From Gammaproteobacteria bacterium (lineage in GTDB: Bacteria > Pseudomonadota > Gammaproteobacteria > Eutrophobiales > Eutrophobiaceae), in NCBI GenBank assembly GCA_965222155.1, contig CBDCTH010000012.1, forward strand, positions 256,001 through 320,000: a stretch of 64,000 nt of DNA, read 5' to 3'. This document shows, in pieces, positions 1 through 64,000 of this stretch; position 1 is the stretch's first letter; the number at the start of each line of letters is the position of its first letter. A program made the position numbers and the translations under genes. Under the pieces are notes generated by a model. The model saw only the letters and a program-made list of their open reading frames with translations, searched no databases and was not told the origin of the DNA.

Positions 1-26
1 ACTTTGTCCCTGTTTTAACCCGGATA

Positions 27-3000
27 TTACATCGACAACAGGCTGGCATTCCCGCCGATTGCCGCGCTGTTGACGGTATAGGTCTGCTCTGTGGTAAACC
101 GTAACAGGTAGTGGGGTCCACCGGCTTTGGGTCCTGTCCCCGACAGGCCGCAGCCACCGAAGGGTTGCACGCCCACCACGGCGCCGACCATATTCCGGTT
201 GACATAAACATTGCCGGTCCGTACCCGCTGGCGGATGTACTGCGCCTGGTGCTCAATCCGACTCTGAATACCCAGCGTAAGGCCGTAACCCAGGTCGTTG
301 ACCTGCTCCAGCAGTGCCGGTAGTTTTCCGGCATCATAACGCAGCACGTGTAATACCGGACCGAAGATCTCCTCCTTCAGTTCAGATAAATGTTTGATTT
401 CGATGATGGCCGGAGATACAAAATAACCCTTTACATCACCGACAGGTCCGGGTCCACGGTATATCAGCTTGCCGTCTTTCCGGGCTCCGGTGATATATTT
501 TTCAAGTCTGGTCTGCGCCGCCCGGTCGATGACGGGTCCCATGTCCGTATCCAGGCGGGTCGGGTCCCCGGTGACCCATTCATCCATGTGATTTACCAGG
601 AGTTCCAGCACCCGCGGCGCAATCTCCTTCTGCAAGCAGAGCACGCGCAGGGCCGAACACCGTTGACCGGCGCTGTTGAATGCGGATTGCACTGCATCCC
701 CTACTACCTGTTCCGGGAGCGCCGAACTGTCGACCAGCATGGCGTTGATGCCGCCGGTCTCGGCGATCAAGGTTGCCAGCGGGCCGTTCCGGGCAGCCAG
801 TTTAAGATTGATTTGCCGTGCGCTGCCCGTGGAACCGGTGAAGGCCACACCAGCTACCCTGAGATCGTAAAGCAGGGCATTGCCCAGGTCAGGGCCGGCG
901 CCCGGCAGAAACGCCAGTACCTGTTTGGGGATGCCTGCCAGGTAGAGAAACCCGGTGAGTCGATGCGCGACCAGAGATGCCTGCTCAGCGGGTTTGGCAA
1001 TGACTGTATTCCCCGCTGCCAGCGCCGCCGCTATCTGGCCGGTATAAATGGCAATGGGGAAGTTCCACGGACTGATACAGACAAATACGCCGCGGCCGCA
1101 AAGCCGCAGGCTGTTGACCTCGCCGGCGGGTCCGGGTAAATCCAGGTCAGCGGCCATGAGCTTGCGGCAGCAGCCGGCGTAATAGCGCAGGAAATCTACG
1201 GCTTCACGCACGTCGTCGTGAGCGTCACGCAGACATTTGCCCGCCTCAAGCACACACAGGGCCGCCAACTCAGCCAGGTGCGTCTCGACAATATCCGCGG
1301 CCCTCTCAAGTATTACAGCACGATAATCCGCATCGGTACGGCGCCAGGACGTGAACGCATCTGCCGTAATGGCCAATGCCTGTGCGGCGATATCCGGGGT
1401 GGCTTCCCATACTCGGCCGACCCGTTCCCGGATATCAGCGGGATTGTCTATCGTCCTGGATATGCCGCCCAGAGTTTTACCATTGACTATGGGGGCGGCC
1501 GTCCATTCACGCGCGCGGGACCGGGAGACACTTTCAAACAGCGGCGCCAGTTCCCCCTTATCGGCAAAATTGAACCCGCCGGAGTTTTTCCGCTCAAGCC
1601 CGAACAGGTCCGGCGGCACCGGGATGCGTGGATGGCGGGTTATCCCGTTATGTTGTTCCAGTGTGTCGACCGGGTCCGTGACCAGTTCCGGGATGGAAAC
1701 CTCCCGGTCTGCAATGCGATTGATAAATGACACGTTGGCGCCGTTCTCCAGCAAGCGGCGCACGAGATAGGGGAGCAGGTCTTCGTGCGCACCTACCGGC
1801 GCATAGACGCGACAGGGTATGTCAAGACCCCGCGTATCGGTCATGGCAGCGTACAGTTCTTCACCCATGCCGTACAGCCGCTGGAATTCAAAAGCCCGAT
1901 CACCCGCATGGTGATACACGTAGCTGACGGTATGGGCGTTATGGGTGGCAAACTGCGGGTATATATTCGGACAGTCCGCAAGCAGGTAACGGGCGCAAGC
2001 CAGGTAGGAAATATCGGTATTGCGTTTCAGCGTAAACACCGGGTAGTCCGCCAGCCCCTGTTCCTGGGCCTGCTTGATCTCCATGTCCCAATAGGCGCCC
2101 TTGACCAGGCGCACAGGGATCACGCGCCCCTGTTCATTGGCAAGCCGGTTGAGACTTGCCAGCAAGGTCAGGGAGCGTTTCTGGTAAGCCTGTACTGCAA
2201 GGCCCAGCCCGGTCCAGTCGCGTAGGCTGGTATGGAGATAAAGCCATTCAAAAACCTGAAGAACGATCTCAAGCCGGTCAGCCTCTTCCGCGTCGATTGT
2301 CATGGCGATTCCCGCGGCGCGGGCGACTGTCCCGAGGCGCAGCAGGCGCTCCGTCAACTCAGAGATTGCGCGGGCGGACTGGTTGGGTTCGAAGCGCGGG
2401 CACAGGGAGGAAAGCTTGACCGAAATGCCCGGGCGTTCCTGTCCCTCTGTCCCGGCGCCGGCACACCTGCCCAGCGCCTCAATGGCCCGCGTATAGGCGC
2501 GTTCGTAATGCTGCGCAGCAGCCTTGGTCATGGCCGCCTCTCCCAGCATGTCGTAGGAAAAACAATAATGGCGGAGGTCGCCCGTTTCACTACGCTGCAG
2601 GGCTTCATCAATAGTGCGCCCCATGACGAATTCGTCCGCCATTATTTTCATGGCAGCTTTCAACGCCGCGCGCAATATCGGTTGTTCGAGACGGCCCAGT
2701 AATTTACGCAGCAGGTCCAGCGCTGCAAAGGCCTCATCCGGTCCGGGGTAAAGTAATTTTCCCGTCAGCATCAGCCCCCAGGTAGACGCGTTGACAAACA
2801 GGGAACTGTCTTTTCCCAGGTGTTGTTCCCAATCAGCGGAGTTGAGCTTATCGGCAATCAGGGCATCCACCGTACCCGTATCAGGGACCCGTAACAAAGC
2901 CTCGGCCAAGCACATCAGGACTACTCCCTCGTGGGAGGACAGGTCGTAATGGTTGAGAAATGCATGCAGGCCGGAAGAATGTTGCTGCCGCTCGCGTACG

Positions 3001-3161
3001 GTTTCCGCCAGGGACCTTGCTGTGCTTTCAATCTTTTGTTTCAATGCCGGCTCCGAACGGGCCAATGGTAACAATCGTTCCAGGATGCTCCCTTCGTCTG
3101 CGAGGTAATCGCGGTTGATCCCGGCGCTGAGACTGCATGAACGATTTGCTGAAGACATCAA
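27..3161 (-). CDS. putA: Bifunctional proline dehydrogenase / P5C dehydrogenase PutA
   Basis: 1044 aa; FSYDMLGEAA, IDAEE, RLVKGAYWD, FATHNAHT, RRLLENGAN (PRODH) and ETGG, SAGQRCSALR, EEIFGP (ALDH). No N-terminal RHH domain, consistent with control by the divergent Lrp regulator. ATG at 3158 is an alternative start. Confidence 0.97.
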   Translation of the reverse strand: MMSSANRSCSLSAGINRDYLADEGSILERLLPLARSEPALKQKIESTARSLAETVRERQQHSSGLHAFLNHYDLSSHEGVVLMCLAEALLRVPDTGTVDALIADKLNSADWEQHLGKDSSLFVNASTWGLMLTGKLLYPGPDEAFAALDLLRKLLGRLEQPILRAALKAAMKIMADEFVMGRTIDEALQRSETGDLRHYCFSYDMLGEAAMTKAAAQHYERAYTRAIEALGRCAGAGTEGQERPGISVKLSSLCPRFEPNQSARAISELTERLLRLGTVARAAGIAMTIDAEEADRLEIVLQVFEWLYLHTSLRDWTGLGLAVQAYQKRSLTLLASLNRLANEQGRVIPVRLVKGAYWDMEIKQAQEQGLADYPVFTLKRNTDISYLACARYLLADCPNIYPQFATHNAHTVSYVYHHAGDRAFEFQRLYGMGEELYAAMTDTRGLDIPCRVYAPVGAHEDLLPYLVRRLLENGANVSFINRIADREVSIPELVTDPVDTLEQHNGITRHPRIPVPPDLFGLERKNSGGFNFADKGELAPLFESVSRSRAREWTAAPIVNGKTLGGISRTIDNPADIRERVGRVWEATPDIAAQALAITADAFTSWRRTDADYRAVILERAADIVETHLAELAALCVLEAGKCLRDAHDDVREAVDFLRYYAGCCRKLMAADLDLPGPAGEVNSLRLCGRGVFVCISPWNFPIAIYTGQIAAALAAGNTVIAKPAEQASLVAHRLTGFLYLAGIPKQVLAFLPGAGPDLGNALLYDLRVAGVAFTGSTGSARQINLKLAARNGPLATLIAETGGINAMLVDSSALPEQVVGDAVQSAFNSAGQRCSALRVLCLQKEIAPRVLELLVNHMDEWVTGDPTRLDTDMGPVIDRAAQTRLEKYITGARKDGKLIYRGPGPVGDVKGYFVSPAIIEIKHLSELKEEIFGPVLHVLRYDAGKLPALLEQVNDLGYGLTLGIQSRIEHQAQYIRQRVRTGNVYVNRNMVGAVVGVQPFGGCGLSGTGPKAGGPHYLLRFTTEQTYTVNSAAIGGNASLLSM

Positions 3162-3292
3162 TATCCTGGTTTAGAAAATATAATAATATTTTGTATTTTA
3201 GCAATTATATTTTTAATTATATTTCTATTAATCTATATTTATGAAATATAATATTTATATATTATGATTTATTAAAATTATATATCACTATC
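3162..3292. promoter_or_regulatory. Very AT-rich divergent putA/putR promoter region
   Basis: Almost entirely A/T between two divergent starts, typical of Lrp-family target DNA. Exact sites not resolved. Confidence 0.55.
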
Positions 3293-3769
3293 ATGAAAGA
3301 CCGGATTGATCGTATCGACCTGAAAATTCTGCGCGTCCTGCAGGGCAATGGCAGAATGTCAAATATTGAACTGTCCAGGCAGGTGAATCTCAGCCCCGCC
3401 CCTTGTCTGGCGCGGGTACGGAGGCTGGAAAAGGCGGGGTACATCAACGGTTACAGGGCGGAACTCAATCCCGAACTCCTGGGTTTATCGTTGCTGGCCT
3501 ACGTCGAGATTACCCTGGACCGGACCACTCCGGACGTATTTGAGCGGTTCAAGCAGGCCGTACGCGACGTCCCCGAGATCGAAGAATGTCACATGGTAGC
3601 CGGCGGGTTTGATTACCTGATCAAGGTACGCAGCCCGGACATGGATGCATACCGAAGAATTCTGGGGGAGAAGATCGCGACCATACCCGGCGTTTTACAG
3701 ACCCATACCTACGTCGTCATGGAGCAGGTGAAGGTTGCCGGGGAGTTGAATATCAGTATGCAGGAGTGA
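3293..3769 (+). CDS. putR: Lrp/AsnC family regulator (PutR-like)
   Basis: IDRIDLKILRVLQGNGRMSN, LSPAPCLARVRRLE, ECHMVAGGFDYLIK; divergent from putA. Confidence 0.9.
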   Translation: MKDRIDRIDLKILRVLQGNGRMSNIELSRQVNLSPAPCLARVRRLEKAGYINGYRAELNPELLGLSLLAYVEITLDRTTPDVFERFKQAVRDVPEIEECHMVAGGFDYLIKVRSPDMDAYRRILGEKIATIPGVLQTHTYVVMEQVKVAGELNISMQE

Positions 3770-3792
3770 GATCACAATGCAAAAAACCGAAG

Positions 3793-3808
3793 CCACCCTA
3801 TCGGGTAG
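3793..3808. promoter_or_regulatory. Palindromic operator box CCACCC-TATC-GGGTAG
   Basis: Lies 23 nt upstream of TATAAT (3832-3837) in front of the MalT-like regulator. The same motif recurs at 11733, 20262, 21995 and 22058. Confidence 0.6.
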
Positions 3809-3906
3809 TATTTCAGACACCAGGGGCATAATATAATAACCTGAGTGGGATTGGTTATCAAAATCCACAGTCAATAACACGGTTGCTTCAGGTTTACAGG
3901 CCAGAC

Positions 3907-6642
3907 ATGGGAAAGAATAGTGATAATCTATTCGGTGACAGGGATTGGCTTATTTTTGGAAAGTTCGAATCCCAACACAGCCTGATCTCCCAGGTTTCCC
4001 GCCCGGCGCTGCTTAAAAAACTGAACCAGTCTGCACAAGGCGCGCTTACCCTGGTTGTCACGCCGGCAGGTTATGGAAAATCTACCCTCCTCTCTCAATG
4101 GTTCAAAACCCTGGCCGGTTCGGACCACATCGCCGCCTGGCTTACTCTGGATGAAAGCGACCGCGTGCCGCACCAGTTCTGTTCCCATATCGTGCTTTCC
4201 CTGTGTTATACGGGAGCAGAGATGGGGGCGCTGGAAAAACTTGCAGAACAGGAATTTGTCGACGTGCCCATAGATGCGGTGATCCGAACCCTGTCGGCGT
4301 CACTGGCCAGGCAAAGTAAGCCTGTCATCATCATAATTGAAGATTATCATCGGGTAGGTGATAGCCATATCGACACTGTCATGGAAAAATTCCTTGACCT
4401 CTCCACCGGGTCGACTCACTTTGTGGTGAGTTCCCGGGAAAAACCCGGGTTCAATTTCTCCAGCCTCAAGGTCAACGGACTGGTGCAGGAGTTTGACAAC
4501 AACGACCTGCGTTTCAGTATCGAGGACACCTATCGGCTGTTTCCGGATGATTGCAAAAAGTCCGAACTGAAAACCCTGGCCAGGAAAACCGAGGGCTGGG
4601 CTGTTGCCCTGCAACTGGCGCGCTCCATCCTGGATAATGAAACATCACTCGCCAACGTTATCCAGAACCTGTCCGGCGTGACCGACGATCTTGCCGAGTA
4701 TCTCAACCAGCAAATCTACGGCGGGCTCTCCGATGCAATAAAACAGGTGCTGCGGCAGACTTCGATCCTCGACCGCTTCAACGTCAGTCTGGCTAATGCC
4801 GTATGTAAACGCATCGACTGCCTGGATATCCTCGACCGGCTTAAACGACGCCACTCATTAATCGTTTCAACACAACGGGAGACGGGTTGGTATCGCTATC
4901 ACCACCTGTTACTGGAATTTCTCAATAATGAACTCGAACGGGTCGAACCGGAACTCATTGCTACGCTGCATATACGCGCCGCCGACTGGTATGAGAATAA
5001 TAATTTTCCAGCACTTGCCGTCAAACACGCCTGTCTTGCCGGAAACCTCGCACAGGCTGCGCGGATCATGGAAGACTCCGGCGGCTGGGAGCTTATCCTG
5101 TTCGGCGGCATTCCGCCGTTCAGACGCCTCATCGCTTCATTTTCCATTACGGATTTCTCAAAATTTCCCCGTATCGAGATTGCCCGAATTTATTACCTGA
5201 TAAAGAATGGTGAAATCCTTCAAGCCCGGCGCTTCTTCAATCGATTGCTGGAGACCAACCAGTGCCTGCTTGTGGAAAACAGCGAAGCAGCCCGCGCATT
5301 ACAACGCGACAGCGTTTTGATCGGCGCGCTGCTGGACGTCTACGAAGATAAAATAACCAGCCGGGAAGGACTGGAGGAGATTGTCGGTATTTCGGTCAAT
5401 CTGGCACACTCCGATGCAGCCGGACACTCGATAATCACGGCCTGTTCCGCGGTCTCCGCACTGACCATCGGCAGCTTCAAGGAAGCCCTGGATTACGCCA
5501 CCCACTGCTGCCGGTATATGCGGGAGATAAGTTGCATGCAGGGTCTGAGTTACGCCTTGATTCACCAGGGACGCGCCTCTCTATACCTGGGCCAGTTCAG
5601 GGAAGCCGGCGCTATCTTCAGTGAGGCACTTGAGATGATTGAAGAGAATTTCGGGGCGGAGAGCAACCTCAAGGCCATCGCGGAAATTCTCACTGCATCA
5701 GCGGACTATATCACTGACCGGGAAACATTCGACCAGGAACGCCTCACGGGGGCGCTGGTCCAGATGGAACATTACGATGGCTGGTTCGATATTTACGCGG
5801 CAGGCTACGGGACTGTTGCTTCCATCGCTTTCAGGCGCGCCGGCCTGCCGGCGGCCAGAAATATATTACAACGGGGGCGGCGCATGGCGGAAATACGTTA
5901 TCTCCCGAGATTGAGCGAATTTATCGATGCCTGTGAATACCTGTACCTGGTGCGCTCGGGCGAATGGCAAGAAGCCAGAACGCTTGCGAAATTGAAGAAA
6001 ATCAGTTTCAGGCCGGACGCGACGAATTCCGTGAACTGGTGGAGCGCTCATCTCGTGGGCACGGCCGAAGGTCTCATGGCGCTCTCCACCCACAGGAACA
6101 AACACGCCCTGGAGGTAGCCGGTTCGCTGATCAACATCGCCCGGAGCGGCAATAACCGCTGGCACGAGCTGGAAGCCTCCCTGCTCATGTCCCTTGCGCT
6201 GCTTGCCGGCAGGCAGGACGAGCGCGCTTTTGCAAACCTGACGGACACACTGGATATTGCAGCCAAGGAAGGCACCTACCGCATACTGCTGGATTTCGGC
6301 AAACCCCTTGAGGAACTCCTGTCGCGTTTCTACCGTCGGCAGCGCAGCAACCTGCGTCTCAGCAGCTTTACCGGCAGTTTTGTAAAGGACTGTCTGGCGC
6401 GGTTTCACAAGACACCGTACCAACTCAGGGAAAAACCACCGGAAGCGCTCCTGCTCAGCCCGCGCGAACTCGAGATACTCCAGGAACTCGCACTGGGTTT
6501 TTCCAACAAGGACATTGCCCGCATGCTCGACATGACGGAAAATACGGTCAAATTCCATATGAAAAACATCTTCAAAAAGCTCGACGTGGACAACCGCATT
6601 CGCGCGGTGTCCACCGGCCAGGAGATGGGCCTGATCTCATGA
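3907..6642 (+). CDS. MalT-like (LAL) ATP-binding LuxR-family transcriptional regulator
   Basis: Walker A PAGYGKST, TEGWAVALQL, WYRYHHLL, C-terminal LuxR HTH LSPRELEIL...TVKFHMKNIFKKL. ATG 3907 preferred over TTG 3883. Confidence 0.93.
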   Translation: MGKNSDNLFGDRDWLIFGKFESQHSLISQVSRPALLKKLNQSAQGALTLVVTPAGYGKSTLLSQWFKTLAGSDHIAAWLTLDESDRVPHQFCSHIVLSLCYTGAEMGALEKLAEQEFVDVPIDAVIRTLSASLARQSKPVIIIIEDYHRVGDSHIDTVMEKFLDLSTGSTHFVVSSREKPGFNFSSLKVNGLVQEFDNNDLRFSIEDTYRLFPDDCKKSELKTLARKTEGWAVALQLARSILDNETSLANVIQNLSGVTDDLAEYLNQQIYGGLSDAIKQVLRQTSILDRFNVSLANAVCKRIDCLDILDRLKRRHSLIVSTQRETGWYRYHHLLLEFLNNELERVEPELIATLHIRAADWYENNNFPALAVKHACLAGNLAQAARIMEDSGGWELILFGGIPPFRRLIASFSITDFSKFPRIEIARIYYLIKNGEILQARRFFNRLLETNQCLLVENSEAARALQRDSVLIGALLDVYEDKITSREGLEEIVGISVNLAHSDAAGHSIITACSAVSALTIGSFKEALDYATHCCRYMREISCMQGLSYALIHQGRASLYLGQFREAGAIFSEALEMIEENFGAESNLKAIAEILTASADYITDRETFDQERLTGALVQMEHYDGWFDIYAAGYGTVASIAFRRAGLPAARNILQRGRRMAEIRYLPRLSEFIDACEYLYLVRSGEWQEARTLAKLKKISFRPDATNSVNWWSAHLVGTAEGLMALSTHRNKHALEVAGSLINIARSGNNRWHELEASLLMSLALLAGRQDERAFANLTDTLDIAAKEGTYRILLDFGKPLEELLSRFYRRQRSNLRLSSFTGSFVKDCLARFHKTPYQLREKPPEALLLSPRELEILQELALGFSNKDIARMLDMTENTVKFHMKNIFKKLDVDNRIRAVSTGQEMGLIS

Positions 6643-6659
6643 TGCCGGGAAAATAGTCC

Positions 6660-6684
6660 GGGGACGGATTTTAAATCCGTCCCC
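6660..6684. repeat. REP-like palindrome family A (GGGGACGGATTT-T-AAATCCGTCCCC)
   Basis: 12-bp inverted repeat; near-identical copies at 10433-10453, 57824-57848 and 59480-59504. Confidence 0.85.
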
Positions 6685-6708
6685 ATTTATTCATCATTCA
6701 CCCATCCA

Positions 6709-6752
6709 TCATTCCTGCTTCTGCAGAATGACGAACGGGGGTGCAGGAATGA
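6709..6752. repeat. REP-like family B (CATTCC...GGAATGAC) degenerate copy
   Basis: cattcctgcttctgcagaatgacgaacgggggtgcaggaatga resembles 10262-10354. Confidence 0.65.
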
Positions 6753-6771
6753 GGGATGGGGGATGTTTGTT

Positions 6772-7731
6772 TTATTTCTTGGTAATCTTTGGGCCGACGT
6801 ATACTACATAAACCGGTTCACCGAACTGGATGGGCCAGGAAAAATGTAACCGTAAGACTTTATGGCGCTCCTTGCCATGCCATGGACAAAACAGGAATTT
6901 TTCAGGATTGCTCGGATGCTTAAACGTCAACTTATTACAAAATTTGCTCTTCTCCGTATCAGTCGAATCAGAAAACAGCGCGTTTTCACCTTTGAAGAAG
7001 TCTTGGTAAATTCGATGACCTTCGGGTGTTCTTTTACCGGCCTCATCAAAGGCTCCTGCTAACTGGTCCAGAATGCTGAAAAGTTCAAGAATACGTTCCA
7101 TCGAACTCTTTGTGAATGTAACGCCTTCAAGAGGTCGAAAGCATTCGTTTGCAAAAGTCAGATTGCTGAATCGATGAGTCGAGGTACTTCCCAAATCATC
7201 CCATGACCGAACCGGCGGGATGGTAGTTGTTAATTCTTTTTCCAGTGAGGTGGCATCCCGCCAATTTTCGAGTCTTGTGTTTCGGTTTTTTAGTCCTTCA
7301 TCTTCCCGCTTCCAAATTACCTCAACAGGCGAGAAGTTCCAATCGGATGGGGTTATGCTGACCAAACCACATTCAACACTATGCAGTTTTCGATAAGCTG
7401 CTTCTCCCACGGCGGATTCAGTAACCACTTCCCCCCGGCATTCCAGCCACACATCACCACTATGCCGGCGAAGGTCATCCCAAAAGGGACCGCCACGTGT
7501 CAGCCAACTGATCGTAGCTCGCCGTTCGCTTTCACGAAGTCGCCTAAGCGCTTGCTGTATCGGCACGCCGGGCAATGGTTCAACCCTCAAAAATGCTCGA
7601 TGGCAATACACCTCCCGGCCGAAATGCTTGGCCATTTTTCGCATGGCCATAAGCTCTTGCAACGCTTTGCGAAAGGATGATATGTCATGAAATTGTTGGT
7701 GAATTGAAAGATCATTTGCGAACAGTTCCAT
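6772..7731 (-). CDS. Putative Menshen NsnC-type effector (unknown function, possible nuclease C-terminus)
   Basis: Third gene of a DUF262 / DUF3696-ATPase operon, 1 bp from the ATPase stop. C-terminal WHGK..LRLHF..VYVGPK resembles RNase-toxin-like folds (inference). Confidence 0.6.
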   Translation of the reverse strand: MELFANDLSIHQQFHDISSFRKALQELMAMRKMAKHFGREVYCHRAFLRVEPLPGVPIQQALRRLRESERRATISWLTRGGPFWDDLRRHSGDVWLECRGEVVTESAVGEAAYRKLHSVECGLVSITPSDWNFSPVEVIWKREDEGLKNRNTRLENWRDATSLEKELTTTIPPVRSWDDLGSTSTHRFSNLTFANECFRPLEGVTFTKSSMERILELFSILDQLAGAFDEAGKRTPEGHRIYQDFFKGENALFSDSTDTEKSKFCNKLTFKHPSNPEKFLFCPWHGKERHKVLRLHFSWPIQFGEPVYVVYVGPKITKK

Positions 7732-7732
7732 C

Positions 7733-8890
7733 TCAACCCCACCCGGCGAAGTAATTCATGTCCTTGTCGAACTGGTCAAAGAACCCTTCCGGCCAGGTAT
7801 CGATATTTCCATCGTTGTCCATAACCGGGCTCTGTACCTGTGCAATACCTTCCCGCTCACACTCATGGCGCGACAGGAAAAAATGCAGAGCGACCCTGTC
7901 GGGAGATAATTTTTTCTTTCTGACTGCTCTTCTGACCCCGTTCAATACATGGTCGCTATGGGTTTCCAGTATGACCTGCACCCCGGCGGCGGCAACTTCA
8001 GCCAGAAATTCACCCATCATTGCCTGCCCTGCGGGGTGAAGATGCACTTCCGGATTTTCTATTAATAAGAGGTCGTCCGGACCTGCGGACAAGGCTGCTA
8101 CTACTATCGGGAATACCTGCGTCAACCCGAACCCTGTATGAATGGGCCGATGGAAATCCGTATCATCGGAGGTGCGAATACCCAAGGTTACAGCATTGGC
8201 ATTCGGAACCTTGTCTATCGTCAAATCACAACCAGGGAAGAAATTATTCATTCTTGCTATTGTCTGATACAGACGCGTCGGCGGTTCTCCCTCGATCACC
8301 AGGTCTTTGAGGATGTGCTCATCACTACCCGAATAAAGTACGCTTACGGCATGCTCCCCTCTCGGCCCGACAACGGGCGCAAGCTGGGAGTCTTCCAACG
8401 GATAATATTCACGCGGCCCCAGCCTCTCCGCGGTAAGATAAGTGAGCCTGAGCAGGCATTCGATCAACATGTGAGTGTGCTGGCGCGCCGTCTCAGGCAG
8501 CAGGTGGTGCAACATCTCCGGATCAGTTTCTTCAAGGACTTCAATGCCACTGACTCCTACGTGTTTTACCACCATCGACATTTCGTCCCGTTCTCCCGTA
8601 AATTCCCATCTGTGATCTGCTATAAGATCCTGCAGGGCAATCCCGCAGGAGCGCCGTCCGTAAACTTTGTCGATTACGTCGGCTACGGTGCCAAGCCGAA
8701 CGACGGCGCCGTTGAGCATGAGACGCGACGACCATTCATGTTCCCGCATCGTTTGATGCAGAAGCGTCAGCGCCTGGATTATTGATGATTTACCGGATGC
8801 GTTGGCACCGGAGAGCAGTGTCAGGGGGCATAGATGCAGCTTCAACAATTTGAAGCATTTAAAATATTGCAGGTCTATCCGTGTAAGCAT
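7733..8890 (-). CDS. ABC/SMC-like ATPase with DUF3696 (Menshen NsnB-like)
   Basis: Walker A GANASGKS, TGFGLTQV, Walker B LLIENPEVHLHP, ETHSDH, C-terminal WPEGFFDQ. Confidence 0.88.
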   Translation of the reverse strand: MLTRIDLQYFKCFKLLKLHLCPLTLLSGANASGKSSIIQALTLLHQTMREHEWSSRLMLNGAVVRLGTVADVIDKVYGRRSCGIALQDLIADHRWEFTGERDEMSMVVKHVGVSGIEVLEETDPEMLHHLLPETARQHTHMLIECLLRLTYLTAERLGPREYYPLEDSQLAPVVGPRGEHAVSVLYSGSDEHILKDLVIEGEPPTRLYQTIARMNNFFPGCDLTIDKVPNANAVTLGIRTSDDTDFHRPIHTGFGLTQVFPIVVAALSAGPDDLLLIENPEVHLHPAGQAMMGEFLAEVAAAGVQVILETHSDHVLNGVRRAVRKKKLSPDRVALHFFLSRHECEREGIAQVQSPVMDNDGNIDTWPEGFFDQFDKDMNYFAGWG

Positions 8891-8901
8891 ACTGGATATC
8901 C

Positions 8902-10098
8902 TTAAGAAGAATTCGAATCTGAGTCAGCGACAAGGTCGGTTGCAAAACCGGTTGTTTGAGTGCCGAGAATATCCTCGAATATTTCACGCGTCATTTTGAA
9001 CCGGGTCTTTACCTTCCTGGTATCGTTTGTGCCAATAGTAATTGCGTTATGGAACTCCTCATCATAAAACAGATTACGGATGGTATCGCCAAGACGCTCG
9101 GCGCACGCACTGACCCTTGCTTCAGGGTAACAGGACAAGCCGGTAGACATAACATCCCAGAGTGATGCATTGAGGACGCTTCGCCGCTGCCGTTCCAAAG
9201 TGTGCTTCCTGAAGGCGTGTCGTTTGAACAACATGAAATTATTGGCAAGGCTCCTGCGTAATTCTCCCGATAACCGCGCAAGGTCAGCTTCCTCCATCAT
9301 GTTCATTCTACGCAAACATTCTGCGAGAAAAACATCCATATCGCCACGGTACTCATCAAGCCCGAGAAGCTGAAAAGCGCAGAACCGGTTGACAAATTCC
9401 CGATCGCGCATGATTTTCCAGTTCAGGCTTCCGTCTGTCACTTTCAGAAAAATTTCGGTTTTTGCTTCATCTTTAAGGAATCGAGTCGCCGGCCCCATGA
9501 ATAAGCTGTTGCGTATTTGCTGTGGTTTGAGTGCCACACCGCTGTTTACTCTGTCGAAGATATCCAGTCGGGCGCGCTCCGAGGCTTTTGAGTCAAGGAT
9601 GTAGAAAATGAGATTACAATCTTCGATTCGATTCTGGAGTTTGGACTCCAGGTCCGAGAACTTTTTGCCATTGAGTTCGCCGCGGTCCGGAAGGCGTAGT
9701 CTCAAACCGTCGGACACGAAGTTCTGGAACGTGGACAGGCGCTGCAAACCGTCTACGACTATCATTCGCCCTCCCTCATCTTCCGCGAGATAGAAGACCG
9801 GCAGGGGAATTCGCATGAGCACGGATTCTATGAGCTTGCTTTGCTTGTCTTCCTCCCAGATGAAATCGCGCTGGAAATCAGGGTCCATTACGTAGCTTCC
9901 CTTATTGATCCGCCGTATGATGTCGAAAACAGTTCGACTTTCATGCCGGATAAAGAGCGCATCAATGGGGTAATCACCCCACGAACCACCTCCTGAGTCC
10001 AGACCTTCGACATCTTCCACGTCAATAGGATTGTCTAATTGCTGGGATTCAGAAGTGTTGTCGCTCTGTGTTTCTTGCATATCAGTCTGCTCATTCAT
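8902..10098 (-). CDS. DUF262 (ParB/Srx-like) protein (Menshen NsnA-like)
   Basis: PDFQRDFIW, LIESVLMRIPLP, VVDGLQRL, IFDRVNSG motifs. ATG 10098 chosen; the ORF extends to 10143. Confidence 0.88.
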   Translation of the reverse strand: MNEQTDMQETQSDNTSESQQLDNPIDVEDVEGLDSGGGSWGDYPIDALFIRHESRTVFDIIRRINKGSYVMDPDFQRDFIWEEDKQSKLIESVLMRIPLPVFYLAEDEGGRMIVVDGLQRLSTFQNFVSDGLRLRLPDRGELNGKKFSDLESKLQNRIEDCNLIFYILDSKASERARLDIFDRVNSGVALKPQQIRNSLFMGPATRFLKDEAKTEIFLKVTDGSLNWKIMRDREFVNRFCAFQLLGLDEYRGDMDVFLAECLRRMNMMEEADLARLSGELRRSLANNFMLFKRHAFRKHTLERQRRSVLNASLWDVMSTGLSCYPEARVSACAERLGDTIRNLFYDEEFHNAITIGTNDTRKVKTRFKMTREIFEDILGTQTTGFATDLVADSDSNSS

Positions 10099-10261
10099 CG
10101 GTATCGTAACTTTGTTCAATAAATATTCACATATTTTACTCACATATCGATTTTGAAAGAAACTGCATGAATAAAAAACTCTGTGTCAATTCAGGGTACC
10201 CATAATAAGGGGTCGCCTCCAGCATCGAGTCATTTATTATGCTGCCGGAGGCAACTCCGCT

Positions 10262-10453
10262 TTCACTGGATTCCGGCTTTCGCCGGAATGACAAACGGGG
10301 GGCAGGAATGACGAGAGAAGGGGGCAGGAATGACGAGAGAAGGGCGCAGGAATGCCTGCCCCTACTTACGACCGTAGGTGCAGGCTCAGCATGCTGTAAG
10401 CAGGGGATGAACCAGAGGGGGTATCTCCGAGAACGGATTTCAAATCCGTCCCC
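10262..10453. repeat. REP cluster: family B hairpin, 22-bp tandem units, GTAG-type hairpin, family A palindrome
   Basis: ctggattccggctttcgccggaatgac; gcaggaatgacgagagaaggg(g/c) repeated about 2.4 times (10302-10354); cctgcccctac...gtaggtgcagg; acggatttcaaatccgtcccc. Confidence 0.8.
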
Positions 10454-11696
10454 TGTTACTTAACGTAGTCAAACCATAATAGACGATGGTTGCCGTCAGG
10501 ATTGAATCAAGGCTTGCGATTCCTGAAATGGAAAACCGGTCTGCCTCCGCCAGGTAACCGACCAGCACAGCAATGCCCCAGGCGCTGAACGCGTCCATAT
10601 TGATGCCGGGTTTTGCCGCCGCTATATCTATTTCATTCCCGCCGCGCCGGAAAAGAATAACGTCCAGGACATAAATGCTTGCAATCGGCGGTACCGTTAC
10701 GCCCAGCAACACCAGGAAAGAGATCAGGTAATCATCGGAATACATGAACGCAAGCGCAGTTCCTGTAACTCCTGTGGCCAGGATAAGCTGCCACAGACGC
10801 GCACGGGTGAAGATGGTTGACATTGACAGGCCCGATGAATACAGGCACAGCACATTGCTGCACCATGAACTGAGCAGCAACAGAAAAAAAGCGGGAACAC
10901 CGATACCCAGCGTGACCATGATCATGATCAGGTTCGACACCCCGGTGGCGACACTGGGTATGGCCGCCAGGAAAAAAACCAGTGCCTGCACCGCCCACAG
11001 GGCGATAAAGACCGCCCACATCGCGTGGCGTACATTCTTCGCAAAACGGCTGTAGTCAGGCTGGATGACCACGCCGACGATGTATCCGCCGACGACCGAT
11101 GAGATCGCGGTGGAATAACTTAACGGCTGCGCGCCGGGACTGCCCCGGTTCCATGAGGAGATATCATCCCAGGAAAGCCAGGCGGCATAGAACAGGAAGA
11201 CCAGCATGACAGGCACCAGGCACAATGCGAGTTTGTCGATGCCCTTGAATCCGGACAGGGTGACACCGATCATCAGGCAGGAACCTGTAACGATGTACGC
11301 CCACACGGGGACACCCGGACCGAACAGGTCCTGTATGACCAGGTCTGCCGCAGCGGCGAATACATTGATGATGACCCCATACCAGCCGATCAGCGTCAGT
11401 GCGATGATGAAGTTTACGAACTTGCCGCCTGTCCTGCCGAACGCGAACCCGGTCAGCATATAGGTCGAATACCTTGTCCTGGTGCCGACGTAACTGGTCA
11501 GAGCGCCGAGGCTTCCCAGAATGAAACAACCGGTCAGGAATGCAACAGTTGCTTTTTCCAGTCCCAGGCTGCCTCCTACCTTGGCAGCCTGCAAAAATCC
11601 GGGAATTCCGATGACTCCGCCGACAATGATCATGCCGACGTGAATGCCGCTGTAGGTCTTGTCGCGGGGCACCTGTTCCCGGGAAAAATCGTCCAT
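10440..11696 (-). CDS. NCS1 / cytosine-purine permease family transporter
   Basis: Multi-TM protein; GWYGV, QPDYSRFAK, NVLCLYSSGL, VPPIASIY. Probable ATG at 11696 (the ORF extends to 11729). Confidence 0.9.
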   Translation of the reverse strand: MDDFSREQVPRDKTYSGIHVGMIIVGGVIGIPGFLQAAKVGGSLGLEKATVAFLTGCFILGSLGALTSYVGTRTRYSTYMLTGFAFGRTGGKFVNFIIALTLIGWYGVIINVFAAAADLVIQDLFGPGVPVWAYIVTGSCLMIGVTLSGFKGIDKLALCLVPVMLVFLFYAAWLSWDDISSWNRGSPGAQPLSYSTAISSVVGGYIVGVVIQPDYSRFAKNVRHAMWAVFIALWAVQALVFFLAAIPSVATGVSNLIMIMVTLGIGVPAFFLLLLSSWCSNVLCLYSSGLSMSTIFTRARLWQLILATGVTGTALAFMYSDDYLISFLVLLGVTVPPIASIYVLDVILFRRGGNEIDIAAAKPGINMDAFSAWGIAVLVGYLAEADRFSISGIASLDSILTATIVYYGLTTLSNRGRI

Positions 11697-11732
11697 ACCA
11701 CAGTATGTACAGGCAGCGACAGGCGCCACAAG

Positions 11733-11748
11733 CTACCCTAACGAGTGG
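11733..11748. promoter_or_regulatory. Palindromic operator box CTACCC-TAAC-GAGTGG in a divergent promoter
   Basis: Flanked by CAAG/CTTG; followed by TTGACA (11750-11755) and AATAAT (11772-11777). Confidence 0.65.
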
Positions 11749-12009
11749 CTTGACAATGAGCCGCCCTCGCCAATAATCTACGGTTGACTGCAATCATTAA
11801 AAATTCGAACAGGTGACCGTGAATGTCCGCTCTTCTATCAGTACTGGCTCACTGCTATTTTCTTGCGGCGCTGGTATTTAATGTGGCTGGCCAGGCGCTG
11901 CTTTATATGACCGGCAGGAAACTTGCGCCCACGGATACTGTTCCCGGCTGCATCGTCCTGCCGTTCGCCATGTTTTACCCCGGATCCCGACGATGACAGG
12001 TGTGATGCC

Positions 12010-14094
12010 GTGAGGAGAATCAGGGCGGCCACGGACGTGGGAGGCACCTTTACTGATCTCGTTTATTACGAGATCGACGAGGAGTCCGGCGTTATGGAGT
12101 CGTTCAGGACCGAAAAGGCGCACACCACACCGCCGGACTTCGAAAAAGGCGTCCTGGATTCACTCGACAAGGCCGGTCTGGATTATGCCGCCATCGATTT
12201 TTTTGCTCACGGCACCACCGTGGTTATTAACGCGCTGACGGAACGCAAGGGCGCCAGGACCGGATTGATAACCACATACGGGTTTCGCGACGTACTGGAA
12301 ATCGCCCGCGGCAATCGCCCCGATTTCTTTAACCTGCGTTATCGGAAACCGAAGCCGTTTGTGCCCCGTCACCTGCGGCGAGAGATCAGGGGGCGCATGT
12401 CCTACAAGGGAGATGTCCTGGCCGAACTTCGGCTGGACGATTTGCCGCCGATCATTGAAGATTTCAAGGCGGCGGGCGTCGGTGCAGTGGCGATCTGCCT
12501 GCTGCACTCCTATGCCAATCCCGTCCATGAGAAGGCAGTCTTGAACAAGGTACGGGAGTTATGGCCGGAGGTTGCAAGCGTCGCTTCACACCAGTTGTCA
12601 CAGGAATGGCGCGAGTACGAGCGCAGCAACACGGCCGTCCTGTGCGCGTACGTACGGCCCGGCACCGGGAAATACCTGGCAGGGATGGAAGGCGCATTGA
12701 AAACGCGGGGCTTCAACGGTTCATTTTACATCATGCAATCAAATGGCGGCATCGATACGGTCAACGCGGTCAGGGAGGCCCCCATCACAATCGTGGAATC
12801 AGGACCGGCAAGCGGCGTGCTGGGCGCGGCTTCCCTGGGCAAACTGCTCGGCCTGGAAAACATCATCGCATTCGACGTCGGCGGCACCACGGCCAAATGT
12901 TCCCTGCTCGACCGCGGCAGGGTCGCGACCACGAATCGTTACGTGATAGAACGGAGTGACGTGTCCAGCGGCTACCCCATTATGACCCCGGTGGTCGATA
13001 TCGTCGAGATTGGCAACGGCGGCGGTTCCATCGGCTGGGTCGACGAACACGCCAGGATGCATGTCGGCCCCCGCAGCGCGGGAGCCCTGCCAGGACCGGT
13101 AGCCTATAACCGAGGAGGGACGGAACCGACCACGACCGATGCCAACCTGCTGCTGGCGCGCATTAATCCCCGCTACTTTATCGGAGGCAGCATCAAGCCC
13201 GATATGGATGCAGTGCGATCGGCGCTGGCCCGTCTCGGCACACAATCCGGGATGGAACCCGAAGAAGCGGCGCGCGGGATGATTCGCATCGCCAACCACA
13301 ATATGGTGAACGCCCTGAAGCTGGTCTCCATCAACCGGGGGTACGACCCCAGGGATTTCACGATGATCGCCTTCGGCGGCGGCGGCGCCATGCACGCCAG
13401 CGCACTGGCGGCCGAACTGAATATACCGAAGGTCGTTATACCGGCACATTGCGCGGTATTCTCCGCCTGGGGAATGCTGATGTCGGACCTGCGCCGCGAC
13501 TATGTCCGCACCAGACCGGCGCTGCTTGACGAATCCAGGGCCGATGAACTGGTTGGGATCATCAGCGAGATGGAGCAGGCAGCCCGCACTGCCTACCTGG
13601 AAGAAGGTATCAGTGCAGACGCCATCTATTTTGAGCGCCTGGCTGACATGAGATATGAGGGACAGGAGCACACCATAAGCGTACACCTGCCGGCCGGGAA
13701 ATTCAGTGCAGCTGAAATCGGTGAACTGATCGACCGGTTCAAAGACGCCTACGAGCGTGAATACACCTATCGACTGGATAACGAGGTTGAAATAGTGAGT
13801 TACAACCTTATCGCCTATGCAGCAGTTGATCGGCCGGAACTCGCAAAACTCCCCAACAGAGGAGAGACTGCTGATGCCGTCAAGGGAATGCGGCCCGTGG
13901 ACTTTGACGAGCAGGGCATCCGTGAGACAAAGATCTATGACAGGGAAAAATTACCCGCCCGGGCCGAATTCAGCGGCCCGGCCATCGTCGAAGAAGCGGG
14001 CAGCACAACAGTGCTGTTCCCGGGCCAGTCTGCACGCGTGGACGAATACGGCAACCTGCACATCACAATTCAGGAGTCTGCACTGTGGCAATGA
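12010..14094 (+). CDS. Hydantoinase/5-oxoprolinase subunit A (copy 1)
   Basis: DVGGTFTD, HGTTVVINAL, MQSNGG, ESGPASG, DVGGTT, FGGGGAMH. GTG 12010 is the likely start. Confidence 0.93.
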   Translation: MRRIRAATDVGGTFTDLVYYEIDEESGVMESFRTEKAHTTPPDFEKGVLDSLDKAGLDYAAIDFFAHGTTVVINALTERKGARTGLITTYGFRDVLEIARGNRPDFFNLRYRKPKPFVPRHLRREIRGRMSYKGDVLAELRLDDLPPIIEDFKAAGVGAVAICLLHSYANPVHEKAVLNKVRELWPEVASVASHQLSQEWREYERSNTAVLCAYVRPGTGKYLAGMEGALKTRGFNGSFYIMQSNGGIDTVNAVREAPITIVESGPASGVLGAASLGKLLGLENIIAFDVGGTTAKCSLLDRGRVATTNRYVIERSDVSSGYPIMTPVVDIVEIGNGGGSIGWVDEHARMHVGPRSAGALPGPVAYNRGGTEPTTTDANLLLARINPRYFIGGSIKPDMDAVRSALARLGTQSGMEPEEAARGMIRIANHNMVNALKLVSINRGYDPRDFTMIAFGGGGAMHASALAAELNIPKVVIPAHCAVFSAWGMLMSDLRRDYVRTRPALLDESRADELVGIISEMEQAARTAYLEEGISADAIYFERLADMRYEGQEHTISVHLPAGKFSAAEIGELIDRFKDAYEREYTYRLDNEVEIVSYNLIAYAAVDRPELAKLPNRGETADAVKGMRPVDFDEQGIRETKIYDREKLPARAEFSGPAIVEEAGSTTVLFPGQSARVDEYGNLHITIQESALWQ

Positions 14095-15752
14095 CAACCG
14101 TACACGACCCGATCACGATCAAAATTATCCAGAGTTCCCTGAAGGCCATCACCGATGAGATGTTCGCGACGATGCGCAAGACTGCCATGAGTTCCATTAT
14201 CTACGAAGTTCTCGATTTCGGCGTGGCGCTGACGGACGCACAGGGAAACCTTGCCAGCTCAGGCGCCGGGATACCCGGTTTTATCGGCATGCTTGAACCC
14301 GGTATAAAAACAGTCATCAGGAAATTCAGCCCGCACCGGGATATCAGGGACGGCGATATATTCATCACTAACATACCTCATTACGGTGGAGTGAGCCACC
14401 TGAATGACGTCGTACTGATCCTTCCCGTGTTTGCCGGTCGGAACATCATCGGCTGGCTCGCCAACAAGGCGCACTGGGTAGATATCGGCGGCGCTTACCC
14501 GGGCAGCATCAGTCCGGATGCGTTGGATATATACCAGGAAGGGTTACAGATACCTACTGTTAAGGTCATAGATCGCGGCGAGCCGAACCAGGCAGTGCTG
14601 GATATCATCAAGATGAACAGCCGTCTACCGGAAACGACCGAGGGCGACTTCTGGGCCGGTGTCGCTTCCATGCGCGCCGGGGAAAAACGCTTCTCGGGGC
14701 TGGTCGCCAAGTACGGCAAGGACGCGCTGCTCTACGCAATTGACGACTATATCGCACTCGGTGAAGAGATTTCCCGGCGCGTACTGAAGACATTGCCGAA
14801 AGGCAAATTTTGCGCAAGCGAAGTGATCGATGACGGGCGCACAATCAAGGTTGCCATAACAATCACGGAGGATCAGTTCATCGTCGACCTGACAGGTAAT
14901 CCGGAGCAGAGCAAATCAGCTTTCAATACCTCTTATGATGCAACGGTTGTCGATGCCAGGATGATCTTCAAAGCCATTGCGAGTCCCCGTTCCTTTGCCA
15001 ATGCAGGCACCTTCAAGCCGGTGCAGGTCCTGGTCGATGAGGGCTCGATATTCGCCGCGCAATACCCGTCGGCCATGAGCGTGTACTATGAAGTCGGCAT
15101 CATGCTGTTCGACCTGCTCTGGAAGGCGCTCGCCCCGGTATTGGGCGACTACCTGCCGGCAGGGCATTACGCGTCCATCTGCGGAACCTTTATCGGCGGC
15201 CCCCATCCCGATACCGGCAAGCCGCACAGCATTGTCGAGCCGCAATTGGGCGGATGGGGCGCGTGCCGTGATGACGACGGCATCAACGCGATGTATACCG
15301 GCCATCATGGCGATACGTTCAATTGTCCGGTCGAGGTCACGGAACAGAGAAACGGCCTGCTGGTCGACCGTTTTTGCCTGAACGAGGAACCGGGGGGAGA
15401 GGGTGAATTCATCGGTGGCAAGGGGATCAACCTGGACTATCGCATCCTGCGCGACGAGTGGTGGATCACCATGTCTTACGTCCGTTCGGAAAACGGTCCC
15501 TGGGGGCTGGACGGCGGACTCGAGGGCACAACGAATTACATCAAGGTAGTGCGTACGGATGGGCAGGAAAAAAGGTATCGCTCCTGTACCGCGCTGCCGC
15601 TGGGCCGCGGCGACGTGGTCAAGGTCGTCACTGCCACCGGTGGCGGTTACGGCGACCCGCGCTGCAGGCCGCGCAACAAAGTCCTTGAAGACCTGAAAAA
15701 CGGCTACATCTCTCCGGAACGTGCTAGGAAAATCTATGGTGTCAATACCTGA
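14085..15752 (+). CDS. Hydantoinase/5-oxoprolinase subunit B (copy 1)
   Basis: TAMSSIIYEVLDF, SHLNDV, AHWVDIGG, QEGLQIP, GEGEFIGGKG, TGGGYGDP; overlaps the subunit A stop. Confidence 0.93.
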   Translation: MAMTTVHDPITIKIIQSSLKAITDEMFATMRKTAMSSIIYEVLDFGVALTDAQGNLASSGAGIPGFIGMLEPGIKTVIRKFSPHRDIRDGDIFITNIPHYGGVSHLNDVVLILPVFAGRNIIGWLANKAHWVDIGGAYPGSISPDALDIYQEGLQIPTVKVIDRGEPNQAVLDIIKMNSRLPETTEGDFWAGVASMRAGEKRFSGLVAKYGKDALLYAIDDYIALGEEISRRVLKTLPKGKFCASEVIDDGRTIKVAITITEDQFIVDLTGNPEQSKSAFNTSYDATVVDARMIFKAIASPRSFANAGTFKPVQVLVDEGSIFAAQYPSAMSVYYEVGIMLFDLLWKALAPVLGDYLPAGHYASICGTFIGGPHPDTGKPHSIVEPQLGGWGACRDDDGINAMYTGHHGDTFNCPVEVTEQRNGLLVDRFCLNEEPGGEGEFIGGKGINLDYRILRDEWWITMSYVRSENGPWGLDGGLEGTTNYIKVVRTDGQEKRYRSCTALPLGRGDVVKVVTATGGGYGDPRCRPRNKVLEDLKNGYISPERARKIYGVNT

Positions 15753-17851
15753 TCGGCGTGGTAATTACCAAACCTGTCGATAGTAACCACGCATCCGGGC
15801 GGGACCACCATGCTGACGGACGGTTCCTGGATAACGGCCGGGCCGTCGAGCTTTATACCCGGCTCCAGTCGCAGCCCGTCATAGATAACGGCATCGTGTA
15901 TGCCGTGCCGGTCAAAATCCACTTTACGCACGTGCAGGACGGCATCCTCCGGCCTCAACCCGGTTTGCGGTTTTTCCAGGAGGTCGGGTTTGTCCACCGC
16001 CACACTCGCCACCAGGTGCAGGTTCACCACCTGGAGTTCCGCATCATCGAGACGGTAGGTATAGCGTTTCTCATGAGCGGCATTGAATCGCTCCGCCGCA
16101 AGCACCAGATCCACCCGGCCATCGGCAAAAGGAAACAGAATTTTGACGGTATGCTCCTGGCCGCGATAACGCATATCGGCATGGTAATCGAATCCTATCT
16201 CGGGGTCCCCCGAACCGAGGCCGTCGGCGCCATAATCCTTGCGCGCCCGGCCGATCAATGCGTTAAAAACCTGCGCCAGCTTATCCGCGTTGCCCGGCTC
16301 CAGCGCCAGGGGACAGGTCTGCAGGTAATCACGGCGCAGGTCCGTCAGCAACATCCCCCAGGCCGAGAAAACGGCAGAGTTGACCGGTACGATGACACGC
16401 CGCACCTGCAATTCTTCGGCTAGGTCCAAGGCATGGAGCGCTCCTCCCCCGCCGAAGGCAACCAGGGTGAAATCGCGCGGATCATAGCCCTTGTTCGTGG
16501 ACACCAGCCTGAGCGCGTTGGTCATATTGGCATTGGCAACCCTGACCACACCCCTGGCCAGCTCATCCCGCGTCATGCCGAGCCTGTCCTGCAGCGGTTT
16601 GAAAGCGGCATTGACCGCATCCCAGTCCGGCTGCACGGCGCCACCGACAAAACTGTCCGGGTCAATCCTTCCCAGCACCAGGTTGGCGTCGGTTGTCGTT
16701 ACCCTGGTCCCTCCCTTGCCGTAGGACGCCGGTCCCGGCAGTGCTCCCGCGGACTGCGGTCCGACGTGCAGCCTGTTGCCCTCGTCTATCCAGGCGATGG
16801 AACCGCCGCCGTTACCGATCTCGACAAGTTCGGTAACCGGGGTCTGGATGGGATAGCCGGGCATTTTGCGGTCCCTGTTGATATGGTATTCTGTGGTGAT
16901 CCTGATCTCGCCGTTCTCAACCAGGGCGCATTTCGCCGTGGTGCCGCCTATATCCAGGACGATCAGGTTTTCCTCGCCGATGTTACTGCCCAGACTGGCC
17001 GCGGCAAAAATACCGCTGGCAGGCCCGGACTCCACCATGGCAATCGGATTGGACCTGGCGGCTTCCATCGTGGCGATGCCGCCGTTTGACTGCATCATGT
17101 AGGGTTTCCCGGTGAAACCGCCCGCAAGCAGATGTCGCTCCAGGGACTCGATATATTTTTTGGCGACGGGATGGACACAGGCGGCCAGCACCGTGGTACT
17201 GGTGCGTTCGTATTCCCGCCATTCCCGGCTGATTTGGTGGGAAGCCAGGACGGATACGTCAGGCCACAGCACTTTAATCTGCTCCGCTGCACTCACCTCG
17301 TTTTCCGGGTTGATGTATGAATGGAGAAAACAGACGGCTATGGCTTCCACCCCTTCCGCTTTAAAGAAATCCAGCAACGCCGGCAACGGTGACAGGCACA
17401 CCGCTTTCTGCACCTCGCCCTTGTAGTTGACGCGTTCGTTGAGTTCCGCCCTGAGATAGCGTTCGACAAAAGGCTTGGGTTTCCTGAAATTGAAGTTGAA
17501 CAGGTCCGGCCGGTTGCCGCGGGCCAACTCCAGGACATCTCGAAATCCCTTTGTGGTAATCAGGGCAGTCTTGACACCTTTCTTTTCCGTCAGGGCATTG
17601 ATGACCAGGGTGGAACCGTGGGCAAAAAACGCCAAGTCGGCGGGAGAGATCTCAGCCTTCTCCATGGCGACCATCACCCCTGTTTCAAAATCAGGCGGGG
17701 TGGTATCGGTCTTTACCGACTGTACGGTTCCGCAGGCGCCTGTCCCTGTGTCAATCCGGTAATATACGAGATCGGTAAAGGTTCCGCCTACGTCGCTGGC
17801 TGCCCTGAACTTGTCCTTTGCTCGCTTAAAAGTCGTATCGGTACTCAACAC
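15734..17851 (-). CDS. Hydantoinase/5-oxoprolinase subunit A (copy 2)
   Basis: DVGGTFTD, ESGPASG, DIGGTT, FGGGGALH; diverged paralog of 12010..14094; start uncertain. Confidence 0.92.
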   Translation of the reverse strand: MLSTDTTFKRAKDKFRAASDVGGTFTDLVYYRIDTGTGACGTVQSVKTDTTPPDFETGVMVAMEKAEISPADLAFFAHGSTLVINALTEKKGVKTALITTKGFRDVLELARGNRPDLFNFNFRKPKPFVERYLRAELNERVNYKGEVQKAVCLSPLPALLDFFKAEGVEAIAVCFLHSYINPENEVSAAEQIKVLWPDVSVLASHQISREWREYERTSTTVLAACVHPVAKKYIESLERHLLAGGFTGKPYMMQSNGGIATMEAARSNPIAMVESGPASGIFAAASLGSNIGEENLIVLDIGGTTAKCALVENGEIRITTEYHINRDRKMPGYPIQTPVTELVEIGNGGGSIAWIDEGNRLHVGPQSAGALPGPASYGKGGTRVTTTDANLVLGRIDPDSFVGGAVQPDWDAVNAAFKPLQDRLGMTRDELARGVVRVANANMTNALRLVSTNKGYDPRDFTLVAFGGGGALHALDLAEELQVRRVIVPVNSAVFSAWGMLLTDLRRDYLQTCPLALEPGNADKLAQVFNALIGRARKDYGADGLGSGDPEIGFDYHADMRYRGQEHTVKILFPFADGRVDLVLAAERFNAAHEKRYTYRLDDAELQVVNLHLVASVAVDKPDLLEKPQTGLRPEDAVLHVRKVDFDRHGIHDAVIYDGLRLEPGIKLDGPAVIQEPSVSMVVPPGCVVTIDRFGNYHADQVLTP

Positions 17852-20144
17852 GCCAGACCCTGGGGGGAGCCGGATGCAGGAACAACGGCGTCACCACTTC
17901 GGAGTTGTATTCTTCATCCGTGAGGTTATTGATATAGGTCGCCAGCGTCCATTTATCGCCTCTCATTCCGAAACGCAGGTTGACCAGGTCCAGGGGCGAC
18001 CTCGGATGCGTGTTTTCCGGTGTCCAGAACTGCTTGCCGCGGCGTTCGTAGTCTACCCTGGCAAACAGCGCGGCTCCGTCGAACACGTTGAACTCGACGT
18101 GTGCGCCGGCATTGATGGTGTATTCGGCGATGTACGGTAACTCATTGCCTACCGTCGCAGGCCTTTCCTCATATTCGATAATTTCTCCGTCAGTCTGGCC
18201 GTAGGCCGCATAGACGTCAATATTATCAGAAACCCGCCAGACTCCCTCTATCTCAAACCCATCCAGTTCCCCTTCATCGATGTCTTCAAAAACCTGTACG
18301 AACGCCAGGCCGTCAAAGGGAAAATACTGGGTGTTGTCGACCGTAGAATTGAAATAGGCCAGATTCAGACTGAAAGGCCCGTAGTTCATTTTTGCTCCCA
18401 GTTCCCAGGCGGTATTATCTTCCTGCTCGATAAACTCCTTGGCCGTAGCGCTTATCACCCCGATACCGGGATAATTGAACTGGCCGGCCCGGTAGCCGAT
18501 ACCCCAGCTACCGTAGAGATTGATCTCGTCCGACACCTGATAGCGCAGGGTAATCTTGGGTTGAAATTTGCTGTAGGTCTGCTCACTGACCTCGGTTGAG
18601 CGCCGGGTGTACATCAGCAGTTCATCAAACGTTGCGTAAGCACCGCAGTTGACTGCCTGCATGGGAAAGTTGATGGCGTCACAGCCCACCGCCCCGTAAG
18701 GATGGTTCACTCCGGACCCATCAGCCTGCCGGTACACCCGCCCGGCGGTGTTATAAGGGTTCACGTTCTGTTCCCGGGTCTCCTCGTCATAACGGGCTGC
18801 CAGGGATAAGGTCAGCCGCTCCATCACGTCCCAGTCGATGCTGCCGAATACCGCCCAGGCATAACTGTCTTCCAGGAAGGACAGAAAAGCGCCCGGGGCG
18901 ACCCCGCTGGGGTTGGTGCTGTTTTCGAATGCGGGCACGACCGTAGGACGCAGAATACCCTGTCCCTTATCCTCCCCCGTTACGGTAGTGCGCAGGCGCT
19001 CCCAGGACAGGTAATAGGCGCCCGCCTGCCAGCGCAGAGGGCCGTCCGACTTGGAAGTCAGCCGCAATTCCTGGCTCCAGCCGTCGACGTCCACGTAGGT
19101 ATGCTGAGTGCCGTCCAGGATCGATAAATAAGGCCCCTGGTCGGCTACCGAAGAGGTTTCCAGTTCATCATAGGTGGTCACAGACTTGAAATCGGCAAAG
19201 CCCAGGTCATAGTTCAGCTTGACGGAAAAACCGACAGTTTCGCGCCGGCCGCGGTCGGGATTGTTTGCCACGTAGGGAAGTCCTGTCAAATTGGCGCCTT
19301 TTGCGTTGATTTCGTCCGTCGTCACGCCCAGTTCAGCCGCAGTGCCTACAAAAAACCCGAATACCTCGAAGTTTGCCGCGCCGGGCCAATGGAAACCGAT
19401 ACCCTTGCCCTTGTGCTTGGAATACTGAACCTTGAAATCTACGTCAAGGGCAGCAGTGGGCGTCCAGGTGACGCGGCCACGCAGAGTCCTGTCATTGTAG
19501 GGGTTTGTCTCATCATCCAAGGTGACGTTCCTGAAATAGCCGTCCCGCTCCAGCATGCGTCCGGACAGGCGCACTGCCAGCGTATCCGTAACAGGGCCGC
19601 TGAAAGACCCTTCAATGGCAATCTCGTCCGCCTCGCCGTAACTCGCCTTGATATGACCTTCCGGTTCCTCGCTTGGGGCCTTGGTGGTGATGATGATGGC
19701 CCCATTGGAAGCATTGCGGCCATACAGCGCTCCCTGCGGACCTTTCACCACTTCAATCTGCTCGGTATCGAACACCTGGCCGATAAACTGGCGGGCATTG
19801 ACTACCAGAACATCATCCACCACGACGGCAACCGGCAACTCGCCGTTGCGCACCCGGCTGAGGCCGCGCACCGTGAGAAAGGACGTGCCGATGGTCTGTG
19901 ATTCGGCCAGGGTGACATTAGGGGTGAGCTGGATGAAATCGGCCGTCTGGGTGATCCCCGCTTCTTCAATCTGCTCTGCGGTAAAGGCGCTCACCGTGAT
20001 CGGGGCATCCTGTATATTCTCTCTTACCTTACGAGCGGTAACGATGATTTCCTCCAGGACGGACTGTGCGGATACGGGTTGCCAGAGCCCCGTTAACACA
20101 ATAACGGAAATGCCGCATACGATTGACAGTTTGCAACTCTTCAT
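17826..20144 (-). CDS. TonB-dependent receptor
   Basis: Signal peptide, EEIIVTARK, IEVVKGPQGALYGRNA, C-terminal YRYDF; RBS upstream of ATG 20144. Confidence 0.93.
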   Translation of the reverse strand: MKSCKLSIVCGISVIVLTGLWQPVSAQSVLEEIIVTARKVRENIQDAPITVSAFTAEQIEEAGITQTADFIQLTPNVTLAESQTIGTSFLTVRGLSRVRNGELPVAVVVDDVLVVNARQFIGQVFDTEQIEVVKGPQGALYGRNASNGAIIITTKAPSEEPEGHIKASYGEADEIAIEGSFSGPVTDTLAVRLSGRMLERDGYFRNVTLDDETNPYNDRTLRGRVTWTPTAALDVDFKVQYSKHKGKGIGFHWPGAANFEVFGFFVGTAAELGVTTDEINAKGANLTGLPYVANNPDRGRRETVGFSVKLNYDLGFADFKSVTTYDELETSSVADQGPYLSILDGTQHTYVDVDGWSQELRLTSKSDGPLRWQAGAYYLSWERLRTTVTGEDKGQGILRPTVVPAFENSTNPSGVAPGAFLSFLEDSYAWAVFGSIDWDVMERLTLSLAARYDEETREQNVNPYNTAGRVYRQADGSGVNHPYGAVGCDAINFPMQAVNCGAYATFDELLMYTRRSTEVSEQTYSKFQPKITLRYQVSDEINLYGSWGIGYRAGQFNYPGIGVISATAKEFIEQEDNTAWELGAKMNYGPFSLNLAYFNSTVDNTQYFPFDGLAFVQVFEDIDEGELDGFEIEGVWRVSDNIDVYAAYGQTDGEIIEYEERPATVGNELPYIAEYTINAGAHVEFNVFDGAALFARVDYERRGKQFWTPENTHPRSPLDLVNLRFGMRGDKWTLATYINNLTDEEYNSEVVTPLFLHPAPPRVWRVEYRYDF

Positions 20145-20261
20145 AAGAATTCCCCTAAAGTGAACATAGACAAACCCAAGATAGACCACATGGTGACACC
20201 GCTTCAAATACGCAAAAGAGTAGTTCAGTATCTGTCCGGTTATCTCGCTCAACAGTTTTAG

Positions 20262-20277
20262 CTACCCGTTCAGGTAG
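20262..20277. promoter_or_regulatory. Palindromic operator box CTACCC-GTTC-AGGTAG upstream of the TonB receptor
   Basis: Matches the recurring motif; overlaps the stop codon of subunit B copy 2. Confidence 0.5.
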
Positions 20278-21958
20278 GGCTGCGCCCGTCGGCCTGTGGA
20301 TAGAAGCGCGCCGCCTGTTCAGGGGTGACAAAACCATTTCTCAAATCGTCGCGAACCTTATCCGCTGGACGTTCTGCAGGGTTACCGAAGCCGCCTCCCG
20401 TCGCTGAATACAGCCGGGCCACTTCATTCTCTCTCACCGCAAGGGCTGTCGCCATGCTGTGGCGCTCAACCGAACCGTCTGTCCGCAGGATTTCGGCATA
20501 GTTGAGGCTGCCTTCCCGCCCGCCCTGCAGACCCCAGGGCCGGGACCGGGTGCGTGAAAAAGCAATCGTCAGAAAAGCGTCACCGTGGGTGACCCGGTAA
20601 TCCAACACAACGCCCTTGCCTCCACGGAGTTTCCCTTCACCGCCCGGTTCGGTATGGAAAGCGTACTGATCCACTTGCAGACCATAACGCGCTTCGGTCA
20701 ATTCGACCGGTATGTTGAAGGTCTCTCCGTTGCCGCAGCAGAACATGCCGTTGATACCGTCCGCATCGGGCGCGGCGCCCCAGCCGCCCATTAACGGTTC
20801 ACCCAAAATGTAAAGTTCCCCCGTATCCGGATGACGCCCCGAAATAAAGGTGCTGCCGACAGTGCGTTTATGACCTGCAGGCAGGTGGTTCGGCGCGATG
20901 GGCGCCAGTGCTTTCCAGACGACGTCTATGGCGGCGATCAGCGACTCGAAATACAGTGACACCGGCGCCGGCGATTCGGCGGTAAGCAGGGTGCCGGGTG
21001 GGCAGATGATCTCCAGAGGACGAAACGCGCCGCCATTGGCAGGGATGTCCGGATTGGTGACCGCCTTGAAGACACAGCGCACGCCGGTGAGCAGTCCCGC
21101 ATGGGAGCAGTTGATCGGCCCAGGCGCCTGCGCCGATGTGCCGCTGAAATCTGCGATGAAGCGGCCGCCTTTCAGAGTGACGGCAACCTTTATGGTAAAC
21201 GGCCCGTTGCCGAGTCCGTCTTCCTCGATGACGTCTTCCGCCGTATACTCACCCTCAGGCAATTTAAGCAATTCCAGGCGCGTCATGCGCTCACCGTAGT
21301 CCAACAGTTCTTCCATCGCGGCCAGTACCGCGACCTGGCCGTATTTGCCGATCAGGTTTTCGATGCGGCGCGCGCCGACCCGGGCTGCGGCGACGCCGGC
21401 ATGCATATCGCCCAGAGTGTCGTCCGGGAGCCGGACGTTTTCCCTGATCAGTTCGACCAGGGAAACATTGATCTCTCCCGCTTCATACAGTTTCAGGAAC
21501 CGGAAATGCAGTCCCTCCTGGAATATCTCGGTGGAACGGGTGGTCAGACTGCCGGTATCCATACCACCAATCTCTGTCCAGTGGGCCTTGTTGACGGTGA
21601 ACGCGACAATGCAGCCGTCATAAAAGACCGGCAATATTGTGACCACGTCAGGCAGATGGGTGCCGCCGCCCTGGTACGGGCTGTTGGTCAGAATGATATC
21701 TCCGGGGTGCAGGCCCGCGCCGCCGTCATAATGTTCAAGCGCGCCCCTGACTGCGCTGTCGAGAGAACCGAGAAAGGCCGTTACCCCGTTACCCTGGGCC
21801 AGAAGGTTACCCTGCGCATCTGTGGCGCCCACGGCATAATCCAGGGCCTCGTATATGATCGGACTCATGGAAGTACGTCGTAACGCCTCGAACATTTCAT
21901 CACCGACTGCCTGCAGGGTATCCTGGATGATGCTGGAGGTAAATTTGTCAATCGCCAT
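20270..21958 (-). CDS. Hydantoinase/5-oxoprolinase subunit B (copy 2)
   Basis: TSMSPIIYEALDY, THLPDV, AHWTEIGG, QEGL, GEGKLRGGKG, TGGGFGNP. Confidence 0.93.
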   Translation of the reverse strand: MAIDKFTSSIIQDTLQAVGDEMFEALRRTSMSPIIYEALDYAVGATDAQGNLLAQGNGVTAFLGSLDSAVRGALEHYDGGAGLHPGDIILTNSPYQGGGTHLPDVVTILPVFYDGCIVAFTVNKAHWTEIGGMDTGSLTTRSTEIFQEGLHFRFLKLYEAGEINVSLVELIRENVRLPDDTLGDMHAGVAAARVGARRIENLIGKYGQVAVLAAMEELLDYGERMTRLELLKLPEGEYTAEDVIEEDGLGNGPFTIKVAVTLKGGRFIADFSGTSAQAPGPINCSHAGLLTGVRCVFKAVTNPDIPANGGAFRPLEIICPPGTLLTAESPAPVSLYFESLIAAIDVVWKALAPIAPNHLPAGHKRTVGSTFISGRHPDTGELYILGEPLMGGWGAAPDADGINGMFCCGNGETFNIPVELTEARYGLQVDQYAFHTEPGGEGKLRGGKGVVLDYRVTHGDAFLTIAFSRTRSRPWGLQGGREGSLNYAEILRTDGSVERHSMATALAVRENEVARLYSATGGGFGNPAERPADKVRDDLRNGFVTPEQAARFYPQADGRSPT

Positions 21959-21994
21959 ACTTTAAAAATAACGGACATTATTAACTGCTGCAAG

Positions 21995-22073
21995 CTACCC
22001 GCAGGAGTAGGTCAAACGCATGATATGTGCCTGTCACGGGTAGCGGGTAAAGCCGTGCCACTCTTTCAGGTAG
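21995..22073. promoter_or_regulatory. Two palindromic operator boxes in the divergent subunit B2 / racemase promoter
   Basis: CTACCC-GCAG-GAGTAG (21995-22010) and CCACTC-TTTC-AGGTAG (22058-22073), each followed outward by CTTG. Confidence 0.62.
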
Positions 22074-22131
22074 CTTGCGCCGCTCCGGTATCTCTGGATA
22101 ACTGCCGGCATCAATCCAGGAGCAGGCAATC

Positions 22132-22974
22132 ATGCCCAACGATATGAATATAAAGGTGATGTACCTGAACCCGATAGGCAGCAGTGCCTACGACCGGATT
22201 TTTGCGGACATGATCCGGCAATACAAATATCCCGCGACGTGCGCGGACGTCGCCTCGATGGACCCGGCCAGCGTCCCACCCGGCATGAATAATCTGGAAT
22301 ACCGCAGCTATGAATCCTTCATCGTCAACGCTACGGTGAAGGCGGCGCGTTATGCGTCGGAACATGGCTATGACGCCATGGTGATAGGCTGTTTCTACGA
22401 CCCCGCTCTGCATGACGCCCGCGAGATCTCAGGCAACACCATCATCGTCGCACCCTGCCAGGCATCCATCGTCACGGCCTTGACCATTGCCAACAATTTC
22501 TCAATCATCACAGGAAAGACAAAATGGGAAACCCAGATGCGTCAAACCGTTTATGAATACGGATACAAGGACAAGCTGGCCTCCTTCCAGCCCGTTGACC
22601 TGCGGGTTGATGAATTTCACAAAGACCCGGACCAGACGCGCAAACGACTGCAAGCCGCCGCCGTGGAAGCAGTGCAGGTTCACAAGGCAGAATCCATCAT
22701 ACTTGGTTGTACCCTGGAAACCGGTTTTTACAGGGAACTTCAGGATTACCTGAACGGTCGAGAAGCATTTCCGGACGCAGGTATACCGGTTATCGACCCG
22801 TCGATTGCAGCCTTCAAGGCAGCGGAGAACGCGGCGTTATTGAAACAATATGGCTGGAAAAACAGCAGGTACGGGGGAATGCAGCCACCACCTGAAGATG
22901 AGTTGATGGCATTCAACCTGTTCCAGGAAGATTATAAATTCGGGAACGTCATCCACGTGCCGGCTACGGATTAG
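22132..22974 (+). CDS. Hydantoin racemase / Asp-Glu racemase superfamily protein
   Basis: YLNP; two catalytic-type cysteines in IGCFYDP and ILGCT; IPVIDP. Confidence 0.88.
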   Translation: MPNDMNIKVMYLNPIGSSAYDRIFADMIRQYKYPATCADVASMDPASVPPGMNNLEYRSYESFIVNATVKAARYASEHGYDAMVIGCFYDPALHDAREISGNTIIVAPCQASIVTALTIANNFSIITGKTKWETQMRQTVYEYGYKDKLASFQPVDLRVDEFHKDPDQTRKRLQAAAVEAVQVHKAESIILGCTLETGFYRELQDYLNGREAFPDAGIPVIDPSIAAFKAAENAALLKQYGWKNSRYGGMQPPPEDELMAFNLFQEDYKFGNVIHVPATD

Positions 22975-22988
22975 CCATCAATATTTGA

Positions 22989-23060
22989 GGTCAGAGTAAA
23001 AATTCCAGCGCTTATTGGGATCACGCTCTACAATTCACCGGAACTTTTACTCTGATCCCC
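22989..23060. repeat. REP-like inverted repeat family C (GGTCAGAGTAAAA...TTTTACTCTGATCC)
   Basis: About 13-bp arms around a roughly 45-nt spacer, between the racemase and fic genes. Confidence 0.65.
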
Positions 23061-23161
23061 TATATCTCGATATAATAGCGCAATATAAACTATTAATAAG
23101 TTGCGCATAACTGCGCAATATTGCATAATACCAGACAGAATCCATGCCAGGGGTCGGCTAA

Positions 23162-24289
23162 ATGTTGTCATTTACACCATGTAGCAGAATCGAGAAACAA
23201 CTTAAAACACTTCAAGGTTTACTGGTTGAAGCATACCGGAGCCTTGAAACAGCCACGACTGAAGAAAAAGACTTCCTGAAGAAATGTGCCTTGATAAGTA
23301 ATGTGGGGGCTACGACTCGGATCGAGAATGCAGTACTGACCGACGTGGAAATTGAGTGGGTGGATACAATATTATCGAAAGATGGTAAAACTACAGCCTA
23401 CCAGGAAAAAAAGGATTTCATAATTGACAAACTTTCAAAGAGCAGGGAAAGGAGTATTGAAGAAGTAATAGGCAGCCGAAGTGTGCTGACTACCATATAT
23501 CTTCAGGCCGAAGAGTTTAAACCGTTGACCCAGACCATAGTCCGGGGACTCCACCAGGAATTGCTCAAACATTATCCCCCCGCAGAGTATTTTGCAGGGA
23601 CCTATAAAACCGTAACAAATAAGGTTATCTCAAGAAACAATAAAACCGGCGAAGAACATACTGTCCTGGAACCCACCGACCCTGGGGTAATGACTGAGAC
23701 AGCTATGCGGGAACTGGTCGATTGGTATAACAAGACAATCGATACCTACCATTGGCCGATACTCGTGGCTATAGAGTTCACCTTTCGCTTTTTAGCAATA
23801 CACCCCTTCCAGGATGGAAACGGTCGGCTGGGCAGAGCCTTGTTCCTGTTGATACTTTTGCAGTCAGGCGATAAATACCTGGAAGAAATCGCATCTTATG
23901 TTGCGATTGACAGAAAAATTGAGCAGAACAAAAGCCAATATTACACTGTATTACATCAGTGCTCTGATGGTAAGTTCAGACCGGACGCAAAGTTGTACAA
24001 ATTCGATATTGTAGTGAGTTTCTTCCTGAAAATTTTTGAATCGGTACTGGCCGATATCGATATCTATCGAAAAAAATACGAAAATCTCCAGTTACTTTCT
24101 GAAGCAGCCGTTAAAGTCCTGGAGTGGTTTAAATCAAATCCGGAAAAAAGACTGAAAGTTGCCGACATTGAAAAAACGACCGAACTACCCAGACGCACAA
24201 TACAGTTTGCATTGAAAACCCTGACGGAAAAGACCTTTTTACAAAGGTTGGGTAAAGGCGCAGGAAGTAGATACCAGTTGATGTTTTAA
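23162..24289 (+). CDS. Fic family protein with C-terminal HTH
   Basis: Canonical HPFQDGNGRLGR motif; C-terminal winged HTH; more AT-rich than its neighbours. Confidence 0.92.
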   Translation: MLSFTPCSRIEKQLKTLQGLLVEAYRSLETATTEEKDFLKKCALISNVGATTRIENAVLTDVEIEWVDTILSKDGKTTAYQEKKDFIIDKLSKSRERSIEEVIGSRSVLTTIYLQAEEFKPLTQTIVRGLHQELLKHYPPAEYFAGTYKTVTNKVISRNNKTGEEHTVLEPTDPGVMTETAMRELVDWYNKTIDTYHWPILVAIEFTFRFLAIHPFQDGNGRLGRALFLLILLQSGDKYLEEIASYVAIDRKIEQNKSQYYTVLHQCSDGKFRPDAKLYKFDIVVSFFLKIFESVLADIDIYRKKYENLQLLSEAAVKVLEWFKSNPEKRLKVADIEKTTELPRRTIQFALKTLTEKTFLQRLGKGAGSRYQLMF

Positions 24290-24311
24290 TCCTTTAGTCT
24301 CATTGGCTGAA

Positions 24312-24579
24312 TCAAAACTGCTCTGCATCCAGGGCGCGTTTGATGATTGACTGGTTGACGTCGGTATCGGACAGTTCAGCTATCGTTTGGTTGATCTCGC
24401 CGATGAGTTCCCCGATAGCCTTGCCGTTGTCCCTGATGATCTTGCGGCCGACCAGGTCCTGTGCCTGGATGCTGCTGGTCCCTTCATAAATCGTCGTTAT
24501 CCGCGCATCCCGGAAGTGCTGCGCGGCGCCGGTTTCCTCGATATAGCCCATGCCGCCGTGTACCTGTATGCCCAGGGAA
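24312..24579 (-). pseudogene. Duplicated 3' fragment of the acyl-CoA dehydrogenase gene with an internal 297-bp deletion
   Basis: Near-identical to 25659-25682 joined to about 25972-26223. Confidence 0.9.
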
Positions 24580-24583
24580 AGGA

Positions 24584-24870
24584 TTACACCTTGCCGGAGT
24601 CGTCCGACAACTGAGCGTTGTCTGAACATCCGTGCCGGACTTTAAAAATCCATGGCGAACTGACTATAATCGACAAGCGCTTAGCACACGAGGTAGCGAC
24701 GTTAAGTCGATTCAGACTATACAAAAACTCCATTCCCCGAGGCGCATCTGCATGGCTTGACGCTCAATTGAATAGATCGCAATCGGCGCTTCCTGACCCT
24801 GGAATTTACCTACCGTACCCACCCTCGCTTCCGGGGGACGTTGTTGAATCTCAAAAACTTGCGCGTTATC
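24584..24870 (-). pseudogene. Frameshifted C-terminal fragment of an SF1 (UPF1-like / TM0106-type) helicase
   Basis: Manual translation gives NAQVFEIQQR.PEARVGTVGKFQGQEAPIAIYS, a frameshift, then SSHADAPRGMEFLYSLNRLNVATS.AK (AAA_12 motifs V and VI). Confidence 0.8.
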
Positions 24871-24909
24871 CTGAGTCAAACGAAACCCTAGGTTGTTGAA
24901 GAGGCCGGG

Positions 24910-25335
24910 TTACAACAGCTTGACCAGCGCAACAATCAGCCCGCCTTGGGCAATCAGCGCAGCAAACATCCATTTCAGCAGGTCGGATTTGACGGTGGCG
25001 ATATAGACCTGAATTTCCTGTCGTAAAATCTCAATATCCTTCCGGGTAGCCATCTCCTTTTGCATAGCCACAATCTCCTTCCGTACATCCACCATCTCCT
25101 TCTGTAAAGCAGCTACATCCTTCTGTAAAGAGGCTATGTCTTTGTGTATAGAGGCTACATCCTTCTGGGTAGCCATTTCCTTCTGTATGGTGGCTATATC
25201 GGCCTTCGTAGCGAGATTACTGTTGAGCAGGCTGACATGCTCATTAGCCAAGGCCTCGGCTTGTTTTTCGGTAAAGCCGCTTTGTGTCAGGTGCTTGACG
25301 AATTTATGGGTATCAAATGCGATGGCTTCGCTCAT
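24910..25335 (-). CDS. DUF1640 / CCDC90-like coiled-coil membrane-anchored protein
   Basis: FDTHKFVKHL..SGFTEKQAEAL head, ATKAD/ATQKD/ATRKD motifs, heptad stalk, LLKWMF..hydrophobic C-terminal anchor. ATG 25335. Confidence 0.85.
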   Translation of the reverse strand: MSEAIAFDTHKFVKHLTQSGFTEKQAEALANEHVSLLNSNLATKADIATIQKEMATQKDVASIHKDIASLQKDVAALQKEMVDVRKEIVAMQKEMATRKDIEILRQEIQVYIATVKSDLLKWMFAALIAQGGLIVALVKLL

Positions 25336-25658
25336 TAGGATGATTGTAGCTGGCAACCTCGCCGAATGCAATACCTGTGTTGAGAACACATAAACTGTCC
25401 GCATCTGTGTTAGGAACAAATAAAATGTTCGCTGTTGTAACACCTGGCTGCAGCAGGCAGGGGCAGGCGGTGCCACGATGGTTGGAACGTGACGCATCAC
25501 TATGCCTGGTATCGGCATGACGATAACCTGGATTCTAAGGTATGCGTTCGCCCTGACAATTGGGTGAAGTACACGTTACAGGCGGCGGGCGCCTGTGCGT
25601 TCGTCCCGGTGAAATCCGCGAGCATTATACGGGAATTGAATGTCCCCCGCTTTCAGTG

Positions 25659-27428
25659 TCAAAACTGCTCTGCATCCAGGGCCATGATTGACTCACTGCC
25701 TGCCTCGATGGTTGAGAAATATCCGCTGGTCCTGGGCAGGTAATGTTCGGCATAGAACCTTGCCGTTACGATTTTACCCCGATAAAAATCCTCACTTGAG
25801 GAAGCGGATTTTTCAGCCGCAATCAGCGCCGCCCGGGCCATTTGCCAGCCGCCGCAAACGTAACCCATGAGCATGAGAAAATTGAGCGCAATGGAACCCG
25901 GCGCATCGGGATCATCCCGGTAGTTCTGCAGTAACCAGTCCGTTGCCTGCGCCAGTTTTCCGGTCGCAGCGTCCAGGGCGTGTTTGATGGTCTTCTGGTT
26001 GACGTCGGTATCGGACAGTTCAGCTATCGTTTGGTTGATCTCGTCGATGAGTTCCCCGATAGCCTTGCCGTTGTCCCTGATGACCTTGCGGCCGACCAGG
26101 TCCTGGGCCTGGATGCCGCTGGTCCCTTCATAAATCGTCGTTATCCGCGCATCCCGGAAGTGCTGCGCGGCGCCGGTTTCCTCGATATAGCCCATGCCGC
26201 CGTGTACCTGTATGCCCAGGGAAGTGATGTCCTGGGCCAGCTCGGTGCACCAGGCCTTGATTACCGGGGTCAGCAGGGCAAATCTGTCACTGTGGTTGCC
26301 GGCGTTCGCAGAACGGTTTGTGTAATCGAGTGAGGCTGCGGTGACGTAGGCGACCGCGCGCATCGCCTCACAACCGGATTTCATCAGCATCAGCATGCGC
26401 CGCACGTCCGCGTGTTGTATGATCCTGGCGCGCCCGGGTTGCCCCGGAACCTTTCCCTGCTCACGCTCTTTCGCATAGTCCAATGCCTGTTGATAGGCGC
26501 GCTCGCTGATACTGAGGCCCTGGATGCCGACTGCCAGGCGAGCGTGGTTCATCATGGTGAACATGCAGGCTATGCCGTCATGCTTTGCGCCTACCAGGTA
26601 TCCGGCAGCGCCACTGTTATCACCATAGCTCATGACGCAGGTCGGACTGCTGTGGATACCCAGTTTATGCTCGATGGAAACCGGGTAGACGTCGTTGCGA
26701 CCGCCGGTTGAACCGTCTGCGTTGACCAGGTACTTGGGCACCAGGAACAGGCTGATACCCCTAATTCCCGGCGGTGCGTCGGGCAGACGGGCCAGAACCA
26801 GATGGAGGATGTTGTCCGTGAAGTTATGGTCTCCCCAGGTGATAAAGATTTTCCGGCCGGATAACAGGTAAGTATCGCCATTGGGGACAGCCCTGGTTTT
26901 TATCTCGGCCAAATCGGAGCCTGCCTGCGGTTCCGTCAGGTTCATGGTCCCGGCCCATTCTCCCGAAACCAGCTTCGGCAGGAAAATTGCCTTAAGATCA
27001 TGAGAACCATGTATACCAAGAGCGACTGCGCAGCCTTCCGTCAGCATGGGACACAAGGCAAAAGCCATGTTGGCGGATTGCCAGATTTCATTGGCCGCCG
27101 CCGCCACCAGTTCCGGCAATCCCTGTCCCCCGAATTCAGGCTCGAATGGCAGTGCCGGCCAGCCGCCTTCCACAAACGCCTGGTAGGCGTCACTGAACCC
27201 TTGTGGGGGGATGACCTTGGCGTCTTTAAAGTCGGCGCCGGCGATGTCTCCGGACCGATTAAGCGGCGCAAGCATTGCACCGGCGAATTTTGCCGCTTCC
27301 TCCAGTACCGCGTCCACGGTATCTTCCGTTGCATCTTCAAGCCCCGGCAGTTGATTGACGGCAGGCAGTCCTGCCAGTTCATTAAGTACAAAGCGCATAT
27401 CGCGGATGGGGGCAGCGTAATTATTCAT
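25659..27428 (-). CDS. Acyl-CoA dehydrogenase (DmdC-like subfamily)
   Basis: [54 protein letters not shown]. Confidence 0.94.
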   Translation of the reverse strand: MNNYAAPIRDMRFVLNELAGLPAVNQLPGLEDATEDTVDAVLEEAAKFAGAMLAPLNRSGDIAGADFKDAKVIPPQGFSDAYQAFVEGGWPALPFEPEFGGQGLPELVAAAANEIWQSANMAFALCPMLTEGCAVALGIHGSHDLKAIFLPKLVSGEWAGTMNLTEPQAGSDLAEIKTRAVPNGDTYLLSGRKIFITWGDHNFTDNILHLVLARLPDAPPGIRGISLFLVPKYLVNADGSTGGRNDVYPVSIEHKLGIHSSPTCVMSYGDNSGAAGYLVGAKHDGIACMFTMMNHARLAVGIQGLSISERAYQQALDYAKEREQGKVPGQPGRARIIQHADVRRMLMLMKSGCEAMRAVAYVTAASLDYTNRSANAGNHSDRFALLTPVIKAWCTELAQDITSLGIQVHGGMGYIEETGAAQHFRDARITTIYEGTSGIQAQDLVGRKVIRDNGKAIGELIDEINQTIAELSDTDVNQKTIKHALDAATGKLAQATDWLLQNYRDDPDAPGSIALNFLMLMGYVCGGWQMARAALIAAEKSASSSEDFYRGKIVTARFYAEHYLPRTSGYFSTIEAGSESIMALDAEQF

Positions 27429-27578
27429 TATTTAATACTTCCGGTTAACTGATTAAAACTGTTACTGATAATTAACGGAACGATCCCGGATATCAGTAAT
27501 CCCAGGTGCAGAGACGCGTCATCGTAATAGCGTGTCCCTATTGTAACAACGGGTACAACTCCTGGTGAAAAATGCCAG

Positions 27579-28508
27579 TCAGTACAAACGGCCGGCATAT
27601 TTTTCCTTGAACTGGCCACAGCTTTGAATAAGGGCATGGGTGGTGTTGGGCATCGGGACCCGGTAATTGGTCAAGTCCTCAATCAGCGTGCCACAACGGT
27701 GGAAGATATCGATTCCGCGTTTCCCCAGGGCATGTTCGCGCCGGGTTGCGTCCTCACTCAGCCTGGGCTTGCAGTCGGTAACCTGTTCGGAGGCGCTGAC
27801 AAACCGCGGCCAGATTTCAATTATGGCCGGATCGCTGCGCATTGTCTCCATGGTATATTTGGCGCTGATGGCCAGCTCCTCAATAAGGCTTATCAGATTC
27901 CTGAACATTGGCGACCTGGCAAAGACTTCATTCATTTTGTCGGTGAGCTGATCGATTTCCCGCATGGTTTGCGCAATCTTGATATAGCGGCTTTCCAGAA
28001 AGCGTTCAACAGGCGTGGTGAAGGCCCTGAAAGGTTCCCCCCAGAGCTCTTCCAGTCCCTCCCTGCCGTGTTTAACTCTAATGTATTTCCCGTATTCAAG
28101 CGCGCCCATGAAACAAAGACCGCATTCTCGCAGCAATTCATTATCCGGCTTGATGGTAACGCCAATCTGTTCCAACTCGACGACGCGGCTCAGGATATCA
28201 GCGCCGCGGTTCAGCAAGGCGCCGGCCAGCATGGCAGCCAGTACGCGTTTTCTTGATGCGTTTTCTTCCGACTCATACCTGCGCCGGACTTCTTCGAGTT
28301 TGTTGCCTGGGGTATTTATTCCGGGTTCTACGTGATGAAAGACCCGGCGGGTCAACTGGTCGATGAGGGACTTTTTATAGGCGAGGTTGTTCGGTACATC
28401 GTAATAGCGGATCCAGTAACCGTCGAAATAGATGCGTTCTTGTCCGCCTATTTCGCTGATTGTGCCGTTAGCGACTTCTTGAAGCATACTAACCGGAGGG
28501 GAGGTCAA
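27579..28508 (-). CDS. Hypothetical protein directly downstream of shc
   Basis: 309-aa natural-looking ORF (RIYFDGYWIRYY, VFHHVEPGINTPG, ELWGEPF). The ORF overlaps the shc stop; the true start may be ATG at about 28487. Confidence 0.75.
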   Translation of the reverse strand: MTSPPVSMLQEVANGTISEIGGQERIYFDGYWIRYYDVPNNLAYKKSLIDQLTRRVFHHVEPGINTPGNKLEEVRRRYESEENASRKRVLAAMLAGALLNRGADILSRVVELEQIGVTIKPDNELLRECGLCFMGALEYGKYIRVKHGREGLEELWGEPFRAFTTPVERFLESRYIKIAQTMREIDQLTDKMNEVFARSPMFRNLISLIEELAISAKYTMETMRSDPAIIEIWPRFVSASEQVTDCKPRLSEDATRREHALGKRGIDIFHRCGTLIEDLTNYRVPMPNTTHALIQSCGQFKEKYAGRLY

Positions 28509-30574
28509 AATCTCGACTGGTAATGTTTACTGTTCAGTACGGGTAGTACTCCCAGGTCAACCGGCCCTTCCCGTACCAGCATCTCCTGGCGGGTTTCAAA
28601 TCCCTGCCGGTAACGCGCATACACACCCAATGCCCACACCGGGAAATAGTGGCTGTAACCGTGGTAACGCAGGTAGAACACGCGGGGAAATCCGGTGCCG
28701 GTAAACGCCGTTTCTTTCCAGCCTTTTGCGCCATCATAATTACGTACCAGGTAATCAATGCCTTTTTCCACTTGTTCAGATTCTGTTTCACCCATCGCCA
28801 TCAGGCCCAGTAATGCCCATGCGGTTTGCGACGCGGTGCTTTCTCCTGATCCTTTCAGGCCTGGTTCATTATATGAGTCACAACTTTCACCCCAGCCACC
28901 GTCCTTGTTCTGGGTTTCTTTTAACCATTTCACGGCTTTATGCAGGTAGGGCTGATTCGGATCCTCACCCAGGGCGCCCAAGCCGACCAGTACGGCCCAG
29001 GTTCCATAGATATAATTCACGCCCCAGCGACCGAACCAGGCGCCACAGGGCGCCTGGTCCTGTTGCAGGAATTCAATGGCGCGTGCTATGGGCGGGAAAC
29101 TCTTGTCATAGCCAAGCATCGCCAGCATTTCAATACAGCGCCCGGTCAGGTCGGCAGTGCTTGGGTCGACCAGCGCCCCATGGTCGGCGAAAGGTATGTT
29201 GTTGAGGTATTCGTAATGGTTGTCGATATCGAAAGCGCCCCAGCCGCAATCCGTATTCTGCATGCCGATAGTCCAGTTAACAGCCTGGGCAATGCGCTTT
29301 TTCTTATCCGGGTGATTATGGGCGCCGGCGCGCAGCAACGCCATCACCACCATACTGGTATCATCGACGTCAGGATAGAATTCATTTTCAAACTGGAATG
29401 CCCAGCCACCACCTTCCAGGCCCGGTGCCTTGCTGGCCCAGTCGCCCCGGGTGAATACCTGTTTGTCGAACAGCCAGTCCGTAGCCGGTTTCACGGCCTT
29501 ATTGTCGGGTCTCAAGCCGGCCTCTGACAGGGCGGACAGGCTCAGGCAGGTATCCCAGATCGGTGAGACGCAGGGTTGAACGTAAGTCTGGGTTTCTTCC
29601 TCGATCACCAGGTCTTCTATAGCCTGTATGCCACGCTTCTGGTCCGGGTCGGATACGTCATAGCCGAGCAGTTTGAGCGCATAGACCGCATTTGCCATAG
29701 CCGGGAAAATAGCGCCGATACCGCCCTCTCCGCGCATGTGGGCGCGGGTCCAGGCTTCCAGCCTGCGGATGGTAAGTCGTCTGATAAACCCGGGAACCAG
29801 CGGTTCCAACGGCTTAAGCAGACGGTCTGCCAGGATAAAACAGTTTTTGACGTGGTTCCCCGGCATAAATTTATCAATATATTTCAGCGATTCCGGTTCT
29901 TGCTTGAACAACTCCCTGATATCGGCGCCCTTATGTACCGGCCGCTGAGAGAAGATCAGCATCAGGGGAATGATGACGCAGCGTGACCAGTAAGAAACCT
30001 TATTCAGATTGAAAAACCACCAGCGCGGCAACCAGATGATCTCCGCCGGCATGGCAGGTACGGTCCTCCAGGGCACCTGACCAAACGTGGCGAGCAGGAT
30101 ACGGGTAAACACGTTGACCTGTTCCGCTCCGCCGTTATTCCTTACCCAGGCGCAAGCCCGTTGCATTATCTCCCCGGCGGGATCATGGCTGGCTGTTTTC
30201 AGGGCAAAGTAGGCTTTTACGGTCGCGCTGATATTGCCGGCGCCGCCTTCGTACAGGGGCCAGCTTCCATCAGGTAATTGGCGGCTGATTATATAATCGG
30301 CCAGGCGTTGCTCCCGCGCCGTATCTACCGTGCCCAGCAGGTGTTGCAACAGGATATATTCGGACGGGATTGTCGTATCCGCTTCAAGGTCAAAACGCCA
30401 GTACCCGGCGCGGTACTGGCGTTCCAGTAAAGCTGTGCCGGATTGTACAAGCGTGTTGGCCAGGGGGTCGGTTTGTGGAACCGGGGCTTTTGTCTCTTCC
30501 CGTTGCAGGAACCGGGCTGAAAGTAATTCACCAAATACCGTGTTTGTTATTGTTGCCGTACTTTGTTCAGACAT
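28505..30574 (-). CDS. shc: Squalene-hopene cyclase
   Basis: LEADTTIPSEY, SPIWDT, YPDVDDT (DXDD), QW repeats, GTGFPRVFYLRYHGY. Confidence 0.96.
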   Translation of the reverse strand: MSEQSTATITNTVFGELLSARFLQREETKAPVPQTDPLANTLVQSGTALLERQYRAGYWRFDLEADTTIPSEYILLQHLLGTVDTAREQRLADYIISRQLPDGSWPLYEGGAGNISATVKAYFALKTASHDPAGEIMQRACAWVRNNGGAEQVNVFTRILLATFGQVPWRTVPAMPAEIIWLPRWWFFNLNKVSYWSRCVIIPLMLIFSQRPVHKGADIRELFKQEPESLKYIDKFMPGNHVKNCFILADRLLKPLEPLVPGFIRRLTIRRLEAWTRAHMRGEGGIGAIFPAMANAVYALKLLGYDVSDPDQKRGIQAIEDLVIEEETQTYVQPCVSPIWDTCLSLSALSEAGLRPDNKAVKPATDWLFDKQVFTRGDWASKAPGLEGGGWAFQFENEFYPDVDDTSMVVMALLRAGAHNHPDKKKRIAQAVNWTIGMQNTDCGWGAFDIDNHYEYLNNIPFADHGALVDPSTADLTGRCIEMLAMLGYDKSFPPIARAIEFLQQDQAPCGAWFGRWGVNYIYGTWAVLVGLGALGEDPNQPYLHKAVKWLKETQNKDGGWGESCDSYNEPGLKGSGESTASQTAWALLGLMAMGETESEQVEKGIDYLVRNYDGAKGWKETAFTGTGFPRVFYLRYHGYSHYFPVWALGVYARYRQGFETRQEMLVREGPVDLGVLPVLNSKHYQSRF

Positions 30575-30708
30575 CGCTCCATTTCCACAAGGGACTTAAA
30601 CACACTATCTTAATCTATCTTGTTAAATGTGCAAGTAATTTTTGTGAAATGCCCGGTAGGAATCAGGGCAAACGCATACTTTTGAATTCAGACGTTTTTA
30701 CCCGATTC

Positions 30709-30990
30709 CGTCATTCTGGCGCAAGCCAGAATCCAGTGAATAACCCTTCATCACCCTGAGCATGCGCTGTTGTTTGACTGGATGCTGGCATTCGCCAGCA
30801 TGACGGGCGGCGTTTTCCGGTTGGTTTCCTGTCTTCTGCAACAGAATCCAAAAGTATGCGGGTGCCTTGCGGTAGGAATCCAAGCTCATTTACCATTCCC
30901 GCGAAGCTTGTCCCCCTGCTTTCGCAGGGGCAGGCTCTGCGCAAGCAGGGAGCGGGAATCCAGTGTATTTGCGGATGGATTCCTGCCCCT
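30709..30990. repeat. REP family B cluster (several hairpins in alternating orientation)
   Basis: gtcattctggcgcaagccagaatccagtg; ctggatgctggcattcgccagcatgac; cattcccgcg...gcgggaatccagtg; tggattcctgc. Confidence 0.8.
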
Positions 30991-31137
30991 GCTCAACAGC
31001 ATACAGGGGTAAACTTTCGCAAATGGGCGTGTGCAATTTTCTGCTGTATCTCTGGCCTTGTGAATTCGCCTGTTAACCAGGTAGCTGATTCACCAGCAAT
31101 GGGTTTACAGGAAATGAGTCAGTTTTTACCTTACCTG

Positions 31138-31572
31138 TCAGTCAAACAAGGGATTGCGAGTCATCAGTGACGGGAAACGACTGAAGTCCCTGTCCGCCGT
31201 CAAAAACTCACGGACTCCGTGAGAGAGGCAGATAGCGGCTATACGTGCATCATGGATTTCAGGACCGCGCACTCTCCCGTCTGCAATCTGCGATTTAAGT
31301 TGTGACCAATATTCGGTCGTTTCACCTATCAGCACCAGCGCTGGCGATGCGAGCCAAGCCTCAATCTGCTCAAGAGCTTGTTTCGTGGATGAAGGCGGGT
31401 CGTAAATTCGGGGATGCGTTGCGATAGCCAGGAATTCGTGAATACAGGGCCACGGTATTGCCCAGGCATGTCGGGCTTCGGCAAGTCCTTTGACTAATTC
31501 CCAGGCGCGCCGGTTCCACTCAGAATCCTGCCGGTGGGCATAAACCATTATGTTGGTGTCAATGGCAATCAA
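31138..31572 (-). CDS. vapC: VapC PIN-domain toxin
   Basis: IDTNIMVYA, HEFLA, IHDARIAA, TADRDF. Confidence 0.92.
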   Translation of the reverse strand: MIAIDTNIMVYAHRQDSEWNRRAWELVKGLAEARHAWAIPWPCIHEFLAIATHPRIYDPPSSTKQALEQIEAWLASPALVLIGETTEYWSQLKSQIADGRVRGPEIHDARIAAICLSHGVREFLTADRDFSRFPSLMTRNPLFD

Positions 31573-31814
31573 CCGCCATGCCCCTCATAGGCGCTATCTC
31601 GGATAGCCGCCCAGGGCCTGTTCCTGAACTCAGCCTGCAACCCGCTACCGGTTACGCTCTTATCAACCAATTGGAATGCCTGTGTTTGTTGCGCCTCTTG
31701 CAGAGCATGGCGGATACCTTGTTCAACAATCGAGCGAAAAGTGGTACCACGCTGCGCGGCAAGGGCCTTGGCCTCCAGCGCCAGGGCATCTGATATATCG
31801 ATAGTTGTTTTCAT
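31569..31814 (-). CDS. vapB: VapB antitoxin (RHH)
   Basis: MKTTIDISDAL...; 4-bp overlap with vapC. Confidence 0.88.
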   Translation of the reverse strand: MKTTIDISDALALEAKALAAQRGTTFRSIVEQGIRHALQEAQQTQAFQLVDKSVTGSGLQAEFRNRPWAAIRDSAYEGHGG

Positions 31815-31821
31815 ACTGTTA

Positions 31822-31843
31822 ACCCATATTATGCAATATGGGT
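31822..31843. promoter_or_regulatory. Putative vapBC operator
   Basis: Perfect inverted repeat ACCCATATT-atgc-AATATGGGT just upstream of vapB. Confidence 0.6.
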
Positions 31844-31941
31844 AACCATATCCATTAAGGACTATCTCGTCAAGGACTAAATTTGAAAGGAATTAACCCA
31901 TCAGAGAATCACGAAGGAGCGCGCTGAAACCCTCGGCGGGG

Positions 31942-32922
31942 TTAAAAATCTACGGTCGTTCCTTCATCCGATTTCAGCGCTTTTGCATAGATGTCTTTTG
32001 CTGCGAACAAGTCCTGAGCGTTGATGCCGTGGGACTGGTAGAGCGTAACCTGCCGGTCGTCCTGCCTGCCGGGAATTTTGCCTTCCAGCAACTCACCCAG
32101 TTCTCCGATGATATGAGTTTCATCGATAGCTCCTTCGTCGACGGGGATCATGATATCGCCCCCTTCGTTGCGGGTGGATTCCATGAGGTCTACGTAGACT
32201 GAAGACTTGATGATCAAGGCGGTATCCGCCTCCCGGGCATTCAGGCTGTGGGCGCCGACCAGGTTGACATGGGCGCCGGGTTTGACCCATTCCCCCGCCA
32301 ATATGGGTTCCGGCGAAGTTGTAACGGTACATACCAGGTCGCAGGCGCCGGCATCTGCCGGATCAGCCGTCGCCCGGACCTTGATGCCGGTGCGCTTTGC
32401 CTGCTCCCGGGCGAAGGATTTCGAGTTATCCGGGTTGCGTCCCCACACGACTATCTCATCCACGGCGCGCACGGCGCGCATGGCATCAATATGGGTAACC
32501 GCCTGCACACCGTTACCGAAGATGCCGCAGCTGTGCGCATCCCGGCGCGCCAGGAGCCGCGTTGCCAGTCCGGATGCCGCGGCGGTGCGGATCGCAGTCA
32601 CCTCAGCGCCGTCGATAAGAGCTAAAGGTGCGCCGGTCGCGTGGTCAAACAGAGCGATGAAGCCCTGAATTGCAGGAAGCCCTTTGGCGGGGTTGCCGGG
32701 GATCAGGTTGATCACCTTGGCGCCGAAAGCGGCCAGTTCGGTGGAAGAACCCGGCATCAACACCAGTAAACCACTTTCATCAATGAGCCTGGCGACCAGC
32801 CGGGGAGGCATCGATATGGCGCCGGTGCTGGCGGCAATCATGGCCGGTTCCATGACGTCTATGCATTCGTTCATGGGCAGCAGTTTGCGCACGCCTGCAG
32901 CGTTGACGATGGTCAGGGGCAT
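31942..32922 (-). CDS. Ornithine cyclodeaminase / mu-crystallin family protein
   Basis: TAIRTAAASGLA, IFGNGVQA, PGAHVNLVGA. Confidence 0.92.
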   Translation of the reverse strand: MPLTIVNAAGVRKLLPMNECIDVMEPAMIAASTGAISMPPRLVARLIDESGLLVLMPGSSTELAAFGAKVINLIPGNPAKGLPAIQGFIALFDHATGAPLALIDGAEVTAIRTAAASGLATRLLARRDAHSCGIFGNGVQAVTHIDAMRAVRAVDEIVVWGRNPDNSKSFAREQAKRTGIKVRATADPADAGACDLVCTVTTSPEPILAGEWVKPGAHVNLVGAHSLNAREADTALIIKSSVYVDLMESTRNEGGDIMIPVDEGAIDETHIIGELGELLEGKIPGRQDDRQVTLYQSHGINAQDLFAAKDIYAKALKSDEGTTVDF

Positions 32923-32985
32923 GTTTTATTCTCCAGAGGTTAAAATACAGAAGTCTACCTTGCATGTACGGTAGTGACCAGTCCG

Positions 32986-34308
32986 TCAGTGAGCGGGGGA
33001 ATAATCCTCGTCATCAAAGGGGGGAACCGGCTCGACCTCCTGCTCAGTCTTTTTCCTCTCTGTTGTCGGGACGATAGTCTGCCTGTGTCCGTAAGGCTTC
33101 CAGGCCGGGGCGATGACGTTGGGCATCTCGGAGCGGTGCATCAGCGTGGCCCGGCTGAGGGTGAATTCCCCGTAGCGGCTGTTGACGTCATCCATGACCT
33201 TGTTCAAGCGGTGGAACCTGTCTTCTTCATCTCCGAAAAACTGCGTCTGACCCTTTTCCGGTCGTGGGTCAAGTGCTGTCACCTGTACCTGAAAAATACC
33301 TTCGCCGCGCCAGTACTCATGCATGACCCGATGGCATAATTCGATAATGGGCCGGCTGTCGCTGGTCGGAAATGTCGTCTTTAACTTGTTGCTGCCAATC
33401 CAGTCGTCTTTGCTGCGCAGTCCGATAAAATACTTCTGGGCGGCCAGGGAATGCTGTCTCAGACGGAACCCCAGTTTCTCGGCCATGTGGATCAGGTACA
33501 TGTAGACGATGTCCCTGTCGGTTGTATCGGGCGGCATTATTTTGCCGTGTCCCAGACTCTTGGGCGGGGCGATTTTTGTTTCGACCGGCACCGGGTCTTC
33601 GCCCCGGCACATCAGCCAGATTCGCCTGCCCGGGTGGCCGAAGCGTTTTCCGAGCACGCTGATCGGCAATTTTGCGACGTCTCCGCAGGTAATGGCGCCG
33701 CGTTTTGCCAGAAAGCCGGCTATACCCTTATTGACCCCGCACAGTTCCATGACCGGGACATTTTCCAACTTGGCGCGCGTCTCCCAGGGCGGAATGATGG
33801 TCAGGCCATCCGGCTTGTTCTGTTTCCCTGCGTATTTGGCGGTGGTTTTATCCCCGCTCAGCCCCACCGAACAGGGCAGGCCGGAGACGTCCCAGACCAG
33901 TGCCTTAATCATTTTCCCCAGCGCTTCAGGAGATTTATCCCAATATACCTGGCAGCGCGTGATATCGAGAAACGCCTCGTCGACTGAAAATACCTCCACA
34001 TCCGGTGTGATATCCAGGAGGGCGTGCATAATGCTCGTTGAGACTTCTGCATAACGCTCGGGACGGGCGGGTACCTGGATGAAATCAGGGCATAGTTTCC
34101 GGGCCTGTTTCAGCCGCATGGTCGTGTAGATGCCGAGCGCCCTGGCCTCATAAGAACAGGTGATGAGGCAGGTGCCGGTTTTGCCGTTGGTAACGCCGAT
34201 CGGCTTGCCGCGATATTCAGGATTGTCCAGTTGCTCGATAGACGCGAAAAACGCATTCATGTCCACGAAAGCAATGAACCGCGGCCAGTGTTGATTATTG
34301 CCCGACAT
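32986..34308 (-). CDS. dinB: Y-family DNA polymerase IV
   Basis: VDMNAFFASIEQ, SYEARALG, SVDEAFLD. Confidence 0.92.
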   Translation of the reverse strand: MSGNNQHWPRFIAFVDMNAFFASIEQLDNPEYRGKPIGVTNGKTGTCLITCSYEARALGIYTTMRLKQARKLCPDFIQVPARPERYAEVSTSIMHALLDITPDVEVFSVDEAFLDITRCQVYWDKSPEALGKMIKALVWDVSGLPCSVGLSGDKTTAKYAGKQNKPDGLTIIPPWETRAKLENVPVMELCGVNKGIAGFLAKRGAITCGDVAKLPISVLGKRFGHPGRRIWLMCRGEDPVPVETKIAPPKSLGHGKIMPPDTTDRDIVYMYLIHMAEKLGFRLRQHSLAAQKYFIGLRSKDDWIGSNKLKTTFPTSDSRPIIELCHRVMHEYWRGEGIFQVQVTALDPRPEKGQTQFFGDEEDRFHRLNKVMDDVNSRYGEFTLSRATLMHRSEMPNVIAPAWKPYGHRQTIVPTTERKKTEQEVEPVPPFDDEDYSPAH

Positions 34309-34388
34309 AGGACGATTGATCCTAGGCGAGTTAACGGGTCAGGGTCAAGTGGTGAATTTGCTTCACGCTGACAAAGATTCGGCAGCGT

Positions 34389-35363
34389 TCATAGCGAATA
34401 GCCGGCACAGACCTCCGCCAGCAGCTGCAGGTTGCAGTTTCCCCCCGAGAGGATCCCGACAGCCGTTTTGCCTTTGAGTTGATCGCGCAGTTTCCAGGCC
34501 GCGGCGGTTGCCGCGGCGCCGGACGGTTCGGCCAGGTTATGGGTCGTTTCCAGTAGCCAGGCCATTGCCTGCCTGATCTCGTCGTCTGTTACCAGGACGA
34601 TATCGCTGACCAGCCGGCGCATGATGTCCAGCGTCATGTCCGCCGGCGCCCGGGTTGCCAGACCTTCGGCAATGGTGTCCAGGGAATCGTATTCGACATT
34701 CCTGCCGGTCTTGAAAGATTCGGTCACTGCGGGCGCTCCCGTGGATTGAACGCCGATCACCTGGGTTCCGGGGTTACGCTCTGCCGCGACGATGGCCGTG
34801 CCGCAAATACCGCTGCCCAGGCCGATAGGGACAAATACCACGTCCGGCGCTGGTTCCCGGTCGAATATCTCGTCGGCCATGGTGCCGACCCCGGCGATCA
34901 GCACGGGCTCATTGGCGGAATGCACGTAACGCAGTCCTTTCTCTTCGGTCAGCTTCTCGCAGTAGATCTTCGCCTCGTCGAAATCTTTGCCATGCTCGAG
35001 CAATTCGGCGCCCAGCGCGCGCATTGCCTGGTTCTTGCCCGGATTGTTGTTTTCCGGCACGATTAAAGTGCAACTGGCGCCGAACTGTCGCGCTGCATAA
35101 GCCAGTGACTGCCCGTGATTGCCGGTGGTACAGCTGATGATGCCCCGTTGTCTCTGCTCTGCGGACAGACGACTTACGAGGTTGATGCCGCCGCGCACCT
35201 TGAACGCCCCGGTCGGCTGGTGGTTCTCGTGCTTCAGCAGGTAACGGAAACCGAGCCGTTTTGTCAGCAGCGGCCATTCATTCAGCAGGGTGGGGCGCAG
35301 GTACCGGTATACCTGATCGCGGGCCTGGGTTACGTCGATATAGTTAACAGGGAGTGTCTTCAA
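34389..35363 (-). CDS. PLP-dependent threonine/serine dehydratase family protein
   Basis: KHENHQPTGAFKVRG, TGNHGQ, PIGLGSG, LSGGN. Confidence 0.9.
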   Translation of the reverse strand: MKTLPVNYIDVTQARDQVYRYLRPTLLNEWPLLTKRLGFRYLLKHENHQPTGAFKVRGGINLVSRLSAEQRQRGIISCTTGNHGQSLAYAARQFGASCTLIVPENNNPGKNQAMRALGAELLEHGKDFDEAKIYCEKLTEEKGLRYVHSANEPVLIAGVGTMADEIFDREPAPDVVFVPIGLGSGICGTAIVAAERNPGTQVIGVQSTGAPAVTESFKTGRNVEYDSLDTIAEGLATRAPADMTLDIMRRLVSDIVLVTDDEIRQAMAWLLETTHNLAEPSGAAATAAAWKLRDQLKGKTAVGILSGGNCNLQLLAEVCAGYSL

Positions 35364-35519
35364 TATTAAAATCCCGACTTCAGTCCGTGCAGGCTGCGAT
35401 TAAATATCTCTTTATCGGCATTAAGCTGACTGCGGGTAATGTTGTATGATTTGGTCCTGGCGGTGTGTGAGCGTACAGAAAAATATCAGACTGCGAATGT
35501 AACACGAGAGGACAACAAC

Positions 35520-36623
35520 ATGTCAAGAATAAACGGTTCGGTTTTATTGGTCGGCAGTGTCCCCGGGCAGGATGCGGAAGGGGTAATGCGCTTCTGCGCG
35601 CGGGAACTGGGGGACAGGTTGAGCTTTTTCCCCGACGGGGAAACCGGTTTCAGAAAAGTCTGGATCAACTTTCTCGCCGCCACCGTCTACGCAGCCAACG
35701 ATGCCCTGGAGACGGTCAACCGGCCCGAACCCGTCAACCCGGATGACCCGGATGAATGGCGGGCAGCAAGCGAGCACTGGGTTCCCAGGGGCTATCACGA
35801 TCACTGGCAATTCAGAATCAGGGACATCAGGCAGGTTCATTTTGACCATCTGGGTTATGCGGAGGAAGCAATCGCTTCCTACCGGATATTCAAACAACTG
35901 CGCGCCGAGGGTCTCGTTTCCGATAGCCAGCGGTTTATGGTGGCCATGCCCATGTGTGAATCCGCGCTACGCCCGTTTCTCGGCAAGGCCGGGGAGAATG
36001 ACTATGGCAGGATATCGGAAGCCTACACCGAAGCCATGTCCCGGGAGATACCGAAAATGCTGGAAGAAATCCCTGCCGAAGACCTGGTGGTCCAGTGGGA
36101 TATCTGTATGGAAATGCTGGCGGTTGATGTAAATGATGACCACTCGGGATTGTTTCCCTGGAAACCCGTAGGTGAAGCCATGGAACGTTATGCCGGGACG
36201 GTCAAAACTTTCTCAAATTTTGTGCCCGAGGACGTTTTTCTGGGCTTGCATTTTTGCTATGGCGACCTGGGTCATAAGCATTTTGTCGAACCGCACAGCC
36301 TGGAGAATGCGACGCGCATCGCAACCGAATCGGTAAAGGCCATCGAGCGCACGATTGATTTTTGTCATATTCCCGTCCCGCGGGACCGCCATGACGATGC
36401 CTATTTTGCAGCATTGTCGGACTGGCCGGGAAACGCCGGCAAACTGTTCCTGGGCCTGGTGCATTATACCGACCGTGTGGATGGTACAAAGCGCAGACTC
36501 GCGACCGCCAGACGATACATCGATAATTTTGGAATCGCAACGGAGTGCGGTTTCGGCCGCCGTCCCAAGGAGACATTACCCGAACTGATGCGCATACATC
36601 GCGAGATAGCCGAACTTCTCTGA
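35520..36623 (+). CDS. Cobalamin-independent methionine synthase II-like (UROD/MetE fold) protein of unknown function
   Basis: LVGSVP, PDGETG, QWD, Zn-ligand-type HFCYGD and TECGFGR. Confidence 0.75.
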   Translation: MSRINGSVLLVGSVPGQDAEGVMRFCARELGDRLSFFPDGETGFRKVWINFLAATVYAANDALETVNRPEPVNPDDPDEWRAASEHWVPRGYHDHWQFRIRDIRQVHFDHLGYAEEAIASYRIFKQLRAEGLVSDSQRFMVAMPMCESALRPFLGKAGENDYGRISEAYTEAMSREIPKMLEEIPAEDLVVQWDICMEMLAVDVNDDHSGLFPWKPVGEAMERYAGTVKTFSNFVPEDVFLGLHFCYGDLGHKHFVEPHSLENATRIATESVKAIERTIDFCHIPVPRDRHDDAYFAALSDWPGNAGKLFLGLVHYTDRVDGTKRRLATARRYIDNFGIATECGFGRRPKETLPELMRIHREIAELL

Positions 36624-36630
36624 TGTTTAA

Positions 36631-36647
36631 CCCGCATTTCTCACCAG
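36631..36647. mobile_element. Solo MITE/IS end CCCGCATTTCTCACCAG
   Basis: Identical to the left end at 55490; preceded by TTAA; abuts a truncated gene. Confidence 0.65.
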
Positions 36648-36661
36648 CCGCACCGAAGCGC

Positions 36662-37045
36662 GTATTCAAACCTGATGCTGGCGCCTTGCTGTTATCTCCC
36701 GCCGATGAGACACCCAGCCCTCCCTGTGACGCCCGGCCCGAGGAATTGGACGTGGCCCTGGCGGTGGATCGGTTTGAGACGGCGACGGGCATTAACATAT
36801 CCCGCGTGACCCATCGTTGGGCGGGCCTGCGGACCTTCGCGCCGGACAAGACCTTCGTCGTCGGGTTCGACCCCAGGACGGAAGGTTTTTTCTGGCTGGC
36901 GGGGCAGGGGGGCTACGGCGTGCAAACGGCCCCGGGTCTGGCAAAGTTGACGGTTTCCATGATCAGCGGGGCATCACCCCGGGAATATACAGGCAGGGAG
37001 GCTGATCTTGTCAATCGATTAGCCCCCGGCCGGTTGCTGAAGTGA
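36662..37045 (+). pseudogene. C-terminal fragment of an FAD-dependent D-amino acid dehydrogenase (DAO family)
   Basis: FKPDAG.LLLSPADETP, WAGLRTFAPD, WLAGQGGYGVQTAP; the N-terminal FAD-binding motif is missing. Confidence 0.85.
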
Positions 37046-37060
37046 GATGGGTGGATCGGA

Positions 37061-38179
37061 TCAGTGTTTCGTATTCAGGCATTCAATATTGCGCTTAATC
37101 AACGACTCAATGGCGCGTAATTTCCCCTTTTCATCCCTGGACACGAATGAAATAGCCTGACCGCTGGCGCCCGCCCGGCCGGTACGACCAATACGATGTA
37201 TATAATCTCCCGGCGCCTCGGGCATATCGAAATTGACGACTATAGGCAGTAACTCGATATCGATGCCGCGCGAGGCGATGTCAGTGGCTACCAGCACCTG
37301 TTTTTTGCCCTTCTTGAAATCATCCAGCACCTTGGTGCGTTGTGCCTGAGTTTTATTACTGTGAATTGCAGAGGCGGAGATTGAATTCTTGCCCAGTCGT
37401 TTTACCAGCTTGTCTGCGCCATGCTTGGTGCGGGTAAAAACCAGTATCTGCTCGTGAGTGTCCTGCGCAAGTTCACTCAACAAATTGGCTTTGCGATCCT
37501 TCTCGACCCAGTACAGTTTCTGTGAGATTGCCTCAATTGTCGAGTTACCAGGGGACACGTCTATTTCTATAGGGTTTCTGCAAATCGTGCCGGCCAGTTG
37601 GCGAATCTCCCTGGAGAATGTGGCTGAAAACATCAGGTTCTGTCTGCGCTGTGGAATAAGTTTCAGAATCTTGCGTATGTCCATGATAAAGCCCATATCC
37701 AACATGCGGTCGGCCTCGTCCAGCACCAGCAATTCGATATCGTCAAAGCGGATGGCGTTCTGCTGAAAAAGGTCTAACAAGCGCCCCGGTGTTGCCACCA
37801 GCAGATCGACGCCGCGTCGCAGCGCGCGCAGTTGGGGAGTAATGTTTACTCCGCCGAATACCACCGCTGAAGTGAGTCGTTCATTCTTGCCGTAAGTCAG
37901 AATACTCTGGTGTACCTGGGCCGCCAGTTCCCGTGTCGGCGTCAGGATCAGCGCCCGCGCCCGCCCAGGCTTGGCCTTGGCGCTGGCGCCCAATTGTTGC
38001 AGCATGGGAAGCACAAACCCGGCGGTCTTGCCGGTGCCGGTCTGAGCGGCCGCCATCACGTCGCCGCCGGAAAGAACGGCAGGAATTGCCTGGGCCTGAA
38101 TAGGGGTTGGAGTTGTATAGCCTGTGTGCGCAACTGCGCGCAACAGGGAATCGGATAGTCCGAGTGTCGTAAAAGTCAT
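37061..38179 (-). CDS. rhlE: DEAD-box RNA helicase (RhlE-like)
   Basis: AQTGTGKT, PTRELA, DEADRM, SAT, HRIGRTGRAG. Confidence 0.9.
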   Translation of the reverse strand: MTFTTLGLSDSLLRAVAHTGYTTPTPIQAQAIPAVLSGGDVMAAAQTGTGKTAGFVLPMLQQLGASAKAKPGRARALILTPTRELAAQVHQSILTYGKNERLTSAVVFGGVNITPQLRALRRGVDLLVATPGRLLDLFQQNAIRFDDIELLVLDEADRMLDMGFIMDIRKILKLIPQRRQNLMFSATFSREIRQLAGTICRNPIEIDVSPGNSTIEAISQKLYWVEKDRKANLLSELAQDTHEQILVFTRTKHGADKLVKRLGKNSISASAIHSNKTQAQRTKVLDDFKKGKKQVLVATDIASRGIDIELLPIVVNFDMPEAPGDYIHRIGRTGRAGASGQAISFVSRDEKGKLRAIESLIKRNIECLNTKH

Positions 38180-38772
38180 ATATCTCTCTTTAAAAATTTA
38201 TTTTGCAGGCATGTACAGCCCTTCGACTCCGGGATTAGCGAAGCGATTGGCGCTGAATGACCAATGGATGTGTTCCCCGGACGAATGGCGTCTGGTTGCA
38301 CGGGTGTGCAATCGATAGATAATGTTCGGAGTTCGAAACCGCGAATAGATCGGTGACAAAAGCAGAAGAACAGGTAAAGACTCGGAGTCTCAGAGAACTG
38401 CGTTAATTAAAACGCAGAAAAATGACCTTTAGCTAAAGATAACGCACTTGCAGCGAGGTATTACTCAAGCGGCAATAGCCAACTATAGCATGAAATTAAC
38501 TGAATAGTTCAAATAAAATGGAGACAGGGTAAAAATCAAAGACCAAGCCCCTGTTAAGACGAATATCGTCGCGCAGCCGATGGCCTGTTCAATCCCTGCA
38601 CGTGCTGTGGTGACCCAGTCAATTTCCGATTTCACAGTTTCATCCAATCCCAGCAGCGCGTTAACATTACGGTGTTTCATAGAACCGTTCCATGAACGCT
38701 CTTACCTTGACAAATAACTATATTTAGACCATATTCAGTCATCCTGACGATGACGACTTTATAAGAGTACCC

Positions 38773-39054
38773 ATGATGAAATTATCTGTGCAAATAAAAC
38801 CAATCAGTTATCTCAAGGCTCATGCCGCTGATATCGTCCGCCAACTGAGTGAGCAGAAACAACCCCTTATCATTACACAAAACGGTGAAGCCAAGATTGT
38901 GGTGCAGGACATCAAAAGCTATGAGGAGAATGAAGAGACGCTTGCTTTGCTCAAGATACTCGCTCTTGGCAATAGTCAAATCGAGCAGGATGACATCACC
39001 CCTGCCAAATCAGCGCTGGAGCACATTCGCCTGCGACGTAAACGGAAATCGTAA
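38773..39054 (+). CDS. Phd/YefM family antitoxin
   Basis: IKPISYLKAHAA, PLIITQNGEAK; TTGACA at 38707 upstream. Confidence 0.9.
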   Translation: MMKLSVQIKPISYLKAHAADIVRQLSEQKQPLIITQNGEAKIVVQDIKSYEENEETLALLKILALGNSQIEQDDITPAKSALEHIRLRRKRKS

Positions 39055-39377
39055 TGTACGAGGTCTACCTGACCGATGATGCATTGCGCGACCTTGAGGA
39101 AATTGATGACTACATTGTAGCCGCTGACTCGCCGCAAAGAGCAGAGTATGTTCTCGGTAAGATTGAAGACGCATTTCTCACCCTCTCTCATATGCCGGAG
39201 CGTAGTAACTATCCGGGTGAGTTGTTAACCCTTGGTATTAAAGAATACAGGGAAGTCTTGTTCAAACCCTACCGTATCGTTTATCGTGTACAGGACAAAA
39301 GAGTTTATATTTATTTGATCGCTGACGGGCGCAGGGATATGCAAACCCTGTTAAGCAGGCGCCTGCTGCGGCCTTGA
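39054..39377 (+). CDS. RelE/ParE family toxin
   Basis: ALRDLEEIDDYI, YRIVYRV, DGRRDMQ; TAATG coupling to the antitoxin. Confidence 0.9.
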   Translation: MYEVYLTDDALRDLEEIDDYIVAADSPQRAEYVLGKIEDAFLTLSHMPERSNYPGELLTLGIKEYREVLFKPYRIVYRVQDKRVYIYLIADGRRDMQTLLSRRLLRP

Positions 39378-39423
39378 ACGGTTACTTTCGCGTTACTTGT
39401 TGATGACCAGGTTGAGGAAAGTT

Positions 39424-41583
39424 ATGGTGAATTACCCGTATCATTTTCTGTTCCTGCTGCTTCTGTCCGCAGTATTTGCTCCGAGCCAGGCCAATGAACC
39501 GCAAATCTCCATTCAGAGAACAGATAAAGCGCCGGTAATTGACGGCGTGCTGGATGACGAGGCGTGGAAAGACGCGACCCTGGTTACAGAGTTTTATCAA
39601 AGCGTTCCGGTTGAAGGCGCAGAAGCCAGCGAAGCAACGGAAGCTTACCTGACCTACGATAGCGATATGCTCTACGTGGGGGTGCGTATGTATGATCGTA
39701 ATCCCGACGCAATTGTCGCCAGGGAGTTGCGGGAAGATGAAATGATGATCAACGACGATATCTTTACTATTGCCATCGATTCTCTCCTGGATCGGAAAAA
39801 TGCGTTTGTATTTTATATGAATGCTCTGGGTACGAAATCCGATGCCCGTTTCGAGAATAACTCTACGCTCCGTGGTGAATGGGACGGTATCTGGTACGGC
39901 GCCGCCGGTCGTAATGAAAAGGGCTGGATTGCCGAGTTTGCCATCCCCTTTAAAACACTGTCTCTTGATGCCGATGCGCCGGCCTGGGGTCTTGAACTGG
40001 AACGTTACATCAGGCGGCGTAATGAATTCGTGTTGTGGGCCAATCATGATCAGGACAAGACATTGAGCTATGTGGCTGCCTATGGAGATTTGCTGGGCCT
40101 TGATAACCTGGATCAGGGGCTGGGTCTGGACATCAAACCCCAGGCGGCAAGCCGTTACCGCCGGCGATTTGATAGTGATGATAAGGATTTCACCATAAAG
40201 CCGGGCGCAGAAATCATTTACAAGCTGACGCCTTCATTGAACGGCTCCCTGATAATCAATCCGGATTTTTCCAATGCCAGAGTAGATGAAATCAAGACCA
40301 ATCTGACGCGATTTGATCTTTTTTTCCCGGAGCAACGTGATTTTTTCGTCCGCGACGCAGATGTCTTTGAGTTTGGCGGCCTCAATGAAGTGAATGGCAT
40401 TCCATTTTTTTCAAGGCGTATCGGCCTGCCCTTTGATATGGAAAATCCGGAAGTGCTTGACATTGATATCGGCGCCAAGCTGAGTGGCCGTCTTGGGCGC
40501 TATACAATGGGCCTGTTGAATACGCAGATGGGTTCCGGACAGGGAATCGGCTCAAAAAACCTGTCCGTGGCCAGAGTCGCCATGGATATCCAGGAGGAAT
40601 CCCGGCTTGGCGCCATGATGACTTATGGCAACCCCGCAGGCAACGCTGATAACGGCGTCGTCGGCATCGACTACCGCTATCGGAACAGTAACCTGTTCGG
40701 CTCGCAGGTGTTTGTGGCCGATGCGTTTGTTATGAAGTCTTTCAGTGAGGATACCGGCAGCAATGAGTTGGCCTATGGCCTGACGCTGGATTTCCCCAAT
40801 GACCGCTGGAATGCCAGGTTAAAATATCAGGAAACCCAGGAAAACTTTAATCCGGCGCTCGGTTTTGTCAATCGCTCCGGTATCAGGCTATACGAAGGCG
40901 ATTTACGCTACAGGATAAGGCCCAAAAACAGTCGCTTGCTCAGAACCATGAACTGGGGATTTAAATCATCCTTTACGACGACAACGGGTAATGAGCTTGA
41001 GAGCGGCCGTGTTTATTTCCGGTTTTTTGACCTGGAAAGTCATGCCGGTGATCATATTCAATTCTGGGGTAACTGGCAGCACGAAACATTATTTGCCCCC
41101 TTTGAAATTCAACCGGGCATTAATATTCCCACCGGTGATTACGATTTCTACTTTTTATGGGGCAAGCTGACTACGGCAAATCACCGGCCTGTTTCTATGG
41201 AAGTAATATCTAAAATCGGCGAATTTTATAATGGTGATATCACTGATGTGCTGGCTTCTGTAAAGTGGCGGCCAACGCCTAATTTTTATATCACCCTGGA
41301 ACGCCATATCTTCGATGTCGATTTGCCGGCAGGTAATTTTGAGTTTGAGATCAATCGTGCACGCTTTAATATTAGCTTCACACCGACATTATCCTGGACT
41401 AATTATCTGCAACAGGAGTCGGAAAGCCACATCATGACGCTGCAGAGCCAGTTGCGCTGGATTATTGTCCCGGGTAATGAACTGACCATGACGATCAATC
41501 ATGACTGGGCAAGGGATAACGGCTCATACAAAAGCACCGAGACTGATTTTTTTACCCGCCTGGTGTGGACGCACCGATTCTAG
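39424..41583 (+). CDS. DUF5916 / CBM9-like secreted outer-membrane protein
   Basis: Signal peptide, PVIDGVLDDEAW, AEFAIPF, NPDFS, FFPEQRDFF, FFSRRIG, terminal Phe. Confidence 0.85.
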   Translation: MVNYPYHFLFLLLLSAVFAPSQANEPQISIQRTDKAPVIDGVLDDEAWKDATLVTEFYQSVPVEGAEASEATEAYLTYDSDMLYVGVRMYDRNPDAIVARELREDEMMINDDIFTIAIDSLLDRKNAFVFYMNALGTKSDARFENNSTLRGEWDGIWYGAAGRNEKGWIAEFAIPFKTLSLDADAPAWGLELERYIRRRNEFVLWANHDQDKTLSYVAAYGDLLGLDNLDQGLGLDIKPQAASRYRRRFDSDDKDFTIKPGAEIIYKLTPSLNGSLIINPDFSNARVDEIKTNLTRFDLFFPEQRDFFVRDADVFEFGGLNEVNGIPFFSRRIGLPFDMENPEVLDIDIGAKLSGRLGRYTMGLLNTQMGSGQGIGSKNLSVARVAMDIQEESRLGAMMTYGNPAGNADNGVVGIDYRYRNSNLFGSQVFVADAFVMKSFSEDTGSNELAYGLTLDFPNDRWNARLKYQETQENFNPALGFVNRSGIRLYEGDLRYRIRPKNSRLLRTMNWGFKSSFTTTTGNELESGRVYFRFFDLESHAGDHIQFWGNWQHETLFAPFEIQPGINIPTGDYDFYFLWGKLTTANHRPVSMEVISKIGEFYNGDITDVLASVKWRPTPNFYITLERHIFDVDLPAGNFEFEINRARFNISFTPTLSWTNYLQQESESHIMTLQSQLRWIIVPGNELTMTINHDWARDNGSYKSTETDFFTRLVWTHRF

Positions 41584-41597
41584 CAATAAGAGTTCAT

Positions 41598-41810
41598 CTA
41601 TGGTGAATACCAGATGGGTGAAGTCCATGCCATCTCCTGGATGATGTGGCGGGAACTGTCTTCGCCCACCCTTGGCCTTTCTGACGTATCGTATTTCAAA
41701 CAGTTCAGCAGACTCCAGCGCGGGCTGGGATTTTCCACCACGCGCAGGTAGTAATACGCAGGCCGCGCCGGATCGAAATCTTCATCCTTGAACACCGCGC
41801 ACAGGGAAGC
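41598..41810 (-). pseudogene. C-terminal fragment of a DUF3604 protein
   Basis: DEDFDPARPAYYYLRVVENPSPRWS and IQEMAWTSPIWY; no N-terminal part present. Confidence 0.75.
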
Positions 41811-42006
41811 ATTACCTTCTCCATGTTGTAATATACGGTATGCCGGGTTAGCACCTCAACACAATCATACTCGTCAACCATAGGAAGTCGCATCACCCAC
41901 CAGGGAAAACAGCCCTTAAATGCAGGCCAGCGAACCGCGCACTTATATATTTTTAATATATCTTTTTTGCACTATACTGTGACCTTTGAACAGCGGAGGT
42001 CTCACC

Positions 42007-42276
42007 ATGGCTGTACCAGATAAACAAGACAGGGCAAAAGTCTTCATGTCGGGGCTATCCCAGGCCGTGCGGTTGCCGAAAAAATTTCGTTTCTCAGAAG
42101 GCTGTGATGAGGTAGCCGTGCGCCAGGTCGGACGACATCTGATTTTGAGTCCGCGTTTCACTGACTGGGAAGACTACTGGGCAAACTCGACTCGTCCTGA
42201 CGATGATTTCGCAAGTACGGTATTGGAGCTCCGTGCCAATGATTTACCTGTTGAAGAACGTCAGAGCTTTGACTGA
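42007..42276 (+). CDS. vapB: AbrB/VapB-type antitoxin
   Basis: AKVFMSGLSQAVRLPKKFRF; GGAGG RBS. Confidence 0.9.
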   Translation: MAVPDKQDRAKVFMSGLSQAVRLPKKFRFSEGCDEVAVRQVGRHLILSPRFTDWEDYWANSTRPDDDFASTVLELRANDLPVEERQSFD

Positions 42277-42680
42277 TGCAATGTATGCTGGACACAGACC
42301 ATTGCGTGTACCTCATCAGACGTTCGCCGCTGATCACACCGCAAGCGCCAATGAACGACTGTTTTATTTCAGCGATCGTCGCCGGTGAGCTACAGGCTGG
42401 TGTGGCAAAATCGCACGAATCCAGACGCGCACAAAATCGACAAGCTCTGCTCGATTTTTTGAGTGTGGTACGCATTTTGCCGGTCGATGAACAAGTCGTA
42501 GAAACCTATGGCGAGGTACGCGCGCACCTGGAAACGAGTGGCCAAAGAATAGGTCCCCATGATACGTGGATTGCTGCACATGCCCTCGCCCTTGAGTTAC
42601 CCCTCGTGACTAACAACACCCGTGAATTCTCACGGGTGCCTGAACTTGTTATCGATAACTGGCTGCAGAACGAGGGCTGA
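42276..42680 (+). CDS. vapC: VapC PIN toxin
   Basis: MLDTD, GEL, IGPHDTWIAAHA, LVTNNTREFSRV. Confidence 0.9.
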   Translation: MQCMLDTDHCVYLIRRSPLITPQAPMNDCFISAIVAGELQAGVAKSHESRRAQNRQALLDFLSVVRILPVDEQVVETYGEVRAHLETSGQRIGPHDTWIAAHALALELPLVTNNTREFSRVPELVIDNWLQNEG

Positions 42681-42709
42681 TATCAAAGGCAGATTTATAA
42701 AATATCATT

Positions 42710-45700
42710 ATGGCGACAAAATTTTTCACTAATGCAGACAGCAATACCCTACTCAATAAATTGGATGGAGTGTTCAGGCACGGCGCCCACATTGAAGATT
42801 TCGACGCGTTAGTTGGCTATTTTCGCTCCACCGGTTATTTCAAAATTCGCCCCTTTCTGGAAAACGTACCGCAGATTCGGGTATTGGTCGGGATTGATGT
42901 TGATGCACTTACCGCTGTATACAAACACCAGGGGCTGTTATTAGCTACGGATACGAGCGCTGCAAAACAGGACTACCTGGATAGACTCAAGCACGAAATA
43001 GAAGATGCTGACTACTCACGGGACCTGGAACAAAGCATCTTGCAATTCATCACCGACATCGCTACTGGAAAAATTCGGATAAAGGCTCACCCTACACGCA
43101 AACTGCATGCCAAGATTTACATCTTCCGACCCAGAGACTTTAATCCGCACAGCGCCTGTGAAGTAATCACGGGTTCATCGAACCTCACCGATGCCGGTCT
43201 CGGTGTGCAAGACAATGATTCCAATTATGAATTCAATGTATCGCTCAGGGATTACGACGACGTGAAGTTCGCTACCGACGAATTTGAAAAACTCTGGAAG
43301 GAAGCCGTTGATATTCTCCCGGAGGAAGTGGCGGAAGCAAAAGACAAAACATTTCTGAAAGACAACTTCACTCCGTTTGAGCTCTATATCAAACTTCTGA
43401 TTGAATATTTCGGCAAGGAAATTGAATTCGACCCCAATAACATCAAGGATCTGCCGAAAGAATTCATGCGGCTGAATTATCAACTCGACGCAGTGCAACA
43501 GGGACTCAGAATATTAGACGAGCACAGCGGCTTTTTTCTTGCTGACGTGGTAGGGTTGGGCAAAACCATTGTAGCTATACTGATTGCCCGACAGTTTTTC
43601 TATTCCAACAACTACCCGGAATATATATCCAAAACGCTCATCATCATGCCGCCGGCGCTGAAAAGCCAGTGGCAGGATACCGTAAGAAAATTCGGATTCC
43701 AAAATGTGGACTACATCACCAACGGCAGCTTGCACAAGGTTCAACACCCGAGTGAATACGATCTGATTGTTGTGGATGAAGCGCACAAGTTCAGAAACGA
43801 CAGCTCGCTGAGCTACGAAAGGCTGCAACACATCTGCAAAACCCCTTGTCGCGGGGGCAAGACGAAAAAAGTCATCCTGGTGTCCGCTACTCCACTCAAC
43901 AACCGCCCCGATGATATTCGCAATCAGGTATTGTTGTTCCAGGATGCCAATAACAGCACAATGGACATCCATATCGGTAGATTTTTCTCCAAAATCAGTA
44001 AACGCTACAAAGCAATCATCGGAAAAGGCATATCGGGCCCAACCCACGCGAGCAATGAAATATACGCTGAACTACGCGACAAAATCATCGAACCACTGAC
44101 TGTGCGACGCACCCGTACCGACCTGCTCCAGCATGAACTTTACGCGCAGGATTTACAGGAACAGGGTATTCGCTTCCCCGAAGTCGGTGTACCGGAAAAG
44201 CTCCTGTATCCGCTGGAAGCACCCTTGAACCAACTCTATGACGAAACGATAAGACTTATAAAAGGCGACGAAGGGCTGCAATACGTACGTTACCGCGCCA
44301 TAGAATTCATGAAGCCGGAACACCGCAGGGACTACAACCGTCCGGAATTTATTTCCAGCTTGTTGGCAGCGATTATGAAAAGTCTGCTGGTCAAACGCCT
44401 GGACAGTAGTTTTTATGCCTTTCATTGCACCTTGCAACGCTTTGTCGGTGCATCTGAGGCTATGTTAAAGATGGTGGAAAACAACCGCATTATTATCGCG
44501 CCTAATCACCGCGTTGAGGAATATATTCTGGAAGGCAATGAGGATGAACTACTGGAGAAACTGTCTGTAGAACAGTTAACCGACCCGAACATCAAGCTCC
44601 TCTCAAGGGATGATTTTGCTCCCGGGTTTATTGAAGGACTGAAAAGCGACCATAAAATCCTGACCGACATGCAGCAGGAGTGGCAGAAAGTGGTTGAGGA
44701 CGAAGAAGACCCGAAACTGGACAAATTTCTATCTGTTCTGGAAACGGAACTGTTGACAAAAAGCCGGAATCCGGAACAGAAACTGGTGATCTTCTCGGAG
44801 TCACTGGACACCACGAATTATCTGACGAAAAAGCTCAAGTTAAAGCAATATGAAAACATCTTGTCGGTCAATTCTACAAACAGAGACCAACTGCGAGACA
44901 GGATCAGACAAAACTTTGACGCCAACATCCCCTTGATACAACAAAGCTCCGATTACAATATCATCATCACTACTGAAGTGTTGGCTGAAGGAGTGAACCT
45001 ACACCGTGCCAATACCATTTTGAATTACGATACACCTTGGAATTCTACCCGTCTGATGCAGCGCATCGGACGTATCAACCGTATCGGCGCCAAAGCAGAT
45101 AAAATCTATATATACAATTTCTTCCCCACGGAGAAAGTGGAAGATGATATCCAACTGCAACACAAGGCAATCGTGAAGCTACAGGCATTTCACTCGACGC
45201 TTGGAGAGGATTCACAAATCTATTCGACCGATGAGCAGGTAGAAACTTTTGGTTTGTTTGATGAACAGCCACAGGGTGACATTGAAGCCAATGAACGTTT
45301 GCAATACCTGATGGAGGTTCGTAAATTCAGGGAAGAGTCCCCGGAAGAATTTCGACGAATCAGGAACCTGCCGCTCAAAATCCGCAATGCAGTGAAAAAC
45401 AGAGAACGCCAAAATGGCACCATAACCTATCTGCGCAACAAAGGACGACACCATGCCTTCTATGCCGTGGACCAGCAGAATGAAATCGCTGAACTTGGCT
45501 TCCTGCAAGCAGTACCAATTTTCAAATGTGACCGGACTATCAAGGCACAGGCTCTGCACGAACAACACCACGCGCAGGTGCAACAGGCGATAGCAGATTT
45601 TCGACGACAGACAGAAGAAAAAATCGTGATCGAACAGCAAAACCAGGCCCTCACACCACAACAAACGCGAGCGGTCCGCTATATGAAGGCAATACACGCA

Positions 45701-45991
45701 TTGCCACACATCGGTGAGCAGGAAAAACAAGCCATCACCCAGGCTATTGAGACAATAAAACTTGGGCGCTTCCAGGCTTTGGAACGGGACGTGAACAAAC
45801 TGCAAAGAAACGCGAAGCGCTTATCCCTTACCAACGAAGTTCAACTACGATCTCTACTGGAAATCTTACATAAGCACATACCCAAAGTTGAAGATACCCA
45901 TGCACGTGATGAACAAAACACTGGCGGCAATCTGTCAACCGCAACAGTGGACGATCAGCCCAGAGTCATTATTTCCCAGTCTTATGTTTAA
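42710..45991 (+). CDS. PLD-nuclease + SNF2-type helicase fusion
   Basis: LHAKIYIF and ITGSSNLT (PLD); ADVVGLGKT, VDEAH, SATP, EGVNL, QRIGRINR (SF2 helicase). Confidence 0.92.
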   Translation: MATKFFTNADSNTLLNKLDGVFRHGAHIEDFDALVGYFRSTGYFKIRPFLENVPQIRVLVGIDVDALTAVYKHQGLLLATDTSAAKQDYLDRLKHEIEDADYSRDLEQSILQFITDIATGKIRIKAHPTRKLHAKIYIFRPRDFNPHSACEVITGSSNLTDAGLGVQDNDSNYEFNVSLRDYDDVKFATDEFEKLWKEAVDILPEEVAEAKDKTFLKDNFTPFELYIKLLIEYFGKEIEFDPNNIKDLPKEFMRLNYQLDAVQQGLRILDEHSGFFLADVVGLGKTIVAILIARQFFYSNNYPEYISKTLIIMPPALKSQWQDTVRKFGFQNVDYITNGSLHKVQHPSEYDLIVVDEAHKFRNDSSLSYERLQHICKTPCRGGKTKKVILVSATPLNNRPDDIRNQVLLFQDANNSTMDIHIGRFFSKISKRYKAIIGKGISGPTHASNEIYAELRDKIIEPLTVRRTRTDLLQHELYAQDLQEQGIRFPEVGVPEKLLYPLEAPLNQLYDETIRLIKGDEGLQYVRYRAIEFMKPEHRRDYNRPEFISSLLAAIMKSLLVKRLDSSFYAFHCTLQRFVGASEAMLKMVENNRIIIAPNHRVEEYILEGNEDELLEKLSVEQLTDPNIKLLSRDDFAPGFIEGLKSDHKILTDMQQEWQKVVEDEEDPKLDKFLSVLETELLTKSRNPEQKLVIFSESLDTTNYLTKKLKLKQYENILSVNSTNRDQLRDRIRQNFDANIPLIQQSSDYNIIITTEVLAEGVNLHRANTILNYDTPWNSTRLMQRIGRINRIGAKADKIYIYNFFPTEKVEDDIQLQHKAIVKLQAFHSTLGEDSQIYSTDEQVETFGLFDEQPQGDIEANERLQYLMEVRKFREESPEEFRRIRNLPLKIRNAVKNRERQNGTITYLRNKGRHHAFYAVDQQNEIAELGFLQAVPIFKCDRTIKAQALHEQHHAQVQQAIADFRRQTEEKIVIEQQNQALTPQQTRAVRYMKAIHALPHIGEQEKQAITQAIETIKLGRFQALERDVNKLQRNAKRLSLTNEVQLRSLLEILHKHIPKVEDTHARDEQNTGGNLSTATVDDQPRVIISQSYV

Positions 45992-46062
45992 GACCTGATG
46001 TATACTGAAAAACTAGCGTCTATCCGACAAAATAAGGTTAAAATCACCCAAAGAGGAGAAAA

Positions 46063-46272
46063 ATGATGAAATCGAAACAAAAACCTCTCATTTGCAAGCG
46101 TGAGCAAGAACGTAGCGCCATGCTGGAAGAGGCACTGGCTCGGCCAGGTGTACGCGAAGTCATGAAAATCTATGGTCAATGGCAAAGAAAAGATCGGGGA
46201 CTTGAGTCCTATAGGGCAGCGACGGCAGAACTTTTCCAGATAAGTACCACAGATCACACAAACGTTCGATAA
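46063..46272 (+). CDS. Small hypothetical protein (69 aa)
   Basis: Strong GAGGAG RBS; stop lies 24 bp before the protease start. Confidence 0.65.
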   Translation: MMKSKQKPLICKREQERSAMLEEALARPGVREVMKIYGQWQRKDRGLESYRAATAELFQISTTDHTNVR

Positions 46273-46296
46273 ATGATTTAAGGAAAGAGTAACCCC

Positions 46297-47283
46297 ATGC
46301 CTATTTGGAGTGAAATCCTTGCCGAGCTTGGGGAGACCAGCGCCCACAATAATGGTACTCCTGACTTTGATGCTGTTCGGCGGACATATCTGACGAGACT
46401 ATATCAATATACTGGGCGCAATGTTATTTTATATGCTTCGGGATGGCTGCAAAAGGAGCAGGTACCGGGGGTCACTGTTTCTATTAACGACGAAGATATT
46501 CAGGCGCTCATGGAAGTCATCCAAGGTTTGGAAGGCTCTAAGCTTGACTTAATACTGCATAGTCCGGGTGGTTCTCTCGAGGCAACGGAAGCGATTGTGT
46601 CTTATCTGCGCTCACGGTTTTCTGATATCCGGGTAATCGTGCCGCAACTAGCGATGTCCGCGGCAACTATGATTGCCTGTGCTGCTGATTATATCGTGCT
46701 TGGTAGACATTCTTTTCTCGGGCCGACGGATCCACAAATTCTCATTTCAACTCCACTAGGCATACGCCAAGTTGCTGCTCAGGCAATTCTGGACCAATTC
46801 GACAAGGCACAACGCGAATGTGAAAACCCAGCAAAGTTATCAGCTTGGTTGCCAATGCTGAACCAATACGGCCCTGACCTGCTTGAGCTGTGCGAAAAAG
46901 CCTTAGATATGTCCAAGAATCTTGTAAAGACATGGCTGGAAATATACATGTTCAAGGGAGAGTCTGATAGTTCAAAACAGGCAGAACAGATTTCCAATTG
47001 GCTTGCTGACCATCAGCATTTCAAGAGCCATAATCGACATATATCGCGAGATGAGCTTCAAAAACGACAATTAAAAATACTGCAATTGGAAGATGATGAA
47101 AACCTGCAAGACCTGAGTCTTTCGGTATTCCATGCCACAACTCACACATTTACCGGTACTCAAGCGGCAAAGATCGTGGAAAATCACACGGGTCGCGCAT
47201 TCGTCAAACATTATTTCATCCAACCAGCGCAAGGAATTCAGATGAGTCTTGAGCCTGTTCCACTAGTTCAGGGCGACCAATGA
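46297..47283 (+). CDS. SDH-family Clp-fold serine protease
   Basis: LILHSPGG, AMSAATMIA (Ser), LGPTDPQ (Asp), KSHNRHI (His). Confidence 0.85.
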   Translation: MPIWSEILAELGETSAHNNGTPDFDAVRRTYLTRLYQYTGRNVILYASGWLQKEQVPGVTVSINDEDIQALMEVIQGLEGSKLDLILHSPGGSLEATEAIVSYLRSRFSDIRVIVPQLAMSAATMIACAADYIVLGRHSFLGPTDPQILISTPLGIRQVAAQAILDQFDKAQRECENPAKLSAWLPMLNQYGPDLLELCEKALDMSKNLVKTWLEIYMFKGESDSSKQAEQISNWLADHQHFKSHNRHISRDELQKRQLKILQLEDDENLQDLSLSVFHATTHTFTGTQAAKIVENHTGRAFVKHYFIQPAQGIQMSLEPVPLVQGDQ

Positions 47284-47364
47284 CATGAAGCCGTAATTAT
47301 CAGTTCCCCAATACAGTTTCGGCAACCGCCGATAACGACATAAGAATAAAAACCAAACGACTCA

Positions 47365-50300
47365 ATGATGGCAACCGCAGATGCTCTAAGAAATCTTTTC
47401 GAGCAGGTATACCAGCGCGATGAATGGCTCAAGATACTTGCTGAAACACTATCGATAGACCGATTTTTACGACCGATATCAATCAAAGGGGATACGGAAT
47501 CATTTTATCAGTTGGGTAAAGTCACTCTCACTGATAACAAGGAACTGGGGATCTATGAAATAAAAACAAAGCCCCGGACCCAGCTACATCGAAACCGGGT
47601 ACAAATGCGCCACCTGGTGGCAAAACATTGTCGTCAATTCGCTCTTGACGGCGCACTTGCTGTTTATTACGACGACCTGGATCAATGGCGTTTCAGCTTT
47701 ATCAGCATGGAATACCAATTGAATAAACAGGGTGAGTTAAACAGAAAGGAAAGTACATCCAAACGCTTTACCTATCTGCTGGGGAAAGACACAAAAGTTC
47801 GCACTGCGGTGACACGGTTCAGCCATCTGGACAAATCTGCCACACTGGATAACCTGAAAACCACATTCGCGGTGGAACAACTAAACAAGGAATTCTATGA
47901 AAAACTGTTCCGTTGGTACGAAAATGCAAAAACACAGGTCGTTTTCCCCAATGATGAGCATGTGGACAAAGGTAAACATCACTCCATCAGTTTAATCCGT
48001 CTGTTAACTCGACTGTTGTTCGTCTGGTTCATCAAGGAAAAAAAACTGGTTAACCCGGACTTTTTTGAACTTGATAAAGCCAGAAAAATCATCATCTGGG
48101 ACAAAGACAGTAGTTACTACAAGGCCATATTGCAAAATCTGTTCTTTGCGACACTCAACCGGGAAATCACAGACCGAAGCTTTCGCACAACCAGAAACGG
48201 CAAACCAAGTGGCGATAACTATCTGGTTACCAATATCTACCGTTATCAGAATTTATTCTTGCAAAAGAACGAAGATGAAATCCTGAAACTGTTTGAACAA
48301 ACGCCATTTCTCAACGGTGGGCTGTTTGAATGCCTGGACAGAGAATCAACGAATGAAGAAAAAGCCGCCTATGATAAAAACAAGAATATACGCATCGGTA
48401 AAAGCGCGATCCGTATCGATGGCTTTTCCGACCGGGACGACAATCCGTTATACGTGCCAAACGAACTGTTTTTCAACGATGATGAAGATAGTCCTGGATT
48501 GATTCAATTGCTTACACAATATCAATTCACTGTGGAAGAAAGTACCCCACTGGATGCAGATGTGGCATTAGACCCGGAGTTGATGGGACTGATCTTTGAA
48601 AATCTGCTGGCGTCCTATAACCCGGAAACGCAGCAAACCGCCCGCAAGGCCTCAGGCTCCTACTACACCCCCCGTGCGATTGTTAGCTATATGGTGGATG
48701 AAAGCCTGAAGGCCTATCTGGCCCAGACTGTGTCCCCCCGTGACGGAGATGTGGAATTCTACCATGAACGTTTGAATGATCTGTTTGATACCTTATCGCA
48801 GACCGGCGAATTGAATAGCGAAAATGGAGAGCATCTTCTCTATGATGAAGAGATCCCCAGGCTGCTGGAGGCAGTAGAGCGGATAAAGATATTGGACCCG
48901 GCCGTGGGCAGTGGTGCTTTCCCAATGGGTATTCTGCAACGGTTGGTACAGATACTCGGTTTGATTGATCCGGAAAATGAACAATGGAAACAGCGGCAGG
49001 TCGACATTGTTTCTCAAATGGATGACTCTGAAAGTCGTACGCAGGTGCTTCAGGATATCGAAGAAATATTCAGTGAGAAAAACCGCTTTAACGATTTTGG
49101 ACGTAAACTGTATTTGATTGAAAATGCCATTCATGGCGTGGACATTCAGTCTATCGCCTGTCAGATTGCCAAGCTGCGCTTTTTCATCTCCCTAGTGATT
49201 GAGCAGAAGCCAAACGACAACTTAGACGACAACTATGGCATCCGTCCATTACCGAATCTAGAAACCCGGTTTATAGCAGCAGACAGTTTGTTGAGTCTGG
49301 ATGAGCCCAAACAACGGAGCATCCGCAATCTGGAGATTGATAGCAAGGAACAAGAACTGCGAAGAGTCCGTCAGAACCATTTCAACGCCAAAACACTACG
49401 AACTAAACGGACATATCGTTGCAAAGACAGAAAGTTGCGACTAATGATCGCAGAGTTGTTGGTGAATGACGGCTGGAACGACACAAATGCAAAGAAAATC
49501 GCCGATTGGGACCCCTATGATCAGAATGCGGCCGCCACCGACTGGTTTCATGCCGAGTATATGTTTGGCGTGACTGATGGCTTCAATGTGGTGATTGGCA
49601 ATCCGCCGTATATCCAGTTGCAGAACAACGAGGGGGCACTGGGACGGCTATACCAAAGCGCTGGCTTTGCTGCCTTCGCCCGCGCGGGCGACATTTACTG
49701 CCTGTTTTATGAGAAAGGCATCGAACTGTTGAAAGAAAACGGCCACCTGTGCTACATCACCTCCAACAAGTGGATGCGAGCCAAATATGGTGAGAAGCTA
49801 CGCGAGTTTTTCGTTGAAAAGACTAACCCTATGAAATTACTTGATTTCGGTGGCTTTAAGGTCTTTGAGAATGCCACTGTAGATACCAATATCCTGCTTA
49901 TCCAGAAGACAAAACCGATGGTTCAACTGCTGGCTACGAGCTTCAAAAACGACTTTCACAAGGGAGAAAGTATCGGCAACTACGCAGAACGCAATGCGGT
50001 TTCCGTCAACGTGACGCGCGACACTTGGTTTATCGGTAGCCGCGCCGAAGTAGCTTTGAAAGAGAAAATCGAATGCATAGGCACCCCCCTGAAAGACTGG
50101 GATATAGCCATTAACTATGGAATTAAAACCGGTTTTAACGACGCCTTTATCATTGATAATGCAACTAAGAAAGCATTGATTAAGGAAGATCCAAAATCGG
50201 CTGAGTTGATCAAACCGATTTTAAGAGGCAGGGATATTCAAAGATATCGAGCTAATTGGGCGGGGAAATGGTTGATTGATGTACATAATGGATATGGAGA

Positions 50301-50850
50301 TATTCCGCCAATTGATATTCGTTGCTACAAAGCTGTTAAAAAACACCTGAATAAATTCTATTGCCAATTGGAAAAACGTCAGGACCAAGGGGTCACGCCA
50401 TATAATCTTCGTAATTGCGCTTATCACGCAGAATTTGAGCGCAACAAAATCGTTTGGGGCAACCTATCTGTTCAGCCAAGGTTCGCTGTAGATAATGATT
50501 CTAGTCTTATATCAGCACCGACCAATCTTCTTACCGGGACAAACCACATCAAATATATCGCAGGCGTGCTCAACAGCCAGTTCTGTTATTGGGGTATGAG
50601 ACAGTTAGCGTATAGTAGGGAACAAGGGTACATGGAATACAAAAAAACCTTTGTAGAACAACTACCTGTCCCTAGAGAAACATGCCAAAATTACCCACTG
50701 ATAACTCAAATAGGAAATCTGGTGGATCAAATCCTGATCGCCAAAAAGAAAAATTCTGGCACCGCCAAACTTGAAAATCAGATAGACGCACTTGTTTATC
50801 AGCTTTACGAGCTAACAGCGGATGAAATTAACGCCATATCAAATATTTAA
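47365..50850 (+). CDS. Type IIG-like restriction-modification enzyme (Eco57I/TaqI-like N6-adenine MTase with C-terminal TRD)
   Basis: FLNGGLF, GSYYTP, ILDPAVGSGAF, IGNPPY, GIKTG, ILRGRDI, C-terminal specificity domain. Confidence 0.92.
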   Translation: MMATADALRNLFEQVYQRDEWLKILAETLSIDRFLRPISIKGDTESFYQLGKVTLTDNKELGIYEIKTKPRTQLHRNRVQMRHLVAKHCRQFALDGALAVYYDDLDQWRFSFISMEYQLNKQGELNRKESTSKRFTYLLGKDTKVRTAVTRFSHLDKSATLDNLKTTFAVEQLNKEFYEKLFRWYENAKTQVVFPNDEHVDKGKHHSISLIRLLTRLLFVWFIKEKKLVNPDFFELDKARKIIIWDKDSSYYKAILQNLFFATLNREITDRSFRTTRNGKPSGDNYLVTNIYRYQNLFLQKNEDEILKLFEQTPFLNGGLFECLDRESTNEEKAAYDKNKNIRIGKSAIRIDGFSDRDDNPLYVPNELFFNDDEDSPGLIQLLTQYQFTVEESTPLDADVALDPELMGLIFENLLASYNPETQQTARKASGSYYTPRAIVSYMVDESLKAYLAQTVSPRDGDVEFYHERLNDLFDTLSQTGELNSENGEHLLYDEEIPRLLEAVERIKILDPAVGSGAFPMGILQRLVQILGLIDPENEQWKQRQVDIVSQMDDSESRTQVLQDIEEIFSEKNRFNDFGRKLYLIENAIHGVDIQSIACQIAKLRFFISLVIEQKPNDNLDDNYGIRPLPNLETRFIAADSLLSLDEPKQRSIRNLEIDSKEQELRRVRQNHFNAKTLRTKRTYRCKDRKLRLMIAELLVNDGWNDTNAKKIADWDPYDQNAAATDWFHAEYMFGVTDGFNVVIGNPPYIQLQNNEGALGRLYQSAGFAAFARAGDIYCLFYEKGIELLKENGHLCYITSNKWMRAKYGEKLREFFVEKTNPMKLLDFGGFKVFENATVDTNILLIQKTKPMVQLLATSFKNDFHKGESIGNYAERNAVSVNVTRDTWFIGSRAEVALKEKIECIGTPLKDWDIAINYGIKTGFNDAFIIDNATKKALIKEDPKSAELIKPILRGRDIQRYRANWAGKWLIDVHNGYGDIPPIDIRCYKAVKKHLNKFYCQLEKRQDQGVTPYNLRNCAYHAEFERNKIVWGNLSVQPRFAVDNDSSLISAPTNLLTGTNHIKYIAGVLNSQFCYWGMRQLAYSREQGYMEYKKTFVEQLPVPRETCQNYPLITQIGNLVDQILIAKKKNSGTAKLENQIDALVYQLYELTADEINAISNI

Positions 50851-51231
50851 CCTGATTCAACAGCGTTGATTTCCGCATCCGTCAGATTGTAGATGGTATA
50901 CACTAGACGATCGATTTCGGCTTCCAGTGCAGTGGTGTTCTTTCCCTTTACTTTTCCAGCAATTACCTTGTCCACTAGATCAATAAAAGGTTGTTGCTCG
51001 ATAGTATTAATTTTAGGGACAGGAAATCGTTCAACAAAAATTTTCTGTAGTAAATATCCACTGTCGTCCCATGAGTAAACATATAGTGGTATAAAAAATG
51101 TAGCGAGTTTTGAATTGAGAAGTGCAATAAGATAGTGCAAATTATTTCCTACCAAAATAAATGCAGTCTTATCAGTTATTGACCCTCTATTTAAATCTAT
51201 AGAAAACCGTGGAAATCCATTCTTGGAATGC
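50847..51231 (-). pseudogene. Inverted second target-recognition (TRD) cassette homologous to the RM C-terminus, truncated by the IS
   Basis: Frame stays open up to the IS end: FPRFSIDLN...LHYLIALLNSK...KIFVERFPVP...EIDRLVYTIYNLTDAEINAV, aligning by eye with QPRFAVDND...KYIAGVLNSQ...KTFVEQLPVP...QIDALVYQLYELTADEINAI. Confidence 0.85.
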
Positions 51232-52531
51232 TTAGGGGTTTGATCGAATTTAAGTTTCCAACTTTATCGAGGGTGCAATTCATAGTTCCACTCGCCGTGG
51301 AACTCATTGCGATGTAGTGACAACCCCTCCATCTCCGCGTTCGTCGCCGTCACGCCTTTCGGGTATTTTCCCGTGTCGAGTTCGGCTCTGACCCGAAGCC
51401 CTGCGTCGGTGCGTGTATTGCCAATCAAGTCGACAATGGTTTCAAAGGTCCGCAGCGGCTTGCCGCGCCAATTCTGCGTGATGTGACAGAACAGCCGATG
51501 CTCAATCCTGTTCCACTTGCTGGTGCCAGGCGGGAAATGGCTGACGTGGATGCGCACCCCCGTCTCGTCGGCAAACTGCTGCAGCCCGTGCTTCCACGCA
51601 CGGGCGCGATACCCGTTGCTGCCACCCGCATCGGCGGTGATGAACAGGGCACTCGCCTCGGGGTAACGGCGCTGGCCCATCGCCGCCCACCAGCGCCGCA
51701 GCGAGGCCACCGCGAAGGCCGGCGTATCGTGGTCACACCCGACACTGACCCAGGCTTCGTTGCCGCCCATGTCATAAATGCCGTAGGGTATCGCCTTGCC
51801 GGCCGCGTCCTGCGGGAAGTCATGCACCAGCGCTTGCTCGGGCTGCCCCTGCGGCTGCCACTCCCGGCCCGCATTCTTGAAATCCCCCACCAATTCCTTC
51901 TTCTTGGTATCGACCGACACCACCGGCTGGCCGCGCCGCAGAAAGTCCCCCGCCTGCGCGTTGATATGCTCGAACTGTGCGTTGCGGTCCGGGTGTGAGG
52001 TCCCTTCCCGGCTCTTGCGCACCGATTGCAGCCGATAGCCCAGCTCGTGCAACAACCGCCCCACCGACGTCGAACTCACCGTCCAGCCCGCCTGCGACAG
52101 CGCCGCGGCAAGCTTCGCCCGACTCTTGCACGTCCACCGCAACGGCGACTGCGGGTCGCCGCGCGTCACCGGGTCGACCAGCTGCTCCAGCGCACGCTTG
52201 ATACCCGGCTGCGACTGCTCAATGCCCGGCCGTCCCGCCCCCGGACGGCGAACCCGACCGCGCGCGGCGCCACCCGCTGCCAGCTCCCGGCGCCCCTTGC
52301 GCACCGTCGGACGCGACAGGCCGGTCGCATCCGACACCAGCGCATCGCCCCCATACCCGATGGCACGCGACTCCGTGGCCGCCCAGATACGACGCCCGCG
52401 CTCATCGAGATGCGCCTCGACCGCCGCGTACTTCTCCACGATTGTTGCTTCAAGTTCAAGATTGCGTCTCATCGGGAGATTGAAACACAAAAACCTGAAG
52501 ATGGCAATTTAATTTAGGACAGTATCCTAAG
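51231..52531 (-). mobile_element. ISAzo13-family insertion sequence
   Basis: Imperfect terminal inverted repeats cttaggggtttgatcgaatttaagtttcca / tggcaatttaatttaggacagtatcctaag; GC-rich relative to its flanks. Confidence 0.88.
51264..52472 (-). CDS. ISAzo13-family transposase
   Basis: TRGDPQSPLRWT, SVDTKKKELVG, TADAGGSNG, PPGTSKWNRIEHRLF, FHGEWNY. Confidence 0.95.
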   Translation of the reverse strand: MRRNLELEATIVEKYAAVEAHLDERGRRIWAATESRAIGYGGDALVSDATGLSRPTVRKGRRELAAGGAARGRVRRPGAGRPGIEQSQPGIKRALEQLVDPVTRGDPQSPLRWTCKSRAKLAAALSQAGWTVSSTSVGRLLHELGYRLQSVRKSREGTSHPDRNAQFEHINAQAGDFLRRGQPVVSVDTKKKELVGDFKNAGREWQPQGQPEQALVHDFPQDAAGKAIPYGIYDMGGNEAWVSVGCDHDTPAFAVASLRRWWAAMGQRRYPEASALFITADAGGSNGYRARAWKHGLQQFADETGVRIHVSHFPPGTSKWNRIEHRLFCHITQNWRGKPLRTFETIVDLIGNTRTDAGLRVRAELDTGKYPKGVTATNAEMEGLSLHRNEFHGEWNYELHPR

Positions 52532-54019
52532 AACAATCCCAATTGTATCGACTCAACGGGTTTTAACCACCAGTACCAGGATTGGGAAGATGTATATGGT
52601 AACCTGGAATTCAAGGAGAATGTTGACCTGTGGGGGACTTCATTCAGGGCGGAATGGGACCTGGATGCATTCACGCTGGTATCGGTCACCGCTTACGAGG
52701 AGTTTGAAGTGGAATTCTCTGAGGATTCGGATTCCAGTCCCAATACCGGCTTTCAGTTCTACCAGGATGCTGAATATGAGCAATGGTCCCAGGAATTGCG
52801 ACTGCAATCCGCCTCAGACCAGGCCTTGCGCTGGATAGCCGGATTTTACTGGTTTTTCGAGGAGGGGAAATACGCAACCGCAGTGCGCAGGACTCCGGCG
52901 GAGTTTGCGCCCGCAGGCCCGAGGAACTTCAATATCGTCCCGAATACCCGGGTTACCCAGGACAACGAAGTCTATTCCGTATACGGCCAGGTTGAATACG
53001 ACATGCAGTCCAACCTGACGGCCACTGCCGGCCTGAGATGGACCAAGGAATCCAAAAAAGGGTTAAACCAGCCTTCAGTACGCTGTGTTGGTAGCGTCGG
53101 CGGACCGCCGTTCTGCCCTGCCGCGGGCGCCAGTTTCTTCTTCGGCCTTGACGAGGTGCCCAATTTGCCGGGCTTGTTCGTGCCACCGCCCGAGGTTCTT
53201 GATTATGATTCGACGGATTGGGGAGCCAGGTTTGCGCTTGACTGGCAGGCCACCGATGACATGTTGTTATACGGTAGCATATCGCGCGGCTTCAAGGGTG
53301 GCGGATTCAGTCTGGCTGCCTTGGCGGCATTGACCGGCGGCGCCGCTCAAAGTGTGCAACCGGAAATCTTATGGGCCTATGAAATAGGCGCCAAGACATC
53401 ATGGCTGGATAATACATTGCAGTTGAACGCCGCGTTTTTCTATTATGACTGGTCAGACCTGCAATCATTTGAGGTATTTGTTGAGCCGACAGAAGCGTGC
53501 CTTTTCGCCTGCTTGATCAATATACCTGAGGCCAGCTTGAAGGGCGGGGAAGTGGAACTGCAATGGGCGCCGGCCGGGGGCTGGCTGTTGCTGGCAGGCG
53601 TCGGGTTGAGTGATGGTAAAATTGATGATGCGGGGAACATACCTGGCACCAGAAAAGGTAATGAGCTGACGAATACACCCGACCTTACATTCAATGGGCT
53701 GGTTCGAAAAGAATTTACCATGTCGGGCGGCACACTCGCCTTACAAACAAGCTGGTGGTATAAGGACGAGGTCTATTATGGCCTTGCCAATGTGCCAAAC
53801 CTGAGTCAACCGGAAGGTATCTGGAATCTCGATGCACGCGCCTCATTCCGGTTTGGTCCCGGTGAGCGTTATGAGGTGGCTGCCTGGGGTAAGAACCTGA
53901 ACGGTGAGGAATACTGCCGGGGGATGACGAGTCTCCAGGGCCTGGTCGAATCCAACCTGTGCCTACCCAGCTTATCTGAACCTACTTACGGAATCACAGC
54001 TGCAATAAGGTTTGAATAA
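52532..54019 (+). pseudogene. 5'-truncated TonB-dependent receptor
   Basis: Frame is open from the IS end (NNPNCIDS...), with QWSQELRL, SRGFKGGGF, AYEIGAK and terminal IRFE; signal peptide and plug domain are absent. Confidence 0.88.
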
Positions 54020-54094
54020 GGTACGGGAAATTCAACCTCTGGGCGTAACGCGCTGACGCCGCATGGCAAAATACGTATTACGCCCCTGTGCTAT

Positions 54095-54307
54095 ATGTCA
54101 GCTAACAGATCAAGGCCGCGTAAGCCGTTAAAATTTTTACAACCGTATATTGATGCCAGGGAAGCGATGGAACCCTTTTATGAGGATGAACGGGGCTGGG
54201 AGGAGGAGACCCTGTTTTCCCTGGATCAATTCGTCGTGGAATGGCGTAAACTGGTAGTCAATAATGCCCGCGGCATACAATCACCCCCCAAACAGACAAA
54301 AGGTTAG
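54095..54307 (+). CDS. Small hypothetical protein
   Basis: 70-aa ORF ending 3 bp before the hydrolase start; no recognisable motif. Confidence 0.35.
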   Translation: MSANRSRPRKPLKFLQPYIDAREAMEPFYEDERGWEEETLFSLDQFVVEWRKLVVNNARGIQSPPKQTKG

Positions 54308-54310
54308 CCA

Positions 54311-55144
54311 ATGCAAGCACGAGACATACCGGGCGCGGAAAGCAGACACATCGACGTTAACGGTATCAATACACATTACTACGAGGCGGGCGTCGGTGAG
54401 GCGTTAATCCTGTTGCACGGCGGCGGCGCCGGCGCCGATAGTTTCGGTAACTGGCGCGGTTGTCTGGCCCGCTTTGCCGAGCATTACCACGTTTATGCCG
54501 TTGATATGGTCGGTTTCGGTTGTACTGATAAGCCGGACCCGCGTGACTATTCCTATACCCAGCAGGCGCGCAACGAACATATTATTGCCGTCATTGAGAC
54601 GCTGGGATTGGATTCAGTGAATTTAATCGGCAATTCCATGGGGGGCTCCACCTCCATGGGGGTTGCAATAGAACGGCCGGACCTGGTGAATAAACTGGTA
54701 TTAATGGGTAGCGCCGGGGTGCGCGCGCCGATTACCGACGAGTTGAAATCCATCATGAACTATGACCACACCACGGCCGGGATGATCAGGATCGTACGCG
54801 GGTTGACCAATCCGGATTTCCGTTTTGATGAGGAACTCGTCAATTATCGCCATGGCCTGTCGATCCAGGATGATACGAAACGGGCCTATAACGCGGTAAT
54901 GGGCTGGATACGGCAACAGGGCGGCCTGTATTATGAAGAGGACTATATCGCCCGTGTCACACAGGAGACACTGGTCGTGAACGGCAAGCTGGACAAGGTT
55001 GTGCCCTTGAGCAGCGCTTACAGATTGCTGGAACTGATTGAAAACTCCTGGGGTTATATCATCCCCGGGTGCGGCCACTGGGCCATGATCGAAAAACCGG
55101 TCGAGTTCACTGCCACAACACTTTCATTTTTGAATAATACTTGA
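54311..55144 (+). CDS. Alpha/beta hydrolase (meta-cleavage-product hydrolase-like)
   Basis: LLHGGGAG, GNSMGG nucleophile elbow, D.VVP, CGHWAMIE. Confidence 0.9.
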   Translation: MQARDIPGAESRHIDVNGINTHYYEAGVGEALILLHGGGAGADSFGNWRGCLARFAEHYHVYAVDMVGFGCTDKPDPRDYSYTQQARNEHIIAVIETLGLDSVNLIGNSMGGSTSMGVAIERPDLVNKLVLMGSAGVRAPITDELKSIMNYDHTTAGMIRIVRGLTNPDFRFDEELVNYRHGLSIQDDTKRAYNAVMGWIRQQGGLYYEEDYIARVTQETLVVNGKLDKVVPLSSAYRLLELIENSWGYIIPGCGHWAMIEKPVEFTATTLSFLNNT

Positions 55145-55233
55145 TACGCAGGGAATTCTGGGGACACCCCACCTCCGGGGTCAGGCCAACATAATCCCAG
55201 TTGTACCTGCTACAGGGAAAGAGTCGTGTGTAG

Positions 55234-55434
55234 TTACTTTACCGCCTCGATCAAGTCGATATCTTTTCTAAGTATCTCATTAATCAACTCATTCACCTCA
55301 ATACCTTTTGATGCGGCCCGCTCGTTAAGATAGGTGAGTACGTCATCATCCAGGTAGACAGGCAGGTTAAATTTAGCCCCGGGCCGATAAAACTTCCCGC
55401 GCTCGCCATCGGTAAAATCGTATTCGTCTTCCAT
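55234..55434 (-). CDS. BrnA/CopG-like antitoxin
   Basis: MEDEYDFTDGERGKFYRP...PVYLDDDV...LINEILRKDI. Confidence 0.75.
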   Translation of the reverse strand: MEDEYDFTDGERGKFYRPGAKFNLPVYLDDDVLTYLNERAASKGIEVNELINEILRKDIDLIEAVK

Positions 55435-55822
55435 TCTCCTCAGTATCACCATGCTCATAATCTATAATCGATACTGCCAGCGGATATAGCCCGCATTTCT
55501 CACCAGTTCGCCTGTTGTCATCGGATAGTTGTTTGCTGTCAATACGTTATGACAATCTGCTCACTATATCAACATAACAGACTGCGCTTGATACGCCCTC
55601 GCTTGTCTTTTTGCCGTCAGCGGGCACGTGCTCCCTCAACCGTAGCTACGGCTATGCTTTCGGTCGCAGGCACCCGCTGGCGGCAAAAATCCGGCGCGAT
55701 CATCGCATCAACTGGTGAAAAATGCGGGCTAGAAACACAGATGTTGCCCGCGTAAAACCGATCCTGTGTTTTCGGAAATTTGTTCTGGCCTTATTGATGT
55801 CCCATTCAAAATTGTATTCCAT
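55435..55822 (-). pseudogene. BrnT toxin interrupted by a MITE and truncated at its 3' end
   Basis: MEYNFEWDINKARTNFRKHRIGFTRATSVFL, then the MITE, then .PLAVSIIDYEHGDTEE. Confidence 0.82.
55490..55728. mobile_element. 239-bp MITE with 19-bp terminal inverted repeats
   Basis: cccgcatttctcaccagtt ... aactggtgaaaaatgcggg (18/19 match), flanked by ATAG/CTAG; long internal hairpin at 55608-55689. Confidence 0.85.
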
Positions 55823-56088
55823 CCCTTGAGAGCCCCTTTAACGGTTATCATCATCTGCCTGAGTATTACACGGTATATTAGCACAGAGTGGAAAATGGTG
55901 AATGGGATGATGCACTTTACCCGCCCTGACCCTATTCAGGTCAATGCAGGTAAGACATTGAAAGAAGCGTATATCCGCGCGATGGCCGTGGCATGATACT
56001 TCCCCTTAAAGTCCTGTTTTGACGTACGAAAAGCGCAGTCTAAGCGTAGGGCAGCACATTTTTTGAGATAAATTCTCTGTATTATCAG

Positions 56089-56164
56089 TAGCTTTTTCAA
56101 ATTGGACTGGTCTGACCCTATACTGCTAGCTTTTTCAAATTGGACTGGTCTGACCCTATACTGC
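56089..56164. repeat. Perfect 38-bp tandem duplication
   Basis: tagctttttcaaattggactggtctgaccctatactgc repeated twice. Confidence 0.95.
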
Positions 56165-56267
56165 TAGGGAGGATGCCCTCGATCCCGGGAGTTAGCGGGA
56201 ACTGCCGGCGCTGCAACAGCGTCTTTCATTTCATAAAAACTTTGTGTTAAAATCCTCGTCCAATAGA

Positions 56268-56337
56268 GGTCTGAGGAGCGTTGCGATGGGTGTTGCCCAC
56301 CAGGCTCAGGCCGGTCTTGAGATATAACGGCGCTCGC
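56268..56337 (+). ncRNA. SAH riboswitch
   Basis: ctGAGGAGCGTTGCGAtggg...cccaCCAGGCTCag...AACGGCGCTCg directly upstream of ahcY matches the SAH aptamer consensus, including the GAGCG/CGCTC pseudoknot pairing. Confidence 0.9.
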
Positions 56338-56357
56338 TTGACTTTGAGGAGAAAAAG

Positions 56358-57773
56358 ATGAGCGTAGCAGTCCAGGCCGTATTTTCCGATTTTTACGTTG
56401 CCGACCTGTCCCTGGCCGAATGGGGCCACAAGGAGATCCGTATTGCCGAAACCGAAATGCCGGGCCTGGTTTCGGTGCGTAATGAGTTTTCAGAAGAGCA
56501 ACCCCTGGGGGGCGCCCGTATCGCCGGTTCCCTGCACATGACCATACAGACGGCCGTATTGATCGAAACACTGGTTGCCCTGAGCGCGGAAGTCCGTTGG
56601 GCATCCTGCAATATCTTTTCCACCCAGGACCACGCCGCCGCGGCCATTGCCGACCAGGGTATCCCCGTGTTCGCCCATAAGGGAGAAACCCTGGAGGAGT
56701 ATTGGGAATATACCCATAAAATCATGGAATGGCCCGATGGCGGGACGCCGAACATGATACTGGATGATGGCGGGGATGCCACCCTGCTGGTGATCCTGGG
56801 AGCCAGGGCTGAACAGGACCCGTCAGTAATAGATAACCCCACCAGTGAAGAGGAGCAATACCTGTTTGCCGCCATCAAAAAACGGCTGGCTTCAAACCGG
56901 GGCTGGTATACCCGGATTCGGGACAATATTATCGGCGTGACGGAGGAGACTACCACAGGCGTGAACCGTCTCTACCAGATGCAGCAGAACGGTGCCTTGC
57001 CGTTCTCGGCCATCAACGTGAATGATTCCGTAACCAAGTCCAAATTCGACAACCTGTACGGTTGCCGTGAATCCCTGGTTGACGGGATTAAACGCGCCAC
57101 TGATGTCATGATCGCCGGAAAGACCGCAGTGGTCCTCGGTTATGGTGACGTGGGCAAGGGTTGTGCGCAATCCCTGCGCGGGCTGGGCGCAACGGTCTGC
57201 ATCACGGAGGTGGACCCGATATGCGCCCTGCAGGCGGCCATGGAAGGTTACCGGGTGGTGAAGATGGACAATATTTGCAGTGAAGCGGATATATTTGTTA
57301 CCGCCACCGGCAATTATCACGTGATCACCCGCGAGCACCTGCTGGCCATGAAAGACCAGGCCATAGTCTGCAATATCGGCCATTTCGACAATGAGATCGA
57401 CGTGGCGGCGTTAGAGGATTACCAGTGGGAGGAAATCAAACCCCAGGTGGACCATGTCATCTTCCCGGACGGCAAGCGCATCATCCTGTTGGCCAGGGGA
57501 CGCCTGGTGAACCTGGGTTGCGCCACCGGCCATCCCAGTTTTGTCATGTCCAACTCGTTTACCAACCAGGTGCTGGCGCAGATAGAACTGTATCGCCACC
57601 GGGACAACTACCAGGCAGACGTGTATGTGCTGCCCAAACACCTGGATGAAAAAGTAGCCCGGCTGCATCTTGAACGTATCGGAGCGCAGCTTACGTCGCT
57701 GACCGAACAGCAGGCCGCTTACCTGGGAGTCCCCGCGCAAGGCCCCTACAAGCCGGAACACTATCGTTATTGA
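56358..57773 (+). CDS. ahcY: Adenosylhomocysteinase
   Basis: [50 protein letters not shown]. Confidence 0.98.
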
Positions 57774-57786
57774 AACCGTGTTATCC

Positions 57787-57911
57787 ATTGTTCCGGCGCG
57801 TGTCGGAATGTGCCGCCAGGACAGGGGACAGATTTCAAATCTGTCCCCGCCAGCCCCTGGCCGTCATTCCACCTCCTGTTCGCCATTCCGGCGCAAGCCG
57901 GAATCCAGTGA
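57787..57911. repeat. REP cluster between ahcY and metF (families A and B)
   Basis: ggggacagatttcaaatctgtcccc (57824-57848); cattccggcgcaagccggaatccagtg. Confidence 0.82.
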
Positions 57912-57938
57912 ACCTGCAAGCTTGAATATTATTAACCC

Positions 57939-58793
57939 GTGTTGAACCGATTATCGCGCAACTCTCTTAAACTCAGCTTCGAGTTTTTTCCTCCCAGGAC
58001 AGCCGCAGCAGAGCAAAGCCTGCACACGACTATTGCCCGGCTGAAACTGCTGCGTCCGGATTATTTCTCGGTCACCTTCGGCGCTGGCGGCAGTACCCGG
58101 GAGAAAACCTTTGAGACGGCCTCGTATATCAATGAGACAACCGGGATAGAGGCGGCGCCGCATGTTTCCTGTATCGGCTCTTCCAGGGAGGAACTCAGGG
58201 CGGTAATACACAATTATAAAAATCACGGTTTTGATCACCTGGTAGCCTTGCGCGGCGACCTGCCATCCGGCCTCGCTGGCGTGGGTTCCCTGCACTTTGC
58301 AAGCAAACTGGTCGAGTTAATCCGCAGCGAGACAGGTCGGCATTTCCATATTGATGTGGCATGCTATCCGGAATTCCACCCCCAGGCGCAAAGCGCCGGC
58401 AAGGACCTGGAAAATTTCAAGAGGAAAGTGGATGCCGGCGCCGACAGCGCCATTACCCAGTATTTTTACAATGCCGAGGCCTATTTCCGCTTCATGGAAA
58501 GCTGCGCCGGGATAGGGATTGATATCCCCGTCGTCCCCGGCATCATGCCCATCACCAATCGTAACCAGCTGGTCAGGTTCTCCAGCATGTGCGGCGCCGA
58601 AATACCGCGCTGGATATTGAAACGCCTGCAGGACTTCGGGGACGATCTTGACGCCATCCGCAGCTTCGGTATTGACGCCACTATCAGGTTGTGTGCTCAA
58701 CTGCTGGACGCAGGCGCTCCCGGCCTGCATATCTATACGATGAACAAAGCCGAGGCGTCCGAAGCGATCTGGGCCGCACTTGACCTGGCATAA
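57939..58793 (+). CDS. metF: 5,10-methylenetetrahydrofolate reductase
   Basis: SFEFFPP, SVTFGAGGST, ALRGD, YPEFHPQ, ITQYF, PGIMPI. Confidence 0.96.
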   Translation: MLNRLSRNSLKLSFEFFPPRTAAAEQSLHTTIARLKLLRPDYFSVTFGAGGSTREKTFETASYINETTGIEAAPHVSCIGSSREELRAVIHNYKNHGFDHLVALRGDLPSGLAGVGSLHFASKLVELIRSETGRHFHIDVACYPEFHPQAQSAGKDLENFKRKVDAGADSAITQYFYNAEAYFRFMESCAGIGIDIPVVPGIMPITNRNQLVRFSSMCGAEIPRWILKRLQDFGDDLDAIRSFGIDATIRLCAQLLDAGAPGLHIYTMNKAEASEAIWAALDLA

Positions 58794-58804
58794 CTCGTGT
58801 CCCG

Positions 58805-59329
58805 ATGACCCGGAAACAAAAACAGGTATCCGTGTTATTCGTCTGCATGGGAAATATCTGCCGATCCCCCGCGGCAGAAGGCGTGTTCCGCCATTACGTC
58901 GAACAGCAGGGCGCTGCTGAAAACCTTTACATCGACTCCGCCGGCACCATTGATTACCACAGCGGCAAACCCGCCGATCCCCGCATGCGCGAAGCTGCGG
59001 CAGACCGTGGCTACACACTGACTTCCATCTCGCGCCAGGTCACTCCGGAGGACCCGGAGGATTTCGACCTCATCGTGGCCATGGACCGCGACAACCTGTG
59101 GGAACTGAAGCATCTCGCCGGAGGCCCCCGGCCCAATCTGCGACTGCTTGGATCATTTCTCCCTGAACACCAGGGCGACCCCGAGCAGGCGCCCCAGGTG
59201 CCAGACCCATATTATGGCGGCCCGCAGGGTTTTGAGGTGGTGCTCGATATGATAGAACGCGCCTGTCCAGGCATCTTTTCCACCTGCCGGGAGCTACCAG
59301 AGAAAAACCTGCCCGAAGCAGAATCTTGA
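58805..59329 (+). CDS. Low molecular weight phosphotyrosine protein phosphatase
   Basis: VCMGNICRSP, DSAGT, DPYYG. Confidence 0.95.
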   Translation: MTRKQKQVSVLFVCMGNICRSPAAEGVFRHYVEQQGAAENLYIDSAGTIDYHSGKPADPRMREAAADRGYTLTSISRQVTPEDPEDFDLIVAMDRDNLWELKHLAGGPRPNLRLLGSFLPEHQGDPEQAPQVPDPYYGGPQGFEVVLDMIERACPGIFSTCRELPEKNLPEAES

Positions 59330-59375
59330 CTAGAGACAATAAAACAGCTTCGACCTGAAGCAGGATCAGGTTTAG

Positions 59376-59468
59376 CCCGCATATCTCAACTAGCCGGGCA
59401 TGGGAACGGGTTACCCCAAATATCCTCCCATAGCCGATGACCACAAGCGAACTGGTGAGAAATCCGGG
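59376..59468. mobile_element. 93-bp MITE of the same TIR family
   Basis: cccgcatatctcaactag ... aactggtgagaaatccggg with TTAG on both sides. Confidence 0.7.
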
Positions 59469-59479
59469 TTAGTGCAGAA

Positions 59480-59504
59480 GGGGACGGATTTGAAATCCGT
59501 CCCC
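59480..59504. repeat. REP family A palindrome
   Basis: ggggacggatttgaaatccgtcccc. Confidence 0.85.
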
Positions 59505-59590
59505 GGAGAGTTCCAAACAAATTAATCATATGCAACCTGTATTATGGTACAGTCTGCGTTTATTTATTCATATTGCGAGGGAGTAGTATT

Positions 59591-61852
59591 ATGTTCCGGC
59601 CGAGTTCTATCCTGACAGTACCAGTCATTTTATTTTCATTACAGTTAAGCCAGACGGTGTTGGCGCAAGATACCATAGAAGAGATTGTGGTTACCGCGCT
59701 TAAGCGTTCCAGTACATTACAGGATACGCCCATCGCAATTTCCGCATTAACCAGTGAAGGACTGGAACGTGTGGGAGCAGACGATTTCGTCGATTTTGTC
59801 GGTTCCGTTCCCGGCTTGACCCTCCGAGACAACGGCCCCGGCGCGACACGGCCAATCATCCGCGGCATCGCCAGCCCCGGTGAGCCACAGGTCGGTATCT
59901 ATTTTGATGAGGCTCTGGTTGTTGGCGCCCCCGGTACGACTAATGATGCAGGTGCCAGGTCGCCTGAATTAAAACCCTTTGACCTTGAGCGTGTGGAAGT
60001 GTTGAAAGGTCCGCAGGGCACACTCTATGGAGGTGGTTCCATGGGAGGGACTCTGCGCTTTATCACCAGGAAACCCAATGCCGAAAAATTTGAAGGCAAG
60101 ATCAGCATCGAAGGTTCAACCGTAAGATACGGGGATTCGGGTTTCCAGGTTAACGGCATGGTCAATATTCCCATTGTCCAGGATCAGTTGGCCCTGCGCG
60201 TAGTCGCATTCAAGCGAGATGATCCAGGCTTTGTAGACAACGTCGCTTATGGAAAGGATGATATCAATGACGTGGACACGGAAGGCGGTCGCGTGGCTAT
60301 TCGCTGGACGCCTACCGACAGGTTTACGGCTACCGGCACTGTCTATTACCAGGACCAGAATGTCGGTGGGGGGTTCTACTTCAACCCAAGCATAGATGAT
60401 GACAATCCGAAGACGGGCGCCTTGTCCCGGGAGCCCTATAATGATGAGCAGGTGCTGTATAACCTCACTCTCGAATACGGTTTTGACTGGGCAGATGCAT
60501 TGTATTCATACTCCTGGTTTGATCGAAATGCGGTTTTCCGTTTCCACAACGGGTTTACCGGATTTCCTTTCCCGCCCGTCCTATCCACCCAACCGGAACC
60601 CTTGCAGGCACTCAGTCATGAATTTCGCTTGTCTTCATCAGGCCAGAATGTTGTCGACTGGACAGCAGGGGCGTTTTACTCCGATCGGAATGCATTTGTT
60701 GACAGCCGCGTCCAGTATCCTGACGCCAACGGCGAAATAGCCGACGACAGAATATTTTTGTTCAGACGTACCGTGAATTCAGATCTTATCCAGAGGGCAG
60801 TTTATGGAGAAGCAACCTGGCATGTAACTGACAGGTTTGCGCTGACAGCGGGGGTAAGATATTACGATGTTGACAGCGGCAGCGATGTGGTCAATCGAGT
60901 TAACGTACCTGGCCTTGGACTGCCGTCAGGGACGCCCGGTAGAGCCTTGCCACACCGCATCAACGTCACGCGTGGTTCGGAAGACGGCACGATATTCAAG
61001 GTGCATGGGGCTTATGATTTTACCGATGATGTGCTGGCTTATGCTTCTTTTTCACAGGGTTTCCGGCCCGGCGGCGCCAACCAGAACACCTCTTCCATCG
61101 CCTTGACCGACCCGGGCAATGTGGGTGTTCCGGAAGAGTTCCGCTCCGACACGCTGGACAGTTATGAAATCGGAATTCACTCACAATGGTTTGATAATCG
61201 ACTGACCCTGAACGGCGCAGTCTATTACATTGATTGGTCCGACATCGTGCTCGGTGGCAGATCGGCTACCGGCCTGTTCGGCTTCCTCAACAACGCTGAC
61301 AGTGCTGAGGCAACCGGGTTTGAACTGGAAAGCGCATTCGATCTGGGCAAAGATTTCCGCCTGACTGCAGCGTTAAGTTATGTTAATGCAGAACTCGATG
61401 CCGATGCTCCCGCCAACCGGGCCAGCAGCACCCTCAGTCGTTCCGGACTCAAGGGCGATCCCATTCCCGATGTGCCTGAATGGACGTTTAATGCATCCAT
61501 GGAGTATGGCCACTCCCTGCCGTGGATGGGCCTGCGCGGTTATTTTTATCTGAATGTCAACTATATCGGCGAACATTTTTCAGACTTCAACGAGTATTTG
61601 CTGGACATAAACACACTTGTACCCACGACAAGACCGAATTCGTCTTATAACCGGCAGGGTGACTATGCAATCCTGGATTTACGCGCCGGCGTTGAGGGAA
61701 ATGATTGGGAGGTCGCACTGTTCCTGGAGAATGTATTCGACGAACGGGCGATTACCCATATATTTGAAGACAGTACTTTCAGACTTAACCCGGGCCAGAA
61801 CTTCCTGGAAAAACCTCGAACTCTGGGTGTGATGCTCAATAGAGATTTTTGA
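59591..61852 (+). CDS. TonB-dependent receptor
   Basis: Signal peptide, EEIVVTALKR, VEVLKGPQGTLYG, SQGFRPGG, terminal RDF. Confidence 0.94.
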   Translation: MFRPSSILTVPVILFSLQLSQTVLAQDTIEEIVVTALKRSSTLQDTPIAISALTSEGLERVGADDFVDFVGSVPGLTLRDNGPGATRPIIRGIASPGEPQVGIYFDEALVVGAPGTTNDAGARSPELKPFDLERVEVLKGPQGTLYGGGSMGGTLRFITRKPNAEKFEGKISIEGSTVRYGDSGFQVNGMVNIPIVQDQLALRVVAFKRDDPGFVDNVAYGKDDINDVDTEGGRVAIRWTPTDRFTATGTVYYQDQNVGGGFYFNPSIDDDNPKTGALSREPYNDEQVLYNLTLEYGFDWADALYSYSWFDRNAVFRFHNGFTGFPFPPVLSTQPEPLQALSHEFRLSSSGQNVVDWTAGAFYSDRNAFVDSRVQYPDANGEIADDRIFLFRRTVNSDLIQRAVYGEATWHVTDRFALTAGVRYYDVDSGSDVVNRVNVPGLGLPSGTPGRALPHRINVTRGSEDGTIFKVHGAYDFTDDVLAYASFSQGFRPGGANQNTSSIALTDPGNVGVPEEFRSDTLDSYEIGIHSQWFDNRLTLNGAVYYIDWSDIVLGGRSATGLFGFLNNADSAEATGFELESAFDLGKDFRLTAALSYVNAELDADAPANRASSTLSRSGLKGDPIPDVPEWTFNASMEYGHSLPWMGLRGYFYLNVNYIGEHFSDFNEYLLDINTLVPTTRPNSSYNRQGDYAILDLRAGVEGNDWEVALFLENVFDERAITHIFEDSTFRLNPGQNFLEKPRTLGVMLNRDF

Positions 61853-62016
61853 TTTGGCACGTTACTTCAGCGCTGTCGCGAATTCAGTACCGGACACATC
61901 ATAACCGGTAAAGTTGTGTCCGGATACGACCTGTTATCAGCCGCGGGTGGGATCAGCTTGCGGGCCAGTAGCCGGGCTCACGATCTATCGACATTTTCAA
62001 AATACGTTGTAAGTAT

Positions 62017-63354
62017 ATGAAACAACCAAAATATTTATCCGGATGTATCTTTTTTTTATTTTTCCTCCACATATCGGTTGCTGTCGCACAGGAAGGGAAG
62101 CAGGAAGAACAAAAGATATCAACATCGGTAATCCATGCAGGAACGTTACTGGACATACCCGGCGCCAGCCCAAAGCATAAACAGACGCTTGTTATTCAGG
62201 GCAGCAAAATTACCTCCGTTCGTACAGGATATATATCACCGCAACAACTCGGTCTCGATTCCCCTGAAGTAAATGTATTCAACCTGAAAGATAAATTCGT
62301 TCTCCCCGGTATGATTGATGCACATGTTCATCTTATCCACAGATATGGGGAAACATTTAGAAACCCGACGCTTTCTGGAGAAGAACTGTTGATAGCGGGT
62401 ATCGTCAATGCCAAAGCGACGCTGGAAGCGGGTTTTACCACAGTTGCCGATCTGGATGCCGGAACCAATTCCTGGCCTGTCATCGTCCTGCGTAACGCCA
62501 TTCAGTCAGGGGAAGTTGCAGGGCCGAGAATCCTGGCTGCGGGTTCATCTGTGTCCCCGACGGGTGGCCATGGCGATCTTCTGGACCGCCCGGACCAGGT
62601 ATTGGAACTCTACGCGTCTTCAGGCTTGTGTGACGGCGTGGACGAGTGCCGCCGCGCCGTCCGTCGGCAGTTCCGCCAGGGTTCGGACCTGATCAAAATC
62701 CACGCGACCGGAGGTGGCAACGAGCGTACCGGAGGGAAACATCATGCCCCCTCTTTTATGCAGGACGAATTGAAAGCTATCGTCGAGACGGCACATAGCC
62801 TGGATATGAAGGCCACTGCCCATGCCCATGCTACCGCGGGTGTTAATGCAGCATTGAAAGCCGGGGTGGACAGCATCGAACACGGTTCCTTCCTGGACAG
62901 CGAGTCTATTCAGTTATTTAAAAAAACCGGCGCCTACCTGGTGCCTACGTTGGATGTGCAGGATATGATCGCCGACAGGATTGATTCCATACCGGAGCCT
63001 ATGCAGGAGCGCATGAAACTGTTCCAGAAAGAACATCCTGCCAATTTTCTCCTGGCGTACAAGGCCGGAGTGAAGATCGCACTTGGTTCCGATGCCGGCG
63101 TGGTTCCCCATGGAACGAATGCCCGCGAAGTAGAATGGCTGGTGAAGGTGGGTGTCAGCGAAGCGGAAGCGCTGAGGATAGCGACTGTCAGCAGCGCGGA
63201 TCATCTCGGTCTGGCGGATGAAGCAGGAAAGCTTGAACCGGGAATGAGGGCGGACGTGATAGCAGTCGAGGGCAATCCGCTGGAGGATATCACTGTATTG
63301 CAGAAGGTAGTATTCGTGATGAAAGATGGTACTGTTTTCAAATTCGTGAAATAG
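62017..63354 (+). CDS. Secreted metal-dependent amidohydrolase (prolidase-like subtype)
   Basis: Signal peptide, PGMIDAHVH, IKIHATGG, AHAH, SIEHG, GSDAG. Confidence 0.92.
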   Translation: MKQPKYLSGCIFFLFFLHISVAVAQEGKQEEQKISTSVIHAGTLLDIPGASPKHKQTLVIQGSKITSVRTGYISPQQLGLDSPEVNVFNLKDKFVLPGMIDAHVHLIHRYGETFRNPTLSGEELLIAGIVNAKATLEAGFTTVADLDAGTNSWPVIVLRNAIQSGEVAGPRILAAGSSVSPTGGHGDLLDRPDQVLELYASSGLCDGVDECRRAVRRQFRQGSDLIKIHATGGGNERTGGKHHAPSFMQDELKAIVETAHSLDMKATAHAHATAGVNAALKAGVDSIEHGSFLDSESIQLFKKTGAYLVPTLDVQDMIADRIDSIPEPMQERMKLFQKEHPANFLLAYKAGVKIALGSDAGVVPHGTNAREVEWLVKVGVSEAEALRIATVSSADHLGLADEAGKLEPGMRADVIAVEGNPLEDITVLQKVVFVMKDGTVFKFVK

Positions 63355-63367
63355 CACGGACTCTACC

Positions 63368-64000
63368 GTGTCGGCTGGATTTAAATCGCTGGTTTCTTTA
63401 TTTATCGCCCTGGTAATTTATTTTCCGCTTGTTTTATCGGCAGAAGCGCAGCCAAACATAATTTTAATCCTGTCCGACAACCAGAGCAGTTCGTTATTGG
63501 GAACATACGGCAACAAAGAAATAAAAACCCCGAATATTGACAGACTGGCAAATGAGGGTATCAGGTTTAATAATGCTTTCGCCGTAAACGGGGTCTGCTC
63601 TCCCACCAGGGCAACCCTGTTGACCGGTTTGATACCGTCACAAACGGGCATACACGTCGCCTTACCGTCAGATATCAACGTGCCAGGCTGGTCCGGGATA
63701 GAGGAATTCCGTTCTCTCCCCCAGACCCTTTCGGAAGCGGGTTACAACACTGGGCTTGTGGGCAAGTACCATTTAGGCATGCCGCATAAACCGCAACTGG
63801 GGTTCAAATACTGGGTAACATTTCCCTCGGGGCACACGACCACGTTTTATGATCAAACAGTGATCGATAACGGCGAAACTTATGCAGTTGCCAGACACCT
63901 GACTGATTTCTGGACAGAGAAAGCAGTCAAGTTTCTTTCCGGACAAAATAAGGACAAGCCTTTTTTCCTGTATCTCGCCTATAATGGCCCGTATAACTTG
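63368..64000 (+). CDS. Sulfatase (partial, runs off the window end; not in the ORF track)
   Basis: Manual translation: signal peptide, QPNIILILSDNQ, TPNIDRLANEG, CSPTRATLLTG (CxPxR), GKYHLG. Confidence 0.9.
   Translation, partial: MSAGFKSLVSLFIALVIYFPLVLSAEAQPNIILILSDNQSSSLLGTYGNKEIKTPNIDRLANEGIRFNNAFAVNGVCSPTRATLLTGLIPSQTGIHVALPSDINVPGWSGIEEFRSLPQTLSEAGYNTGLVGKYHLGMPHKPQLGFKYWVTFPSGHTTTFYDQTVIDNGETYAVARHLTDFWTEKAVKFLSGQNKDKPFFLYLAYNGPYNL

What the first reader, a model, noticed from the sequence alone, without database searches (positions are those of the whole stretch)
3793..22073. Five copies of a palindromic operator link the MalT-like regulator to the double-lactamase cluster
Seen: the 16-bp box CYACYC-N4-RRGTRG, usually with AG or CT flanks, occurs at 3793 (before the regulator), 11733 (permease / A1 divergent promoter), 20262 (before the TonB receptor), and 21995 and 22058 (B2 / racemase divergent promoter). 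In four copies a -10-like hexamer follows 23-24 nt later (TATAAT 3832, AATAAT 11772, GATAAC 22097, TATTTT on the minus strand at 21970), and three copies abut a TTG-starting -35-like hexamer. Established: LuxR-HTH activators bind palindromes next to the -35 element. Inference: the LAL regulator at 3907 activates itself and the whole cluster, which would define a regulon I do not recognise. The defence cassette at 6.7-10.4 kb would then have split the regulator from its targets.
Basis: partly seen in the sequence, partly recalled or inferred. Interest (0 to 1): 0.8.

Follow-up and report, generated by a model that had tools for sequence, protein, structure and literature searches.

The report
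Conserved operator of a MalT-like regulator
A 16-base palindrome sits in front of a large MalT-like regulator gene and of every operon of a neighbouring gene cluster for uptake and ATP-driven ring-opening of an unknown cyclic amide, and the same palindrome accompanies related regulators in many other bacteria, so it is very probably that regulator's binding site.

Summary
CYACYC-N4-RRGTRG occurs at 3793, 11733, 20262, 21995 and 22058. The whole 4.55-Mb genome holds only 8 such sites, and the other 3 lie inside ORFs. The genome-wide count is not above chance; only the local concentration is.

- All boxes are kept in congeneric genomes, while spacers and flanks diverge.
- The regulator and the cluster co-occur in exactly the same 7 of 22 congeners.
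- Near-perfect CTACCC-N4-GGGTAG sits next to distant homologues of the regulator (21-37% identity). This holds in 31 of 36 metagenome loci with hydantoinase genes, and in Novosphingobium and Rhizobium plasmids.
- Six hydantoinase loci of this genome that lack such a regulator have no box.

Each box lies 31.5-32.5 bp from a conserved -10. This points to class II activation, including autoregulation.

The NsnABC defence cassette is an insertion between regulator and permease.

The half-site equals NarL's TACCC. Nine literature searches found no description. It is a new member of a known kind. The substrate is unknown.

The parts
3793..3808 (.). Box 1, CCACCCTATCGGGTAG, upstream of the regulator gene (autoregulatory site)
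   Evidence: Present in 8 of 8 orthologous loci, with variable spacer and unrelated upstream flanks. Matrix score 18.8, 3rd best in the genome.
3832..3837 (+). -10 hexamer TATAAT of the regulator promoter; the -35 position (3809-3814, TATTTC) is poor
   Evidence: TATAAT or TATAGT is conserved in the orthologues aligned. It starts 31.5 bp from the box centre.
3847..3866 (+). Conserved inverted repeat GGGATT...AATCC in the predicted 5' leader of the regulator mRNA (unexplained second element)
   Evidence: alignment: present in 7 of 8 orthologues, missing in G004. The variants GGATT/AGTCC would keep G-U pairs in RNA.
3907..6642 (+). LAL (MalT-like STAND ATPase, TPR and LuxR/GerE HTH) regulator, 911 aa
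   Evidence: Pfam AAA_16, TPR_MalT and GerE. NCBIfam MalT 262 bits, below the cut-off of 537. The start ATGGGAAAG is conserved. Walker A PAGYGKST and Walker B-like DYH are invariant.
6657..6689 (.). Terminator-like hairpin, copy 1 (left border of the inserted cassette)
   Evidence: G016 has a single copy between regulator and permease.
6772..10143 (-). Inserted defence cassette NsnC (6772-7731), NsnB (7733-8890), NsnA (8902-10143); not part of the regulon
   Evidence: PADLOC E-values 1e-112, 1e-102 and 2e-112. Pfam AAA_15/AAA_21/DUF3696 and GmrSD_N. No cassette lies between regulator and permease in the 6 congeners where the two genes abut.
10426..10458 (.). Terminator-like hairpin, copy 2 (right border of the cassette), 85% identical to copy 1
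10440..11696 (-). NCS1-family permease (cytosine/hydantoin-permease type); probable start ATG 11696
   Evidence: Pfam Transp_cyt_pur. NCBIfam cytosine permease 173 bits, below the cut-off of 326. The start MDDFSREQ is conserved.
11702..11709 (-). -10-like element (TACATA / CATACT) of the permease promoter; the ATG follows 5-7 nt later (leaderless-like)
   Evidence: conserved in 6 of 6. -35-like TTGTGG at 11731-11726.
11733..11748 (.). Box 2, CTACCCTAACGAGTGG, shared by the divergent permease and A1 promoters
   Evidence: Identical in G013, G016, G007, G018 and G015; one mismatch in G004.
11750..11777 (+). A1/B1 promoter: TTGACA, 16 nt, AATAAT
   Evidence: Best promoter-like hit of the region, 11 of 12. 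Conserved in 6 of 6.
11923..15752 (+). Hydantoinase/oxoprolinase-family pair A1 (11923-14094) and B1 (14085-15752)
   Evidence: Pfam Hydant_A_N/Hydantoinase_A/Hydant_A_C and Hydantoinase_B. Nearest NCBIfam model is caprolactamase CapA/CapB, far below the cut-off.
15734..17851 (-). Hydantoinase/oxoprolinase-family subunit A2; overlaps the end of the receptor gene (same operon)
17826..20144 (-). TonB-dependent receptor; true start ATG 20144 (MKSCKLSIV..., signal peptide, SD AGGGGA)
   Evidence: Pfam Plug and TonB_dep_Rec_b-barrel. Start.
20178..20207 (-). Receptor promoter: -35 TTGAAG (20207-20202), 18 nt, -10 TATCTT (20183-20178)
   Evidence: The block is conserved in 5 of 5 orthologues.
20208..20223 (-).
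   Evidence: All but one column invariant across the 5 aligned genomes. Matrix score 12.6 in G015. Same layout (half-site, 10 nt, TTG) as in 11 of 27 metagenome cases.
20262..20277 (.). Box 3, CTACCCGTTCAGGTAG; overlaps the B2 stop codon; distal site (about -98) of the receptor promoter
   Evidence: Conserved in G013, G016, G018 and G015; one mismatch in G004. Matrix score 20.3.
20270..21958 (-). Hydantoinase/oxoprolinase-family subunit B2
   Evidence: Pfam Hydantoinase_B, E 7e-165. Orthologues at 88% identity or more in exactly the 7 congeners that have the regulator.
21965..21993 (-). B2 promoter: -35 TTGCAG (21993-21988), 17 nt, -10 TATTTT (21970-21965); ATG 21958 is the 7th nt after the -10 (leaderless-like)
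   Evidence: The same geometry (TTGYGG, 17 nt, TAnnTT, 6 nt, ATG) holds in 5 of 5 genomes, and the 6 nt differ.
21995..22010 (.). Box 4, CTACCCGCAGGAGTAG, proximal site of the B2 promoter
   Evidence: Best matrix score in the genome, 20.8. Conserved.
22058..22073 (.). Box 5, CCACTCTTTCAGGTAG, proximal site of the racemase promoter; 63 bp from box 4
   Evidence: Weak by matrix (10.0), but its promoter-proximal half GGTAG-CTTG is conserved in 5 of 5.
22075..22102 (+). Racemase promoter: TTGCGC, 16 nt, GATAAC
   Evidence: Conserved as TTGTGC/TTATGC ... GATAAC/GATAAT/AATAAT in 5 of 5.
22132..22974 (+). Asp/Glu/hydantoin-racemase-family protein
   Evidence: Pfam Asp_Glu_race, E 2e-25.

Best explanation
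The palindrome (consensus CTACCC-N4-GGGTAG) is the DNA operator of the MalT-like LAL regulator encoded at 3907-6642.

Inferred mechanism:
1. The regulator senses an unknown small molecule through its TPR sensor domain and, with ATP, forms an oligomer.
2. A pair of its NarL-like LuxR/GerE helix-turn-helix domains binds each inverted repeat.
3. Each promoter-proximal box ends 0-1 bp before the -35 hexamer. Its centre lies 31.5-32.5 bp before the -10, which is about -43.5 relative to the predicted transcription start.
4. From that position the regulator activates RNA polymerase in the class II manner.

It would thereby switch on five transcription units:
- its own gene (box 1)
- the NCS1 permease and, divergently, hydantoinase-family pair A1/B1 (box 2)
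- subunit B2 (box 4)
- the racemase (box 5)
- the TonB-dependent receptor plus subunit A2, through a degenerate proximal box at 20208-20223 helped by the perfect distal box 3

What is shown:
- the sites and their restriction to this locus
- their conservation and fixed spacing to conserved promoter elements
- their co-occurrence with this regulator family across distant bacteria

What is inferred: binding by this protein, activation rather than repression, cooperation between two sites, and the ligand.

The NsnABC defence cassette is a later insertion into the terminator between regulator and permease. It has nothing to do with the regulon.
For: Locality. 5 of the genome's 8 strict sites lie in 18.3 kb. 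The expectation is 0.07 for the whole 64-kb window. All five lie between genes or at gene ends. The 3 outside lie in ORFs.

Footprints in the genus.
- Box 1 is present in 8 of 8 genomes although the upstream neighbour differs (asnC or fic). Box, TATTYC and TATART stay while all else diverges.
- Boxes 2 to 5 and the degenerate sixth box are kept in G013, G016, G018, G004, G015 and, where assembled, G007.

Action in trans. In G015 the cluster keeps its boxes although the regulator gene lies about 36 kb away.

Phyletic pattern. Regulator orthologues (83% identity or more) and B2 orthologues (88% or more) occur in the same 7 of 22 congeners, and none has one without the other. G008 has diverged versions of both (35% and 68%), with one box between them.

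Deep conservation.
- In 81 distant loci (996 kb) there are 49 sites with at most 1 mismatch, against 1-7 in 20 shuffles.
- 31 of 36 loci with a full regulator plus Hyu genes have a site. 0 of 23 loci without both have one.
- An unbiased 6-mer count in the 260 nt after the regulator's stop ranks GGGTAG/CTACCC first, 67 against 3.6 expected.
- Named isolates: Novosphingobium sp. EMRT-2 and Rhizobium tumorigenes plasmids (scores 23.7, 23.2 and 22.7).

Specificity. 6 hydantoinase A/B loci of this genome without an adjacent LAL have no box (best score 5.5 or less). A paralogous LAL on C10 has its own variant box, conserved across the genus.

Architecture.
- Box centre to the first base of the -10 is 31.5, 31.5, 31.5, 31.5, 32.5 and 32.5 bp.
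- In metagenome loci a direct half-site lies 40-41 bp after the palindrome start in 14 of 45 sites, with TTG 16 nt after that half-site in 11 of 27 cases.

Protein. The only LuxR-type HTH in the locus is the LAL. Its HTH is among the closest to the NarL C-terminal domain (E 2.5e-11). NarL's engineered high-affinity palindromic site is TACCCCTAAAGGGGTA, and NarL activates from sites at -40 to -49 and -38 to -47 (passages of PMC4549865).
Against: - No binding, expression or transcription-start data exist for this locus.
- The genome-wide count of the strict pattern (8) is below the shuffled expectation (11-20). Enrichment is therefore only local.
- Box 5 scores poorly with the independent matrix (10.0, rank 35).
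- Only one of the proposed promoters passes a consensus scan, and promoter-like hits are not enriched in the region (13 against 11.6).
- The A1 promoter has a consensus -35 (TTGACA), which is unusual for an activator-dependent promoter.
- 5 of 36 distant loci with regulator and Hyu genes lack a site at 1 mismatch or fewer (L040, L084, L089, L094, L096).
- Several homologues with the same recognition helix but no Hyu genes on the contig have no box nearby (L065, L066, L068).
- Two of the four LAL paralogues of this genome have no box.
- Spacing between distal and proximal sites is not constant: 54 and 63 bp here against 40-41 bp elsewhere.
- No covariation between recognition-helix residues and box variants could be seen.
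Confidence: 0.75

Rival explanations
1. The boxes are bound by the same LAL protein, but it acts as a repressor, or as a dual regulator, rather than an activator. An example would be occlusion of the strong A1 promoter.
For: The A1 promoter has a consensus TTGACA and a good -10 (11 of 12), so it might fire without help. NarL, the nearest solved HTH relative, represses frdA from a 7-2-7 site (PMC4549865).
Against: The boxes end before the -35 hexamers and never overlap the -10 or the predicted start. The other four or five promoters have poor -35 hexamers, as activator-dependent promoters do. The MalT-type STAND architecture is known for activators (recalled).
Confidence: 0.08
2. Another DNA-binding protein recognises the boxes, and the LAL is only a neighbour. 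Candidates are a NarL/NarP-type response regulator or a paralogous LAL encoded elsewhere.
For: The half-site TACCC is also NarL's. The genome holds three more LAL paralogues. In G015 the regulator is not adjacent to the cluster.
Against: The box follows the LAL gene across loci sharing only 21-37% protein identity, in Alpha- and Gammaproteobacteria, often within 2-30 bp of its stop codon. No other regulator is consistently present in those loci. The box is found almost nowhere else in this genome, which does not fit a global regulator. The spacing differs from NarL 7-2-7 by 2 bp. Paralogous LALs carry their own variant box.
Confidence: 0.07
3. The palindrome acts as an RNA or DNA structure (terminator, attenuator or repeat element), not as a protein operator.
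For: In many distant loci it lies directly after the regulator's stop codon, sometimes with a T-run (L080, L082, L043, L076). Box 1 on the minus strand passes the terminator-like scan. Among 73 sites, 9 pair positions changed on both sides complementarily.
Against: The stem sequence itself is conserved (88-99% per position over 46 sites) rather than covarying. 61 pair positions changed on one side only. Predicted hairpins are weak, -2.5 to -9.8 kcal/mol. Here the boxes sit in divergent promoter regions, at a fixed distance from -10 elements on either strand, where a terminator makes no sense. Most copies lack a T-run.
Confidence: 0.04
4. Chance or shared ancestry alone: the repeats are conserved only because the congeners are close relatives.
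For: Orthologous proteins are 83-91% identical, so some intergenic identity is expected. The pattern was defined after the fact from these five sites.
Against: In the alignments the flanks and the 4-nt spacers diverge fully while the half-sites stay. A matrix built only from unrelated metagenome loci recovers 4 of the 5 sites among the 6 best of 4.55 Mb. 0 of 100 shuffles of the window reach the observed count.
Confidence: 0.02

Closest known systems
MalT of Escherichia coli, prototype of the LAL / STAND transcription activators
   Same: About 900 aa with an N-terminal P-loop NTPase, a MalT-type TPR sensor region and a C-terminal LuxR/GerE HTH (Pfam). The best NCBIfam model is MalT over the full length. 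Several sites lie per promoter region, one of them next to the -35. That MalT is an inducer- and ATP-dependent oligomeric activator is recalled, not tested here.
   Different: The score of 262 bits is far below the MalT equivalog cut-off of 537. The operator is a symmetric inverted repeat CTACCC-N4-GGGTAG, not the asymmetric MalT box (recalled from memory). The targets are hydantoinase-family, receptor, permease and racemase genes, not mal genes.
NarL and its 7-2-7 operators
   Same: The NarL C-terminal domain (1je8) is among the nearest solved relatives of the HTH, E 2.5e-11, with recognition helix TVKVHVKHMLKKM against TVKFHMKNIFKKL. NarL's engineered high-affinity palindrome is TACCCCTAAAGGGGTA, so it has the same TACCC/GGGTA half-sites in inverted orientation. 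NarL activates from sites at -40 to -49 (napF) and -38 to -47 (yeaR), and binds as a dimer (passages of PMC4549865).
   Different: The half-site cores are 2 bp closer here (TACCC-N4-GGGTA against TACCC-N6-GGGTA). The DNA-binding domain hangs on a STAND ATPase, not on a phospho-receiver domain.
LuxR/TraR-type class II activation from a palindromic box next to the -35
   Same: A palindrome of 16-20 bp centred about -43 that abuts or overlaps the -35. Divergent promoters share one box. (The lux-box position of -42.5 is recalled, not checked in a paper here.)
   Different: There is no acyl-homoserine-lactone-binding domain. The sensor is a STAND/TPR module.
ATP-dependent hydantoinase HyuA/HyuB (Pseudomonas sp. 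NS671), N-methylhydantoinase, caprolactamase CapAB, 5-oxoprolinase
   Same: The same two-subunit family (Pfam). Members open cyclic amides at the cost of ATP (passages of PMC8453981). The cluster also holds an NCS1 permease and an Asp/Glu/hydantoin-family racemase, as expected for hydantoin use.
   Different: All four subunits score far below the caprolactamase equivalog cut-offs: 508, 231, 482 and 259 bits against 1000. No carbamoylase lies in the cluster. A TonB-dependent receptor is part of it. No LAL regulator is reported for the known systems in the papers seen.
Nsn (NsnABC) defence system
   Same: The three inserted proteins match the PADLOC NsnA, NsnB and NsnC models end to end.
   Different: It is unrelated to the regulon and is only the insertion that separates the regulator from its targets in this one genome.

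Membership tests
LAL (large ATP-binding LuxR-family) / MalT-like STAND regulators | N-terminal P-loop NTPase with Walker A and Walker B | tested here: met
   Pfam AAA_16 at residues 43-177. PAGYGKST and the D146-Y147-H148 block are invariant across five homologues down to 34% identity.
LAL (large ATP-binding LuxR-family) / MalT-like STAND regulators | MalT-type TPR/SUPR sensor region | tested here: met
   Pfam TPR_MalT at 507-815, 62.7 bits against a cut-off of 45.
LAL (large ATP-binding LuxR-family) / MalT-like STAND regulators | C-terminal LuxR/GerE helix-turn-helix | tested here: met
   Pfam GerE at 858-909, E 1.5e-18. Nearest solved domains are ChrA, NarL, CviR and RhlR.
MalT proper (maltose regulon activator) | Score above the NCBIfam equivalog cut-off | tested here: not met
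   262.4 bits against a cut-off of 537.
MalT proper (maltose regulon activator) | Asymmetric MalT boxes before mal genes | tested here: not met
   The sites are inverted repeats before hydantoinase-family, permease, receptor and racemase genes. The MalT-box consensus itself is recalled, not checked.
Operator of a dimeric LuxR/GerE-type HTH | Inverted repeat with half-site centres about one helical turn apart | tested here: met
   CTACCC-N4-GGGTAG has half-site centres 10 bp apart. Both halves are 88-99% conserved over 46 independent sites and the spacer is free.
Operator of a dimeric LuxR/GerE-type HTH | Physical binding by the regulator | not testable with these tools
   Needs EMSA, footprinting or DAP-seq.
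Class II activator-dependent sigma-70 promoter | Activator site centred near -41.5 to -44.5, abutting the -35 | tested here: inconclusive
   Box centre to -10 is 31.5-32.5 bp at six promoters, and TTG follows the box by 0-1 nt at four. The elements are conserved. Transcription starts are predicted, not mapped, and only 1 promoter passes the consensus scan.
NarL 7-2-7 site | Two inverted heptamers separated by 2 bp (TACCC cores 6 bp apart) | tested here: not met
   The cores are 4 bp apart in all five boxes and in the 46 distant sites. The NarL site sequence is from PMC4549865.
ATP-dependent hydantoinase/oxoprolinase (HyuA/HyuB, CapA/CapB) family | Paired A subunit (Hydant_A_N, Hydantoinase_A, Hydant_A_C) and B subunit (Hydantoinase_B) | tested here: met
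   Two A and two B genes give full-length Pfam matches.
Caprolactamase CapAB (equivalog) | Score above the curated cut-off | tested here: not met
   508, 231, 482 and 259 bits against a cut-off of 1000.
NsnABC defence system | Three adjacent genes matching NsnA, NsnB and NsnC | tested here: met
   E-values 2e-112, 1e-102 and 1e-112, end to end, contiguous on one strand.

The most novel reading that the evidence does not exclude
The box and its LAL regulator define a widespread and so far undescribed regulon. It occurs in Alpha- and Gammaproteobacteria and in many metagenome contigs.

Its proposed features:
- A MalT-like STAND sensor uses a NarL-like TACCC inverted repeat.
- Typically one strong palindrome is followed by a promoter-proximal half-site next to the -35.
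- Together they switch on TonB-dependent uptake and ATP-driven opening of an unidentified cyclic amide.

Accessory genes seen in other loci make three substrate classes candidates: proline-containing cyclic dipeptides, 5-substituted or N-methyl hydantoins, and ureido compounds of the biotin type. The accessory genes are:
- Xaa-Pro peptidase or creatinase-like M24 enzymes
- a cytosine-deaminase-like amidohydrolase
- cyclophilin
- a beta-eliminating lyase
- avidin-family proteins

In this genus two of the regulated genes (B2 and the permease) would be translated from leaderless mRNAs.
Probability: 0.45. Interest if true: 0.6.

Novelty: new member of a known kind. Interest (0 to 1): 0.5.

Why it matters
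- Few LAL/MalT-like regulators outside MalT itself have a known operator (my assessment from recall; no survey was made). Here a precise and testable one emerges. It has a clear consensus, a defined promoter geometry, and carriers that can be cultured (Novosphingobium, Rhizobium, Sphingorhabdus).
- It links a large, functionally unassigned branch of the ATP-dependent hydantoinase/oxoprolinase/caprolactamase family to a TonB-dependent receptor and to one dedicated sensor. The regulator could serve as a handle, as a reporter or biosensor, to find the unknown substrate.
- The motif can be used to annotate these regulons in genomes and metagenomes.
- It also gives a clean example of a defence cassette (NsnABC) landing in a bidirectional terminator between a regulator and its targets. 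The operators are untouched, so no effect of the insertion on regulation is expected.

Tried and rejected
- RNA evidence: the look-up of sequencing runs listed no RNA holder. Read laying was therefore not used, and transcription starts remain predictions.
- Covariation between recognition-helix residues and box variants (CTACCC against CCACCC) was looked for by eye. None was evident. Position 2 varies even among the sites of this one regulator, so the test is uninformative.
- A count of TAnnnT at each offset from the palindrome in the metagenome loci gave no peak at +32. It gave a peak at +72/73 instead. This led to recognising the two-site layout, with the proximal half-site at +40/41.
- The strict-pattern sites outside the cluster (C12:874007, 3270026, 3354729) and the matrix hits C4:539606 and C12:528396 all lie inside ORFs. 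They were set aside as probable chance matches. C12:3354729 scores 18.6 and was not examined further.
- The AsnC-type regulator at 3293-3769 was considered as the binder and rejected. It pairs with putA. In G016 and G007 a fic gene separates it from box 1, and it is absent from most distant loci.
- Literature. Seven of them looked for this regulon, its operator or its substrate. Their terms included hydantoinase, LuxR, TonB-dependent, caprolactamase, hyuA/hyuB with regulator, MalT with oxoprolinase, CTACCC with GGGTAG, and diketopiperazine with hydantoinase. Only listings and abstracts were seen, and none describes this regulator-operator pair or a LAL-controlled hydantoinase cluster. Searches looked for the NarL and HyuAB precedents instead. 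Supplements were closed, and subscription journals are not covered.
- The sequence in G000 between boxes 4 and 5 (22036-22051) carries extra CTACCC/TTACCC half-sites on the minus strand, but it is not conserved in orthologues. It was not counted as a site.

Full report
THE OBSERVATION

The pattern CYACYC-N4-RRGTRG occurs at exactly the five stated places: 3793, 11733, 20262, 21995 and 22058. Shuffles of the window expect 0.07 matches, and none of 100 shuffles reaches the observed count.

In the whole assembly (4,553,329 bases; the window is C12:256001-320000) the strict pattern gives only 8 distinct sites, five of them in this 18.3-kb stretch. The other three lie inside long ORFs.

One caveat must be stated. 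The genome-wide total is not above chance, because locally shuffled genomes give 11-20 sites. What is far beyond chance is the concentration in one locus and the placement between genes.

GENES

Pfam and NCBIfam give the following map.

| Coordinates | Strand | Gene |
|---|---|---|
| 27-3161 | - | putA |
| 3293-3769 | + | AsnC-type regulator |
| 3907-6642 | + | 911-aa LAL regulator |
| 6772-10143 | - | three defence genes |
| 10440-11696 | - | NCS1 permease |
| 11923-15752 | + | hydantoinase/oxoprolinase-family pair A1/B1 |
| 15734-17851 | - | subunit A2 |
| 17826-20144 | - | TonB-dependent receptor |
| 20270-21958 | - | subunit B2 |
| 22132-22974 | + | Asp/Glu/hydantoin-family racemase |
| 23162-24289 | + | Fic protein |

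The LAL regulator carries AAA_16, TPR_MalT and GerE domains. Its MalT model score is 262 bits, below the cut-off of 537.

Three starts were corrected:
- The regulator starts at ATG 3907 (conserved ATGGGAAAG).
- The receptor starts at ATG 20144, with an obvious signal peptide and a Shine-Dalgarno sequence.
- The permease probably starts at ATG 11696.

The four enzyme subunits are nearest to caprolactamase CapA/CapB but score far below the equivalog cut-offs. They belong to the ATP-dependent lactam/hydantoin-opening family (passages of PMC8453981), and their substrate is unknown.

CONSERVATION WITHIN THE GENUS

Seven of 22 other genomes of the genus hold an orthologue of the regulator at 83-90% identity. 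Exactly the same seven hold an orthologue of B2 at 88-91%. None of the 22 has one without the other.

Box 1 is present before the regulator gene in 8 of 8 genomes. In the alignment everything upstream of the box is unrelated; in G016 and G007 a fic gene lies there instead of asnC. The 4-nt spacer varies. The half-sites, a TATTYC at the -35 position and TATAAT/TATAGT stay.

Boxes 2, 3, 4 and 5 are likewise kept, exactly or with one mismatch, in G013, G016, G018, G004 and G015, and in G007 where it is assembled. So are the TTG hexamers and the -10 elements next to them.

In G015 the regulator gene lies about 36 kb from the cluster, yet the cluster keeps all its boxes. This fits a factor that acts in trans.

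G008 has a diverged version: regulator at 35% identity, receptor 77%, A2 71%, B2 68% and racemase 68%. The genes are arranged differently, with one box in the divergent promoter region.

CONSERVATION FAR BEYOND THE GENUS

Scans with an alignment of the regulator gave one named genome locus (Sphingorhabdus sp. EL138) and 80 metagenome loci with homologues at 21-37% identity.

- In these 81 loci (996 kb) there are 49 sites with at most one mismatch to CTACCC-N4-GGGTAG, against 1-7 in 20 shuffles.
- 31 of 36 loci that hold a full-length regulator plus hydantoinase-family genes have such a site.
- 7 of 20 loci with the regulator but no such genes on the contig have one.
- 0 of 23 loci with neither have one.
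- The five exceptions are L040, L084, L089, L094 and L096. Three of them (L040, L089, L096) have a 2-mismatch version just after the regulator's stop.

An unbiased 6-mer count in the 260 nt after the regulator's stop codon ranks GGGTAG/CTACCC first, 67 against 3.6 expected. The box usually lies 2-30 bp after the stop, and in some loci it overlaps the stop.

A matrix built from 46 of these independent sites ranks 21995, 20262, 3793 and 11733 as first, second, third and sixth in the whole genome of the window. Box 5 scores only 10.0.

The fifth-best hit (C10:70263) lies in the divergent promoter region of a paralogous LAL that neighbours a receptor and a racemase-like gene. Its variant box CTACCC-GTTC-GTGCAG recurs before the orthologues of that paralogue in other congeners.

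Six hydantoinase A/B loci of this genome that lack an adjacent LAL have no box, with a best score of 5.5 or less. The box therefore follows the regulator, not the enzymes.

Two annotated plasmids show the same layout:
- Novosphingobium sp. EMRT-2: a box before an avidin-family gene plus the regulator gene. A second box lies 21 bp after the regulator's stop, before receptor, racemase, HyuA, HyuB, Xaa-Pro peptidase and a beta-eliminating lyase.
- Rhizobium tumorigenes: a box at the regulator's stop, before HyuB, HyuA and an ABC transporter.

HOW IT MOST LIKELY WORKS

Distance from box centre to the first base of the conserved -10:

| Promoter | Distance (bp) |
|---|---|
| regulator | 31.5 |
| A1 | 31.5 |
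| racemase | 31.5 |
| permease | 31.5 |
| B2 | 32.5 |
| receptor | 32.5 |

At four promoters a TTG-starting hexamer begins 0-1 nt after the box. This puts the box centre near -43.5, the class II position. Except for A1, the -35 hexamers are poor, as in activator-dependent promoters. Only A1 passes the consensus promoter scan.

The box at 20262 is not promoter-proximal. The receptor's promoter (TTGAAG, 18 nt, TATCTT, at 20207-20178) is abutted by a sixth, degenerate box at 20223-20208 (CTACTCTTTTGCGTAT). All but one of its columns are invariant across the five aligned genomes.

The same two-site layout is common in the distant loci. A direct CTACYC half-site lies 40-41 bp after the start of the palindrome in 14 of 45 sites. 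A TTG lies 16 nt after that half-site in 11 of 27 cases. One strong palindrome plus a weaker site next to the -35 recalls the cooperative multi-site binding of oligomeric MalT (recalled).

The only LuxR-type HTH in the locus is that of the LAL. The NarL output domain is among its nearest solved relatives. NarL binds as a dimer to TACCCCTAAAGGGGTA, and it activates from sites at -40 to -49 and -38 to -47 (passages of PMC4549865). The half-site core TACCC is the same, and the two cores are 2 bp closer here.

I therefore infer that ligand- and ATP-activated LAL oligomers bind the boxes through HTH pairs and recruit RNA polymerase at five or six promoters, including the regulator's own. My confidence is about 0.75. 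Binding, sign and ligand are all inferred.

A SIDE RESULT

For B2 the ATG is the seventh base after the -10 in five of five genomes, and the six intervening bases differ and contain no Shine-Dalgarno sequence. The permease shows the same geometry. These two genes may be expressed from leaderless mRNAs. This is an inference that needs transcription-start mapping.

RIVALS

- A structural RNA or terminator role is unlikely. The stem sequence is conserved rather than covarying: 61 one-sided changes against 9 complementary double changes among 73 sites. The hairpins are weak, and the copies here sit in divergent promoters.
- A different binder, such as a NarL-like response regulator, does not fit the near-absence of the box elsewhere in the genome or its fidelity to the LAL gene across phyla.
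- Repression cannot be excluded for the strong A1 promoter.
- Chance and mere relatedness are excluded by the independent matrix and by the footprints.

THE DEFENCE CASSETTE

The three genes at 6772-10143 match NsnC, NsnB and NsnA end to end. In 6 of 7 congeners the regulator and the permease are convergent neighbours with no cassette between them. G016 shows a single hairpin, GGGGACGGATTTCAAATCCGTCCCC, between them. In the window this hairpin is duplicated (6657-6689 and 10426-10458, 85% identical) on either side of the cassette. The operators are untouched.

COMPARISON AND NOVELTY

By all three domain tests the protein is a member of the LAL/MalT-like class. It is not MalT: its score is below the cut-off, its operator is of a different type, and its targets differ. 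The operator works like a NarL or LuxR palindrome but fails the 7-2-7 spacing test.

Seven of them sought this regulon or its substrate, and only listings and abstracts were seen. None describes this regulator-operator pair or a LAL-controlled hydantoinase cluster. PGAP names the homologues only as 'LuxR C-terminal-related transcriptional regulator'. Supplements were closed, and subscription journals are not covered, so a prior description cannot be excluded.

I rate it a new member of a known kind: an ordinary regulatory logic, but an apparently undescribed, widespread and well-defined regulon.

What the pathway degrades stays open. The accessory genes in other loci are:
- M24 Xaa-Pro peptidase or creatinase-like enzymes
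- an amidohydrolase
- cyclophilin
- MFS or ABC transporters
- a beta-eliminating lyase
- avidin-family proteins

These are seen. Together with the putA neighbour here, they suggest proline-containing cyclic dipeptides, hydantoins, creatinine products or ureido compounds. None of these was tested.

LIMITS

- No RNA run holds the locus, so all promoters and starts are predictions.

Noticed in passing
window 3847-3866: Conserved inverted repeat GGGATT...AATCC just downstream of the regulator's -10, in the predicted 5' leader. It is present in 7 of 8 orthologues, and its variants (GGATT/AGTCC) would keep G-U pairs. It may be an RNA hairpin or a second operator.
   Followed up: partly
window 21958-21970 and 11696-11709: In all aligned congeners the ATG of B2 and of the permease lies 5-7 nt after the -10-like hexamer, with no Shine-Dalgarno sequence. 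This suggests leaderless mRNAs, which I recall being uncommon in Gammaproteobacteria.
   Followed up: partly
window 6657-6689 and 10426-10458 (cassette 6772-10143): The NsnABC defence cassette is bracketed by a duplicated terminator hairpin. Further short repeats (GGGGGCAGGAATGACGAGAGAA twice at 10298-10341, and a 68% copy at 6739-6760) lie at its borders. G016 has one hairpin and no cassette.
   Followed up: partly
window 11823-11996; L031 17451-17834 (minus strand): G004 has a 127-aa small membrane-protein ORF between the A1 promoter and A1. The window keeps a 57-aa ORF that matches its N- and C-terminal ends, which looks like an internal deletion. Four other congeners lack it.
   Followed up: no
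G000 C10:64500-73100: A second, paralogous system: a LAL (27% identity) divergent from a hydantoinase-A-like gene, a TonB-dependent receptor and a racemase-like gene. Its variant box is CTGCACGAACGGGTAG at C10:70263, and the variant is conserved in congeners.
   Followed up: partly
G000 C12:3354729: A high-scoring box-like site (18.6) lies about 10 codons into a 782-aa ORF (MFALGINYLNGWSMAA...). It was set aside as chance and not examined further.
   Followed up: no
window 23162-24289; L025 4486-5610; L028 2710-3834; L029 5984-7108: The Fic-domain gene sits at different places around the locus in different congeners. It lies after the racemase here and in G018, and between asnC and the regulator in G016 and G007, so it appears mobile.
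   Followed up: no
L026 1917-3729 (G016): In G016 the A1/B1 pair is degraded. A1 matches only residues 25-435 and 576-708, and B1 only residues 322-381, yet box 2 is kept.
   Followed up: no
L129 11051-11842 and L040 14493-15443: Avidin/streptavidin-family proteins lie next to the regulator in Novosphingobium and Sphingorhabdus. In Novosphingobium a box lies before the avidin-family gene. This is curious given that biotin carries a cyclic ureido ring.
   Followed up: no
L051, L102, L090 (ends of the regulator genes): In some distant loci the box is part of the coding sequence. CTACCCGATCGGGTAG encodes the regulator's last residues, Y-P-I-G, plus the stop codon.
   Followed up: no
whole genome G000: The genome carries very many TonB-dependent receptor genes (tens of tblastn hits) and at least seven further hydantoinase A/B-like pairs.
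   Followed up: no
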